A DNA stretch of 64,000 nucleotides, taken from Vermamoeba vermiformis (Eukaryota). Positions 1 to 64,000 of the stretch are shown here, one piece after another (within the stretch, counting starts at the first letter, position 1; every line of letters starts with the position of its first letter). The stretch covers positions 434,001 to 498,000 of the forward strand of contig JBEWZL010000011.1 in NCBI GenBank assembly GCA_045837725.1. Reading direction: 5' to 3'. The notes beneath the pieces were generated by a model, which had not been told where the DNA came from, did not search any database, and saw nothing but the letters and a program-made list of their open reading frames with translations. The position numbers and the translations under genes were made by a program.

Positions 1-1594
1 TGCACCGTTGGATGTGTTAGCAGTGTTGTTAAGGCTATTCCCGACATATCCGCAATATAAATTCGATCTCAACGCACCAATCAGCAGCGACAATCATCAG
101 TCATTAGCCCCAGGCTACTTAGTAAGTAAAACTGATTAATTTTTTATTGATCGGTTGAAGTTGGTACATCCGGATCTGAAACATTACTGCTTCATATGTG
201 ATGATTATAATAATCTAATCGGTCTATTTTACATATCAGATTCATCCGCTTGAGTTCTGCGTGGCTATCAATGCTGCGGATGCGTTCAATTTCTTAAAGA
301 AGAACGGATCCAAGCTCGACAAAGAGGCACCGTACTTGCCTTTAGCATTATATAATAATCGATTGAATACAACACATCTCGTTCAAGAAATTGTTGCGAA
401 CAAATACGGTAAGCAATATAATACAATAATACCATAAAAACCAAAATGAAATTGACTAATATTGACTATTTTTTCCAAGAAATCAACAAACCTTTACCCG
501 CGTACCTTCAATATATCGAGGCAACCACCATTTTAGGCTGGACGTTACGTTACTTTAAAGATAGCGAATCTACATCCCGTGTGGATCATTGGTAAGCTTT
601 ATCTCATTTAAGCTAATATTCAATACGAATTACTCTCGTTTTAGTAAAAACGTTGAATTCTTTAAAATTAAGCACTAAACTAAATCTTGAGATGGCTAGC
701 TGACTATAGTTATTAAATATATGGTATCATATTCCTATAACTTAAACAATACCAAATAATCACTTGGTGTTGTTCCAACGGTTAAGATCTGGATCCGCTA
801 AATTAATAATAATTTCGTCAGATCAGCCTAAGTGACCACCAAACACAAGCTTATATTGAATTATTATATTAAACTTATTGAAACGAGAGTAATTGTCGTG
901 GTTTAGGTTCATTGAGTACTTGTTGAACAACGGTGCAAAGTTGGCGAAAGAAGAGGAAGAAAAGTATTTGAATATAGAACCGACGCACTGGGCCTATAAA
1001 GCAGCGCATATAGCAAAACAACCCACTGGGTACAGTACGCTGCCTCGTCGAGTGTAAGATCCACATCCAATATTTTTTTTGCAATGAGTGAAAGAACTCA
1101 TCTCATGTGTTTTACCTAATTAGGAAAATTGACTTTGGCAATCGCACTAGCGTCCAATTCCAAGACCCTCATCTAGGATATTCTTTGCTCTTAAACAGTA
1201 CTGGCGAGTTCCAGTGCGTCAAATGTACGTAGTTCCTAAAAAGGAAATAATGTAACTTTTAGACTTGGTTTAAAATGTAGACTAATGCTATTTTAAAAGC
1301 TGGCACGTACACGGGCAATTGGATCCCGGGCAATCAAAAGGGCACGATTGTTTGTAAATCAGCGAAGAAGCGACAATATATCAGCTGGGGCAGCTATGGC
1401 TATGGTGGTGAAGAAGTTGTTAATGACAACTCTATATTCAAGTTTTACGTGGTTTTGTAAGGACGATGATCGAAATTTCAATATCGGCAGTATTTAATAA
1501 CTACTATTTTAGGATGTACGATGATACGATTGCTGTTATGCTCGACAACGTTCCACAAGATTCATATAAGGATTTGTGGAGAGTTTATCAGTAA
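1..1594 (+). CDS. 5'-truncated multi-exon gene, possibly ankyrin-repeat-like protein
   Basis: Open exons joined by GT-AG introns: ...APLDVLAVLLRLF..., IHPLEFCVAINAADAFNFLKKNGSKLD, FIEYLLNNGAKL (ankyrin-like 'LL.NGA' helix), ending ...DLWRVYQ* at TAA 1592-1594. Confidence 0.55.
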
Positions 1595-2014
1595 AAAGTT
1601 CGACTCTCGAAATATCCAACTTTTGAAAGGTCGATTAAAAAATTTCCGCCCCTAATTAGTACGTTTAATCAAGCACCTACAGCACTTTGTTCCAGCATCC
1701 AAGTTGCAGTTTAACGGTCACGTAACTCTGGCACTAACGGCTGAACCCAAATCGAACAGTCGATGACTCGAAGGTCACAACGATTTGGACGATAAAGGAC
1801 TTTGTCCAAGCTGCACCATGCTGCCAATTCACAAAAAAATAATTCGTCGCGGAACGGCGGCTCAAACACAACGCGCAGATAATACTTATTGTTCGATGAA
1901 ACATGAGTTTCCTATTTTGGAAATGAACAGACGAACCGATTGTCTTAGCAATCGCGTTGACTAAAGAAGTTAAGTTTGACTTGAATATAAGATAGACACA
2001 AAACGTTTAATTTT

Positions 2015-2846
2015 TCACTTTTGAAGCAGCGACATGACGATAAAATCTTGTCTGTACGGATCTAGCGCTGCCTCCCAAGATATCGAGCCAGTTCTGCAAA
2101 TAGGACACGGCAATTCTTTCTTGTTCTGCGATTGTTGGTGCCACACAGTGAGCCAGCGAGGGTAGCAGACCATGCACAAGCGATCGTCGTTGCTACATCC
2201 AGGGATCTGGTGACAAAAGTCCTTAACTTGCAATCGCAAGCACAGCCCGCATTTAACCTCGTTTGTTGAACTTGCATAAGCAAGATTGATGTTTTGCTGC
2301 TGCAAGTCCGTTCTGAGGTTGGATCTTGAAAGAACGTTTTTCTCAGAATTATTGTTCTCAGATCCAGCGTCGCCTTCATCCACAACGATAGTATGAGTGC
2401 TTCTAGTTTGATATGGCTTTGGCGTAACAATAACAGTCGCTACTTCGACCTTCTTCCCGACCTCTCTTTTGCTGCTACTAGTCTGCGCCACTCTTCGCTA
2501 GCCAAAGAATTAATTCCAACGCAATTATTAATTAAATTTCATAATTAATACCTTTTCAGGATTATTCGTCCCTTTGTTTGATTCGTACTATTTACAAATT
2601 ACGTTAAAATGTTAATTTTCAGAACAAAATAAATGCGCTTACCGCCTTGCATATCTTGACGAATCCGTGGGCTCTATGAAACACCTTATGCGTCGTACAG
2701 TAGTCTTCTATGGCAGTACCACATCTCGGACACAATCTGGATGTGCTTGGTTTTTGGATCAAAGCTGTTTCTTTGGTGTTGTATAATGCGCACGTCTTTT
2801 TGCCACATCTCCATATAGGCCTAGTGCAACGTGCATTGACGTTCAT
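2015..2846 (-). CDS. RING-finger protein with N-terminal Cys/His-rich zinc-binding segment
   Basis: Last exon has CGLC...CHQIPGC...LCMVC...CPICR (RING-like spacing). Exon 1 from ATG 2846 has C-x4-C, CPRC, C-x2-H. Joined through a short middle exon by GT-AG introns. Confidence 0.65.
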
Positions 2847-2994
2847 ATTTAATATGACTAATATGACTATGAGTGGTTCTACAGAATTATCAATTCTGAA
2901 CAAAAAATTTTGGCTTGTAAAAGATTTTTGGGGTTAAAAATAATTTTAATAGTGAATTTACATGATAAGAACGCTACTTAAATCGTTCTTAAGT

Positions 2995-5900
2995 CTAATT
3001 AAACAAAATATTTTGGAACTGTTTTTCCAGATTCAACTTGACCGTCTTAGATCTGAAAGCAGCTTGTGGTCCTTGCGTAAAATATTCTTCTAGTGACCTT
3101 CGTACTTGTTGTAAGCAGGCTACACTGTCTTGCAAGTTCATTCTGTTCACATCCGTGTTCAAAACTGCATCGAAGAACTTCTCCCATAGAGCAACATCGA
3201 AAAATCTAAATAATAGTATAATATTAATATCATGCTTATAAAGACCATGGAAATATTATTTCTAAGCTTTACCTCTTAATAGGAGTGCGGATCTTGATCC
3301 TGTTCTTAGCGTCGACTTGGATCTCGATTGGCTTGCCGTGCAAGACATAATGTACAATATCAGCCAAACCAAAATAATCCAACTATAAGAAAATACCATT
3401 ATTATACCGCTTTATAACAATAAAAAATTAACCTTAAAATTTTTCCTAACATGGAAATCGCGTACTGGATCCGTACTCGAGTTTAACTCGCTTTTAAAAT
3501 AATTAAATATTATAATTAAGTACTTACGCCAACAGCAGAGTTCGGGTTTCGTTGATAATAAACATTTTGTTCGCAGCTGGCGACCAAAGCAGAGACATCA
3601 TAAGCAACACCTGGAGCGAAGCACTGAGTGTCGATACTTCGCAAGTGATGCGCTAATTGCAAGCCCTATATTCATATAACATTAAGAAAATTGTCGAAGA
3701 ACCAGATAGAAGAAATTTTTCGGGATCAAGTATTGAGATCTGATTTTTACCTTATTCTCCCATCCAGCAGCGTCAGGTCGGTACAAATTATCCCATCGGT
3801 CACTATATAATAGGATTAGTATTCCTTGGTCATTATTGTCATTTTTGAGTTTTAAAGCGAATCTGATCCTCTAAGTAGTTAACTTACCAAGCTTGGTTCT
3901 TAATGAACAGATTATTAGCATTGAAATTGCAGTGCACAATGCCATATGAATGCAGAGTCTCGATGATGCGCACGGCTTCAATGGCGTAATATACAATAAT
4001 GCCTTCATCAGGACTCGTGTTCTTAGCACTGTACAGATCTCGCAACGTCTAATTAAATTAAATTAGTATACATGTTAACCATTATTATAATATGTAGTAA
4101 GGAGTATTAAAGATGCGTTAAAGGAATTTTAAGCGAGATCTGAGCACGTACCTTCAAGCTGCCGAATTCAGGGTAGTTCAATAAGACAAAGCTGCAGTTC
4201 TTATAGACATAGGCCAAGTGGTAAGGAGCAAACAAGGATTGCTATTGAAATAGGAACTATTAGTACCAAGATCCAGACCGTTACAAAACTCGATCTCGTT
4301 GAAACTTACCAACTTTGAATCTCCAAATGTTCGTTCTTGGATCTTACGAGCAACATAGAACTCCCAAGGGCAAGGAGGTGATTGGATCTTGAGCATAAAG
4401 ACTTTTTGTGGATCCGCTGAAGATTCGGCCACGTTTTGAGCAACAAAGTAGCCTTCGCCGTTTTCCACGTATAGTCTGCTACTTAGTCTCAACACGGTGA
4501 CGTTGTCGAGTTGCAAGGTAATGCCATCGACATTAGGAGCGTTGAAAAGAGTCTCTAAGCTACCGATCTCTTCGCTGCGTTTATCCGCTACTTTCGGATC
4601 CATGCACAAACTAGCGTTCATGACGGCCTCGTTGTATTCGGCAGCAACTGATAGCGTAGCAGGATGGTAGAGATCCACAACTAAACGAAAATATTAGTAC
4701 AAAGTCGAATCCGAGAACGGATGCGTTTCTTACTGTTATTAGCGCCACTGGAAAGTTGAGGAGTAGGAATACCGACAAAACTAACATTATTGACCTCATT
4801 AGCATTATAGTTAGCCAACAAGTTCAAGTTCTGAGTCATGATGGTATTGTTATGCAAGATCGAGGAAAGATCCGCAGTGTTAATGTTGCTGCCTTGGCTA
4901 ATATCCAAATCGAAGGTAAAGTCATTAGTAGTCGACAATCTCTTCGATCTGGCTTGTTGCTTAACGGTCATTGTAGTGCCGTTAGGACCTGGATGCGACG
5001 AGCCTTGGGAAGTAGCTGTAGACGCGGTATGGCTGCTTGTGTTGTTTGACTGCGTAGGAGCAGCAATTTGGTGAATATGGCTCAAAGGACCAGCTATAAT
5101 TAATGACGAAAGGTTAGTACAAATTTCGGATTCGCATCCACATCCGAAACTTACTGCTAGCAGTGAAGCTAGTGTTGAGCAATTGACCACCAATACCACT
5201 CATGTTATTCAAACCGCCAATACTGCTATTGATGCTGCTATCAAGAGCTGACTTGCCTAAACGGATCAGGTTAACTCGCGTACCTCAAAAAATGTTAAGT
5301 TGTTATTCATTGAACTTACTATTAGCCATCATCATGTTCATGCCATGGACACCACTGCTACGGTGGTTCTTAAGCGAGGGCTGTTGAGGCACTGGAATGG
5401 TAGCTACAGCGACGGGATTAGCGTTGCTAACAGCAGCGTTGATGTTGCTCTCGGTCAATTCAAAGACATTAAAATCAACATCTTCATCGTCAATATCGAA
5501 GAAGACGGAGCCGTCCAAGCTTTGGTTATTTTGAGTGCTATGAACCATTTGTTGGTGGTGCTGGTGACCGCCGGCAAGTTGCGAAGGAGTATTTACAGGT
5601 GCGCCATTGTACATCATTTGGAAGGGCTGAGTAGACGTAGAATTGATGCTCATATTGCTCGATGAAGTAGTTCCCGTAGATTTCGAGGAAGAGGCCAAGG
5701 AGCCCATGTTCATAATGGTATTCTTGCGCGTTTGAGGCGATACATTGAAGCTTGTACCAACGCTCGATGAAGAGTTCGAAAGATTATTGTTGTACTTAGC
5801 GTCTATATACGCACGTAATCATTAGTAGTCGTTACAAAACGCGAAATTTCATTTGAAAATTATTTTTGTAGCACTTACCGTCGTTATTCTCGTCTTCAAA

Positions 5901-8536
5901 AGGCTCTTCGGGGATAAAAGTAACGTAATCGGGAGCATTAGCGAAGGTAAGCTTGCTCTTCTTGCGATCTTGGTACAAACCAATCGAATCGCGTTTTCTG
6001 AAACGAGATCTCTTCGCAGCAGCCTCGTCTTCGTCCTCTTCATCGCCGTCTTGAGACTGGTTAGCGTTAGAGCTAAGGTCCATTGGCTGAACAAATGAGA
6101 CGCGAGCATTAGAGCCCAAAGACTTGCGAGTATTAGCAACAGGAGCATTTTCTTTGTCTTCGAAAATTGTAACTAAAAAATCGATTAGAAAAGCCCGCTT
6201 AATAATTATTCTAGTGGCTTACCTTGTTGCTCTTTAGGCTTAGTCCAGGCTTGAAGGGCACCAGCATTGAAGACAGCAACGCCGCTAGGTTGTTCGTCGG
6301 TCATCATCGGATCTTCAAAGATCTCAAAGTTTTGAACCGGTTTTTGAATAGGCACAACAATAGTAGTAGTTTCGTTGCCTTGAGTGCTATTAACACTATT
6401 GTAACCGTCGTCTTCTTCCATTTGCTTAGTCGCAGATTTCGCGGAAGGCAAGAACGTGTTGAACATATTCATAACGTCGTGATAAGCCTCGCGAGTATGA
6501 ACGGTCAAGTACTCAGTAGCCTCCTCGCCAAAGCTCTCGCTCATCTTCTTTTCTTCGCGAACAGGAGCGGAAGGCGCGGGCATATTTTCCTTGTCTTGCG
6601 CTACGAAGACGGTGCCCAACGGCGTCTTTGCCTATTTTAGTAATCATTAGAGGACTGTATAATTGATATGTATTGATGTACTTACCTTCGTGGGCATGGG
6701 CATAACGGGTGTCATGTTTTCTTTGTCTTGCAAGGGTTGCTTGGCTTGAGGTTTAGAGACGGATCCAGGGGCTTGGACCAAACCGCTCAAGTTATCGCTG
6801 AGATTAGACTTGACTTCTGACATATGTGCATCGTCAAAGGTGAGCTTTTGAGGCTTAAACGGTTGATCGGCAGGGTTTGCAAATGAAGCCATCGAAGGTA
6901 AAAACCCAACGGGTTGGATCTGTTGAACTTGTTGCACGGGCTGAGGTTGCGCAGGCTTGGGAACGTTGTTAACTTGTTGCTTTGGCTCTTGTTTAGGCTG
7001 CGCAACTTGCTTTTGAGGCTTAGGCTTGGGTTTGAGCCAAATCTTAGCGGGAATCTTATCACCGTTTTGCCAACGTTGTCTGTAACCCACGATACCAGCA
7101 CGGATCTCCTCGAAGCAAAACTCTTCATTTTCTTGAGGATAGACCATTTCATCTGAATACTGGATTTGCTCCAAACGACCGTCATCTGTAAAGTATCGTT
7201 AGAGGATATCAAGAGAAGATGTGTTTGTTTCAGACTTACCGAATCTGCGGATGCGGTTGCTTCCAACACGAACAATGGTGCTAACAGTGCGCGACAACAT
7301 GGGTGCCTTGCTAGGGGCAGGTTGAGGTACTTGAGGCACTTGCATTTGAGGCTGGCTGAACGATTGCATGGAAGGCACAGCGACTTGAACTTGTGCCACA
7401 GGTTGATGTTGCTTAGGTGCTTGTTGCTGTTGCATAGCGTTCATTGACATATTAGGAAATGACGGCATTTGAATGCTGAGACTCATATCAGAACCAGTTG
7501 AATTGATCAACGGGTTCAATTGCTGCAAGGGCTTCTGTTGTTGCGGAACGAGCACGGGATCTGTGACGTCGTTAGATTATTGCCAGTGGCAGGTACTATA
7601 TAATCCTATTAGTTACCTTGTCTTGGAGCCAAAGGATTACGTTGTACAGGCGCTGCAACTTGCGGTTGAGCTTGGATCTGAAGATTATGGCGTTGCTGAA
7701 AAAAAAAATTGTCAGTACGCGCACAAGAAACTCAACGAATAAGACATTAAGAATAATATTAATAACGTATAGTTGGTCGTATTAATATACTTACTTGAAT
7801 TTCCTTGTATTTTTGTACGAACTTTTCAGCCATGTTTTGAGGCATTTTAGGCAAGCCCATTTGGAACACGCGCTCGCAGTCCTGTGCTTTGCCACTACAA
7901 TATTGAAGGTTAATATAATATCACCCCGAGTAGCACATGCGATTGACGTACTTTTGACCCAAGACCATCAACCAGGCTGAGAAGAAAATGAAGGGTTTTT
8001 CCGCTGCCAAGGGCTTAGAGTGGAGCATGACGAAAATGTCCTCGGCGAGAGAAGAATATGATTCGCATAATTTCAGCCACACTTTAATGTCTTGGTTGAT
8101 TGCTGAAAATCGCTCACAAAGAGAGCCCATCCGCTGACGGTATTGGGCAACGTCAGATTTGAAAGTTTTATCGGTCCATTCGAAGTATCTACGTTAAATA
8201 ATCGTACATTTAATAAAAAATCATTTGCACGAGGAATAAATAAATTCTTACCTTAACCAAGCATTTTGAAGATCAACGCCGGTGTAGTGCTTAATTGCCT
8301 CTTCATATCGCCTAAAATTTCGTTAATAATCAAAATTAAATCGAGCATGGATAATATCGACAAATTTAATGATTGAATAATGAATTTTTTTGTTGCAATC
8401 CACAAACAAAAATTTAAAAATGGAGTTTAAATGCTTACAATCGTTGAGACTCGATATTCTCTTGATCAGATTTGATATTGCTTAACCTCTTTTGTTGAGG
8501 AATATTGGGAAGGGCGTTTTCTTTAGCAAAACTCAT
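2995..8536 (-). CDS. BUB1: Spindle-checkpoint MadBub (Bub1/BubR1 family) protein with degenerate kinase domain
   Basis: N-terminal KEN (MSFAKENALP), helical Mad3/Bub1 TPR region, GLEBS-like EEFCFEEIRA, CD1-like LTVHTREAYHDVMNMFN, ABBA-like FEIFED and VTIFED, further KEN boxes, Bub1-type kinase signature LKIQSPPCPWEFYV. Stop at 2995-2997. Confidence 0.88.
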
Positions 8537-8760
8537 CTTCGACTTTCTATCTGATCTTCGTATTTACCAAACAAGCACTATCGAAACAAATAAATATAAT
8601 TCGAATAGTGATGTGGCGAAGGCAGGATTTGGACTGAAAATGAAACTAACGAACAAAAAATTTAAAAACAAATGCGCGCGAACTTTTGGCGGGCAATTAA
8701 TTTTTCGTGTCTCCGAGTTAGTTTCACTTCTACAAAGCTCCATAATATCAATACATACAT

Positions 8761-9581
8761 CTATTTTTTATTATTAGCGTTACACCATTTCAAAACTTCG
8801 TTAGCGCTTTCAGCGGGTGGAAACACTGGATAGAACACCTTGACGATCACGCCTTTTTCGATTATTAGCGTTATTCTCTTCGTTAATATTAAGTTATCGA
8901 TTTCGAATGTAGGCAGACGTATTTCCTTCGCTAGTTTCAGCTCGTAATCGCTTAGCAGTGCAAAAGGTAATTGTAATCTCGTTGTCACTTCCTTCTGGTA
9001 ATCTGACGGCTGCGTACTTAATCCAAAAATAGCTGAACAACCTTCTTCTAATATTTCTTTATATTTATCGCGGAAAGCGCACGCCTGCGGAGTACATCCA
9101 CGAGCCCCTGATCACGGGAATTCGTTATTCGGCAATATTTTAATAAGCCGTTAGCGTCATACATACCAGGTATATCGTTCCATCCCTTAGGTGGGTATTG
9201 ATCAGGTCTAAATGCCAGCGGAAATTATTAAATATCTCGATCGAGGTACAGTACATTTTAGTCTGCAGTCTATCATACCTTATAGTCTTTGGATAGCAAT
9301 ATACAACTATTTTTCCCGGTAAAGTTGACAAATCTACCATTTCACCGGTTGTTGAGCTTAGAGAAATAGAAGGCATTTTTAATCCAGTTAAATGATCCGC
9401 AGCTCCATCGTCTAAAGAAATCCAAAGTTAGAGTATTAATAAAATATATAATTTTGTAATTTTTGAAATAATTTAAGCAAACGGAACCGCGCAAGTTGAA
9501 TTTTTTTCTGATCTTACCAACAGGAATGACCTGATCTCTTGGAACAAGTCCTAAACTATCCCTCTTATTGATAGACATCAT
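8761..9581 (-). CDS. Peroxiredoxin (BCP/PrxQ-like redoxin)
   Basis: Spliced product contains DDGAADHLTG, VVYCYPKT, IPGARGCTPQACAFRD (PxxxTxxC peroxidatic motif), LPFALLSD, KRITLII, VFYPVFPP. Confidence 0.88.
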
Positions 9582-9736
9582 AATATAGTACGTACATACT
9601 GGTACAAAATTCTAATAGCTCCTAAATTTCATGCGGGCCTAAAATTTTTGCGCAGCGAAAATTGGCTGAGATTTTCAGACAAACACGTCATGAAGAATGT
9701 TCAATTTACTAATATTTTTTAATTATACGAAGAGAC

Positions 9737-11620
9737 ATGGCTTTTAGTTTATTAAACAAGCGTGTATTTAGTTTGAGTGCGCAGATGCACTTTGTCCCTA
9801 AGCGGACATTTGCCACCGCCGGCAAATTATTTGCACCTGCTGCTATTGGTGCCAGCAAGGCTCCTAAGGGCTTATTTTCGAATACCAAGTAAGAATAAAT
9901 GAAGTTTATTGCCGTGCAAATACACATATTTTTTGTAATTCGGATCCAAAATTATTTTCTCGCTTGTAAAAATTTCAAAAATTAATTTAATTATTCTTAG
10001 GAGCAACCAAACTCAATTAATGCTTTCAGCACCACAAAAGTCAAATTTAAACTTTTCAGAAAAAGAATTTAAGGCATTCTGGTTTGCCAATACAGCTGCC
10101 GTGGGCTTTTTAAGCGCTCGAGGCATGGCTTTCACTCGCCGACGAAGAAGAACAGCCGTTGCTACACAAGAAGAAGAACAAACTCAACAACAAAACCAAA
10201 CTATGGTACGTCACGATCTTTTTGTTGCGGATTGACATCCAGATCGCTAAGCTCAACATTCCTAAAATAATATACAATATCATAATATAAGCGTCATTCT
10301 TAAAATTCAATTTCACGTGGCAATTCGTAAAATTGCAACTGGATCTGAAAATGAACTCACGGCTGGAGAAACGGAGATACTCCAATTAAACTAACAATAC
10401 AAAATAATAATATTAGAGGTGATATTAATTATGACATTATTATTTTAGCAACCGTACGAGCAACAACAACAACAAACATCTCAATACGGTCAACAACAGT
10501 ACCAACAAGACCAACAACAGCAACAAGAGCCGGAATATGCTGAAGGCATGACGACTGGCGAGTTACTGTAAGTCACGTGACTATTTAACGTGTTGTGCGT
10601 GAACTGCCAAAGCACATTTATTGACACGTGGATCTACCTCAGGACCCCACAAGTTCAAGCTTATGTTAGCAAAGTATATAGATTTATGGCCGGCATGACT
10701 GGCGCCGCTATTGCTGGTGGCGTCGCTGGTGCAGCACTCGGAATCCCGCCTTTGCTCGGTTTCTTGGGGTGAGTCAGATCCGACCCGAACATTGACACTT
10801 CGAGGGACTAACTTTTTTTGTTAAAATGATAGTGGTTTGGGCTGTTTGCTCGGTGTCATGTTTGCGCCACGCGAAAAAGTTCGATTACGCGAGTTGTTGG
10901 GCTACGGCTTTGGTGCTTTGCAAGGAGCCAGCATTGGCATGTTTGTCTCATTCTTCAGCCCTGGGTAAGTCCCTTTAGAATAATCGTCTAATAACACCAA
11001 CATTGACACGTGTCACGTAGTGTCATTGCCGCTGCTGCCCTGGGCACGTTGGCTATCTTCGGTGGCTTCAGTTTGGCCGCGCTTCGTGCTGATCGTGCCG
11101 CGTACATCAAGTACGGAGGCATTTTGTTCGGCGCCTTGATCTTCCTCGTAAGTATTATACGGAATTATATGATATAGATGCTAGGGACTAACATTGCATT
11201 AGGTTCTTGCTGGTCTTGGAGGCATGCTCGCTTCATACATGGGCTGGGCTAGTGCTGGTTTTATGAAGGTATGTAATTCAACTCGAAAAAATCTCCCGTG
11301 CAATCTCGCGATTTAATTTTATATTCGTGCGCGGTAGTACTTTCAAGGCTAATTATTGCTATTATAGGCCCTTTACAACATTAACTTGTGGTTCGGTCTC
11401 GGTCTGTTCAGCGTGTTCATCAGCTTCGATACTCAACGCATGATCGACAGTGCTTACCAAGGCATCACTGACCACGTCTCTGACGCGTTGAACATGTTCA
11501 TGAGTACGTACTGGAAATTTATTACCGTATAAGGAAATAACGAAAACTAACCGTCCTTTTTTAGACTTGTTCAACATTTTCATTCGCTTGCTCCAAATCT
11601 TCGGTGGTCGTGACGAATAA
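9737..11620 (+). CDS. Bax inhibitor-1 family membrane protein, GHITM/MICS1-like, with predicted mitochondrial presequence
   Basis: Basic, acid-free N-terminus MAFSLLNKRVFSLSAQMHFVPKRTFATA. Gly/Ala-rich TM helices. C-terminal BI-1 signature FISFDTQRMI...DHVSDALNMFMNLFNIFIRLLQIF. Confidence 0.85.
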
Positions 11621-11725
11621 GATTATGCATTTTTAACTCTGTTTATTAATAAATTTTAGTTTTTTACATTACATAACAGATCTGGATCTTCAAACCGTTA
11701 ACCGAATTGATATTGGCACATAGTC

Positions 11726-14700
11726 TTACATCATCAAACAGCGCTTCTTGTCCTTGGCTACTTCAGTCTGATTGAAAAAATGAACAAGAGCAAGATCCAA
11801 CGCTGTATTGATCACTTTTTCAACATTGTAACCGGTCAACGAACTGAACGGAATAAAATCTTTAGCTCCAATTCGTTGACGAAGTTCTTCTGCCTAGCAA
11901 TAGGTATTCATGAGACTCAGAATATTTCATTTTTCTGAGAATTAATTGTTGGATCTTTACCTGCTCATCGGTGATTGCCTTCAAATTTCTTTCCCTCAAT
12001 AGCTCAAGAGTAGAAGGGTTTTCTCTATAATGGGCCATATTTCAGTAAGAGTCACGGCCAAGAACAAACATTGTACTGACCTCAAATCTGCTTTAGATCC
12101 GACGAGCAATCTAACAGCGTCTGGAACGTGATGTGTAACTTCAGGATACCACTATATCGCATTAATATACATTGAGAAGACTTCATTACCTTTTCTGTAA
12201 TGCTCGCGTAAGAAGCCGGTGAGATAAATGAAAACCTGCTATCCAGAGTTAATTCGTCAGATAATTAAATTAATATAGGATTAATAGAACTCGTACATCA
12301 TAATAAAAACATCGGTGCCGGGGTAGCTCAAAGGACCTTTAAAGTACATCCGTTAATTTACCGCCACAGTCTCAATTTTTGTCTACTTACGGAGTCTGTC
12401 ATAGTCTTCGCCACCTCCACAAACGTCCCATAATGAAAATCTAGCACAATAGTCGATTACTAACTTAAATTTCTCTTTAAAGCAGTGCGCATCCAAACTT
12501 ACGCAACCGGGATGTTATTATGAAGGATCGCTATCAATGAAGTATTAACTTCCTATTCTTAAGTAATGGGTGTAATAACTTACGCACTGTAACATTATCA
12601 AAAACAGTTGGAACGTAGTCATCTAAGGAGATCGGATCAGATCAGCCGTTACACGAAGTACCATGAGCACTTACCAGGAAAAACTCCGCTAGTGTATCTC
12701 ATAATGAAGCATGTCTTGCCAACTACATCAATGAAGTTAGTCGATTAGCCAAAGCAACGTAGATCTGATAAAGGTTTGTACCTGCACCGCATCCGACAAC
12801 CATGAGCTTAATCGCCAAGCCTCGCTGTTGTGGTCCAGTTTCCCACGGTATTTTTGGCTTATTTTCGACTTTAACGACTGCATTGTAAGAGCAATTAGTG
12901 TCTGAGTGAGTGTAGTACACTTTTTACGTACGCTTCAGAAGATTTTTGTAATGCTGAGCTGACTGAACCTTCAAATCGGTCATTTTGTCTAAATAAGATA
13001 TTGTTATGATAAAGCGTTACAGAAGGTCACCTACCTGATTCCGGGTTCACGATCAGATCTCGCCACTAAATAAAGTATTAGATATCAGAGTATTATTACA
13101 GTCATCTGTCTTACTAAATAAGGCTCGTCAGTAAGTTGTTTCCATTGTTTGCTGACGGAGTTAGCTCGGGTCAATGAGACCAGATCCAGTTTCTCGAACA
13201 CTTTCATAAGAATTTCCGTCGGTATCATAGGCACGAGATTGATACGAATAGGTATCTTAACGAAGTCATTGAAGGCTAGATCTTCGTTATTGCGTCCACC
13301 GAATACAAGCAAGAAGCCTTGAAGTGTGAGAGCGGAGTGAAAGTAGCGAGGAGCAGGGGTGTTGTGGCTTTTTTTGTCGCTTGTCAAATTCTTCCAGGAC
13401 TTCTTGGAAAGATTGAACGACCACAATTGATTGTATGCTTCTTTGCCATTCGTGCCTCCAAACATGAGAAGTGTTGGTGCCAAGTCACCACCGACCCAAG
13501 TCCACGTGTGACCGTACCTTCATCGCATTAGCTTACAGATACCAATATTCATATTATAATCGTACCTTGCAGATGGTTTAGCACCCTTCACCTTGACTTC
13601 TTTCCATGTATGATTGACTGATATGACTATATTAGTACGATATGACAGTGTCACGAAGTCACTCACTCAAGTCGAATTCCCACACATTGTTATCTGCATC
13701 ACGACCTCCAAACAGCATCATCTTGTCGTGATATATGACACACGCGTGATGGAAGCGAGGAGAAGGTGTGGCTTGTGACTTCGATTTGATGAGTTCCCAC
13801 GAGTGTTGTTGCAAGTCGAACATGAACACTTCGTTGCTCGTGAAGCTATCATTGTCGTAGCCTCCAAACACGACCTGATATATTAAGGATGCGTTACAAT
13901 AGTAGCACTATATGCTTGTTCCAACGTACCATCTTGTCGTTCCAAACACAAGCAGAGTGACCATATCTTCGTGAGGGAACTGTTCCTGTCACTTCAAGTT
14001 TGACCCACTTGTTCTTAGCTGAGATAATAAGCACGTTCCGTTAGTTTTATGCGTTATATTTGCACGTGCTTTGGTGCCCTATTGGTGCACGTGATCGTTA
14101 ACATACTCGTGTCCAAACAATGAACATCATTGTAGTACCCGTTACTCTTGCCGCCTATTTATGCTATGACTTAGCAACATGGTTAATGATAATCATAGTA
14201 TTGTTTACCAAAGACGTAAAGACACTTGTTGAAAACAACAGTTGAATGGAAATGTCTTCCGTGTTCGAACAATTTCATTTCTGAAGGCGGCAAGAATGAA
14301 AGGCTTTCTGTAGTCGTATTAGTATGTTATTATAGAGCCTTGATATGTTATTATCTTACCGAAATCGAATTCAAGAAGCTCTCGACAGAATTGACCCTTC
14401 GCATCTCCTCCTCCTGAAGCGCGGTAAAGTCAAAAAATATTTATTAATATAATATTAATAATTTTTTACTTACCAAGCACATACATCATCGAGAATACGC
14501 CATTCGTCACTTCAAAGGCTTAAATTTGAAAAAAAATTTAATAATTAAATGAGGGAATTAAAAACTTAACTTACGCGGCATAAAATTTTTTTTTCGCGCT
14601 TAAGTTATGTGGCGTAAAAAATTATTCCTCAAATGGGTTTCAAACTTAACTTATCTTTTTTCTCAAATCAACCGCAACCTTGAGCGACGCTCAAAAATTA

Positions 14701-15512
14701 TAGTATTAATAATATAATTAAGTACCAAGGTTATAACAACGTAAGCCACGAAAGTGGTTATGAAAGAAAATTTCAAATAATTCAAGTTCGGATCCGAAAA
14801 TTAGATCCCGCTTTCTCTCGTGCGAGTATGTGTCGACTGGCTCATTTAGCGTTCATAATTATCGTTAGACACTATGAGAGCCTTCGTCTACCATACTCAG
14901 CATTGTGGTGCCTCACTGGAGTTGAGAATAGACTGCGTGACTCAAAAAAAATCATTCGCTTTTCTCCTCAACAACGAGCACCACAAGAGTCGCACCACTC
15001 CAGTTCCATCTTATATATGCAGTAATATAACTATATATATTTTTAAGAATTTTTCTGTCGTGCTAAGCCACCGATCAGCACATCATCTGATCTTCAATTT
15101 TTTTGTCTCTCGTGTCGAGAGCTAGTTCTTAGCCAACGACATAATGTCCTTGTAGTATTTTGTATTTTGAAATGAAAAAATAAACCTTGGCATAACTTTA
15201 CAAAAGAAAAGATAAGTTAAGTTTGAAACGCATTTTTTGGCATAACTTAGCGATTTTTTTTTTTTATGCCGCGTAAGTTAAGTTTTTAATTCCCTCAATT
15301 AGAAAAATACGAAATAATTTTGTAGCGAGTAAGTTATTACCAGTATGTCCATATCTTCCAGTTGGCTCGTATTTTTCGCTTTTCTCGTATAATGTAACGT
15401 TTCTCCACGTATCCGCTTGAATTTCCAATTGTTCTTTCTTCACCACCTGCGAGCCTTTAGCGATCGAGTCACTTTCGTCTTCAGAGTTACTATCATGTTT
15501 GTTGTGTTCCAT
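11726..15512 (-). CDS. Kelch-repeat / F-box / Rho-family GTPase fusion protein, copy 1 (CaaX CLMM)
   Basis: About six Kelch repeats (RYGHT, RHFHS, RFHH..FGG..W), F-box LVPMIPTEILMKVFEKLD...VSKQW, then [60 protein letters not shown], ending KKRCLMM*. Intron 1 carries a MITE. Confidence 0.85.
14551..15296. mobile_element. Non-autonomous TIR DNA transposon (MITE-like, 746 bp) in intron 1 of Kelch-F-box-Rho copy 1
   Basis: Perfect 35-bp TIR GAGGGAATTAAAAACTTAACTTACGCGGCATAAAA plus a second subterminal inverted block (TTTCAAACTTAACTTATCTTTT). AAT duplicated at 14548-14550 and 15297-15299. The equivalent intron of copy 2 (about 18660) lacks the insert and shows the empty site. Confidence 0.92.
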
Positions 15513-15738
15513 GTTGAAGGTTGTAACGAAAAGCGAAAGTTAAAAAAACTGAAATTTCATAACCAACGTTCGGCTAAAGTGCTTTATCTTTGGTCCATCT
15601 CATTATTATAACTAGCTAGCTATAATAGTAAAGTTTATTTCTTAAAAGGTTGCTGACACAGCGTCGTTGATCGAACAAAACTCACTAAAGATCCGGCGGT
15701 ACAAAAGGAATTAGGCTCATAAGAAATTGCTAATCGCT

Positions 15739-18700
15739 CTACATGAGCATGCAACGTCTTTTGTCGTTCTCAGCTTCATTATCGCTGAAAATCTTATCTA
15801 TCGCTAAAGTTAAGGCCGTATCCACAACTTTGTCGACGTTGTAACCAGTCAATGAACTGCAAGGAATATAGCCCTTAGCTCCGATTTGTTGACGAAGCAG
15901 TTCTGCCTAACAATAAGGGTCGTTAATAATGTAATTGCTAGTTTCTATTATTGGATCTTTACCCGTTCGTCAGTGATCGGCGCTAGTTTTTTCTCCTTCA
16001 ATTTTTCGATTGTATTGAGATCATCTCTAAACGATAATATTAGTATCTAATCCATATATACTATTTTAGAGGTTGTAGTGAGACCCATAATCAAAATTAA
16101 AACTTGCCTCAAATCCGCTTTGGATCCAACGAGCAATCTTACAGCAGAGGGACAATGGTGCGTTACTTCAGGATACCACTATAAAGTATTGTTATAATAA
16201 AGACATGAAGCGCACTTACCCTCGCTGACATATTCTCATAAGAAGTTTGCGAGATCAACGAAAACCTGCAATGGATGGAAGTTAGAAATGTTTGATAGGC
16301 ACTATAATACGTCTAAAAATGAAGCGCTTACATCATCAAAAAGACGTCAGTCATTGGGTACGACAATGGACCTATAAAATGAGTTACAATCGTTAAGTGG
16401 CTTGTACTATATTATAAGCTTACGAAGTCTGTCATACTCTTCACCACCACCACAAACGTCCCAGAGTGTAACTCTATAAGACACGTACATTTTTGTTAAT
16501 AAGGCCTTTTGTACAACGGATCAAGTCTTACACCAAAGGTATGTTGTTGTGGACCTTCTCTATTGAAGACAGCATGGTTAATTTCGTAATGCAATTCATA
16601 AGTCAATAATACTTACGAGCTGAGTAATTATCGAAGACAGTTGGGACGTATTCATCTAAACGAAGGTCAGATCTGATCAGCCGTTACACGAAGCACAGAG
16701 ATGACTTACGAGGGAAAGCTCTTGTAGTATATCTTATCAAGAAGCATGTCTTGCCAACTACACCAATATCCCGTCAGTTGAATTCAAGTTTTCGAATAAA
16801 AGTAATCTGATCTACCTGCACCACATCCAACGACAACAAGCTTGACTGCAATTCCTTGAATTGGTGTGCCTCCCATCCAACCGTATTTTTGATAGTTTTC
16901 TTGTTTGATACCTATGTAACGAGTTAAGTTGTAACGTAATCGATGCGATCTGCAACTGTACTTACGCTTAAGAATTTTCTTATAATGAGCAGCAGAATGT
17001 GCCTTCAAATCCGATTTTACTTCTACATTTACGCACTTAGTATCATAAACGAGAAATCTCCTTTTGAAAGATTGAACATACCAGGATCTACGACAAGCAG
17101 ATCTCGCCACTAAGACGAAGAATTTGTTAGTAAGGTTAGTGCGTAAGCGAAATTTACCTGAATCCATAACAAGCAGATCTCGCCACTGAAGACGAAGGCT
17201 TAGTAACGTTAGTATAACAATATGTGCTATATCTTACCAAATAACCATCACCTGTGAGCTGATTCCATTGCTTGCTGACGGAGTTTGCTCGTACAAGCGA
17301 AACCATATCCAGCTTCTCGAACACTTTCATAAGAATTTCTTCGGGTATCATCGGCAACAAATTAACTCGAATAGGTATCTTAATGAAGTCATTGAAGGCT
17401 AGATCTTCATTATTGCGTCCACCGAACACAAGCAAGAAGCCTTGAAGTGTGAGAGCGGAGTGAAAGTAGCGAGGAGCGGGGGTGATGTGGCTTTTTTTGT
17501 CGCTTGTCAAATTCTTCCAGGACTTGTTGGAAAGATTGAACGACCACAATTGATTGTATGCTTCTTTGCCGTTCGTGCCTCCAAACATGAGAAGTGTTGG
17601 TGCCAAGTCACCACCGACCCAAGTCCACGTGTGACCGTACCTTCATCGCATTAGCTTACAGATACTAATATTTATATTATAATCGCACCTAGCAGATGGT
17701 TTAGCACCCTTCACCTTGACTTCTTTCCACGTATGTCTGACTGATATCATGACGTTAGTAAGGCAAAAATGACTCGAAAAGTCACTTACTCAAGTCGAAT
17801 TCCCACACATTGTTATCTGCATCACGACCTCCAAACAGCATCATCTTGTCGTGATATATGACACACGTGTGATGGAAGCGAGGAGCAGGTGTGTCTTGTG
17901 ACCTTGATTTGATGAGTTCCCACGAGTGTTGTTGCAAGTCGAACATGAACACTTCGTTGCTCGTGAAGCCACCGTTGTCGTAGCCTCCAAACACGACCTG
18001 ATAATTTAATTTTTTGTTACAATAGTAGCATTTTAAGCTTATTCCAACGTACCATCTTGTCGTTCCAAACACAAGCAGAGTGACCATATCTTCGCGACGG
18101 AACTGTTCCTTTCACTTCAAGTTTGACCCATTTGTTATTAGCTACAAAAATCACGTGCCGTTAGTTTTATACGTTGTTTTTTATCGAGCTTTGATGGGCC
18201 TATTATTGCACGTGCGTCTTTAACATACTCGTGTCCAAGCAATGAACATCGTTGTAGTACCCGTTACTCTTGCCGCCTATTTATGATTTGTATTAGCGAC
18301 ATGGTTAATAGTAATCATCGTATTGCTTACCAAAGACGTAAAGACACTTGTTGAAAACAACGGTTGAATGGAAATGTCTTCCGTGTTCGAACAATTTCAT
18401 TTCTGATGGTGGCAAGAACGAAAGACTTTCTGTAGCCGTATTAATACGTTGTTATAGATTATTGACATATTATTATCTTACCGAAATCGAATTCAAGAAG
18501 CTCTCGGCAGAATTGTCCCTTCGCATCTCCTCCTCCTGAAGCGCGGTTTCGTTAAAAAATGATTAATACATAATTTTGTACTTACCCAGGACATACATCG
18601 TTGAGAATACGCCATTCGTCACTTCAAAGGCTAAAATGTCAAAAAAAAAAAATTAGAATTAAATTAGAAAATACGAAATAATTTTGTAGCGAGTAAGTTA

Positions 18701-18879
18701 TTACCAGTATGTCCATATCTTCCTGATGGCTCGTATTTTTCGTTTTTCTCGTATAATGTAACGTTTCTCCACGTATCAGCTTGAATTTCCAATTGTTCTT
18801 TCTTCACCACCTGCGAGCCTTTAGCGATCGAGTCACTTTCGTCTTCAGAGTTACTAGTATCATGTTTGTTGTGTTCCAT
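15739..18879 (-). CDS. Kelch-repeat / F-box / Rho-family GTPase fusion protein, copy 2 (CaaX CMLM)
   Basis: Same exon structure as copy 1. [30 protein letters not shown], ends KRRCMLM*. Has a duplicated 28-nt micro-exon and one GC-AG intron. Confidence 0.82.
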
Positions 18880-19108
18880 GTTGAAGGTTGTAACGATAAG
18901 CCAAAGTTAAAAAAAAAACTGAAATTTCAACCCACACGTTCGGCTAAAGTAAAGCTTTATCTTGGGCCCATCTCATATTATAACTAGCTATAATAGTAAC
19001 GTTTATTTTCTTAAAAGGTTGCTGACACAGCGTCGTTGATCGAACAAGACTCTTAACCTTAAGATCCGGCGGTTACAAAAGGAATTAGGACCATAAGAAA
19101 TTATCGCT

Positions 19109-22100
19109 CTACATGAGCATGCAACGTCTCTTGTCGTTCTCAGCTTCATTATCGCTGAAAATCTTATCGAGTGCTAACGTTAAGGCCGTATCCACCACTT
19201 TGTCGACATTGTAACCAGTCAACGAACTGCAAGGAATATAGCCCTTCGCTCCGATTTGTTGACGAAGCAGTTCTGCCTAAGAAAAGGTGCGTTAATAATT
19301 GTAATTGCTAGTTTCTATGCTTATTTGTTGGATCCTTTACCTGTTCGTCAGTGATCGGCGCTAGTTTTTTCTCCTTCAATTTTTCGATTGTAGCAGGATC
19401 ATCTCTAAACGATAATATTAGCATCTATTCCATATATAGACATTTTAGAGGTTACAGTGGACCCATAATCAAAATTAAAACTCACCTCAAATCCGCTTTG
19501 GATCCAACGAGCAATCTTACAGCAGAGGGACAATGGTGCGTGACTTCAGGATACCACTATAAAGCATTGTTATAATAAAGACAACCTTTGAAGCGCACTT
19601 ACCTTCACTGGCATATTCTCGTAAGAAGTTTGCGAGATCAACGAAAACCTGCAAGATCAAGTTAAAAATGATTGAAAGAACTATAATACTTCTAAAAATG
19701 AAACGATGCTTACATCATCAAAAAGACGTCAGTCATTGGGTACGACAATGGACCTATAAAATGAGTTACAATTGTTAAGTGGCTTCTACTATAGTTTAAG
19801 CTTACGAAGTCTGTCATAATCTTCGCCACCACCGCTAACGTCCCATAATGTAACGCTAAGACACTATTGTTAGTAAAAAGCCTCTTTTGTACAACGGATC
19901 CAAGTCTTACACCAAAGGTATGTTGTTGTGGACTTTCTCTATTAGAGACAGTATGGTTAATTTCGCAAGGATATTCATATATTCAATAATACTTACGAGC
20001 TGAGTAATTATCGAAGACAGTTGGGATGTATTCGTCTAAAGTAATTGTTAGCGAGGTCAGATCTGATCAGCCGTTACACGAAGCACAGAGATGACTTACG
20101 AGGGAAAGCTCTCGAAGTATATCTTATTAAGAAGCATGTCTTGCCAACTACACCAATATCCCGTCAGTTGAATTCAAGCTTTCGAAAAAAAGTAAGCTGA
20201 TCCTACCTGCACCACATCCAACGACAACGAGCTTGACTGCAATGCCTTGAATTGGTGTGCCTCCCATCCAACCGTATTTTTTATAGTTTTCTTGTTTGAT
20301 CCCTATGTAACAAGTTTAATCTACGTAATCGATGCGATCAGCAACTGTACTTACGCTTAAGAATTTTCTTATAATGGGTTGCTGAATGTACCTTCATATC
20401 CGATTTTACGTCTACATTTATGCAGTCAGTATCATAAACGAGAAATCTCCTTTTGAAAGATTGAACATACCAGGATCCATAACAAGCAGATCTCGCCACT
20501 GAAGACGAAGGCTTAGTAACGTTAGTATAACAATATGTGCTATATCTTACCAAATATCCATCACTTGTAAGCTGATTCCATTGCTTGCTGACGGAGTTTG
20601 CACGTACGAGCGAAACCATGTCCAGCTTCTCGAACACTTTCATAAGAATTTCTTCGGGTATCATTGGCAACAAATTAACTCGAATAGGTATCTTAATGAA
20701 GTCATTGAAGGCTAGATCTTCGTTATTGCGTCCACCGAACACAAGCAAGAAGCCTTGAAGTGTGAGAGCGGAGTGAAAGTAGCGAGGAGCAGGGGTGTTG
20801 ATCTTCTTGTCATTGGCCAAATTCTTCCACGACTTCTTGGAAAGATTGAACGACCACAATTGGTTGTACGCTTCTTTGCCATTCGTGCCTCCAAACATGA
20901 GAAGTGTTGGTGCCAAGTCACCACCAACCCACGTCCACGTGTGACCGTACCTTTACACCATCAGTATACTATACGTTACTATTAAATCGATTCCATACCT
21001 AGCAGATGGTTTAACACCCTTCACCTTGACTTCTTTCCACGTATGTCTGACTGATATCATGACGTTAGTAAGGCAAAAATGACTCGCAAAGTCACTCACT
21101 TAAGTCGAACTCCCACACATTGTTATCTGCATCACGACCTCCAAACAGCATCATCTTGTCGTGATATATTACACACGTGTGATGGAAGCGAGGAGCAGGT
21201 GTGGCTTGTGACTTCGATTTGATGAGTTCCCACGAGTGTTGTTGCAAGTCGAACATGAACACTTCGTTGCTCGTGAAGCCATCGTTATCGTAGCCTCCAA
21301 ACACGACCTACGTAGATCATACCATAAGCCTGACTGTTATAATAACTCTATGCCTTGTTGCTTGCGCGTACCATCTTGTCGTGCCAAACACAAGCAGAGT
21401 GACCATATCTTCGTGACGGAACTGTTCCTTTCACTTCAAGTTTGACCCACTTGTTCTTGCCTATTAACAATAACCGACATTAGTTTTGTTATATGACATT
21501 TTTAACGAGCTTTGGTGCCCTATTGTTGCACGTGGATCTTAACATACTCGTGTCCAAGCAATGAACATCATTGTAGTATCCGTTACTCTTGCCGCCTACA
21601 ATTAATTCATATCAATAGATGTTTATAACGATATCACTATCTTGTTTACCAAAGACGTAAAGACACTTGTTGAAAACAACGGTTGAATGGAAATGTCTTC
21701 CGTGTTCGAACAATTTTATTTCTGATGGTGGCAAGAACGAAAGACTTTCTGTAATCATATGAGTAGGTTATTATAGAGCTTTGATGTATTATTATCTTAC
21801 CGAAATCGAATTCAAGAAGCTCTCGACAGAATTGACCTTTCGCATCTCCTCCTCCTAAAGCACAACAAAATCAATTTATTGCTTAAAAATTATATTAATA
21901 AATGTTGTGCTTACCAAGGACATACATCGTTGAGAATCCACCATTAGTCACTTCAAAGGCTGACATTGAAATAATTAAATAGGGTATTAATTAACAAAAT
22001 TAGTTAGCGCAAATCCTCTTCGTGCAAAATAATTACCAGTGTGTCCATATCGTCCTGATGGCTCATATTTCTCTTTCTTTTCGTATAAAGTCACATTTCT

Positions 22101-22193
22101 CCACGTATCCGCTTCAACTTCGAACAGCTGCTCTTTATTTGATGATTGCGCACTCGTTTCTTCAATAGAGCTATTATCGACACTATGCTCCAT
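19109..22193 (-). CDS. Kelch-repeat / F-box / Rho-family GTPase fusion protein, copy 3 (CaaX CMLM)
   Basis: ATG 22193 (MEHSVDNSS). Same Kelch, F-box and Rho exons. [13 protein letters not shown]. Ends KRRCMLM*. Confidence 0.85.
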
Positions 22194-22761
22194 TGTGTAA
22201 GATAATCCGAGATAAAATAATAAAAGGACGGAGCTGCCAAACAAAACGGTTATTTATGAAATTTCTATTTTATTTCAGCTAATCGCTTCTTTCGCAGTCC
22301 AAATGCTCATATCAATATTGTTTATGTGCACACTGACGGGTATTAGAGCTAAATATAGCCTTTTGACCGGGGATCTGCCTTCAAATCGAAAGCGTCTAGT
22401 TTCTTTCGCGAATGATCAGGCTTAATTATTAATAATTTATCGGGGATAAAATCGATTAATAATTAAAAGAACTGGCGACTAGTTTTGAAGGTTTAAGACT
22501 TCAATGAAAGAAGAATAGCCATTTTTTTTTTGCACCGTCGATTGCAGCACAACTGCATCACGGACTAGGCATATAATTTCATTGAAACTATTCGCTATTT
22601 ATTGATAGACAGAAACGGACTGAAATAGAAAGTAAGTAAAAGATATTTTACGAAAATAAGAAAAATCTTCTTATAGACGCGCTAATTAATTTTGAAAAAT
22701 TATCCAATTAACGTGCTATTAATATTTTATTGATTTATTACTGTAATTTTAGAATTAAGCG

Positions 22762-25700
22762 ATGGAACTTGCCAATCTACCTCCTGAAATTCTCCATCAC
22801 CTTCTGTCAGTGATGGATACTCGTGCCATGGCTCATTTAATATGCTGCAATAAGCAATATAGCGAACTAAGAAATTCAATAGAATATTGGAAGCAGATCT
22901 ACCGTAGAGAATTTCCAAAAGTCAGTTTGACAAGTACATCCGTAGACAAAACCGATTGGTACTTGCTGAATCGATACGCAAAGCCATATGAAACTTGGAT
23001 TGTTTCACGGCAGAATAAATTTCCTGTAAACGAAAAATCGTGTGACAAAATCTTTTTCTTGTTTTATTTTTATTTTGATTTTGTTTGACGATGTTGAGCC
23101 AACAAGTGATCTCCTCCGCTACCTCAGCTGTGCAGCCCCTTTGTGCTCCCGTGCTGTCGGACTGCAGCGAGCTACACTCGGGAATGAATCCCAGTATTTG
23201 CTCCGCATCTGGTCGGCCTGGTGATGTCTTAGTGGATCCAGCGGATTTACCTGCGTTGCAGGAGATTACTCGTATACTTGGTGATGCAATGAGTGAGCGT
23301 CAGGCGCCCCGTAGCTCTGATCGCGACTGTAGTGGCCAAACAGACGCGAAAAGTACTGACAGCCCTCCTGCTCCCTTGTCGGCCCCAGAGTCTAATAATT
23401 TACAAGTTAAAACCACCAGAAGAGGGCGCAAACGAAAAAACCGTGCTAATAAAGACGCGCACTCGGATTCAGAGGTAATTCTTCGAATTTTTTATTTTAA
23501 TTCAATTTCTCATTGTTTCGCAGGCTGTAGCACAAGAACACAAGCGACAAAAAATAGACCACCCCAGCCAGCAGGTCATTGACACCAGAGTTACATGCAA
23601 CTTGTGCCAGGAACGGATCAAAGGATCGGAAATCTTCCCGCATTTAAAGTTCACCTGCGTGCCTGATTATGAAAAAAGAAATTTTCCCCAACATGTTGTG
23701 ACAGTCGTAAGTATATTTTAATAGAAATAATCAATTATTAAATTAATTTTTCAGATGGATCGGATGACTGCTACTCCACGCGCACACGAATGGCACAATA
23801 ATAATAATATTAAGTCTCGACGTAAGTCTATTATTAAATTATACTTATATATTATTATAATAATTATTTACGTGAAATTGGATGCACGATCGATGCTGTG
23901 GATTTTTTTAGTCCGCCTCCGACAAAGTTGGAGCCTTAGAATTGTTGCTTGGCTATTTTCATGCAGTGCTGCGACAATTCTAAGAGTATTTGATGATGTT
24001 ATGGCGGCAATTTTGAAATTAGCAGAGCAGCGGATTCAAATCCCTTCCTTGCAAGAGAGATTGACCAACGGTGTAACATTTTACGACGATATAGTTACAG
24101 TAATTATCGATGGCAGTGAACAACAAGTCAGCGTATCTCTCTTTTCGTGAAATTGAACGAGGAACATTCAGCGGAAAGAAAGCGAAGCACACATTCACAA
24201 TTTTACTTGCAGTAGCTCCAAATGGCAAGATTTATTATCTATCTCCATCGCAGCCAGGAGCAAAGCACGATTTTGCCGTTATTTCCCTGCCAGAAAATTT
24301 TTTTTGGCGTCATCTCGAAGAGTTTGAAGCTATTGGTGCCGACAAAGGATACGTTGGCTTAGATAAGCTTGTAGCACCAAATCCTGTGATATTGCCCGTT
24401 TCAAAACCGAAAACGAGAGAACAAGAAGAATTTAATAACGAGTTTGCCGCGATCCGAACAATTGTAGAAAATGTATTTGCCCAAATCAAGAAATGGAAGA
24501 TGTGCAAAAATACCTTCAAAATTAACGGTGACATCAATAATGCGAAGGAGAAGCACAACCAGATTTGGCGAGCTGCTTGTTTTCTTGTCAACGAATATGT
24601 AGATATGCGCCCAGTAAAATAACTGCTCCAATATAACGATCGTAGTACTGTGGATTCCGTCGTGGCTGCGGGGTAAAATTTATTTTTGATCTGTTGTGGT
24701 GAGTTAATTTTCGTATTGCAAAAAAATCGTCGAAAAAAAAATTTTCGATTTTTCCTTCGTGAAACAACCCAACTATTTTAGAAGCCATTAGAGCAACTAC
24801 GAAAGAAAATAGCACGATTTTTATTGCGCCTGGCGTTTATGAAGAAATAATTATTCTCGATCGGCTAAAAGAATCTGAGGATTTAAACAACAAAATCGAA
24901 TTAATCGGCTTAACTGACCGCAAATTCGTCAATGAAGTATTAACGGAGCATAAAGACCTCATTACAAGAGCTACTAATGGAAATATTGCCGATCGATCTG
25001 CGGATTTCACTTTGACTATTCCCACTGACAATCCATATTCTCACTCTGGCTCGCGTAATGCATCACTAGCTTATGAAAGGAAGAAATTCGAGGAAAAATT
25101 CAAATGGACTGGCACTGTTCGCGATCCTGTCGAGGCGGATGCAGTCATCATTCAATCACGCGGCGAATCGACCTTCCAATTATACGAAACTATACATCTA
25201 GAGGTAAGATATATACCAAATAATACTTGGCTCTAATTACGCTTTAATAAGCGGATCTAAAAAAAAACTTAAATTTTAAGCCTTAAAATATATATGGCCA
25301 GGACTTAAATTTTATTATTAGAATATTGTCATCCGACAAACTGACGAACAAAATGTGATTTCAAACCACTTTTGCATCGCTGCTACTGCCCGCCAAGATG
25401 AAGGAGTTTTGACTTTGAAAAATTGCAAACTGAGCGCTATTGCTGTTTCATGCGTATTTACCTCGTAAGTATTGATAGACCACCTAATATATGGATCAAT
25501 ACTAATGTGCATTATAATAATAGAGATACTGAATCGGTATTTGAAGATTGTTTGTTCTACGGATCAAGTCAATCTGGAATTTTTGCCTCTTACTATTCAA
25601 AAATTGACGTCAAAAATTGCGGTAAATACAATAATACAACATTAGTAGTATCAATTATTATATCTAACACCGTTTATCTTCTAATTTTAGTGTTTGCGAA

Positions 25701-26797
25701 TATTTTGACCGGAGTTTCAGCGAATAATCATGCAGCGGCTAGAATTAGCGATTGTACGTTCATTAATTGCCAAGATCAAGGCGTAATGTTCGAGAAGGGT
25801 GCTAGTGAAAGCATATTAGAAAATTCAACGGTTATTTTGAGCGAGTCTGCACTTGACATTAGAGAAGCATGGGTCCACGCTAAAAATAACAAATTTTGTT
25901 ACAATAGCAACGGAATATTCTCAGCGGAGAATTGCAAAGTTACGTTGACGAATAATGAAATTTCAAACTGCAAATTGGCCGCTGTCGTTATGCGCCCATT
26001 TTCAAAATTCGTATTAACCAATAACATATTTAAGAATAATAACGTTGGTACGTATAACTATGACACGGTATTATTATGGATTATAACAAACGTGTTTTAG
26101 GGTTGCAAATAACGCACAGCAGATCCGCTCCGGTGATCGATGTTGAAGCGACAAAATCTCAGAACTCATTTATTGGAAATCAAGAAGACATATCGGAGAA
26201 TTTTAAAGAAGAGGGCGACACTGACTTCGTAAAGGGTTTGAGTCATTTTGATAAAGGCACTGCAAACGACAGTACGTAAAAGTGACACTTTGACACGTGT
26301 CATAAAAATGGATCTGACAAACTTTAATTTCAGCTTCTGCTGCCGTTAAAAGAGCCTATCAACTTAATGTATGTACGTTCTGTACTACTGGATATGATTA
26401 TCATTTCCAAACTTGGTTCGAGTGCATCACGTGTGGTCTTTCATCGTCCTCGGGGATCTGCTCCGTTTGCAAAGATATTTGTCATAAAGGCCACCAAGTA
26501 ATACCAACACCTCAATTTACGCTATTTTATTGGTAAGATTAATATTATCTAATTTTACAAAATTTAAATTTAAATTTTTATTTTTGAAGCGACTGTGGAT
26601 CCACCCGAGATTGCAAGGCAATCGACAAAAGTGTTGCACAACGACTTAAAGATGAAATGGTGCAACAAGTCGTCAATGATTTTGCTATTATGGACTTTCC
26701 AGAAGGAGAGGAGGAAGATGCAGAAGAGGAAGAAGAAGAGGAGCAATTAGAAAACGAAAACTTGGATGAAAACGATGAAAATAACGATCTCGACTAG
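22762..26797 (+). CDS. FBXO11-like protein (F-box, parallel beta-helix repeats, UBR-type zinc finger, acidic tail), interrupted by a transposon in exon 1
   Basis: F-box LANLPPEILHHLLSVMD...YWKQIY. Removing 22996-24774 restores KPYETILEAI...TIFIAPGVYEE. Beta-helix repeats (ISDCTF, LTNNEISNC, LTNNIFKNN). UBR box CTFCTTG...WFECITC...ICSVCKDICHKGH...FYCDCG. Confidence 0.82.
22996..24771 (+). mobile_element. PIF/Harbinger-ISL2EU (PHIS)-type DNA transposon, 1776 bp, 3-bp TSD ACT
   Basis: Imperfect TIR TGG(A/G)TTGTTTCACG at both ends. ACT duplicated at 22993-22995 and 24772-24774. Excision restores the host reading frame. Internal IS5/DDE_Tnp_4-type transposase. Confidence 0.9.
23091..24622 (+). 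pseudogene. Spliced DDE transposase (HTH plus DDE_Tnp_4-like domain, N-terminal zinc-finger-like motif) with one frameshift near 24145
   Basis: CNLC...H...C motif. HTH-like LWIFLVRLRQ...VAWLFSCSAATILR. Catalytic motifs VIIDGSEQ, FSGKKAKHT, GAKHD, IGADKGY, RTIVENVFAQIK. The frame shifts at CTCTTTTCGTGA. Confidence 0.8.
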
Positions 26798-27088
26798 GTA
26801 ATTGAAGTCTTTTTTAAGTCGATAAATAAATTTGTTTACTTTTTGTAACGGCTTGTCGAGTTGAGAAACTGCATCCGTTCCAGCTCGAATAATTTAATAA
26901 TTTGGACAAGCAGTGTATATACATTGTATTTTGATCGCTCTTGTCGCCTATGTCAGCAACGGACACCTCGGCGAAACGGGATAAAGGCTCCGCTTTTTGA
27001 CTAATTAGGAAATCACGGGCTGATTCCGTTATTTAAACTGTTCGCGAATGCGCATTTTATTTTTCACCTCAAGAACACAAGCACAAAC

Positions 27089-30000
27089 ATGAGAAGACCA
27101 AGCTTCGTATTTTACGCGGTCTTTTTCTACCTCAATTACTACCTTGGTACCTTTTGGTACTTGATCTTCACTGCTCTTATTGCCGTAGGCCTTGCTTTCG
27201 CAATTAAAAGGTATTTTAAATTTAATATAAATATTTTTGACGCTAATTAATCCGCCTAGATTCGTATTTTGGAAATATTTAACGCTTGATCCTCCATCCA
27301 ACGCCGCAGTTTTGATTACCGGCACTTCAACTGGCATAGGAAAAGGATTTGCACTTCGGTTAGCTCAAGCAGGAGTGACTGTAATTGCTACTGTTCGTCG
27401 TCAAGAGGATGCGGACAAATGGCAAAAAGAGCATCCAGAACTCGTTAAATTCATTAAACCCGTTATTTTAGGTAACGCAAAATAATATAATAATATTATT
27501 ACTAATTATGATGCTATTTAGACGTTTCAAATGAGCAAAGTATCGTAGCTGCAGTTCCGATCGTCAAAGAAATTTTAAAAACCGAGCAAAAACAATTATA
27601 TTCTGTAGTTAATAATGCCGGTATCGATGAGATTTGTCCTATGGAATTATTATCGAAGGAAAACTTCGATAGAGTGATTGGAAGTAAGCCAATATTTTCA
27701 TGAACTACATCTGGGATCTTTCACTAACTTTTTAAAACTTCAAAAGCGAACTTATGGGGTCCTATTGCCGTCACTAAAGCCTTCTTGCCGTTGCTAAGAA
27801 TCGAAAGGTATTGTAAAAATGCATTTGGGTATATTTGGGGGGCATTGGGAGGATTATTTGATGGAAAATCAATGTTTTGTAAGATTTTAATAAAATTTGA
27901 TGTTGGCCCTTGAAATTACTTGCAAAAATCTGCAAATTTTCAATCATTGCTGCCCCATTCGGAAATCATTAGCAATTTCCAAATTAGGAAGGTTGCTAGC
28001 ATAAACAATGCTTTACAGCATGTACATACCATTCCAACTTGTCCCGTCAAATTCTGTCAATTACTAACTGTTTGCCAGAGTGCTCCAAGGTGGAAACAGG
28101 CAGTTAGTGTAACTAGCAAATATAACCATATATGGCAGGAGGTTATGGACATCATAAGTGGACCTTTACAAAAAACAATGATTTGAACTTGCCGCGCCAA
28201 ATTCCGGCAATTACTAACGACTTCCTTGTTGCTCGTAATCCTTGTAAATTCTGTTTTTTAACTGAAATTTCGGGATTTGACAGTAATTACCAAATTAGGA
28301 AAGGATGGGGCAGTTGGCATTTGTTGCACCATGGTTACTAAAGTTGAAACTTGTCCCGACAGTTTTTATCAATTACTAACGATTTGCTGATCACTTTACT
28401 ATATTTCTATATTAGGCAAGTAGAAAACTCAGTTTTCACCTGGGAAGTGCAAGGCATATAAATGATGAAGGGAAACTGTTAGTAATTGCCAGATCATATG
28501 CACACAAGTGCCAAGAGGAGTGTTTTGCAAATGTCCACCTCATGGACCCCTGATATGCACCACAAATTTCCTTTTTAGGCTATTCCATGCTATATACTTG
28601 CTTTTTGCACTGTATTTGCCCTAGGAACACTCAAGTAAGCATCAGACTCCAATTCTTTTGTGTACCATGATCTGGCAACCTTCAAAGCATCAAATCATGA
28701 TTACAAACCAGTGAAACACTTCCTAATATGGGCACCTTAGAGTAAAATGGGGTTTTCCCAGTTGATTTTCAAGAAAACAGGCTGTAACTTCAGCTCTACG
28801 GCATATTTTGATGTGCCGTTTTTTTTGTTCAACTTGCACTTCCATGTACTATGGGTTTTCTGAATAAAAAAATGAAATATACCCAAATGCATTTTTACAA
28901 TACCCTCCGATAAGACAATACACTCCTAAAGGCCGAGCTAAAGTATTGTAAGTCTGTTCCTCATAGGCGCGAACATAGCGGTTGACACGTGTCATTTTTC
29001 TAGCTTTTTGTCAAGCGTCGGAGTTTATCTTCCGCTCGCGTTTAACGGAATTTATGCCGCTAGCAAAGTAGTAAGTACTATAATATTTAATTATCAAATT
29101 TTAAGTCATTCTAACAAATTTTTTAGGCGCTTGAATGCGTTGCGGATGTACTTAGAGTTGAGGTCAAACCGTTTGGAATCGATGTCTCTGTTATACAACC
29201 TGTACGTATATATTCCTTAACCAACTGGAAGTCTACACGGTAGACGTACCAGAATTTGGACATGGCTGCTCCCATTTCTCATAAATAAGCTCAATAGTAG
29301 CCCAGGCTATCGTCTGTTGAGTAAATCTGAAGCAAACTGACTATCCCCAAACTCTCAGTGCCTACACACGAGGTTTTTTGCGTCAAAGCTGCCTCAGGCA
29401 CTTTCGTGCTCATGCTACACCACAACGTGTTACATGCTACTAACAGTTAGCCTAGCAGGTGATTATGTGAATAAATCTGAAGCAAGCTGACTATCCCCAA
29501 ACTCTCAGTGCCTACACACGAGGTTTTTTGCGTCAAAGCCGCCTCAGGCACTTTCGTGCTCATGCTACACCACAACGTGTTACATGCTATTCACACAATA
29601 GTTAACTGATAACTCCTTGTACAAAACTTAAAGATTTACACCTTTGAATTTCTTCCAGCACTTCTTGTGTAAGGCAACTTTGCACTGAATGCACTTGTAG
29701 CTAAGGCAATTAATTAGTTTGACAAAAGTACACCTACACATACTTACAGTGTAGAAGAAGATATCTTTTGAGTTTGACAAAAGAAACAACGCTTGGAGTT
29801 GCCAAATTCGTACGCACAGGTGTGGGTGTATGGATTATGCTTTCCACTGGCGCGCACAAGATCTAACGCTTCTATTGTGTAGTTTCGTTTCCTTTTTGAT
29901 TGGAATTCCTCTACCAGGGAGCGCGCTAAATTGGCAAGAAATTTCTTGGCAGGAATATCACTGTTGGTGAGTCTTTTGAAGAGTGTTTCTGCCTGAACTT

Positions 30001-33000
30001 GAGCAGAGCGCTCCCAATCTGCAAATACTAAGCGCTCTGTTACTTTTCGAATCCGGTAGGGCCACTTAAACTTCTTGGCTTTGGAGTTATGCTTATCCAC
30101 AGAACTGAAGTATGTCCGATATTGTTGCACCAAGTGGGGAGCAGAGTATGCAAGCTTTTTCTTTTTGTTTCCATCAATTACTTTTTCAGAAATTGAGGCT
30201 GCTGTTCCTCGATTACTAGCCCAGTGACAGGTCTTGCCTTGAGGGTCATAGAATGACATGATGATATCTGAGTCGTTTGTTAAGCTGCGCCATTGTCCTG
30301 GCTGTAAACAATGAGCAAGGTTGTTTTGAAACAGGTTAGGGTGTGATGTTCCAATAATGCCAACAGTGTATCCAATATTGTGCTTTTGCAGGTGCTGCCA
30401 TAGTGAGGAAAACTCTCTGTCACAAAATACATGATAGTGTGATAAGTTTCGAGTTGTCAGATTGTTCCATTCTTCATAATTTGTGGGTTCTCTAATAAAG
30501 TCATAAACGTGCCTTTGTTTGTCAGGGAGTCTTGACAATAAAAAACTGACGGCTTTTTCCAAATCGAAATTTGTCTTTGATGCTCGTGGAAACATTGTTT
30601 TAAATGGTAGAGGTCTTTGCGAAAGTTGACCTGTTTTGAAGGCGTGATATAACTCTCGCCATTTCTTGAACTTGTCTGTTATGGTAGCAAACAGTCCATA
30701 TCGAGGAATGAAGCCAGACATCCATCCACTTTCATCAATAATGACATATTCTAACATTGCCCAAGGGAATGGCTTGCGTAATCTGTAAATCTTGTAAATT
30801 GACCTTCCTTTCCAAGCATTTGCTTTATCATCTAAAGCAAGGTGGCTGAATGGCACCCATATTTCTGAGTAGGTTTGATTCAGAGCTGCCCAAACAAAGT
30901 ACACATCATACCTAAGACCAAAGGTAAGAACCATTACAGTGAGTGAACAACGAACTTACTTTTTGTTCCGGTGTATAAACTTGAATTCATCTTTTAGCAT
31001 TGTTTTAGCAATCCACCTGTTGCCCCACATGGCGCGTGAATGCAAAAAGGAGGCCCAAGAGTCATCAACAGAATGACCTGGCGATAATTGTTGTGCAATT
31101 CTAACACCAAGATAAGCGCGCAAATCGACTGCTTTGATGTGCAGATTTGCATCTGTTGTTTTTTCAATATGTTCAATTATGTCATTCATCATAAGTAAGT
31201 AACAGTCAAGCTCTGTGACACGTAGTGTTGAAGACAGTTTTGGCTTTCCCAGTTGATGACGTATTGCATTAATTTTTGTTAAGATGAGCTGGTGCTTTGG
31301 TCCTGGGTTTGTCAATGGTTGAGAAGTTTTGGGCTTGAATTTACTCCCATCGTTTTTCCACCCAGACAGTTTTGCTTGAAGTTTAGCTGCCAGTAATGGT
31401 TATCAAAATGATTAATGAATGAGAAATCAATACCTTCTTTCACTGCTGCAGGACTTGCGACTTCTGATGTCTCTTCATTATCTTCTTCAATTGATTCACT
31501 CATATCATCACTTTCGTTTGCTTCATATTCACTATCTGATATCTCTATTGGATCACTTTGACATGATGTTGAGTCCCATTCCATAAAATCATTAAATTGC
31601 TGTGATTCATTTCCAATAATTCGTGTGGGTCTGGACTTGGTTGGGGATGAAATACGCTGTGTGCAGTACACTAAGATATAAGCACTTGCAATTCCCTCAA
31701 ATAACCTCTGCATGAAGTCTTTGGGAGCCTACATTGAGGTTAGAACCTGCAAAATGGCATACTTTGACTACCTTTGAGACGACTGCATCATTGAGTTCAA
31801 GCCATTGGTTGTTCGCAAGGCTGTAGGTTACGTAGTGACCCTGTTTAGCAGTTCCTTGGTGCACTATTATTGATTTGAGTTGGTAGGTCTCTGCATGACC
31901 ACTACAACTGAGCTTTGCTGGAATAACTAGAGTTGACTTGAAGTGAAACTTCGCTTCATTCTTGTTGCCCAGATTATCAAAACGCTTAAGGTGGAGGACT
32001 AATGCAGTGGGGAATGTCAAAAATTTGTGTGAACCCCAGTCCTTATCATTGAATAAGTTAAAATCCAAGTCTTATGCAAATGTTACGTACACTGCTGAAA
32101 AGTTGAACTAAACTGTCCACAACATTGCCGGGGGCAACTGGAATTGAAATATCTAAATTATAAAGTCAATTGAAATTAAGTCGAGTTGCAGCAGTCATTT
32201 GTACCTATAAAAGGCTCCATTAATTCTGAACCATTACGTTGTAAGGCACCACCAAAAACTTGCTTTATAATTCGCTTGAACTCAGAGTCTTCAGTTAACT
32301 TGTCCAATAAATTGAGCAGAAACTCTTGTAAATCACGGTGTTCTTTTTGGTAGCTTGCTTTTGATATTTTCAATAGCCTTGTTAATGGTTCGATATGAAT
32401 TGTTTTATTACTCTTCATAAGTGTGATAATCTGTCGAAATTCAATCGCAAGTTTGTGTGTAGGTTTTGATGATATAACAAGCTCACGGAAAGCTTCAATA
32501 CTAAATAATAGCTGTAAAGAACTGCTAATGTAGCATGTGGCACCAAGGTTTACTACTTTGGCCATTGCCGAGGCACTTTTCGAGGTCGCGTGTGGTTCGG
32601 ATCTAACACATCAAAAATAAACTGAGTAATCATTAGCCATGTATAAAGTGATAATAACTCACCACTATTGTGCGAAATTTACTGGAATTTGTTTACAAAG
32701 ATGGCAGAAAAAACTCAAACAATAGAGTCCGGGTCCCCTAAATCGCCTGTACAAAATCTTCTCAATATGAAGTCGCACACCTATCAATAAGATTGTATTA
32801 ATAAGAGTGTTACAAATCGAAAGTACGACCCGAATAGTTGCAGCACAATGGCCGAACAGATCGGAGGCGTTAATTTTAAAAAATAATTCAAAATAATTCA
32901 AAAGTGCTTGTAATTGCTTACGAGGCACTCTATTATTAATATTATGATTTATCGCGATGGAATTAGTCGTTAATTTTGTTGTGATGCGAAGATCAGAAAA

Positions 33001-33631
33001 AACAAATCCAGCATCTGGCTTACCAACCAAAAGTTACGGCACTTCGCATCAATTGCCGTCAATTCAGGGACCACTTTGTACAGAAATATAACTTTAAGAT
33101 ATAAGTGTGGTCGTTCTATGTTGAAAAACGTAATTTTATTGTTACAGTCGACTGCGAAATATAATTTACTGATATTTAAATTTACTAATTACTATTTTTA
33201 GGGTGGTTTTGAAGGCGCTATTTTTGGTAAATTAGTTGCGACCTTCAAACAGTTTGCTGAAAGCCAAGCCAATAATCCAAGTACGTCCTATATGATATTA
33301 TATCTCCTTATTTACCAATTATATAGTCTATGATCTTTATAAGCCGCTTGGAGACAGATTAGAACAAACGGTTGAAACCAGATTTAAAAAGACTTTGAAT
33401 CCGGTCAGCATTTTAGCGGAAGAATTATACCACGCTCTATTCGATAGATATACTTCATATACTATTGCTTCAGGTACGTATCACATGCCTTTGAACGAAC
33501 ATAATTTCGGAGCGCTAACTTTTATCGGCTTAGGTTTTGACGCCGCGATTGCAGCTACTATTTATTGGTTGTTGCCTGACTCTGTAATGACTAAATTCGC
33601 CGCATTGTTAAACAAGTTGACTTTCCAATAA
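27089..33631 (+). CDS. Short-chain dehydrogenase/reductase (retinol/17-beta-HSD-like) with N-terminal TM segment, carrying two transposon insertions
   Basis: VLITGTSTGIG (TGxxxGxG), VVNNAG, KAFLPLLR..., FLSSVG, catalytic YAASK, VSVIQP|GGF across a 4-kb intron (about 29202-33201). Confidence 0.88.
27800..28911. mobile_element. Non-autonomous TIR element (1112 bp) inserted in an SDR coding exon, 4-bp TSD AAGA
   Basis: About 37-bp TIR ATCG(A/G)A(A/G)GGTATTGTAAAAATGCATTTGGGTATATTT. AAGA at 27796-27799 and 28912-28915. Excision restores LPLLRQYTPKGRAKV. Internal repeats of CAATTACTAAC and CCAAATTAGGAA. Confidence 0.9.
29322..29589. repeat. Two 118-bp direct repeats (29322-29439, 29472-29589; period 150 bp) downstream of the transposase stop
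   Basis: The copies differ at two positions. The unit contains GCAC-GAAA-GTGC on the minus strand and longer complementary segments. Confidence 0.9.
29628..32565 (-). CDS. USP (peptidase C19) deubiquitinase - piggyBac transposase fusion, 7 exons, 886 aa
   Basis: Exons 32565-32205, 32152-32091, 32041-31763, 31728-31434, 31386-30960, 30911-29748 and 29700-29628 total 2661 nt, and every GT-AG junction is phase-compatible. USP boxes NLGATCY, DLQEF, LHLKRF, HQG...GHYVTY, WLELND, AYILVY. piggyBac motifs LALDD...WKGR, VFCDREFSS, YFSSVDKHN and C-terminal CFFC...CIQC...LHKKC. Confidence 0.85.
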
Positions 33632-33889
33632 ATCTGACTTTAAATTTTTCTTGCCTCGAGTGGATGTAGGACAAGTTTATTTTCTCTGAGCTTATAGTGA
33701 TTAAGACCTAATTTCTAATTGTAATTCTGACTCCAGTAGTATCATAACCGTAGTTTCCACGGCATCCCCATAACAACAGAACAGTCGATGACCGCCAGCT
33801 TGAACTTGGATCAATAACAAAATAGTCAAAATTCAACGGGGAATGTCAACAAGATATTTTACAATTTAATTACAAAGAATAATAGGCTA

Positions 33890-36800
33890 CTAAGCTACTG
33901 GTGTATGAGAACTACTATTCTCGGAAATTTGAACGTTGAATCCCAGATCGCGCAACTTTTCAGCGTCTTCTTTTGAAATGCAGTCGCTTAATATAGTAAC
34001 TTTTCTTCCTATTAAAGCCAAGCTTATCGTCCTTAAATCTTTCATAATTTTGTCCGTGACATTAAGTGTCACTCTTTCGAGGCCCAAGAACCTCAACTTC
34101 AGTTGCGGAATAATGTACGGCAATAATTCCGCTGCATTTCCAAGCTGCTGGCAAAGGCTGAGATCCAGTGTTTGGAGATTAGGACAATTTTTCAATAACG
34201 ATCTGGCTGCTTTGATATTGATGTTGTTTTTGACCATGAATAACGATTGCAGACTGGCACTTGCCAAATTTGGCGTGTAAGAATTGTAGCACATGTTGAT
34301 GATCGCGAGAAATTTCAATCCTGACAGCGCTTTGAATCCATCGTCGGTGAACCCCTCGCAAGCAACAATACTAAGGTTCACTAGGCTAGGACACTTCTTT
34401 GCAATAAGTTTCAGCGTCACGTCTAAAAAAATCAGGATCAGACTTTGACACTTTATTTTGACACGTGTCAATGATGACGTACCTGTCAAGCGATTGTTGC
34501 CGTCAATTAAAAGCTCTCGAAGACCTTCTCCGCACCGTTCGAATAAGGCCTCCATGCCAGAATCTAATTGCAAAAAAGTCAGCGAAAATTTGTGTTGGGA
34601 GAACGTGCTATGGCATGACTTTTGGTCACGTGTGTAAAGTTAGTAATTAATTCTTACCTGTCACTTTATCACAGTACGTGATGCTCAACGAGCTCAGTTG
34701 ATTGCATCCGATGCCAATTTGTTCGAGCATTTTGTCGTCGATCAAAGCCAATCCGTCTAGTGCTAGTGACTGCACTTCAGTTCCGTACAAAACCAAAAAA
34801 TTCAAGTCGCGCAATGTGATGGCGCTGATAGATGGGTTAAACACGATATCAAAACAGCTCTGAATGATGCTCGGATGAACTGCTTTCTTCTTCTCTTTGA
34901 TGTTACGGATCAGCTCGAGCGTCTTTTCTTTGTTTTTCAAGACTCGATAGACTTTGATAGCTTTCAAAAAAAACGTATCTGCTAGCTCTGATTCGACTAT
35001 AAACGCTGTTTCTAAACAAATCTCCACGTAAAAGATCAACAATGTTTCACTGAAAAATATCTTAGTCACGTGGCCAAATAAAGATAGATCTGGTCAAGGC
35101 TTACCTTCCAGGATAAATTCGCAAAGCGTCTTCCATCATGCCAATAGACTGCTTTAATAGGCTCATGCGTTCAGGTTGATTTGGTTGCTGTCGTGCACGA
35201 AGAACGAGATTACGTGACTCAGCAATGGAAACGACTGGCAACCGTTTAATCTTTGCAGTTATGCTTTCTATATCGGGTAATACGAAGCAGTAATTGGCAG
35301 GGTTTTTCGCGACTTCTTCAATAGAGGCTTGTGAAAAAATTATTCCGGAAAGTTCCTGTGTGGATCTGGTTAGAAATGTTGCGACGGAATAACTTTGTCA
35401 TACCTGAATACGGCGGAATAATCTATGGAACCCAACCTTCTTGATAAGATATTTGAGTGGGCTGGTAACGATATCCCGCAGATCGTCGTCTGGAACAATC
35501 GATGTATATTTTTTGGCAGATTGACACGCGGTTTGTTGCGAGCACGAGCACATAAATCCGCTTGCTGTATTGGCGTGATGCGATACTTTGTGTCCGTGAG
35601 ACTCATGGCACTGTTTAATGCACACGGAACAAATTCCCTTGGAAAAAAAATTGCTGTTAGAACCCACTTTTCCAAATATGGCAATACGTTACCTTAGCAC
35701 CCGTAAGCCCGCAACTGAAGCACTTGAAAGTAGTCATCGGGACACGGATTTCTCCGTACTTTGCCGTCGGACAAACTCCTTCTAAGATCGCAAAGGCGTA
35801 CTTAGTGGACGGATCTGTAGCGTCACGTGTCAATTCTTCCGCGGTTGGAAATCCTTCAAAACTGTCACGCAGAGTCTTATGCAACAGATGCCAAAACTCG
35901 TTAGTCGATTCTTTGTATTCAAATGTTCCTAGCACTTTGTTGCACATGTGCGCAATCAATTCTTTGTACGATTGCTCGGCCATGGATCTGACGCAAAAAC
36001 CGTGAGTTACCATATTAGGAAATAACAATTACTTACTGTAATGACCTCTTAGCGTCCCTTAGCATGTGCCACAAGCTATTTTTGATACTTCTGGCCACCA
36101 TTTCCAGGAGTAAAATTAGCTTGAAGTACGAGGATAGACTGTGTTTGTAGATCTGGGCCAGATATCTGAAGTGCATTAGATAACCTATATTTCTCGTGTA
36201 GCGTTCATGAAAAGTACCTTAAGTTAACGCCCGACGCGTGCAAATATTCTAATACTTCTTCCATCGTCAATTTTTCACTGTGTCTGTCGAGCAAAGTTGC
36301 GACCTTCGGGATAACTCCGGTCAACAAATTTTCAGTGGCCGCTCTGATATTTGCAGCATGCTCTTCTCTCTTAGGCTCGTGTATATCAAAAGAAGGGCTA
36401 CAGGCGTCTATATAAAATGTGTCAGTCCTCGCAGATCCCGATCTGAAACGGGCCTACCTGAACTCAACGGCTTGCTATAGCTCTTTACAAATTCTGGTCG
36501 GAACATCTTAAACAAGAAGCACCCTCTAATTCTCTTATCAGGAAAGGTCGGTGGCATCAATCGAGCGGTGTCTGCAAATGACACGTGTCAGATCTAGGAT
36601 CGGTATCGAAAAATGCTTAATATACTTACCAAGCAGGTAAAATCGTCCATCTTCACCTAAATGACCTTCAATATCTACAGGGAATGATATTCTTTTCGCT
36701 GCAAACCGTTGCATGCCAGCTGTGTGTTCGGCAAGGTTCAATCGTTTAGCGAGCTGTTCACGATATTTTAGCAGGCTTGTTAAATATAACACCGACTTAC

Positions 36801-38201
36801 TTCATTCATTTTCTCATTGAGGTCGTTATTAGAAGCCTTCACAGTCCTTAAAATCAAAGTTAATCACTATACTATAATCGCTATTCAACTTACTTTCCAC
36901 CGTCATCCGATCCATACATGAGTGTTGTATTTGACACGGGAAGTAGTGCAATGGCTACTAAGCGGAATCCAAGATAGTCGATCTACGCGTACATTAAGCC
37001 ACGAGAATATTAAGACAATCTTTGACTTACTAAACACATGAGTGGCGTGCATAGTCCTTCTATGTCCGCGTCTTGCACGCTCATTAAGCACAACATTTCT
37101 TGATTGGCTGCCTAAAAATACGCTTCTATTAGCTCAAGTTTATTATATCAGACAGTCTTACCTTCATAGCAGCATGATCTCCTCCATAAATGCCCTTCCA
37201 ATCGACTGCAAATTTGAACAAGATACCGTTGTAGATGAACTTTTCACCTCCTGCGCTTCCTCCCACAGCAAAAGGCTTGATTGTCCTGAACTTATTCTTC
37301 ACGAAGACCTCGGATATGATAATTTTGCCGTACATTTGAGCTATAGAATGCATCAGTAAAAATTGAATATTGGGTCAAAGTGGCGTACCTGTGGACTCGA
37401 AGTCTTGCGTCAGACTCGCAATTGATTTGTATTTCTTTAATTGCTCAGCGACAGTCGTTGGTTCAACTTCCATAACTCGCCTATATTCCGCGTTCCAATC
37501 ACGTGGGTTTCCTAACTCGACTTTGATTTTGCTGCTGGTCCGTGCCACTTTCTTGAGTTCTTTGCTCTAAATCAATACGATAAGCAATAGTATTTCGATA
37601 TAGTACTATTTCTAAATAGACTTACGAATTTATCGAGAAGACCAGAAATTTGTTTTTCTTTGTCGGCTGGTTCAATGAGGTTGTCTTTGAGTAGTACTTT
37701 AATATCTGTTACTAGAGTTTCGCTGTCACTGATCACACGTGTAGTGCACATTTTTTGCTGCTCTGAAGCAGGAAGATCGTCATTTAGGGTAAACCTAGTC
37801 GCAGTCGAATCCGTGCGATCGGATCTGGCCGACGTGACTTCTTCATTAACTGGCTCGAGATGATGATGATCTACGTCATCCCTGAAGCCAGTTGGATCGA
37901 ATTGTGTTTGTTGTAAAGCTGTTTGTAATACTCGTAGTGACTTCTTATGGAGCAGTTTTCTGTTTTGAAGGTTTGGACGAGATGGCAAAGAGAGCATGTC
38001 CAAACTCTTTTGGCCGATATACGACAACCTATGTGTTAATAACCTTGCATTTTCATGGTGATCGTATTCTACGTCGTCGTCATTTTCTTCTTCAGAGGAG
38101 CTGTAATCGACCTCTCCGTCGAGATCAATGGGTTCGCCCGTAAAATAAGCCATATTATCTAAAAAAACATCGTCAATATATTTCTCTAATTTTTCATGCA
38201 T
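33890..38201 (-). CDS. Clu-domain protein with UBR-like zinc finger and C-terminal LRRs, paralog 1
   Basis: RDWNAEY, GGEKFIYNGILFKFAVD, YLGFRL, YGSDDGG, PVDIEGHLGEDGRFYLL (Clu-type core). CFSC...ICSVCIKQCHESHGH...FMCSC. F-box-LRR-type repeats (CPSLVNLSIVACEGFTDDG, CPNLQTLDLSLC). Confidence 0.78.
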
Positions 38202-38627
38202 TTTGGTGATTAATAAAAATTCTAATTCAATTGAATTGGATGTAACGGTCGGATGTCCCAGATTTCACGTTCATTGAAAGATACGTAAGCTTGCCTTTTC
38301 TTTTATTATATTCTCAGATTCTCGGGAATTAATTCCATGACGCTATCCTTATCGGTCGAGTCGCTTCGTTTCCGATCTGCCTCGTTTAGTAACGTAGGTA
38401 AGACCCGCTAGATAGATTACTTAATCTATGTTGCCTATCATACACGTATAATAGAATTACCGTGGTGACAAAAAACATGATTGATTTCGTCGGGTCGCGT
38501 GGATTCTATTTTGAGGCATTGCGCCACCAACAGTTTTGAGACCCAAGTACACCGCATATTAGGATCGATTTAAGGTTAGTAGTTTATTTACAAGTTTGAC
38601 GACAGATCCGCAGAGTCGGGGGTGGAA

Positions 38628-41600
38628 CTATTTGACCTTCTTTTTTGTACTAGCTGTAGCATTTTTCAGGCTGAACGAAAACAGGGCATCCGCTTCTTTC
38701 TGCTTTTTTTCTTCCTATACAAAGAGGCATTAGAACATTCTACGTAAAGATTCGGAATATTGTGATTACGCCCGAATTACTGCGAGCAAATCCAAAAAAG
38801 TGCATAAAATACATCTTTAAGTAATTAATTCCATATTTAGGCATACCTCTGTATATTCCTTCTCACTCTCTTTAAACCAGATTTCATGCTCTTTCTTATC
38901 TTTACTTAGATCGTGTACCTCTGTGGATATGATCTTCGGTCGCGGAGATTTTTCCACCGGCGATACGCTCTTTGCCAAATTAGTAAAATTTCAAGATAAT
39001 CCTAAAATAGGCTCTGTGCTTACCTTTTTAAACCTCTTTACATTTCTGGACTGAGGCGTGGCCAATAACGACTGATTAGTGTTGTTTGTACCGGGATCCG
39101 TTGCACCAGCATCCGCGGTCTTGTTAGCTTTATCCTGCTTATCATCACTTTCATCAAAACTATTTGCCAACGATCCGCTTCTCTTTCGCTTCGTGCCTTG
39201 CTTTTGATCGTTGCCGGACTCCACTTGGTGGTTAGTATTGCTCGCTAGAACAGCGTTGACGTCGTTGGAGTCCAAGTCCATTTTGTCCTCGTTCGCATCC
39301 TCATCCTTGATCACGCGTTTACGTTGGGATTGCGGATCTTTATGGAGATCAGGGTCTTCTTGGTGAACACTATTATCGGACTTATCAGCGCTACTACTCG
39401 GGTGCGACGAGGTCGTGCCTTTAGCGGTGGACAAAGAGATCTTCTTGGATGACGCTGACCGAGCCGTTGACAGCGACAACTTGGGTCGTTTGTTGCTCGT
39501 GCTACTGTCGTTAACAGCTTCAGTCTGTTTGTTCTCGTCGCTGCTCAACTCCTTCGAGCTGGTCTTCGCTGACTCTTTCTTTTTGGCGTTCGTTTTTTCG
39601 GCTGCAACACGCTTCTTTTCAGCTTCTTCAGCGGCCTTTTTCTTCTCTTCAGCTTGCTTTCGTTTCTTTTCTTCTTCGGCCTTTTGTTTCTTTTCTTCGG
39701 CCAGCCGTTTCTCTTCTTCTTCGGCAGCCTTTTTCTTCTCTTCAGCCTTTTGCTTCTTTTCCTCTTCAGCGAGCCGTTTCTTTTCCTCTTCCTGTTTCTT
39801 TTTCTCTTCAGCGGCAGCCTTTTTCTTCTCTTCGGCCAGTCGTTTCTTTTCTTCTGCGACGCGTTTCTTTTCCTCTTCAGCTTTGGCCTTTTCTTCCGCC
39901 TGTCGCTTTTCCTCTTCGGCAACTTTCTTTTTCTCCTCTGCTTGTTTCTTTTTCTTGTCTTCAGCAGCTTTTTCAACAGTCTTCTTGATAGTTTTGCTCG
40001 GCTTCTCATCCGCTGACTTCTCATCGAGGTTTATCGTGACAGGCGCACTTGGCGTTGATCGCTTAAACATGTCTTTAATGGTCTTAGCGGGGGCCTTCTT
40101 CGGTGATAACTCGCTGCTCTTAGGCTCGACTTCTTTTGTATTTTTCTTCTCGTCAACAACCTTTTTGGCCGAGGGCTTTGGCTCGGGAATCGTGAACGCC
40201 TCTATTATCAAAAAAGGTCAATAAACGTTTTCGATATAAACCTAGCACGTACCTTTCGGAGGCGGCAATGGATTACAGTATTTTTCGAGAGAGCTGTACA
40301 GAACTGAGAACCCGATCTCGTCTTCTGAAATGAGTTGAAACTCAAAGTCCTGCAGCATCTTAACCTTCTGTTCGACTACCATCTTCTCGTCTTTGCCTAC
40401 GAATAAAGTTAAGATATGCTTTTAGGGTTGCACGTGACACGTACTTAAAGTGCTCAAAAAGTCTGCGGGATCGATGAAGCACGCAGTCCTATTCTTCAGT
40501 AAATAATCGACTGTGAAGGGCTCGGTCTTTTCAGCCACTTGTGCCGCTGATTTTTTCTTCTTCGGACTCTTCGTGACCTCGTGTTCTTGAAATGATTTGA
40601 CCGTAGTGCCACCTGCTGTTTCGACGATTCGGTATGCCTTAAGATACTACAAAATGGGCTTAATAAAGTTTATATAATATAAAGGTGTGTAGTAGATACG
40701 TACCTGCTTCTCTGTCATAAAAATAAACGTCTTGCCACTGAACAATGTCCTCCTCTTTGGATCAGGTTTGAACTGATGCAGGCTGCATTCATCTTCTTTC
40801 AAAGGCGGCAAATACCTTGAATACTATTATTACTCGAGTCTTAACATTGCCTTATACGTACTTTGCTGCGTCAGGTAATGGTGCAACTAAGCCATCGTTT
40901 TTGGCTTCGACGTCAAGCAGCCATTGCGGTGTAATGACGTGAATGCAGTCAGTCAGTGCTAATAGGACTTTAGAGGTGACTTCTAACTCGGTCATCACTA
41001 AATGAGTGATTTTTGTGGGCACGTAATCATTGTACACGTGCGCACCTAAAAAAAGTTGGATCAGGCTTAAAGTTATTCGAAGGTTTCGATAGACTCGTGG
41101 TAAAGATAATATATATGTGGCATTATAAGTTTGAGTTATACTTACCAATTTTCATTAAAGTGTTTTGTACAGAGGCCTTGATCTCGGGTTTGACATTCGA
41201 AAAACAAATATCAATTGGCTGGTATTTCACTTTCAGTTGACTATTGTTGACTCCAAAGACTATAATATCGCCTTCTTTAAGTATAATCTCCTTATCTACC
41301 TCGCAGCGGACTCTGCAAAAATGCGCGATCAGGATCCGTTACATACTCTTGGTCGATATTCTATAGAAATAACTTACCTATTTACAAATGTACCGAACTT
41401 TGATTTGTCGATAACGGTTAATTTCGCAAGGCTGTTAGCGTCGGATGGGTTTTTTAAGGGTGACACAAGTAGTTCTGCATGTAGGCGCGATACAGATTTA
41501 TCGTTGATTAAAATATCGCAATCTATAATAAATATGATGATTATGCAATCGAATACAATAAACTCTAATTTTTAAATAATTATTAGAATATTGATTTTGT

Positions 41601-41790
41601 CAAATCTGTTTCAAAACGTTAGTATATTATAATAACTTACCTTTCCTTCCTAGCGTATATTTTTTTGATTTATGTAGCAGAAAATGTGGCCCTTCTATTC
41701 AATTTAAATGAGAAAACCGAGTTGCAATCCAGATGTTCGCGATCTCTTACCTTCTTGTCCATGTTCATTTAATGATATTAATATCCACAT
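38628..41790 (-). CDS. NBN: Nibrin / Nbs1 (MRN complex)
   Basis: MWIL start, FHA (YTLGRK, DKSVSRLHA, DKSKFGTFVN), BRCT (ITHLVM...KVLLAL...VITPQWL), second BRCT (RRTLFSGKTFIF), Mre11-binding NVKRFKK, C-terminal ATM-binding-like EADALF. Confidence 0.9.
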
Positions 41791-42971
41791 TATTTACAGT
41801 CGCATTTGATATGCTAGTTTTGTTATGTTGTTTTCAAATTTCTAAAACAAAAAATGGCGGCATGTTTTTACCTTGCTCGATCACGCTACCACAAGAAAAG
41901 CGCGCTTTTCCGCACAACATGAATCGCTACTGTCATAATTGTGACAACTAAAATAGCTCAGGTACCTAAAATAGCTCCTCGTGTGGTGCGATCCCAGAGA
42001 CAAAACCGTGCACCTAATTTTACATTTTTTTGAAAAGCTTTCATATGATTACTTTTAACATGTTCAACGTTATTCATTAGATGAGCTTATTTACTGCAGT
42101 GATTCAAATTTCACGTTAGAAGCGTAAGTTGTCGGAGTTACCCTGATCTGCGTAATTCGGTAACACGTGAACGAGACACGAGGCGCGCTTTATTTGATAG
42201 ACTGTCCAATCAAATTTAAAATTTTAATTGCAAGTGGCATTATGGTCCTTTCCCACCGGGCACCGAATTTTCATTTCTGTCTCTTGCCCATGTTTGGCTT
42301 TGTTTCAAGACCTCATACGCCAGATATAGGCCTCCTATTCACACACATTCATTGCCATGTTGCCATCTTACATTTATTTAACGCAGATCCAGCCACCATA
42401 TGGAATTCTGACTTCTCATTCCAATTCTGATTATTTTCGTTTTTCTGTCTAATGAACGGATCCGCGCAGTGATTATTAACTAACCTCGTAGTACTAGTGC
42501 TGTCGTCAAAGTGTCACTGTGTAACTATATTTAAATCGCTGGTGGCGTGTGCAATATCAATATTTTATAAACTATGTATCGGTGGCACTAGGACAACTAA
42601 ACTTGACCATTTACCCGACACGACCAGTAAATCTAGGGCTTTCAATGATTTACCTCGGAACCCGTAAAAATTGTTACGGATGCGATCTTCTCCGGTTTTG
42701 CAAGCTTGGTGGCAATTAGCTATCGATCGATCGTGCCAGTCCATGATACTCGGGCCTAAGTTGCGCCGTGAAGCTAATCTCAAAGTGGAGGTTTATCCTA
42801 ATTTGGTTCGCACCATAAACGCTTAATCACACAAAAAACTCTGTCACCCTTTTTTGAATTACATAATTATTGTTTGCTGACTTGATGCCAACACCTCTTG
42901 TCACATTAAATTAAAGCGATTCTTTGTTGATCGTTTACCTTTATATCTTATTTATTATATATTTTATATTG

Positions 42972-43844
42972 ATGTCCGTAGAAATTGGCGACAATCTGCC
43001 GTTCTACCTACGCTTGCTTCATCCCGTGATATTAACTTGCGGAATCCCAGCGCACGATATTAGAGTTATTGATATATGCAGCGGACAAGGAGATTTGGTT
43101 TTTCTTTTAATGGACTACTTTAATCTAGTAGGCGCAAACGATCCCAGCCCTAATGCCGCAACACCAAACAAATATGCCCTGAACGACGATAATTTGTGGA
43201 ATATGATTCATGGACGATACAACGCAATTATAACACGAGTAAATGGAGAACCTGAAGTGGCTCACGTCGCATCGAAATTAAATCAACCAAATTCACCAGT
43301 ATTAGCTGCATTCTTGGTGCCAGCTACTACACGTCCCTTTCTGAGGTGCAAGGCGATAGAAGTCGAAGTGACAGGTTTCCGACTGAAGTGGCAGCTGTTA
43401 TTTCCCAATCCTCAATTTAAGCTTAAATTAGACATCCGCAACGTAACTTTACATCCCGAGGTCTTAGCAGCAAGTAGCAGCTTTGACTTGCTTGTCAAGT
43501 ATAAGATGAAGCTGGAACAAATTCATATATACAGAAAGACTAGGAGATTTTCCGTAAAAGAAGAGGAAGAAGGCGACGGATTGCTGGACACGGGAGAGAG
43601 CTTGTTCTATAGAGAAGCCAAGATATTAAAATCACTTACGGAGAGCAACACCTTCAAACACTCGAAGAAGAAATTTATTGCGCTGCTCTGTAATGGGTCT
43701 TATCGGGCAGTGCAGCGGAAGATCAGAATTGCAACGTTAGCTAACGCGATGCCAGAACTAAAGAAGATGAACCTACGAGAAGCCGAAGAAAGGCTAAAGT
43801 TCGTTTTTAAATCCGAACAAACCAACCTGAATTTCGACGACTGA
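42972..43844 (+). CDS. Intronless ORF (about 290 aa) with a class I SAM-binding-like motif; function unknown
   Basis: Long open frame containing VIDICSGQGDL followed by VGANDPSP and RYNAIIT. The start could instead be a spliced exon (GTCCGTAG acceptor). Confidence 0.5.
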   Translation: MSVEIGDNLPFYLRLLHPVILTCGIPAHDIRVIDICSGQGDLVFLLMDYFNLVGANDPSPNAATPNKYALNDDNLWNMIHGRYNAIITRVNGEPEVAHVASKLNQPNSPVLAAFLVPATTRPFLRCKAIEVEVTGFRLKWQLLFPNPQFKLKLDIRNVTLHPEVLAASSSFDLLVKYKMKLEQIHIYRKTRRFSVKEEEEGDGLLDTGESLFYREAKILKSLTESNTFKHSKKKFIALLCNGSYRAVQRKIRIATLANAMPELKKMNLREAEERLKFVFKSEQTNLNFDD

Positions 43845-44462
43845 AAAGTCTAACGAAGATCGAATCCTTTGGCAAATTTTGTGAATAGTGCTGGCCGATT
43901 GCCGCTCGAGCAGCATTATTGTAAAACAAATGCGGCGCATGTAAAAATTGTATACTGCCATCCCATCTCGCAGATAGCGGATTTCATATTGCGGATTAGC
44001 TATTTTACGACACTTTTCGCGGGCTGAATAGCACAAAAGCTGAACCATATTCATCCGCAACAGGCGGATTAGGATACGGATTGTAATTCTAAATCTTAAC
44101 ATTTCGTTAAAAGAATCTGGATGTAAATGAAAAGCAACGCTTATAATATCGATCGATCGGATTGCTAGGCGATTGGCGTTCCTGCAAGTTTGGATTGTAC
44201 ACAGATACCTTCTTTTGCCATCTTGCCAACACACGGATTCTTTTTGCGATATGCAATCTTATTACAACTTGCACGCGGATGTAATGATTTGGAGTCAGAT
44301 CCACGTTGCGGTTGTATTAAAGTGCGTAATACAATGACACAATACGGATGCGGCCCGTTTTTGGATTGATCCAAGTAATCAAAAAAATCTCCGGCGTGAG
44401 ACGCTAATTTCCATTTTTATCCACACAGCCAAATAAAGATGCAAACACTCATCGTTATCGAA

Positions 44463-46379
44463 TCAAAGCCTATTTACATTATCATTTACATTCATTAGTT
44501 TCTGTTTGCTCATGTTTGGAGCGTCAATTCCGTCTTCGAGCGGGACGTCGCATCCCTCAACTATAATATCGACATGTTGCTGTCGCGACTGAGCTGGCGG
44601 TGGTGCCTTACGTGGCGTCATAAGCGGTTCTAGCGATATAGTCGAGTTATAGTCTCGCCACCTATAATAGTAAAATTAGAAATGTGACTCAAAGTTAAGT
44701 ACACGCAGTTTGAACTGGAACTAAAGTTCAAAAAGTTGCAATGCAAAGGGTAATCATGTAATCAATAATCAAACAGCAGCGGATCAACAACCAATAACTA
44801 AAACGGGTAATTTTACTTTGTCGGCGTCAGTGGGCTTTTATTGCAATCCAGCAAATAGCACGATTAAACACGTAAATCCATAATAGCATATTTAGCTTAT
44901 ATTCAATGCATTGAATGCCGGCAACGAACTATTGTTATCGAGCGAGTTTTGATTCGACTTCTTAAAAAGTCAAAGATCTAAAGTTGGATCGGCTGGAGAC
45001 CGCACATTAATTCGGAAACTGACACCGACCATTATTTGACATATATGATTGTATTTATGATGGCCTTAGAGCGCTAGCTAATCGCCTGGCCGAAAGGTGT
45101 CGCGTAAGAGTTTTTATTCCGCCCCGTAATGACGTAATGCCAACATAATCATGATTCTTATCTAAATAGCGCATTGATCCGTCCGATGCGAGCAAAGGAA
45201 AAATTTGTAATCGCAATTAATAAGGACGGTCATACACGAAATGTCTCAAAGTGCCAGCAATATAAATAGACCTTCGCAAATCCACCAAAAATGAAATCCG
45301 AAAATCTAATCTTGATCTTAAATAAAATTTCCGTAGTATTTTTTGTTTTGCGTTGAAATAAATATGATTGCCTCGATCTGATCAGAAGAACCGAGGAAGG
45401 TGTCATGAATCGTGCGTTACTGTTATTTAATAGTTTTAAACGCGCATTCCATATTAAGATCGACGTTGATTTGATTTTAGGAGGAAAATGCGGTTTAAAC
45501 CGGATGCAGAATATTCAGCACAATTTCCGTGGCGTGCATTGTCCTTCTACCTCACAAATATGGCAATGGGAAGTCAAGCTTACCTTAAGTAATGTCGCCA
45601 TATGACTAATCCAACTAACCCAGCTGCAGCGACGAGCATGAATGAGATAAGCACGATCGTACCGGTCTCCCACGATTTCGTTCCTTTTATGACTACGAAC
45701 GCGGCTATAGCCATCAATACGGCCTAAAAGATAAACTAGCGTTAATATTGATTTAAATGCGTTACGGAAGTGGATTTGAATTTATCGGTACGAAAATTCA
45801 GGTAAATAATGTGATAGTGGAATTCAACAATAAATTAGGCAAATATCGTTATATTAAACCATGTGATGACGTTTAAAATTACTTACGAGAATGCTCATTG
45901 CAACTTCAAAGTAGATTACGAGCGATCTCCTTGAACACGCAGTAGCCCACGAAAAATTAAACCTTTATCGCACAAAAATTAATGCCTAGTGATATACAAT
46001 GATTTGCACGAGAAATGATGGCACCACAAATGAATAAATACGAGATTTTTTTGTGCTCTAAAAATATTTGCTTGGATAAATACAGAATAATTATTAAACT
46101 GCTAATAATATTCCAAAAATTACTAGTGTGTATTGTAACTACTAACCTCCTAGCTTTTCGAATTTTAAACGGCTTTTTACATATTTCACAATTTGCCGTA
46201 CGATCGTTTGTTTTTTCTTGCAGCCACCTCTGTAGACAATCCATATGCATATATCCTAGCCCTCCTTGGCAATCACACACTCTATATACAGCGCCTTCAT
46301 TGTCCAAACAAATACGACAACTGATTTCTTCTTTTTGATCGCCTGATGCGATCTTTTCCATGGACTGCGTCCTTTTCAT
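44463..46379 (-). CDS. MARCH-type RING-CH E3 ligase with two TM helices
   Basis: CRICLD...VCDCQGGLGYMHMDCLQRWL...CEICK (C4HC3). Two hydrophobic segments. Last exon WRDYNSTI joins in phase across a 922-nt intron (44662-45583). Confidence 0.82.
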
Positions 46380-46666
46380 TATCTGTATTATAACTACCGA
46401 TAAATAAATAATAGCAGTTATAAAATTTCTGTCAGAGTTGAGTAGTGGTGCTCATTTACTTCATTTCAAATAATTCGGTTATTTTCGCGCGTGCGTGGAG
46501 TTTAAGGAGCCACTTGGGTTTGGCTTACAATATCATATTATACTGGTATTATGCAATAATCGCATCGGTACGTGACCAGCGTATCACAAACGCGTAGGTA
46601 GCTCTCGGTGCCATTATTTTTTATTTTACAATTAGTAGTTTGCAACAAAGACCACAATTTGAAACT

Positions 46667-48006
46667 ATGGAACAACGATCAGCTATTGTAAATGAGCTTG
46701 AGAGCTTGCTTGCTCAGTTCAAGAACGGGCTTTACACCGATTACAACGTTGCTCAACAGATGTTGCAAACATGCCAGCAATTGACCTTGTCGTTCTCTTC
46801 TAATTCTATGGGCGTAAGTTATATTAATCATCGCACGATACAAAAATAAAATCAAAATAAATAATATTTACTGGAAATTTAAATTAATGCGCGGGCTTGC
46901 GTTTGATTTTTTATCGTGATCAACGCTGAATATCAGTTTATTGAATTTTTGTGCTAATTTCTATTATATTTATTGAAACTAGTTTCAGTTTGGATCGGAG
47001 TTTACACCAACAAAGGATGTGCCCGCCCGCTTCAAAAGGGGTCGCCCGAATCCTGTTTCCGACTCAGACGAATCGAGCTCATTAAGCGACAGCGAAAGTG
47101 AGGACTCGTCGGCCGAAGAAGCCAAACCGATTGCCAAGAAGAAGAAGCCGATCGCCAAGAAATCCGTCTTTGGTGGTGACGGTGGATCCGAAGAAAGTGA
47201 TTCAGGCTCATCTTCTGATAGCGAAGAAGAGGTCAAGCGCATGCCTAAAAAAGCTCTTCGAAAGAAAAAAGATCCAAACGCGCCTAAAAGACCTATGTCA
47301 GCGTACATGTTGTTTTCCATGGAGAAACGAGGTCCCTATCGAGAAGCGCATCCTGATGCTTCGATGATGGACATTGCTAGAGCACTTGGTGTCATGTGGA
47401 AGGATTCATCTGACGCTGAAAAGAAGGTACGTGAGCAACTGTTTTATGGTCAGATCATCGCAGCTGATCCGTTTCGAATTCATTCTGCTGCATAATATAC
47501 ACGCAATACGATCACTTTATTAAGATTTTGTTTTAGATTTATCAAGATAAGGCTCTGCAAGAAAAACTCCGTTACGAGGAAGAGATGCGTCAGTACAATG
47601 CAAAGGTACGCGATTAATTTTATCATATTAATGTTCAAAGTGTTCTAATATAACTCACTAATATTACTAGAATGCTGAGACCGCCGGATCCACCCCTTTT
47701 TTGGGCGAATCTCCTCTTAAAGTAGCGAAGAAAGAAGAGAAGGAGCCGGCGAAGAGGCCAGCGTCAGCTTTCATGCTTTTTGTACGAGAAAAGCGCGAAG
47801 AAACGAAGGCTAAGCATCCTGAGTTGAGTTTTGGTGATCTAACAAAACAGTTGGCTGTCATGTGGAAAGAACTGTCCGAAGAGGATAAAAAGGTAAGTAC
47901 TAATATACGTATTATAATATGACTATAATGCGTATAATATAACATATTTTATAAGCGTACTAATCGATTTTGAATTTAGGCTTGGACGGACAAAGCTGCT
48001 ATGTAA
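46667..48006 (+). CDS. Double HMG-box protein
   Basis: KDPNAPKRPMSAYMLFSMEKR...HPDASMMDIARALGVMWK and PAKRPASAFMLFVREKR...HPELSFGDLTKQLAVMWKELSEEDK, after a Ser/acidic/Lys-rich region. Confidence 0.9.
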
Positions 48007-48443
48007 ACAAAAAACTTAAAATTCTAACGTCTGTTTATTTAAGAATAAATGGTGAATTATAATAGTTCCTTTTTATGCAGCTCAAACAAAATGTCAGTTT
48101 GCCGAGCACGGCTGAAATACATCAAGCACGTGCTCTGGCTCCTCAGCAAAATAAATTTTCTCCGCGACCGAACATTAAATTTCTCGAGCGTATTATCGTG
48201 ACACTAGCTCTGGCACATACGAGGTATCGTATTTAGTTGCATATAAATACTAGTTTACGCGAACCGAAAATAGCTATTTTGGTTAAGAATTTAAATTCAA
48301 ATTGCATCATTCAAGTCAAAACAACTTATTTTATTTAAAAGTAATTTTAAATAATACTTATAATAGTATATTTACCATTGAATGGTTGCTCTTCGATTCA
48401 GTTTTAGAAATTTTAAAATTAATTATTTTATCTTTTAGGCAAA

Positions 48444-51400
48444 ATGCAAGGCAGCTATTTTTCTTCGTTTAATGTTAGTAGTGCTATCACCTCTCGGCCA
48501 GACAGTGATTCAAAATATTCATCTTCTTTGGATGTACCGACTGGATCACCTCTCCAGCCGTTACCTTACATCGCAGAAAAAGAACAGTTTGGATTAAGAA
48601 AACCTAATAATAATCAACGTCGATTGTCATCTATTGAAGAGGACTATATAAGCTCATCAGACGAGCCAAACAGATCGGACTCGAGAAAAGATCTGCCAAT
48701 CTTCGATTCATTAGACGATATCAACTCGATTATAACGACTGCAAATTTAAAACATTTCAGCCTGAAGCTAATCGAAGATAAGACGCTGAACGAATTAAGA
48801 TCTGCCTTGCAAAAAGAAGAGGAATCCGATGTGTCATGTTATATGACAAGCATTCCCGTGAACAATAATAGTGTCAAAATTGGAAATAGTGAATCAAAAA
48901 GGTATTCAGACCCGAGTATACTCAGCGAGGGTTCAAAAGACCCAAAAAATAAGTCGAAGAGGAAAAGCACTCAGATCAAGAATCGCTCAGGCAGCCTGTA
49001 TATCGAAGGGGGATTGAATATGAGTGGTCACGCATATAGAGAAGGTGATTTATCAGGTTCAGAGAGTGAGTCGAGCGAGTCAAGCGAAGAAACTCAGATC
49101 CACTTTCAAATTGACAAAGATCTGACCTCGTTTGAGCAACAAAAGGCTTGTATTGCCAAATTAACGAGTCTAAGCGAGCAATTAGCACTTAATACCGAGA
49201 AATTATTGCAAAATTCGTCTTTGCAAAGTGAACAAGTGAAAGAAATCACAAAAGCCTTAAACGGACTCGTACGTAATAATCGAAATATCTTTCGAGGGCC
49301 TTCTAACGTTTATCTTTTCTTAGAAAAAAGAGCTTCAGTCAGTTGCTGCGGAGAGTAAAAACATTAAGATTGATTTGGGCAATCCACGTGACTGGAACGC
49401 TGAGTACCAAAAAGTGTTGGAACAACCAGCCACTACAATCGAACAAAAACTACAAAAATATCAATCTATTGCTTCATTAGCACAAGACTTCGAATATACA
49501 GGCAAGTTGTGTTTGACGCTGCAGATGTGACACGTGTCACCCAAATTTTCTGACTGACATTTCGTTTTAGCCCAACTGTACGGCAAAATTATCATCACCG
49601 AAGTGTTCTTGAAGAACAAATTCAGAACAATAAGACCGTTCGCAGAAGTGGGAGGAAATGCAGGAGGTGAAAAGTTCATCTACAACGGTATCTTGTTCAA
49701 GTTTGCAGTCGATTGGAAAGGTATCTATGGCAGTGATCATGCTGCTATGAAGGTACGGCCGTCGCTATTATCGAGGAACTTCAATCTTTATAATATCTTT
49801 TGCTAGGCTGCCAAGCACGAGCTGTTAGGATTGATGGCCATTCACGATGCAAATATCGAAGGAATCTGCACGCCTCTAATGTGCTTGGTACGCACGACTC
49901 TCTATAAATTATTCTTTTCCCTAACAATCGATACAGATCGACTACTTAGGCTTCAGATTGATTGCTATCTCGTTGTTACCTGACATTTCGAAGTCGACAC
50001 TCATCTACGGCTCGGATAGCGCAGGATTGTGAGTGCTTCCATCTCATTATATATAATGCTAATGATTAATTTTCTTGATTAGGACCGTAAAGGCATCTAA
50101 CGCGGATTTTAATAAAAAGATGGAGCAGCTAGGCAAAAAATTGAACTTGGCCGAACATGTCGCAGGAAGAAATGTGCTTCAAACACAAAAGATATGGATG
50201 CCCGTTGATGTCGAAGGTCATTTATCCAAAGACGGACGATTCTACTTGTTAGACACAGCTCGATTAATGCCCCCGACTTATCCTGACGACTCAATTCGAG
50301 GCTGCTATTTGATTCGTCTATTTAGACCTGAGTACGTTCGACGATATTCTCAGCCTTTGAGCTCAGGTTAGTTATAACCATTAGCATCAATCTGGCGAAT
50401 GAGACTAACCGTTGTTGAGTAGATGCTTGCAGCGTATGTTTCGACTTGCACGAGCCAAACAGAGCTCAGCACAAGGCTCACATCAAAGCAGCTACGCAAG
50501 AACTAGTTAGAAAGTTCATTCCGAGCATTGTCGTATGGCGAGAGAAGCACGCTGAAGTGTTGGAAGTGCCTATCTCGGATGTTATTGGATACTTGCACGC
50601 ATTCGGAGTCAACTTGAGGTAAGAGGCACTCTCTTTAGAAGGCGCAGGCTCAAATTGACTCGTGTAGGTACTTACCCGCTGTTCGTCGTGCAACGACTTC
50701 AGGCAGTTTGAAACTATTGCTACTTTTGGAAATGGTTGCACGTGGCATTAAAAACCATTTACTTCACTTGCTACGAGAGGCCAAGAGGACTTTAGGGTAC
50801 GTCCAACTTCTGAAAGATACCGCATGGTACGCTTTTGACACGTGTCAAACAGGTCTATGAGCGAACAATCCTACCGTGAGTTGCTGGCTACAGCCTGCAA
50901 CAAATACCTCGGTGAAATGAACGAGAAGAGCACCAATGACACGTGGGATCAATTACGTGCCAGGCTTCGTACGACATTCGTGGACTTCCCAGATGATGAC
51001 GAGCTGCATAATGACTTGATGGAAGCGCCTGTCAAGTATCAATTGGCCATTGAACAGGGCATATGTCCTACCATCAAGTGGCGAGAGCCTTTAATTGCCC
51101 CTATGCAAGCTTGGGCTTGTAAAACTTGCGGCATTGAAGTAAGTGGCATCAAAAAAAAACGGTTCAAAACAGCACTAATTGAATTACAACAGGAAATTTG
51201 TGGCGTTTGCATCAAAAAGTGCCACAAAGGCCACGAGTCTGGTCGTTGCAGTATTTCATCGGGATTCGTGTGCTCGTGCACTACAAAGTGTTCGCATTGC
51301 GAGTTCAGTAAAAGCGACGTCGACTACAGCAAGGACTTGGACGGCAGTTTGGTGCATCCATTGCGGTACATCATTACCAAGATGGGTATGAAGAAGCTTT

Positions 51401-52877
51401 TCAATAGAGTCTCAGTAAGTATCATAGTAATGATCCAATGAGAGGTTACTGATGTGATTGCCTTAAAAGGAGTTAACAGGCATTGAGTTCTCGAAGACAG
51501 CTTTGCACGTGATAAACAAGTCACGTGCGTTTTTGACGTTGTCGGACATTCAAGGCATTTCAGTGAAAATTAGACGTCTTCCGATTGTAGCCATAGCTGA
51601 GGCTAATAACCTGGCCCTACGTGCACAATTGCTTGATAATCAGGATGCACGCTTAAGTTTACTTCGTCAAGCGATCCACTTGGCAGACTCGGCCTCGTCA
51701 ATCTATCCTAGGTACGCACGAATTAAGTCTTGGAATTCTTTGCTAATGTCGGCGTAGTGAACAAATGATGCGGTTCACGACAGAGCTATGCTTAGAAGCT
51801 GCGTTTATTGCATCAAAAGAAGAGGCGAGCTTGTGCTTTTTCGAAGTGGCTAAGACGTACAGAGTGTTTGGAGACAAAAATAGTGCCTTGCAGCTGTTAG
51901 AACAGATTGAAAAGAAGAAGATTGACGTTGATCCGAAGATAATTGATATCTGCTTGGACTTATTAATGGAGCCAACTGCCACTTCCCCAATCACGAGAGC
52001 GACCTTGGATATTTTAAAGTACCACGGCAAGCACCAACAAACTCTTCCTTTGGATGGCTTGCCCTTCGTTGATGACGAGACTATGAAGTTCATTGCGACG
52101 TACAGCGGCTGTTCCACGTTGAGAATTGGATTCTGCACAAAAATAACTGGTAGGCCGTCGATCATAAATCTTTCAATAAGCTAACGAAAATTATACAAAG
52201 ATGATGGATTCTGCTATATGATACGAAACATTGGTAAAAACTTGAGAGAGCTGGTAATCGATGGCAATAATTTAACTGGTATGAAGGGGTAGATCCGCGC
52301 GACTTTTTCTGAACTTCTCTTTTATTTAGACACATCGTTGAATGCTATTGCCAAAGAGTGTCCCAATCTAATTAACTTGAGCATGACTGCGTGCGAAGGT
52401 TTCACCGACAAAGGCGTCAAAGGTCTTTCAAAAATGCCGTTCCTCTCGAGGTTGAACATGAAGTACTGTCCTAACAATCCAAAATTACTCATTCCGAGTC
52501 TTCAAATCTTATTGTTAACGAAGAGCAATATCACTCTGAAGAACCTCAAATCAATCTTGAAGAATTGTCCGGCTCTGCATACCTTGGATGTGAGCGGATG
52601 CGATGGTCTCGACAACGTGGCAGAAATTCTACCACTGCTAGCCAAGAGAGCATATTCATCGTTAATAGCTATTGACGGTGTATTGTTTAACTTGAACGAC
52701 AAGATAGTTAAGCAGCTCAGTCCGAGGCAGATCTTGAACTGGGGTCAAGTCCGACTGATCAGCGAGTCCCTTCCCGAAGAGTTTTTGCAGAAGCTGCAAG
52801 AACATAATTTCACTGTTCTAAGAAACGATTTGACGATTCGAGTGCCTTCAGAGAAATTTTCATTGCGCAACAAATGA
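48444..52877 (+). CDS. Clu-domain / UBR-like zinc finger / LRR protein, paralog 2
   Basis: Same motif order as 33890-38201: RDWNAEYQ, GGEKFIYNGILFKFAVD, PVDVEGH, CKTC...ICGVCIKKCHKGH...FVCSC, LRRs. Confidence 0.78.
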
Positions 52878-53470
52878 ACGACTTTCAATTGGCACGTACG
52901 ATTTTGTATTCGGCAACAACGAGTTCAATTTGATCGTGCAGGAGATCTACGATTACATATCATGGAATTTCGATGGATTGCATAGTCAAACGACGTTACC
53001 CGATCCTTAGACGTTGATTGTAAATAAATATAACTAACACTATCAAAAAATGAACTAATACTTGTAAGTTTCATCCGCAGGCGAAATTTAATACCAAAAA
53101 TAGAAACACGTGCTTGCTCGTCAAAAAAAGGAATTTGATTTAACCATAATTGATTAAGACCGAGGAGTACTTTCAATTAACAATAGCTGCGTTATTTGTG
53201 GTAAGGGTCACGTTTGGCACTTTAACAATTAATTATATATATTAATCACAATTAAACTTTGGAATTGCAATTAATTATTAAAGTTTATTTTAGTGAAATA
53301 TATTTAGGCTGTGCGCTATAACTGTATTTTTGCTAATTTAACTGTCCTAACATTACAATGCGTAATGTTAAGTTAACAAAAATTAATAAAAAAAATGTGG
53401 GTTGACCCACTATAACTGAAATCGAGAATAAATAATACCATCGATATTTATTAACAAATTAATTGCAGAC

Positions 53471-56400
53471 ATGTCCAAAAACAACCGATATCTTGCATTT
53501 TTTCCTGACAAGTCCAGCGAATCTGGACCCAACTCCGAACCATCGATAAATGGAAGAAATAAGCCAACAAAATATGAAATTCTTCCTAAAATTGGCGGAT
53601 TTGGAAACGAGAAGCTTGGCTTACGAAACTCTGGCGTTTTTTCAGACGATGATACCAGTGTCTCTGAAGAACCAAGTTCAAGTGGTCCTATTTCTGCGGC
53701 ACCAACGCCTCGTGGAGGTTCAAAAGAAGATCTTTCAAAGCTGATGCCGGTTTACCTCGATATGTCAAAAGTCGTAACAGCTCCTTCGCTACCCAAAAAC
53801 AAAAGTTTAAGAACGCTAAAGCATACATTATCCCGACGATACGACATTACTGGGTACGTCAACGACAGAGCGAAAATTGAAAGTCCCAAGTCACCAGGCG
53901 GGTCAAAGACTGGTTATGCGAATGATGGCGCAGCTGCATATATGAACGACAAAAAGCCAGTTACAGTTGTTTATATGGAGAAGAATCAGCATCAGCCAAC
54001 AAACTGGTCAGATTCAGAAGATTCGGAATCAAGTTCCGACGAAGAAGTGCCAAGCTTCCAATTAAACGACGAGTACACCTCCGCTGAACAACAAAAACAA
54101 TGCATATCGCGCATATCCACTGCAAGTGCTGAAATGAAGTTAAAAGCGGAAACTTTGATCGGAGACACCAAATTGACACCGGATCAGAAACTGAATAAGT
54201 TAGCAGCTTTATTAGGCGATTACGTAAGTACATACTATATGTTATAATGATATTAAATTGACGCTCTTTAGAAACGTGAAGTTGAGCAAGTGACGCGTGA
54301 AAGCGATCGTGTTAAGGCGGATCTTGGCAACCCTCGTGACTGGAACATGGAGTACCAAAAGATTATTGAATCACCTTCTGATACAGTAGAAGACAAGCTC
54401 AAGCGATATCAAGCTATTGCAAGTTTAACGCAGGACTTTGAGTACACAGGTAATTGTCAAAAAGTGCTGTGTGACACGTGTCATCGAACAACATTTTTGA
54501 CGTTTTCCTTTTATAACAGCACAAATGTACGGTCAAATTATCATTACCGAAGTGTTCTTGAAGAACAAATTCAGAACAATAAGACCGTTCGCAGAAGTGG
54601 GAGGAAATGCAGGAGGTGAAAAGTTCATCTACAATGGTATCTTGTTCAAGTTTGCAGTCGATTGGAAAGGCATCTATGGCAGTGATCATGCTGCTATGAA
54701 GGTAAGACTGCCCATGCCAATAATACTTAACTATTATTTTGTCTATTATCGTTGGCTATTCTTTTTAAATATGCACGCAACACGTGGCCTAACATGATTT
54801 TCAGGCTGCCAAACACGAGTTGCTCGGATTTATGACAATTCAAGGTGCAAGTATTGACGGTGTTTGCACTCCTTTAATGTGCTTGGTACGTCCAGATATC
54901 ATAAATTCGGTTCTTGTCTTGCTAACTAATCGGATCAACCAGATCGACTATCTTGGGTTCAGATTGGTCGCAATCTCATTAATTCCTGGCATTTCAAAAT
55001 CAACGCTCGTATATGGTTCGAATGATGGTGGATTGTAAGTTATATTCAAACGAGCAACTCATACACGGATTTCTAATTTTTGTTTAGAACTGTCAAAGCA
55101 TCAAATGATGATGTCAATAAGAAAATGGCCGAGGTAATATAACAAGAATTATTAATGTATTAAATATTAACTCTATGTGATTAGTTGGGCAAGAAATTGA
55201 ATTTGGCTGAGCACGTGGGAGGAAGAAACATGATGCACGTGCAAAAGATATCAATGCCCGTTGATATTGAAGGGCATTTAACTACTGATGGAAAGTTCTA
55301 CTTGTTAGGTACGTTTTAATTGTTATCTCCAATGATGGCTCTAACTTTCATGAACGTATCCAGATCCCGCTCGATTGATGCCGCCGACTTACCCTGACGA
55401 ATCTATTAAAGGCTGTTATTTGATTCGTCTATTCAGGCCTGAATTTGTTCATAGATATTCGAAGCCATTGAGTTCAGGTAAAGTGTCAAAAAATGACACG
55501 TGTCAAGTCGTGACTTTTATGACTTACAACTACCTTACAGACGCGTGCAGCACGACGTTCGACCAGCATGATCCGCAGAAGGCCCAGCACAAGGCTAACA
55601 TCAAATCGGCGACTCAACACTTGATCAAGAGTGTTATTCCCAGGACCGCCATTTGGCTCGACAAGCACGCTGAAGATCTTCAATTGGACATCGCAGAAAT
55701 TACAGAATATCTTCACGCATCCGGTGTTAACCTTCGGTAAGCTACCTAGTATACATAGCCTAACTATCTAATGTTAATATTTTATTAGGTACTTGCCCGA
55801 GGTTCGTCGAGCAGCTGGATCTGGTTACTTGAAAGTGCTTCTTTTGGTAGAAATGGTTGCACGAGGAATTAAAAATCATTTGTTGTTCCTTCTAAGAGAG
55901 GCCAAGAAGACTCTAGGGTACGTCTCGAGATATTATTTCCATTTATAGTAATCGTTGACACGTGTCACAGAACTATGGCTGAACAAGCCTTCCGAGAAAT
56001 GATTGCTAATGCGTGCAATATGTACATGCCTTCGCACCCTGAGTACAAAAAGACGTGGGAAATGTTACGCAAACGATTGGCTCATGCATTTGACGACTTC
56101 CATTCAGAATGGGAATTCCAAAATGACTTGATGAACCCGCGCGTGAAACATTTCTTGGCCGTGTATCAAGAGATCTGTCCTACTGTCAAATGGAGCGAGC
56201 CTTTGAACGTTCCGATGGTCGCTTACCAATGCACGAGCTGCTCAATTGACGTAAGTTCACCACTTACCAAATAAGGCAATTGACACTGACTCCCTTTGAT
56301 CTTTTAGCAACTGTGCAGCGTGTGCGTAAACACGTGTCATGCAGGCCATAAAGTTGAACGTCTTAATGTTTCAACTGGATTTATGTGCGCCTGTGCCAGA

Positions 56401-58043
56401 TCTAACAAATGTCAATCGGTGGAGCGTAAAAATACTGAAGGCGCCGACGAATGGGACCACAACGCTGAGCAGCCCTTCTCATATTTAATGCAGAAACTTG
56501 GCGTGAAGGCTTTGTTTACCCGTGTTGCGGTAAGAATTTTTTGACACGTGTCAAGCAGTGGATCTAACAACCTGTGTAGCAATTGACAGGCATCGAGTTT
56601 TCACGAACAGGTCTTGATGCTGTTGACAGTGTCGGCTACTTTAAGATTTCAGACGTGAAAGGTTTTTCCGCTAAAATCAAGCGGTTGCCAGTCGTTGCAG
56701 TTACCGAGGCAAAACTGCTCGCACTTAAGGCTCAAAATAGCAATGATCCTGACGAACAATTGAGTTTGATGCGACAAGCTATTGCATTGACTGAAGAAGC
56801 CTTGGCGATCTATCCTGGCAGGCAAGATATTTTACGAAATTTCAATTTTTTCACGGGATCTGATCTAACTTTTTTCCTTCCGTTCAGTGAACAAACATTC
56901 ACGTTCTATAATGCTATTTGCTTTAATACGGCATTGGCGTCTCCTAAAGAAGAAGCGGATAAACTGTATTTCAATGTCGTGAAAGAATACCGTGTGCAGA
57001 AGGACAAAAAACGAACGGAAGAATTGCTCAACGAAATCCAAAAAAGGAAATTGACGGTACATCGAAGAGTCATCGACGTGGCCTTTGATATTTTGATGGA
57101 TCGATCGATCAGCCCTATCACCCGCCAGACCCTCGACTTTTTGAAATTTCACGGCAAACTCATTCAAACACTCACGCTCGATGGATTGCCTTTTATGGAC
57201 GATGAAACACTCAAATTTGTTGCAGACAATTGTCAGTGCTCAACGCTAAGCATAAGTTTCTGCGATAAGTTGACAGGTAAGATCCGTTCATGAACCAAGT
57301 TTGGAAGTTTTTTTTCTGATGCCTTTTTTAGACGAAGGAGTTTCGTATGTCGCAAGAACTATCGGCAAAAACCTCCGTGAATTAGTCTTGGACGGCAACA
57401 AATTGACAGGTACGTTTTTTCATTTGACACGTGTCAAATATTTTTTTCACAGTAAAATGTCAAAGTGTCAAAAAACTCGAACTAATAATTAATTGCTAAT
57501 TGATTTTTAGACGCGTCAATCGATGCTATTGCTAAAGGATGCCCATCACTATTGAACTTGAGTATAGCCAATTGCGAAGGATTCACGGACAAGGCATTCA
57601 AGTCGCTGTCAAAGCTGCCCTTGCTGTCGCGCTTGAACATGAAGTATTGCCCGAACAATCCCAAATTTGAAATTCCGAGTCTGCAAATATTGTTCTTGGT
57701 CAAATCGAACATCACTCTCGAGAACGCCAAATCAATCTTAAAGAAATCTCCCTTGTTGCATACTTTGGATCTGAGCGGATGCGCACAAATCACTGAAAAC
57801 GCAGCGGAATTATTGCCTATTTTGGCAAAGAGAAAACAAAGCGCGATCGTGGCACTTGAACGCGTGACATTTAAATTGACCGACAAGATTGATAAGGAAG
57901 TGCGGCCTTATATTGACACTAAGGTCCAAATTTCCTTATTAAGCGAAACTATTCCCAGCGAAGACTTGCAAAGACTGAAAGAACTCAATTTTACTGTTTT
58001 AAGACGTGACATGAGCGTGCGATCGCCACCAGTGACTTTCTAA
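53471..58043 (+). CDS. Clu-domain / UBR-like zinc finger / LRR protein, paralog 3
   Basis: RDWNMEYQ, GGEKFIYNGILFKFAVD, PVDIEGH, CTSC...CSVCVNTCHAGH...FMCAC, LRRs. Tandem with paralog 2. Confidence 0.78.
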
Positions 58044-58366
58044 ATAAAATTTTGGTCTTGTCAACCAAATTTCTTAGCCTATTGGAAGTTTTGAGTTTTT
58101 TAGAGGGTTGATTTTTTTTTGTCGGAACATTTCTCTGGCCAGATCTTGCAACACACCTAATAAAGAAGCAAGCTTATGATGACGCTGTCGCTCATGGAAT
58201 CGAATCTACTATACTGCTATAAATGGAAGTCTTCCAAAGATCCATGTAATTGATGGAGTGTGTAACCTCAAAGTTTTGTAGATGATCTGCAATGAAGGGA
58301 TTTGACCAAGTTTGACCAGGCACATATAAATTACTGCACGCACTAAACTAAATTTACTACGCTAAT

Positions 58367-59926
58367 TTACATCGCTACACAGTCTTTACCGCCTTTTTTC
58401 AATCGATAAGTCTCGTAGTTGCAAGATTGACCGATGATCGTTTGCCATTCGTAATGACCTAAATACGGACACTTATTGTACTCGTGTTCTTTGTTACCGC
58501 ACGCCTGGCACGGAATAATTTGTTCTTCTTTGCCGTTAAATCTCCTTCGTCTTGCGTTCTCTAAAGTTACAAATTTTTTGGCCAGTTTGATGTCCGATGG
58601 TACTTCAATAGCCTCTATTTGAACAGCTATATAACTACGAGAAAAGTCACTAGGAGGCAATGGCTGTTTAGGCCTAGCTGTAAGTCGTTCTTGGAGCGTT
58701 GTTGGTTTCGGCTCAGGCTGGATCGGATTCCACCAAAAATTCACTGAAACACTAGCTTCAAGTGAATATACAGCGTGAATCCAGCCTTCAGGCAAGTACC
58801 TGCAAATATAATATTAATATGAGTGCCTATTCTCTGACAAATTGTAAAAAAGTGGATCTGATCCAACGTGCTGAAAATTATTCCGCTTGCACGTACAATA
58901 CATCACCAGGATTAAGCACGCAATGCAGGGCCGATGCGTTCATGAAATTTTCGTGTAATTTCACTGAATTTTCATCGCGCATGTTGATCGTGGTTTGACG
59001 GTCTTGATCTGCCGATTCAGATTGAAGTGCCAAATAAGGCAATTGGCTTGGATCCCACAACAACACCGACTTCTTGCCTATTATTTCCAAATTAGGAAAT
59101 ATTGCGGTTATTTTAGCAACACTTACCGTGCAGTTGCAAGAGCAAGTTATCAGCTTTATCGTAGTGCGCTGGTGTTAGCGAATCGGCGGATGAAATCCAC
59201 ATATTAGTGAAGTACTTAGTATTGCTAGGCAAGAGCCAAACAGGCGAGTCTAAGTAAGGCAAAATAAGTAAATTTCAGACTCGATCGAATCTAAAAAAAT
59301 TCTGACTAATTGAATGATACCGATATAAATAAATAGACCAAATAGGTATTATATAGAAGTACTTACGCGTTAATTTCTTCAGAAGTGGTTGAAAGTGCTG
59401 GTCATCGGCTTGATAAAGATAATAACGTTCGTTTTCGTTCAAGATCGGTTTTCTGCCGGTAGTTTTAGCAGCGTTAATCCTTTGTATAAGTTCAGTGCCA
59501 GTCATTGAAGACTTGACGCGCTCTTTGCCGTCAAAAATATCACCGTGACCACCAGGAAAGTTGCCTAACGAAAGGATCTGATTTTAGTTTCAGATAGACA
59601 AACGAAAAAAATTGAATTTAATTCACTAAAAATAATTATATTTATATAGTAATATTCTACAATGATTGATGGTGCAAAAGTAACTCACCGGATGCGGAAA
59701 CGTAAACGTCGAACTCCTGATTTCCAATAGTAGCTGAAATATTCTCGAAACTCCATTCATTCAGTGCCTCATTATTAAGGGCATTTTTAATTATGCTAGG
59801 TTTTCGATCTGGTTGACTAATGTAATTCCAGAATTCGGATTTGACAATTTTGTCTTTTTCAGTAACTGCCAGCTCCTCACTGGCCACTTTAATCCAAGAA
59901 GGAGGCCACGAATATGTTGTCGACAT
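58367..59926 (-). CDS. JmjC/cupin-like 2-oxoglutarate dioxygenase with C-terminal CCHC zinc knuckle
   Basis: RKPSIIKNA, RYYLYQ, PLHYDKADNLLLQLHGKKSVLLW (HxD), LNPGDV, LPEGWIHAV (distal His), SVSVNFWW, then CQACGNKEHEYNKC. Confidence 0.82.
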
Positions 59927-60424
59927 ATTTAATCGTATAATGTAATGATGAATGGAGTTTTCCAACTTTTTTCGTTTCCCCTCCTGAATTATTTATAGTT
60001 TCAGGTCGGTAAAATATGATTGGCCCGTTCTAAAAATAGTCGACCAGTGGAGTCACTGGGTTTCGTTACATTATATTCTAGAACGCACTACATCAGTACA
60101 AGTGGTGGTATGGTCTAAAATCCTCCTTGGTTCTAGAGTCGTGACGCAAATTAGCCGAGTCTGGTACAAAGATCCGTTCAAGCCCGATGCATAAATGCAA
60201 CTAATTATAGTGGTACAGCAAGTCATAATTCGATTGATCAATAGCATGACAGTCCCATAGGAGGAGACAGGACACGAGCTAGGAGACGCGAGAGTTCCGT
60301 CCCGACATCCGGTCTCGTACGATTCGGTCCAAAATACCTTCTCATTTTTTTCGAATACAAACCATCTCGTGTAATACTTCTAATCAGCTTGATAATAATA
60401 TTATTAATATTAATATGGACTTTA

Positions 60425-62122
60425 TTAGAGGAACAATACGAAGGAAATGAGTCCAAAAGTGGCAAACAAAGCAGATCCAGTCGATGTTTGCGGCTGTTGA
60501 TTGCCTGGTTGTTGTTGTGTCTGCGGCTGTTGTTGTTGTGGCACATTGCCACCTCCAGGCGTGGATTGAGGCTGTGGGATTTCGCAAGTTATTCCGTCTC
60601 CGTTATATCCTTGTTTGCAAACACAATTGAAGCCAAACATAGTGTCCGTACAATCGGCATTAGGACTGCAATTGCTAAGACCCAACGCGCATTGATCTTG
60701 CGGCACGATCCAGATGTCTTTGTAGCAGAAGAAAGAGTCAGTCTGACCTCCGTAAAAGATCATATCGCCTCTGATATGTCGACCGCCGGCGATAGCGTGA
60801 TTGTGGCGCGCTGCAGCGTAGTTTCCAGCAGCTGTGAAGCGTGTGTCAGTGATGGTAACGTCGTCCAGTTCGATACCGCCAGAAGCCAAGGCCCATTGTT
60901 TGGACGTCACGTTGAACAACCAAAAGTCCTCCTTGCTGCCTTGCGATGTGCCGTAGAATCCGTAGCCTCCGTACAACATGATCGTGCCGTCTCCGCGATC
61001 AACGAGATGTCCCGCGCCATATCGACTCGCGGGTGCGTTGTCAGGATGGAACTCGAATGGCGCGGATAGATAGCCAGGAGTATTGTACGAAGTGCTGTTG
61101 CCGAACTGTACTTGCCAAGGACTCTGCAGGTTCTTAGTGTCAAAAGTCCACAAGTCATTCCAGCTGGGACTGAAGTCGTTCAAGTTGCCCCCGTCGACGG
61201 GTCCGTAGCCACCAAAAATCCAGATCTTGCCCGTAGAATCCATCGTGCAGCTCGCTTGCAAGCGTGTTCCATAAGCAGGCGTCGGACCATCGAACACAGG
61301 GGTCACAGTCAGGTCGTTCACGAAGTACTCGCGAGTCCAAGTGTTGGATGCGGATGTGTACTTCCATACAGCCGGAGCGTAATAGGACCCACTACCACCT
61401 GTTATTATCCAGAGGTTGTCCTCGGCATCTACTTCCAAACACGTGCCTGTCATCGAGCCAGGCCACACGCCGTCATGAGCCGCGACTGTGGAATCGTCGC
61501 CGTAGAGCCAAGTGAATTGCCACGTGGTAGTGTTGAACGTCCAAAAAGAAGAAGCGGAGGTTCCCGAATTAGAGAAAATATAGATCGTATCCTTACTGTC
61601 GATAGTGCACCAGTGCGCAGTAAGAGTTCCCGGACTCACATCGGGACTAGGAACGCCTTGGGTGCCGAATATTTTGGTGCCGTTTGAGGCTTTGTAGGTC
61701 AGTCTATATTCGTCGCTAGTTAAATTGTAGCTCCAGACATCGTAAAGATCAAAGTTTTGAGCGCCATAAATGATCCACAAGATTCGTTTTGAATCTAGGA
61801 CCATGCACGTTGAAATACGACCACCGGCGCCATTGTCGATTTTAGTCCACACTCCAATATCAGGGTACGTTTGATCAAGGAAATCTAATGAAGTAAACGT
61901 TAATTTACAAGCTTTTTTTTTTTTTTAAATTTTTAATTTTGAATTATTTTTCGATCCTGCTGTTGTTGAGTGTCAAAAAATACGCAATAATATTACTAAC
62001 ATATATTACTCTTTCTTACCCCTGGCCGTGTTATTCGGAGCCAACCAAACGGGCTCAACCAGATCCGCGAGAGCGGTGCCAATGATAGCAGCGAACAACA
62101 GCAAGATAGGTGAATATCGCAT
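60425..62122 (-). CDS. Secreted/cell-surface Kelch-like beta-propeller protein with EGF domain, Gln/Pro stalk and hydrophobic C-terminus (probable GPI signal)
   Basis: Signal peptide MRYSPILLLFAAIIGTALA. Repeats IWIFGGYG...NDLWTF and IMLYGGYG...DFWLF. EGF CSPNADCTDTMFGFNCVCKQGYNGDGITC. Ends SALFATFGLISFVLFL*. Confidence 0.8.
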
Positions 62123-63344
62123 CCCTGTTGTAGATGTATCTAACAAACGTTAAAAGGCTCGAAAAATTGGACAAAAGAAAAAAAAACGGTCGAGGATCCC
62201 AAATTTAGCGATGATTCTGATTCAAAATAATAATCACGGTTAGCTCCTCAGGCAAATATGACTATCAATATTCGGTTAATGATAATATTATTACGCAAGA
62301 TTTATTCAAAATCAAGATTTTGAACGTCTTACGCGCTATGTACATCTGGATGCATCCGGCGAACCGTCACGTTTGTTATTGTGCTTGTTGTTGAGTATTA
62401 GTTTCAGCGCTCATTTCTTTTTCTTCATTTACGACAATTGCTCCTTGAAAATCACCTGTTTTAACGTCGAAAAATTGGATCGTCCTTGCTCGTCTGTTTT
62501 TGTTCGCCAAATAAGTAATTGTTTCTAGCATGCCCATCGTGCCATTAGGCGCCGTATATCGAAATACTGCTACATCAGGGCTCTATAATAAATTATTTAT
62601 TAGCCTTAAATTTTTACATGTACGACGATCGCCATCCGATCCATAAAAAGGATTAAAAGAATCTGCTAGTATTAATTTGCATGAAATGACGTGTTATAGT
62701 GGCGATTAAATACATACCAACTCTTGGCCGTATATTTCAAAGTTTTGTAAGCCAGGATCCGATGTCTCGGCGAGTTTTACTCGTCCATCTGCGCACGGGA
62801 CCCATTTTGCGTGATAAACTATTGTTTGACCATTTGGGTATGTGTATCTGCATGATAAATGAATAATAAGAATATGTAACTTCCTAAAAGTTTTTCACAC
62901 GTAGATTGAGCTCTGAAAAAATAAGAAATAAAATTTTATAAAATAAAAATAATTCTAAATACGTGTTAAATACTACGTCTGTCGGTGAATTAAGTTTATA
63001 TGCCAATTAAACAATTTATGAGATTATTTTAATTTTTTGACTTGCAATAATAAGTCAATTTTCTTTTGGCGGTAGATCTGACCATAAATCACCGTTAATT
63101 ACTTACGTATCTTTCAATTTCCAACAACCGTCCTCTAAAGAAATACGAGCGACGCCAATGTAACTGCTGGATGGACCTTCTTTTTTAGATGTATCCAAAA
63201 ACTTCCAATCTCCGCACCATTTGCCGACCATATGTGGAAATAAATGGTATTGGTGACCTCCTACGACAACTTTTCGGTCCATTTATGGTATTAGTATTAT
63301 TGTGTGTGAATAACTGCCGCACAAAAATTCGATCGACTTTTTAT

Positions 63345-64000
63345 TCAAAAGATTCTGGCGCTAAGCGCCGCTAACATGTACAATATCCGCTTAAAATTCT
63401 CCCAATTGAATACTGTGCTTAATACCAACTTTAATACGGCCCATTGAAAGCCTCGATAGAATCCGCTAAAACCTTCATTGTTCTTGATCTGCTTGAAAAC
63501 TTGAATAGGGCTGCTGTATTTGAGCTCTGTGCCCGCTGAAATTGCTACTCGTTGTTGCATAAGCATAAGAGGATATACTAATGCAATGAACGGTACTTTC
63601 AAGAAAGAAAACTCGAATCCGCTGAATAATCCTCGGAAGCCATCGTTTTTGATTATTTCACTGAAAATATGTCGCAAGCCACTGTATCTCGGAGTATCTC
63701 CGATATCAGCTGCCATCTTGCAATAGGCCAGTTCTACGGGGTACGCCACAACTGACGATACAAAAGCTACTACGAACAGGCCTGCAAATGTCTTCAAGCT
63801 TTGTTTTAAATTATTTGTTTCTTTTTCAACGCTGTTTTGATATCGAGCCCATAATTTGTGCAAAGCAAAAGGAACGACGAACCAGATCACTGTTGAAGCA
63901 GCGATCGCGCCAGATCCACGCCAAAGCGATGTAAATCCTTGCTTTGCGATTATTTTCTTTAACGCATCGATAGGCCCTGAAAATAATATGGAGCCAACGG
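63345..64000 (-). CDS. Mitochondrial carrier (SLC25) family protein, 5' part outside the window
   Basis: YPVELAYCKMAAD (Px[DE]xx[KR]-like), YSGLRHIFSEIIKNDGFRGLFSG, IKNNEGFSGFYRG, upstream GFTSLWRG. Confidence 0.85.
   Translation of the reverse strand, partial: VGSILFSGPIDALKKIIAKQGFTSLWRGSGAIAASTVIWFVVPFALHKLWARYQNSVEKETNNLKQSLKTFAGLFVVAFVSSVVAYPVELAYCKMAADIGDTPRYSGLRHIFSEIIKNDGFRGLFSGFEFSFLKVPFIALVYPLMLMQQRVAISAGTELKYSSPIQVFKQIKNNEGFSGFYRGFQWAVLKLVLSTVFNWENFKRILYMLAALSARIF

Follow-up and report, generated by a model that had tools for sequence, protein, structure and literature searches.

An exact 12-base palindrome recurs in the short introns of a 64-kb window of Vermamoeba vermiformis DNA

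Short introns are usually treated as spacers for splice signals only. Dimers of bHLH and bZIP proteins bind the hexamer CACGTG, known as the E-box or G-box. Bacteria have highly iterated palindromes and uptake sequences (HIP1, DUS/USS), short exact words present in many perfect copies and few decayed ones. For the homeodomain protein TGIF1, the canonical DNA is ATTGACAGCTGTCAAT, with two monomers bound on opposite faces (PMC6158717). Described introners, for instance those of Amoebophrya, have inverted repeats at both intron ends and direct repeats across the intron borders (PMC7789003).

The palindrome reported here, TGACACGTGTCA, can be set beside each of these. With the E-box/G-box it shares the palindromic CACGTG core, a dyad symmetry suited to a homodimer and the occurrence of several sites per target gene; it differs in that all 12 bases are fixed, with no affinity series of degenerate flanks, and in that it lies only in short introns along gene bodies and not in promoter-side DNA. 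The plant cis-element literature also contains its 10-base core, GACACGTGTC. The likeness to a TALE-homeodomain site (TGACAGCTGTCA type) is one of layout: two inverted TGACA half-sites about two central bases, palindromy over 12 bases and, often, a T...A extension; the intronic location is without parallel there. The TGIF1 sequence ATTGACAGCTGTCAAT (PMC6158717) equals TTGACACGTGTCAA, the extended form of our motif, save for a central GC in place of CG, so that 12 of 14 bases are identical with flanks included. As in HIP1 and DUS/USS, a short exact word is found in many perfect copies and few decayed ones; those words are bacterial, however, and have no tie to introns. Like the introners of PMC7789003, the sequence is repeated, confined to introns and of inverted-repeat character, whereas those introners are alike along their full intron length, bear their repeats at the ends and over the borders, and give rise to introns at new positions, none of which is seen here.

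In literature other than subscription journals we found no description of this intronic palindrome, nor of CACGTG in introns, and in the same literature the exact TGACACGTGTCA string turned up in virology papers only.

An exact palindrome confined to short introns

A word count returned 12 exact matches to TGACACGTGTCA, a perfect 12-base palindrome, in the window (the whole 64-kb stretch of DNA that was analysed), a density of one copy per 5 kb. The sequence-only reading had put the chance expectation far below one, and this was borne out: dinucleotide-preserving shuffles, 100 in all, averaged 0.01 copies, and none of them reached 12. The most over-represented 10- and 12-mers of the window are TGACACGTGTCA and its sub-words. 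A search allowing up to two mismatches gave 15 sites, namely the 12 exact copies, no one-mismatch copy and three two-mismatch copies (at 35821, 50937 and 56328, all in predicted exons) against 2.04 expected by chance. CACGTG stands at the centre of all 12 copies and CG at its middle; by inspection, the palindrome can alternatively be parsed as inverted TGACA half-sites, TGACA-CG-TGTCA. The preceding base is T in eight of the 12 and the following base A in five, with both in four; the sequence-only reading had five copies extending to TTGACACGTGTCAA or nearly so.

All 12 copies are intronic, as the same reading had claimed, and lie inside GT/GC-AG introns of 50-101 nt; this is the result of ab initio gene models, with junctions in the CLU-like genes backed in part by a transcript-derived homologue. 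One motif intron (49502-49570) is GC-AG and the other 11 are GT-AG. In the approximately 16 kb of non-coding DNA outside short introns there are none of the 12 (p = 4e-4 for nine independent positions; the independent intron positions number nine and not 12, three being common to paralogues). The recurrent, intron-confined palindrome is thus a real and confirmed observation. The hosts are six genes from four families (Bax-inhibitor-like, F-box/beta-helix, short-chain dehydrogenase and three CLU-like paralogues, the last with a CLU domain, a Cys/His-rich region and LRR), and both gene orientations are represented, with 10 copies in plus-strand genes and two in one minus-strand gene; here too the sequence-only reading stood.

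The intron calls come from a dynamic-programming ab initio gene finder and not from RNA data, and the whole analysis covers one 64-kb window with our own gene models, several of them wrong in detail, so that the total of 181 short introns in the window is approximate. Spliced junctions were checked against P0047, a transcript-derived homologue 88% identical to one CLU-like paralogue. Across the nine CLU-like motif junctions the comparison was gap-free for five, showed a single one-residue gap column nearby for two, and did not extend to two that lie beyond the reach of P0047. The remaining three host genes are backed by exon-level Pfam matches elsewhere in the gene (Bax1-I, adh_short and Beta_helix), and among these only the Bax1-I gene has its match on the exon adjoining the motif intron. 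The gene finder over-merges, giving an HMG-box gene and two CLU-like genes as one model. We rejected its introns at 48093-48481 and 52896-53468, both of which are intergenic, and those at 51525-51590 and 52749-52822 of paralogue 1, which the P0047 alignment shows to be invented or misplaced. Its call of 55478-55540 as an exon was likewise rejected in favour of an intron on the basis of the paralogues and P0047, as was the idea that this intron had been gained in paralogue 2 only, since all three paralogues have an intron there.

Outside the CLU-like family, the copy at 11004..11015 (+) begins 39 nt into the 56-nt intron 10965-11020 of a plus-strand Bax-inhibitor-like (TMBIM) gene, leaving 5 nt to the intron end and placing the A of its TTGAC 14 nt from the 3' end; the downstream exon matches positions 95-135 of Pfam Bax1-I (E 3.4e-5). 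The copy at 26291..26302 (+), 19 nt into the 62-nt intron 26272-26333 of the plus-strand F-box/right-handed beta-helix gene, has a GTGACAC half-site just upstream and, 16 nt from the 3' end, a separate CTGAC; the gene model is the sole basis for this intron, and a nearby exon matches Beta_helix. Also on the model only is the 56-nt intron 28948-29003 of the plus-strand short-chain dehydrogenase gene, whose flanking exons are too short for a Pfam match and whose upstream exons match adh_short; the copy at 28983..28994 (+) begins 35 nt into it and supplies in TTGAC its sole YTRAY, with the A 18 nt from the 3' end.

In CLU-like paralogue 3, on the minus strand, the copy at 34459..34470 (-) starts 12 nt past the 5' splice site in the 60-nt intron 34423-34482, with an extra AAAGTGTCAAAG downstream, at a position homologous to 57410-57510 of paralogue 2. 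The second, at 36579..36590 (-), begins 39 nt into the 58-nt intron 36572-36629, whose junction is gap-free against P0047 and whose sole YTRAY is the CTGAC of the motif, with the A 16 nt from the 3' end. Paralogue 1 carries a copy at 49528..49539 (+), 26 nt into the 69-nt GC-AG intron 49502-49570, which falls outside P0047 and is homologous in position to 54450-54519 of paralogue 2, and another at 50836..50847 (+), 39 nt into the 56-nt intron 50797-50852, which is homologous in position to 55918-55970 of paralogue 2; the junction of the latter is 20/20 identical to P0047, and TTGAC is again the sole YTRAY, with the A 14 nt from the 3' end. Paralogue 2 holds five copies. The first (54472..54483, +) begins 22 nt into the 70-nt intron 54450-54519, also outside P0047, which has a separate TTGAC 19 nt from the 3' end. 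The second (55494..55505, +) begins 16 nt into the 63-nt intron 55478-55540, which is in frame and free of stops, and is preceded by AAAGTGTCAAAAAA. The third (55956..55967, +), 38 nt into the 53-nt intron 55918-55970, contains in TTGAC the sole YTRAY, with the A 12 nt from the 3' end, and the fourth (56542..56553, +), 12 nt into the 50-nt intron 56530-56579, is accompanied by a separate CTAAC 12 nt from the 3' end. The fifth (57425..57436, +) begins 15 nt into the 101-nt intron 57410-57510 and is followed by AAAGTGTCAAAAAA and then by CTAAT branch motifs.

Conservation between paralogues and gene specificity

Three homologous intron pairs keep the motif at 12 of 12 bases, at offsets of 26 versus 22, 39 versus 38 and 15 versus 12 nt, and in one pair the intron flanks of the motif are partly similar. 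Four-fold degenerate sites of the same paralogues are 48% and 41% identical (26% by chance), which would make the chance of complete retention 0.48^12 = 1.5e-4 or 0.41^12 = 2.5e-5 per pair. Retention of every base at shared positions despite such neutral identity argues for purifying selection on the motif, and indicates that TGACACGTGTCA is a discrete cis-element. Presence and absence form a patchwork among the paralogues. At the six CLU-family motif positions there are 17 homologous introns, eight of which are without the motif, and at each position the intron is also found in at least one paralogue that does not carry it; no decayed remnant was seen in any of these eight.

The motif is also specific to certain genes. 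Only 12 of the 181 short introns carry it, and nine of the 12 copies are in the CLU-like family, whose genes hold 47 of the 181 introns (hypergeometric 3.3e-4, or 3.9e-5 on independent positions), whereas a BUB1-like gene with 21 introns has no copy, not even a 6-base fragment. Among introns without the full motif, fragments of 7-9 bases are found in 5 of 53 in the host genes versus 2 of 116 in others (Fisher p = 0.03), an excess that presents the pattern of homotypic site clusters. Of the six hosts, three contain 2-5 full copies each, and one more adds to its full copy a 9-base partial one in a different intron; the F-box/beta-helix gene has two 7-base fragments besides its single full copy, and in the dehydrogenase gene no further partial match was seen in the one intron examined. 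Extra half-sites (GTGTCAAA or GTGACAC) adjoin the palindrome in four to five introns, and one of them is kept between paralogues 2 and 3. In introns of about 55 nt, paralogues with nearly randomised silent sites have retained a 12-base word without a change, and that word is concentrated in particular genes; at the density of this window, a whole genome would hold thousands of copies.

A candidate DNA site for a dimeric factor

The best reading of the motif is a dimeric factor, on account of its perfect dyad symmetry, its CACGTG core and the strength of its conservation. We tentatively propose, at somewhat less than an even chance, that TGACACGTGTCA is a double-stranded DNA site of the E-box/G-box or TALE-homeodomain type placed in gene bodies. 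We infer that the reader is most likely a protein dimer on DNA, and its action is likewise a reading of the sequence. A homodimeric sequence-specific protein would recognize TGACACGTGTCA with one monomer on each 6-base half, and the motif would mark the gene bodies of a particular gene set, above all those of one paralogous family. From within the gene the bound factor might act on transcription, whether in the manner of an intragenic enhancer or silencer or by way of a polymerase pause or roadblock. The restriction to introns would follow, as introns are the one part of a gene that can hold 12 fixed bases and leave the protein unconstrained. Introns of 50-60 nt would leave little free room, and the motif would come to lie just past the 5' splice site or atop the branch site. 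If this is correct, a compact genome places gene-specific control elements inside minimal introns, some of them on branch-site bases.

The sequence-only reading had suggested a site for an abundant bHLH/bZIP-like or nucleosome-positioning factor. The dimeric factor is kept as a candidate, but an abundant or general architectural role is a poor match, given that nine of 12 copies belong to one family and a 21-intron gene has none. Support for the protein site also comes from the gene specificity, the neighbouring half-sites, the precedent of the TGIF1 DNA, the lack of an RNA folding signal (see below) and the enrichment of CACGTG in gene bodies. The hexamer itself is found 23 times in intron interiors versus 0.63 expected, and 19 times in exons versus 5.9 +/- 2.3 (500 synonymous shuffles). 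As a point against the protein site, flanks resembling TGA...TCA are not favoured at the other 35 CACGTG sites (4 of 70 half-sites), so the 12-mer does not stand at the head of an affinity continuum. No GC-centred copy (half-site CTGTCA, as in the TGACAGCTGTCA type) was found in the window within two mismatches. CpG depletion or methylation decay was rejected as a factor on a CpG observed/expected ratio of 1.0-1.3. Two further points count against the protein site. Ordinary transcription-factor sites are also expected in the promoter-side non-coding DNA, where there are no copies, and real factor sites are normally degenerate, whereas the copies here are all perfect with no single-mismatch relative.

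Splicing, RNA pairing and mobile-element alternatives

A strand-symmetric splicing signal, with TTGAC as a possible branch site, had also been suggested, from several copies seen 4-9 nt before the AG. Five copies do end 3-9 nt before the intron end. In these five of 12 the A of YTGAC is 12-18 nt away from the 3' end, in line with the branch motif of the window's introns (median 16), and in four of the five the intron has no other YTRAY. In these copies YTGAC probably doubles as the branch sequence, to judge from its placement. The remaining seven begin 12-26 nt past the 5' splice site; they are either 35-83 nt away from the 3' end or lack a T/C ahead of TGAC, and six of the seven introns have their own downstream YTRAY (55478-55540 has no downstream branch motif by this pattern), from which we conclude that the motif is not a general splicing signal. 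The comparison with the spliceosomal branch point thus reaches only so far: YTGAC is in the usual place in five copies and the sole candidate in four, but branch recognition makes no use of the palindrome's right half and 169 of the 181 short introns are without the motif.

Alternatively, the element might act at the RNA level: through its self-complementarity, introns carrying it would pair and bridge a single pre-mRNA, with effects on exon skipping, back-splicing or splicing order, and its left half would serve also as branch site in some introns. We consider this possible but unlikely. It would account for the confinement of the motif to transcribed sequence that is then removed (all 12 in introns, none in the 16 kb of other non-coding DNA) and for the copies at branch-site distance, and base pairing would naturally call for exact copies. 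A self-duplex of two copies reaches -19.3 kcal/mol, whereas the fold of a single motif gives only -3.1 kcal/mol. Potential partners within one gene are available in the three hosts with 2-5 full copies and in the fourth with a 9-base partial copy, and motif introns have a higher share of GTACGT donors, whose sequence is able to pair with the central ACGTGT (5 of 12 versus 19 of 169, p = 0.011; by independent positions only 3 of 9). Two hosts, however, have one full copy with short partial matches or none and so no good cis partner; copies serving as branch site must be single-stranded for U2; no G-U-tolerant variants were seen; and the removal of such short introns is probably too quick to allow pairing over long distances. 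Nor is there an intra-intron folding signal (mean z = -0.45, n = 12, for motif introns versus 0.07, n = 169, for the others; Mann-Whitney p = 0.14), and a hairpin (mirtron-like) intron was rejected on this result. Rfam models gave no match at gathering score over the whole window, and no tRNA genes were found in it.

A stricter form of RNA action, which we regard as rather unlikely, would make the palindrome an intron-only "self-complementary tag", any two carriers of which could form a 12-bp RNA duplex that programs the splicing of chosen genes. An RNA-acting motif would be a new way of linking introns, and in a genome with introns of about 57 nt such a tag would play the part that belongs to long inverted repeats in large introns.

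The palindrome might instead be selfish, a tiny unit inserted or re-created by a biased DNA process (for instance hairpin-templated repair, a site-specific enzyme or biased conversion) and tolerated only in introns. This we hold to be distinctly unlikely, and we know of no candidate enzyme. The all-or-none pattern speaks for it, with 12 perfect copies, no one-mismatch copy and no decayed remnant in the eight motif-free homologous introns, as do the patchwork among paralogues and a discrete class of sites unrelated to the flanks of other CACGTG sites. Against it, there are neither target-site duplications nor shared flanks, and the near-identical offsets at homologous positions, with partly similar flanks in one pair, suggest inheritance and not re-insertion. 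The median length of motif introns is greater by only about 3 nt (59 nt versus 56 nt for others), and insertion as a 12-base unit is without support from these lengths. The absence from intergenic DNA would go unexplained unless the process were transcription-coupled; an iterated palindrome kept perfect by such a drive would be the first case of its kind in spliceosomal introns.

Last, the suggestion that the copies are footprints of an intron-creating transposon (an introner or MITE-derived intron, the palindrome being leftover inverted repeats) fits a multi-copy sequence found only in introns of either gene orientation, but is highly improbable and largely refuted: the motif-free eight of 17 homologous introns imply introns that are older than the motif or unconnected with it, the palindrome is internal and not at the intron ends, no direct repeats or target-site duplications were found at the intron borders or in the flanking triplets of the 12 copies, and motif introns share no similarity beyond 12-14 bases. 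Harbinger-like and piggyBac-like transposase reading frames in the window are the further point on its side.

Among its other features, the window contains a mitochondrial-carrier exon, whose four matching relatives reach at most 75% identity, a Kelch/EGF exon, which matches one NCBI protein at 99% and JGI proteins at 57% and 37%, and the HMG-box gene that the gene finder had merged with its CLU-like neighbours.

An exact palindrome in short introns

Twelve copies of the palindrome TGACACGTGTCA are present in the 64-kb window, matching exactly the count and positions first reported from the sequence-only reading, as compared to a mean of 0.01 in 100 dinucleotide-preserving shuffles, none of which reached 12; among all 10- and 12-mers, the motif and its sub-words show the strongest over-representation in the window. 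No copy with one mismatch was found in the window, and allowing up to two mismatches adds three near-copies (35821, 50937 and 56328, each with two mismatches; 2.04 expected by chance), all within predicted exons.

The window comes from the nuclear DNA of a eukaryote rich in introns, and its G+C content is about 40%. Introns were called with a simple purpose-written gene finder, not from RNA, and the models are wrong in several details. The short introns that it gave number 181 and span 40-130 nt (median about 57 nt), the commonest donors being GTAAGT (47), GTACGT (24, unusually frequent for about 180 introns) and GTAAGA (21); a YTRAY branch motif is present in 145, with its A at a median of 16 nt from the 3' end. 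Two GC-AG introns, 49502-49570 and 56822-56887 (donors GCAAGT and GCAAGA), lie amid otherwise GT-AG introns.

In these models all 12 motif copies fall in introns of 50-101 nt, 11 GT-AG and one GC-AG. Three CLU-like paralogues, each with a CLU domain, a Cys/His-rich region and C-terminal LRRs, hold 2, 5 and 2 copies (paralogues 1, 2 and 3: 48443-52895 (+), 53469-58160 (+) and 33890-38201 (-)), and a Bax-inhibitor-like gene, an F-box/beta-helix gene and a short-chain dehydrogenase gene hold one each. Exon-level Pfam matches to Beta_helix and adh_short support the identity of the latter two; among these three non-CLU hosts only in the Bax-inhibitor-like gene is the exon with the match (Bax1-I) a direct neighbour of the motif intron. 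The claim that every copy is intronic is also borne out in part by P0047, a transcript-derived EukProt homologue with 88% identity to CLU-like paralogue 1: spliced junctions at five of the nine CLU-family copies align to it without gaps, two show just one gap column, one residue wide, a few residues off, and two copies lie upstream of its start and hence outside this comparison.

Short introns account for 18.3% of the window (42% of its non-coding part), and the 12 copies represent 9 independent intron positions; all nine would be intronic with a probability of 2e-7 if the whole window is the reference and 4e-4 if only non-coding DNA is. The motif is not a general intron feature, because it is carried by 12 of the 181 short introns, 9 of the 12 being in the CLU-like family (p = 3.3e-4; 3.9e-5 on independent positions), and the 21 short introns of a BUB1-like gene hold no fragment of it of even 6 bases. 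Fragments of 7-9 bases occur in 5 of 53 motif-free introns of host genes versus 2 of 116 others (p = 0.03).

Retention between CLU-like paralogues

In an alignment of the three CLU-like paralogues introns fall at 16 positions. The motif is shared by paralogues 1 and 2 at columns 336 (26 and 22 nt from the 5' splice site) and 657 (39 and 38 nt), and by paralogues 2 and 3 at column 1078 (15 and 12 nt), where a second element, AAAGTGTCAAA, 3' of the palindrome is also kept; it is found in paralogue 2 at columns 549 (16 nt) and 836 (12 nt), and in paralogue 3 at column 511 (39 nt). Outside the motif these introns are scarcely alignable. At four-fold degenerate sites, identity is 48% for paralogues 1 and 2 and 41% for paralogues 2 and 3 (chance, 26%), so that the chance of keeping 12 of 12 bases is 1.5e-4 and 2.5e-5 per pair, respectively, and this was seen three times. 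Either purifying selection or active re-creation must therefore maintain the motif.

Five introns (26272-26333, 34423-34482, 54450-54519, 55478-55540 and 57410-57510) carry, within some 5-35 nt of the palindrome, a further half-site (AAAGTGTCAAA or GTGACAC) in A-rich surroundings. Outside the palindrome, the sense strands of introns have TGTCAAA seven times and its complement twice. The CLU-like paralogues are 47-63% identical, and their layout, which P0047 has as well, is unlike the usual CLU/TPR architecture; by eye the Cys/His-rich region resembles a UBR-type zinc finger.

Possible readings of the motif

Dyad symmetry is meaningful only for a double-stranded target, which leaves a DNA dimer site or an RNA duplex. 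We tentatively favor the former, in which a homodimer would read the motif as double-stranded DNA. The CACGTG core is of the kind bound by bHLH or bZIP dimers. A TALE-homeodomain site has the same shape as the motif with different central bases; canonical TGIF1 DNA, ATTGACAGCTGTCAAT, and TTGACACGTGTCAA differ in the central two bases only (PMC6158717). Core, dyad symmetry, TALE-like shape, gene-specific clustering and accompanying half-sites all fit a homodimer on DNA, and the earlier suggestion of a bHLH/bZIP-like site stands to that extent, but it is weakened by the lack of any promoter-side or degenerate copies. From sequence, we rate the motif a putative palindromic, E-box-like cis-element whose distribution, restricted to introns and letter-perfect, is unusual.

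A splicing role was also proposed, and it suits only some copies. Five copies begin 35-39 nt from the start of an intron 53-58 nt long and stop 3-9 nt short of its end; there YTGAC (the left part of the motif plus the preceding base) places its A at a normal branch distance, 12-18 nt from the 3' end; YTGAC is the sole YTRAY in four of these five introns, 11 of the 145 introns with YTRAY have TTGAC as their best branch candidate, and use of YTGAC as branch site in these five is plausible. The remaining seven begin nearer the 5' splice site, 12-26 nt downstream of it, and six of their introns have their own YTRAY downstream. These two groups are almost the only places for 12 fixed bases in introns this short.

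Alternatively, two copies might pair as an RNA duplex (self-duplex, -19.3 kcal/mol), which would account for both intron-only location and exactness. We consider this unlikely, however, as two host genes have one full copy with fragments of at most 7 bases elsewhere, and the five copies would have to stay single-stranded for a branch-site role. A hairpin was rejected (folding z -0.45 for the 12 motif introns versus 0.07 for 169 others, p = 0.14; motif alone, -3.1 kcal/mol). That the palindrome is maintained by drive seems more doubtful still. The proposed intron-generating mobile element fails, and an introner remnant is highly improbable: 8 of 17 introns at the six CLU-family motif positions lack the motif, it has no flanking direct repeats and no shared sequence past 12-14 bases, and motif introns are scarcely longer (median 59 versus 56 nt), whereas described introners differ in position sharing, flanking repeats, extent of similarity and length (PMC7789003).

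These readings draw on one 64-kb window and our own gene models. In the literature searched (subscription journals lay outside coverage), exact TGACACGTGTCA appeared in two virology papers only, and intronic palindromes or intronic CACGTG enrichment had no relevant match.

CACGTG sites and other features of the window

CACGTG occurs 47 times in the window, in counts inflated by sites repeated among recent paralogues: short introns contain 24 (the motif accounting for 12), exons 19 (5.9 +/- 2.3 in 500 synonymous shuffles, none reaching 19) and the other 16 kb 4, close to the 1.7 expected. It is the most enriched hexamer of intron interiors (23 observed versus 0.63 expected). The flanks of the 35 non-motif sites show no leaning to TGA...TCA (4 of 70 half-sites), so the 12-mer is a discrete class of its own and not the top of a graded series. 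Sites with varied flanks include 10574, 10625, 14088, 18209, 21529, 34627, 35067, 40431 and 54781.

Three tandem paralogues (11726-14581, 15739-18879 and 19109-22193, - strand) encode an unusual fusion in which Kelch repeats and an F-box are joined to a small GTPase of Rho type at the C-terminus, the GTPase being recognized by visual inspection of the translation. About 20 introns are predicted in each, the exons are very short (some <50 nt), and the three have CACGTG sites in common at matching places in their introns.

GATC-containing words (CAGATC, GATCTG, GGATCT, CTGATC) are enriched 6-8-fold in introns, often immediately upstream of the branch motif (GGATCTGAC, GGATCTAAC; e.g., 16656-16709, 35050-35104 and 36408-36457), and may form an extended branch-site context. 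The in-frame intron at 55478-55540 (63 nt) contains neither a YTRAY nor a stop codon; if retained it would lengthen the protein by 21 residues, and it will be taken for exon by gene finders. CpG is not depleted in any class (observed/expected 1.02 in exons, 1.31 in introns, 1.25 elsewhere), which is evidence against germline CpG methylation decay.

Two transposase reading frames are present, one Harbinger-like (23731-24619 (+); HTH_Tnp_4, DDE_Tnp_4) and one piggyBac-like (29747-30955 (-); DDE_Tnp_1_7, 403-aa open frame), the latter within or adjoining the dehydrogenase gene and accompanied, around 29266-29564, by a ~150-bp unit repeated twice in direct orientation. Finally, 38994-40217 (-) is one long exon whose protein has an N-terminus like FHA/BRCT proteins (by eye) and a Lys/Glu/Ala-rich low-complexity stretch that produces overlapping open frames on both strands.

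What the first reader, a model, noticed from the sequence alone, without database searches (positions are those of the whole stretch)
29628..32565. piggyBac transposase fused in frame to an intact USP deubiquitinase
Seen: four separate ORF-track fragments join through six short, phase-compatible GT-AG introns into one uninterrupted 886-aa protein. The order is USP domain (Cys in NLGATCY, His in GHYVTY, Asn-Asp in WLELND), acidic linker, piggyBac core with all three catalytic Asp (LALDD, VFCD, SSVD), and the C-terminal Cys-rich domain. The junction GAA G|CT AAA (intron 31387-31433) leads into a piggyBac-like W...F.P...PGP motif. Known: some transposons carry Ulp1/SUMO or OTU proteases; I know of no described piggyBac with a C19/USP domain. 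Inference: the DUB may protect the transposase from degradation, strip ubiquitin marks from target chromatin or repair factors, or counter host silencing.
Basis: partly seen in the sequence, partly recalled or inferred. Interest (0 to 1): 0.92.

Follow-up and report, generated by a model that had tools for sequence, protein, structure and literature searches.

The report
Deubiquitinase fused to piggyBac-like transposase
A small expressed gene, sitting as a 4-kb insertion inside another gene's intron, encodes one protein that joins an intact ubiquitin-removing enzyme to an intact piggyBac-type DNA transposase, a combination kept by selection in two distant lineages.

Summary
On the minus strand, CDS 32565..29628 splices through six GT-AG introns of 43-52 nt into one 883-aa protein. 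Its order is USP/UCH domain (C11, H210, D226), acidic linker, divergent piggyBac-like DDD core (D499, D636, D744), then a Cys/His tail.

- **RNA support:** cDNA-like contigs of one public run confirm three coding introns and two 5'UTR introns. The key intron, 31387-31433, is not covered.
- **Conservation:** a metagenome contig (L001, 58% aa identity, synonymous sites saturated) carries the same fusion. All six introns have the same position and phase, and both domains are under purifying selection.
- **Frame logic:** the USP C-terminus and the transposase's acidic N-terminal region share one exon. The conserved GW..GP motif has no start codon of its own.
- **Mobility:** the gene lies in a 4000-nt intron of an SDR-like gene whose other introns are 46-56 nt. 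Its 3' end meets three different flanks at one boundary (29209/29210). No inverted terminal repeat and no TTAA duplication were found.
- **Relatives:** 0 of 37 detectable relatives carry a USP domain.

Verdict: a real, conserved USP-piggyBac fusion, probably an autonomous transposon. It is a new variant of transposons that encode deubiquitinase-type proteases. Its function is untested.

The parts
29209..33163 (-). Probable inserted unit (about 3955 bp) carrying the whole USP-piggyBac gene. It lies inside a 4000-nt intron (29202-33201) of a plus-strand SDR-like gene. The 3' end (29209/29210) is well supported. The 5' end (about 33163) is tentative.
   Evidence: joint 29201->33202, GT..AG, skips 4000 nt; the host gene's other joints skip 46 and 56 nt; homology with L001 stops at 29209.: an X8 contig matches 29210-29300 and then runs into a different flank; only TATATT/AATATA (29209-14 / 33158-63) is inverted between the two ends. 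Removing 29209-33163 leaves a 45-nt intron.
33024..33110 (-). First 5'UTR exon, minimum extent. The transcription start is upstream, between 33110 and about 33163.
   Evidence: contig 6 has 89 nt on the far side of joint 32778->33022; the donor context is TTG|GTAAGC.
32781..33023 (-). 5'UTR intron, 243 nt, GT-AG.
   Evidence: joint skipping 243 nt, CT..AC on the plus strand; splice-site contexts.
32663..32780 (-). Second 5'UTR exon. It has no ATG and ends with TG, which joins A32602 to make an in-frame TGA 12 codons before the start codon.
   Evidence: contig 6; spliced leader, one 14-codon uORF, in-frame stops.
32603..32662 (-). 5'UTR intron, 60 nt, GTGAGT..TTAG.
   Evidence: the 14-letter loose end at 32663 equals 32602-32589 (read)..
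32205..32602 (-). Coding exon 1. The start codon is at 32565-32563. It encodes aa 1-120, the USP Cys box NLGATCY with C11.
   Evidence: UCH 1.3e-15; aligns to the USP34 catalytic domain, E 7.3e-10, with NLGATCY matched letter for letter..
32153..32204 (-). Intron 1 (52 nt, phase 1).
   Evidence: The same position and phase occur in L001 (44 nt). Not covered by RNA contigs.
32091..32152 (-). Exon 2 (62 nt), encoding DISIPVAPGNVVDSLVQLFSS of the USP domain.
   Evidence: Conserved in L001 as DISIPVTSGDIVDGIVQTFNS.
32042..32090 (-). Intron 2 (49 nt, phase 0). Seen spliced.
   Evidence: joint 32040->32090 skips 49 nt (cut +1).
31772..32041 (-). Exon 3: USP His box (GHY, H210) and WLELND (D226).
   Evidence: UCH 8.8e-18; aligns to the Ubp8 His box and to FND.
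31729..31771 (-). Intron 3 (43 nt, phase 0). Seen spliced.
   Evidence: joint 31727->31771 skips 43 nt; contig 4 spans it with 126 nt on each side.
31434..31728 (-). Exon 4. One exon holds the end of the USP domain (..SAYILVYCTQR) and the acidic linker (79 aa; 20 D+E, 6 K+R), which corresponds to the transposase's disordered N-terminal region.
   Evidence: the linker aligns with the acidic N-terminus of the standalone relative P0004.
31387..31433 (-). Intron 4 (47 nt, phase 1; AAG|GTATTG..GGCAG|C). This is the junction that carries the reading frame into the conserved transposase N-terminal motif. Not covered by RNA.
   Evidence: L001 has a 43-nt phase-1 intron at the same place; depth 0 in bin 31337-31497.
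30960..31386 (-). Exon 5: transposase N-terminal region with the GW..F.P..GP motif (W339). There is no ATG in this frame before the motif.
   Evidence: frame 30956..31399; alignment with P0004, P0006 and P0008; weak DDE_Tnp_1_7 match, 14.9 bits, below cut-off.
30912..30959 (-). Intron 5 (48 nt, phase 2). Seen spliced.
   Evidence: joint 30908->30957 skips 48 nt (cut +3); contig 3 spans it with 133 and 288 nt.
29748..30911 (-). Exon 6: piggyBac-like catalytic core with D499, D636 and D744, and the start of the Cys/His tail.
   Evidence: PF13843, 3.8e-11; these Asp are invariant in 8 of 8 aligned sequences. LALDD/VFCD/SSVD align to LSLDE/YMDN/GVDR of piggyBat (E 0.12, weak); the Foldseek top 3 are piggyBac and piggyBat.
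29701..29747 (-). Intron 6 (47 nt, phase 2).
   Evidence: Same place and phase in L001 (48 nt). Not covered by RNA.
29628..29700 (-). Exon 7, coding part: YKCIQCKVALHKKCWKKFKGVNL plus the stop codon. This is the end of the Cys-rich domain, the most conserved part (pN/pS 0.11).
29318..29595 (-). Two tandem 150-nt repeats downstream of the stop codon. Each carries the motif GTTGTGGTGTNNCATGAGCAC (29406-29426 and 29556-29576). They are candidate binding sites for the transposase.
   Evidence: family D1, 96% identity; the motif occurs twice here and twice in L001, 150 nt apart in both, with 0 mismatches; 0 expected by chance.
29209..29248 (-). Terminal 40 nt, 90% identical to L001, ending ..CCAGTTGGTTAAGGAATATA and containing a short palindrome (GTCTAC..GTAGAC). 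Homology stops sharply after it.
   Evidence: 40 nt, 90%, E 9e-10..
29127..29201 (+). Host exon end (..LRVEVKPFGIDVSVIQP), spliced to 33202 (GGFEGAIFGK..). I call the gene SDR-like by eye only.
   Evidence: the joint; translations; no Pfam match on these short pieces.

Best explanation
This is a real, transcribed gene for a single 883-aa protein. It has four parts:
- a compact USP-type deubiquitinase (aa 1-257; catalytic C11, H210, D226);
- the acidic, presumably disordered N-terminal region typical of piggyBac transposases (aa 258-336);
- a divergent piggyBac-like DDD core (D499, D636, D744);
- a Cys/His tail (830-874).

The gene has its own leader and 3' region and sits on a roughly 3.95-kb insertion inside an intron of an SDR-like gene. 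It belongs to a small, divergent piggyBac-like lineage. I take it to be the autonomous copy of a cut-and-paste transposon whose transposase gained an N-terminal deubiquitinase.

Shown: the domains, the intact catalytic residues, splicing of three coding and two leader introns, the conserved architecture, and purifying selection on both halves.

Inferred, about 0.88: the fused product, through intron 4.

Inferred, about 0.6: mobility. In this reading the transposase binds the conserved terminal 40 nt and the two subterminal 150-nt repeats.

Inferred, about 0.3 for any one role: what the deubiquitinase does. Tethered to the transposase, it would remove ubiquitin in cis or nearby. Most likely it keeps the transposase from ubiquitin-dependent degradation. 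Alternatively it strips ubiquitin from histones or repair factors at the excision or insertion site.
For: Domains and residues:
- Pfam UCH and DDE_Tnp_1_7 score above their cut-offs.
- The Cys box aligns to USP34, and the His box and Asp align to Ubp8.
- The DDD residues are invariant in 8 of 8 aligned sequences.
- The Foldseek top 3 are piggyBac 6x67 and piggyBat 9c0f, E 7e-6 to 3e-4.

Fusion:
- The USP C-terminus and the acidic linker lie in one exon.
- Intron 3, upstream of that exon, is seen spliced.
- The GW..GP motif conserved in the standalone relatives P0004 and P0006 starts 8 aa after intron 4 and has no ATG before it in its frame.
- L001 keeps a phase-1 intron at the same place and an open 887-aa frame.

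Selection:
- pS is about 0.8 (saturated). pN is 0.35 for the USP, 0.26 and 0.22 for the piggyBac parts and 0.10 for the tail. The linker is relaxed (pN/pS 0.82).

Expression:
- Seven short GT-AG joints on both strands appear in X8 contigs; 8 of 10 laid pieces are at least 99% alike.
- The leader has an in-frame stop before the ATG.

Mobility:
- The host intron is 4000 nt against 46-56 nt for its other introns.
- Removing 29209-33163 leaves a 45-nt intron.
- The L001 flank is unrelated to the window.
- An X8 contig joins 29210-29300 to a third flank that is absent from the window.
- The non-coding 3' region is conserved up to a sharp end, with a 21-nt motif perfectly kept twice in both loci, while the introns are randomised.
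Against: - No RNA contig covers intron 4, so the fused mRNA is inferred.
- There is no significant terminal inverted repeat: best score 18 against shuffled 19.5 +- 2.5. Only a 6-mer is shared between the ends.
- There is no TTAA duplication at the inferred ends.
- The 5' end is defined only by the expected intron length.
- There is only one copy in the 64-kb window, and the genome could not be searched.
- The third flank rests on one 151-nt contig of depth 2.1, which could be a chimera.
- The AF2 model of the core is poor (pLDDT 54.7), and the sequence match to piggyBat is weak (E 0.12).
- The Cys-rich tail does not reach Pfam zf-Tnp_2 on the fragments scanned.
- The USP lacks the zinc-ribbon cysteines and has a shortened fingers region. 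That is my reading of the sequence; activity is untested.
Confidence: 0.6

Rival explanations
1. It is a domesticated host gene. A piggyBac transposase fused to a USP has been kept by the host for a cellular function such as programmed DNA cleavage, chromatin regulation or ubiquitin regulation, and it no longer moves. The conserved 3' sequences would then be 3'UTR regulatory elements.
For: - No inverted terminal repeat and no TTAA duplication.
- A single copy in the window.
- Two leader introns and six conserved coding introns, as in ordinary genes.
- Strong purifying selection over a divergence at which synonymous sites are saturated.
- Domesticated piggyBac genes often keep the DDD, for example PiggyMac (abstracts listed).
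Against: - The gene is nested as a 4-kb block in an intron of a gene whose other introns are about 50 nt.
- The L001 flank is unrelated and lacks the SDR-like exon that lies 7 nt from the boundary here.
- A third flank appears at the same boundary in X8.
- Homology ends sharply after a 40-nt block that is 90% conserved.
Confidence: 0.27
2. There are two products, not one. Intron 4 is normally retained, so the locus makes a stand-alone USP ending at the 31312 stop, and the transposase part is either untranslated or made from a separate start.
For: No RNA contig covers 31337-31497. Without splicing, the USP frame stays open for 41 more codons to 31312.
Against: - The first ATG in the transposase frame lies after the conserved GW..GP motif.
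- The acidic N-terminal region of the transposase is in the USP exon.
- L001 keeps the intron's place and phase. Its retained form stops after 3 codons, so the read-through tail is not conserved.
- The transposase part is under purifying selection.
Confidence: 0.08
3. It is a decaying transposon relic or an artefact of joining frames. The open frame would be chance and no protein is made.
For: The Pfam match to the piggyBac family is modest (43.3 bits), and only 37 relatives were found among 1.84 billion representatives.
Against: - Two loci with saturated synonymous divergence both keep frames of 883 and 887 aa, all catalytic residues and all splice sites.
- Spliced transcripts exist.
Confidence: 0.02

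Closest known systems
piggyBac superfamily transposases (Trichoplusia ni piggyBac, Myotis piggyBat; Pfam PF13843)
   Same: - DDE_Tnp_1_7 match.
- A DDD triad in the expected motifs.
- An acidic disordered N-terminal region of about 100 aa, a stated hallmark of the superfamily (PMC9499001, abstract and passages).
- A C-terminal Cys/His domain.
- The best fold matches are 6x67 and 9c0f.
   Different: - A very divergent clade: 37 relatives at E <= 1e-3.
- About 60 extra residues between the first two catalytic Asp, shared with P0003-P0008.
- No CCC..GGG inverted repeats or TTAA duplication found.
- An N-terminal USP domain that 0 of 37 relatives show.
Transposon-encoded ubiquitin-like proteases: OTU and VTD domains in Helitrons/Helentrons, OTU or Ulp1 in Ginger1 transposases, Ulp1 in Mutator-like elements
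   Same: A cysteine protease of the ubiquitin or SUMO system is carried in the transposition protein of a DNA transposon. The proposed roles are protecting transposition proteins from degradation or acting on repair factors (PMC9741609 passages; PMC2836005 passages).
   Different: The protease fold is different (C19/USP, not OTU, Ulp1 or VTD). The transposon superfamily is different (piggyBac). The protease is N-terminal here and C-terminal in Ginger1.
Trichomonas vaginalis XP_001314237.1 (transposase_11 pfam01609 + Peptidase C19), mentioned in one sentence of PMC2836005
   Same: A C19 ubiquitin hydrolase joined to a DDE transposase of the IS4-like Pfam group (passage read).
   Different: The passage does not describe it as piggyBac. 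I could not fetch or compare the sequence. The cited source (PMC7187635) is not held. No protein with UCH is among the 37 relatives of this core.
Host-piggyBac fusion genes (CSB-PGBD3; PGBD1 with a SCAN domain)
   Same: A host-type domain sits N-terminal to a piggyBac-derived transposase in one protein, joined by splicing (CSB-PGBD3: PMC12062965 passage; PGBD1: recalled).
   Different: Those are immobile, lineage-restricted vertebrate genes formed by exon capture at a host locus. Here the whole unit is compact, lies in another gene's intron, has differing flanks, and carries an enzyme rather than a regulatory domain.
Cellular USP deubiquitinases (USP34, Ubp8/USP22, USP36, USP12/46, USP7)
   Same: The Cys box, the His box and the catalytic Asp align.
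   Different: - Only about 257 aa, starting 10 residues before the catalytic Cys.
- No zinc-ribbon cysteines (my reading of the sequence).
- No close full-length relative by the word-based search (weak evidence).

Membership tests
piggyBac superfamily transposase (PF13843) | Profile match above the curated cut-off | tested here: met
   43.3 bits against a cut-off of 22.4 on exon 6; 33 of 37 relatives also match.
piggyBac superfamily transposase (PF13843) | DDD catalytic triad in the conserved motifs | tested here: met
   D27/D28, D164 and D272 of exon 6 (D499/500, D636, D744) are invariant in 8 of 8; aligned to LSLDE, MDN and GVD of piggyBat, a weak alignment (E 0.12).
piggyBac superfamily transposase (PF13843) | piggyBac-type fold of the core | tested here: inconclusive
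   the top three matches are piggyBac and piggyBat (E 7e-6 to 3e-4, prob 0.98-1.0). However, TM is about 0.2 and the model is poor (pLDDT 54.7).
piggyBac superfamily transposase (PF13843) | C-terminal cysteine-rich zinc-finger domain | tested here: inconclusive
   nine Cys/His residues in 830-874, conserved in L001 and in P0004-P0006. There is no zf-Tnp_2 hit on the fragments. The domain is split by intron 6, so the joined form was not scanned.
piggyBac superfamily transposase (PF13843) | Acidic disordered N-terminal region | tested here: met
   20 D+E against 6 K+R in 79 aa; aligns with the acidic N-terminus of P0004. No disorder predictor was run.
piggyBac transposon (element level) | Terminal inverted repeats and a TTAA target-site duplication | tested here: not met
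   no inverted repeat beyond a 6-mer, and no TTAA duplication at the inferred ends. The 5' end is uncertain. Non-TTAA duplications and 4-5-bp repeats are on record for some elements (PMC10813416 passages).
piggyBac transposon (element level) | Several copies in different genomic contexts | tested here: inconclusive
   Three different flanks at one 3' boundary: the window, L001 and one X8 contig. There is one copy in the window. The genome is not held.
USP / peptidase C19 deubiquitinase (PF00443) | Profile match above the curated cut-off | tested here: met
   58.2 and 65.3 bits against a cut-off of 23.9, covering profile positions 3-129 and 142-239 of 254.
USP / peptidase C19 deubiquitinase (PF00443) | Cys box with the catalytic cysteine | tested here: met
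   NLGATCY is identical to the USP34 Cys box. It reads NLGSTCY in L001.
USP / peptidase C19 deubiquitinase (PF00443) | His box (GHY) and the following catalytic Asp/Asn | tested here: met
   GHY and ND align to Ubp8 GHY and FND. Both are kept in L001.
USP / peptidase C19 deubiquitinase (PF00443) | Hydrolysis of ubiquitin conjugates | not testable with these tools
   Needs an enzyme assay.
Domesticated piggyBac-derived gene | Fixed orthologous position with loss of the transposon ends | tested here: not met
   the L001 3' flank is unrelated and has no SDR-like exon. The conserved terminal block is retained. Only one comparison locus was available, and its 5' side is cut off.

The most novel reading that the evidence does not exclude
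This is an active piggyBac-like transposon lineage whose transposase depends on its own fused USP deubiquitinase. The enzyme would remove ubiquitin from the transposase itself, or from chromatin or repair proteins at the cleavage site. Host ubiquitin-based restriction of transposition would then be countered by a domain built into the transposase. It would be the first such case for a DDD cut-and-paste transposase and for the USP fold.
Probability: 0.3. Interest if true: 0.85.

Novelty: new variant of a known kind. Interest (0 to 1): 0.68.

Why it matters
Transposons that carry OTU, Ulp1 or VTD proteases suggest that ubiquitin and SUMO signalling bear on transposition, but no role has been shown (PMC2836005, PMC9741609).

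This case is compact and natural. A textbook deubiquitinase fold is fused to the best-understood eukaryotic cut-and-paste transposase family, and both halves have been kept by selection in two lineages. That makes the question directly testable by comparing wild type with a catalytic-Cys mutant and with a USP deletion in excision and integration assays.

It also bears on two further points. The function of the disordered piggyBac N-terminus is unknown, and here it serves as the linker. And it bears on which N-terminal fusions piggyBac-type enzymes tolerate, which matters for a family widely used as a gene-delivery tool.

Tried and rejected
- **Genome and earlier findings:** the window's genome is not held.
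- **RNA:** no RNA holder is listed. Raw RNA runs X20-X22 laid 0, 1 and 0 reads on 4.8 kb, host gene included, so they are no test. No more reads could be laid, so intron 4 could not be revisited.
- **Inverted repeats:** the search between the two ends gave nothing above shuffles; only a 6-mer is shared. The terminal 20-mer and the 21-nt motif have no inverted partner in the window.
- **5' leader homology with L001:** an alignment across the first leader intron scored 73 without a control. The first exon alone is not significant (32 against 26 +- 4.4).
- **Fused relatives:**
  - 'longer' word-based searches with exon 6 and with USP exon 1 found none (weak evidence).
  - Viral contigs and genome contigs gave none.
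  - The metagenome scan gave 3 loci, of which only L001 is close. L002 is a standalone relative (the P0004 type, no USP in the 703 nt upstream). L003 was not examined further.
  - The Atlas gave piggyBac clusters only, none with PF00443.
- **RNA families and repeats:** Rfam found nothing on 28600-33400. TRF found no array in L001, although the 150-nt spacing of the motif is there.
- **Host gene:** Pfam finds nothing on the short host-exon pieces. 'SDR-like' is my reading of YAASK and PFGI.V..IQPG.
- **Structure:** the AF2 model of exon 6 is poor. The USP domain could not be folded because it is split over four exons and joined sequence was not sent to tools.
- **Literature:** paper PMC7187635 is not held. 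Supplementary tables of PMC9741609, PMC10813416 and PMC12062965 were not seen and might list such domain combinations.

Full report
**Observation**

The feature lies on the minus strand. Stop-to-stop frames between 32610 and 29628 carry two Pfam families:
- UCH (PF00443) on two frames: 58.2 and 65.3 bits, cut-off 23.9.
- DDE_Tnp_1_7 (PF13843) on the 403-aa frame: 43.3 bits, cut-off 22.4.

I enumerated phase-compatible GT-AG introns and read the sequence. This gave a model of seven coding exons: 32565-32205, 32152-32091, 32041-31772, 31728-31434, 31386-30960, 30911-29748 and 29700-29628. The introns are 52, 49, 43, 47, 48 and 47 nt, and the protein is 883 aa.

**RNA evidence**

One coded run (X8) is labelled only as probable RNA. 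Its contigs are cDNA-like: they carry seven short GT-AG joints on both strands, and 8 of 10 laid pieces are at least 99% alike.

Three joints are my introns 2, 3 and 5 (32042-32090, 31729-31771, 30912-30959). Two more define leader introns, 32781-33023 (243 nt) and 32603-32662 (60 nt).

In the spliced leader there is an in-frame TGA 12 codons before the ATG at 32565, and only one 14-codon uORF.

Three raw RNA runs of the labelled species laid 0, 1 and 0 reads, even on the host gene, and are no test.

**The fusion does not rest on intron 4 alone**

- Exon 4 (31728-31434) is a single open stretch. It holds the last USP helix (..SAYILVYCTQR) and a 79-aa acidic segment with 20 D+E and 6 K+R.
- In an alignment with standalone relatives of the same transposase clade (P0004, P0006, P0008), this acidic segment matches the acidic N-terminus of P0004. 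The clade's conserved GW..F.P..GP.W..IL..IN motif begins at W339, eight residues after intron 4.
- The frame that encodes this motif has no ATG before it. The first Met lies about 68 residues into the frame.
- The transposase's own N-terminal region therefore starts inside the USP exon and can only be translated through the splice.

**An independent second locus**

HMMER against 1.84 billion representatives found only 37 relatives of exon 6 at E <= 1e-3. The closest is at 66% identity, and five normal-length relatives are at about 24-32%.

A scan of metagenome contigs returned three loci. L001 is a 4379-nt contig with the match at 65% identity.
- It has the same order of frames.
- It has introns at the same six places and phases, of 44, 54, 39, 43, 46 and 48 nt.
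- It gives an open 887-aa protein that is 58% identical overall.
- All catalytic motifs are kept: NLGSTCY, GHY, ELND, VALDD, VFSD, ASVD.

Divergence and selection:

| Measure | Value |
|---|---|
| CDS nucleotide identity | 61% |
| Intron alignments against shuffles | z <= 2.4, barely above chance |
| pS, all parts | about 0.8 (saturated) |
| pN, USP | 0.35 |
| pN, transposase N-terminal part | 0.26 |
| pN, transposase core | 0.22 |
| pN, Cys-rich tail | 0.10 |
| Linker pN/pS | 0.82 (nearly free) |

Both enzymatic halves have been under purifying selection for a long time. If intron 4 were retained, L001 would stop after 3 codons and the window after 41, so the read-through tail is not conserved.

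**Family membership**

- USP: the Cys box aligns letter for letter with USP34 (E 7.3e-10). The His box and the following Asp align with Ubp8 (E 3.7e-7). The domain is short, about 257 aa, starts 10 residues before the catalytic Cys and lacks the zinc-ribbon cysteines. That last point is my reading of the sequence.
- Transposase: the three Asp are invariant in 8 of 8 aligned sequences. They fall on LSLDE, MDN and GVD of piggyBat in a weak sequence alignment (E 0.12).
- An AF2 model built from the eight-row alignment is poor (pLDDT 54.7). Even so, its three best Foldseek matches in the PDB are piggyBac 6x67 and piggyBat 9c0f, with E 7e-6 to 3e-4 and TM about 0.2.
- The clade has about 60 extra residues between the first two Asp.
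- Of the 37 relatives, 33 match DDE_Tnp_1_7 and none matches UCH. P0004 and P0006 are complete standalone transposases. The USP is thus a gain within a sub-branch of this clade. One caveat: ORF-level gene calls on intron-bearing contigs would miss an upstream USP.

**Setting and mobility**

A plus-strand gene has an exon-exon joint 29201->33202 that skips 4000 nt (GT..AG). Its other joints skip 46 and 56 nt. I read this gene as SDR-like from YAASK and PFGIDVSVIQPGG; Pfam finds nothing on the short pieces. The whole USP-transposase gene, leader included, lies in that intron in the opposite orientation.

Homology with L001 runs through the 3' non-coding region (62% over 404 aligned columns). It ends with a 40-nt block at 90% identity (29209-29248, E 9e-10). 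It then stops, 7 nt from the host exon.
- The L001 sequence beyond that point is unrelated to anything in the window and has no SDR-like exon.
- A 151-nt X8 contig matches 29210-29300 exactly and continues for 60 nt into a third sequence that is absent from the window.

That makes three flanks at one boundary, although the third rests on a single low-depth contig.

Downstream of the stop codon lie two 150-nt tandem repeats. Each has a 21-nt motif that is perfectly kept, twice and 150 nt apart, in L001 as well. With synonymous sites saturated, this points to a cis-acting site, and transposase binding is the obvious candidate.

Against a classical transposon:
- There is no inverted repeat between the ends above shuffled controls. 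Only TATATT/AATATA at 29209-14 and 33158-63 is shared.
- There is no TTAA duplication.
- Cutting out 29209-33163 would leave a 45-nt intron, which fits the host's intron size, but this is the only support for the 5' end.
- L001 is cut off before that end, and its first leader exon shows no significant similarity.
- The window holds one copy, and the genome could not be searched.

**Literature**

Nine full-text searches found no paper describing a piggyBac element or piggyBac-derived gene with a USP/UCH domain. Passages I read show the following:
- Ginger1 transposases carry C-terminal OTU or Ulp1 domains. Ulp1 occurs in Mutator-like elements and OTU in Helitrons. One Trichomonas vaginalis protein combines transposase_11 (pfam01609) with Peptidase C19. 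The authors suggest that the ubiquitin pathway is involved in transposition (PMC2836005).
- VTD and OTU deubiquitinase domains are common in Helentron-type Helitrons, and two were shown to be active enzymes (PMC9741609).
- The piggyBac N-terminal disordered region of about 100 aa is acidic and needed for full activity, and its function is unknown (PMC9499001).
- A few piggyBac elements have non-TTAA duplications and inverted repeats as short as 4-5 bp (PMC10813416).

The source cited for the Trichomonas protein is not held. Supplementary files were not seen.

**Verdict**

The most likely reading (about 0.6) is an autonomous, divergent piggyBac-like transposon whose transposase has an N-terminal USP deubiquitinase. 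A domesticated fusion gene is the main rival (about 0.27).

The role of the deubiquitinase is inference. It may stabilise the transposase, or it may act on ubiquitin marks at the cleavage or repair site.

It is a new variant of a known kind, namely transposons that encode ubiquitin-system proteases. It is new for both the piggyBac superfamily and the USP fold as far as my searches reach, and it can be tested directly.

Noticed in passing
window 27800-28911 (+): A 1112-bp element with 37-nt terminal inverted repeats (95% complementary) interrupts a coding exon of the SDR-like host gene (..AVTKAFLPLLR|QYTPKGRAKVL). An X8 contig joins 27765-27794 directly to 28912 onward, which is the empty site, with a short direct repeat (TAAGA/AAGA) at the two edges. 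This looks like an insertion polymorphism of a non-autonomous DNA transposon between the assembly and the organism of run X8.
   Followed up: partly
window 23731-24622 (+): A PIF/Harbinger-type transposase: HTH_Tnp_4 (E 1.8e-5) followed by DDE_Tnp_4 (E 2.5e-23) in two adjacent frames. It is another DNA transposon, or a relic of one, 5 kb from the finding.
   Followed up: partly
window 13085-13519, 17154-17642, 20338-20952 (-): Three tandem paralogues of an F-box plus Kelch-repeat gene with nearly identical N-terminal parts (RYGHTWTWVGGDLAPTLLMFGGTNGKEAYNQLWSFNLS..). This is a recent local gene-family expansion.
   Followed up: no
window 33890-35093 (-), 51747-52877 (+), 56580-58043 (+); also 37572-38264 (-), 48423-49358 (+), 53432-54247 (+); 50839-51441 (+), 55873-56274 (+): Sets of similar frames recur in the same relative order. 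They include LRR-type proteins with ..TLDGLPFxDDETxKF.., proteins with a shared ..EQQKxC.. motif, and Cys-rich proteins. This suggests a duplicated cassette of two or three genes. I saw it only in the ORF listing.
   Followed up: no
window 38991-40217 (-): A 408-aa frame dominated by Lys/Glu/Ala repeats (..AEEKKKAAEEEEKRLAEEKKQK..). It shows up as a strong AT-skew and GC-skew anomaly in the 38-40 kb bin.
   Followed up: no
L002 (metagenome contig, 1790 nt): A standalone member of the same piggyBac-like clade (the P0004 type, 28% identical to exon 6). It has an acidic N-terminus and a frame change near 830-955 that suggests an intron. It shows that the clade exists without the USP domain.
   Followed up: partly
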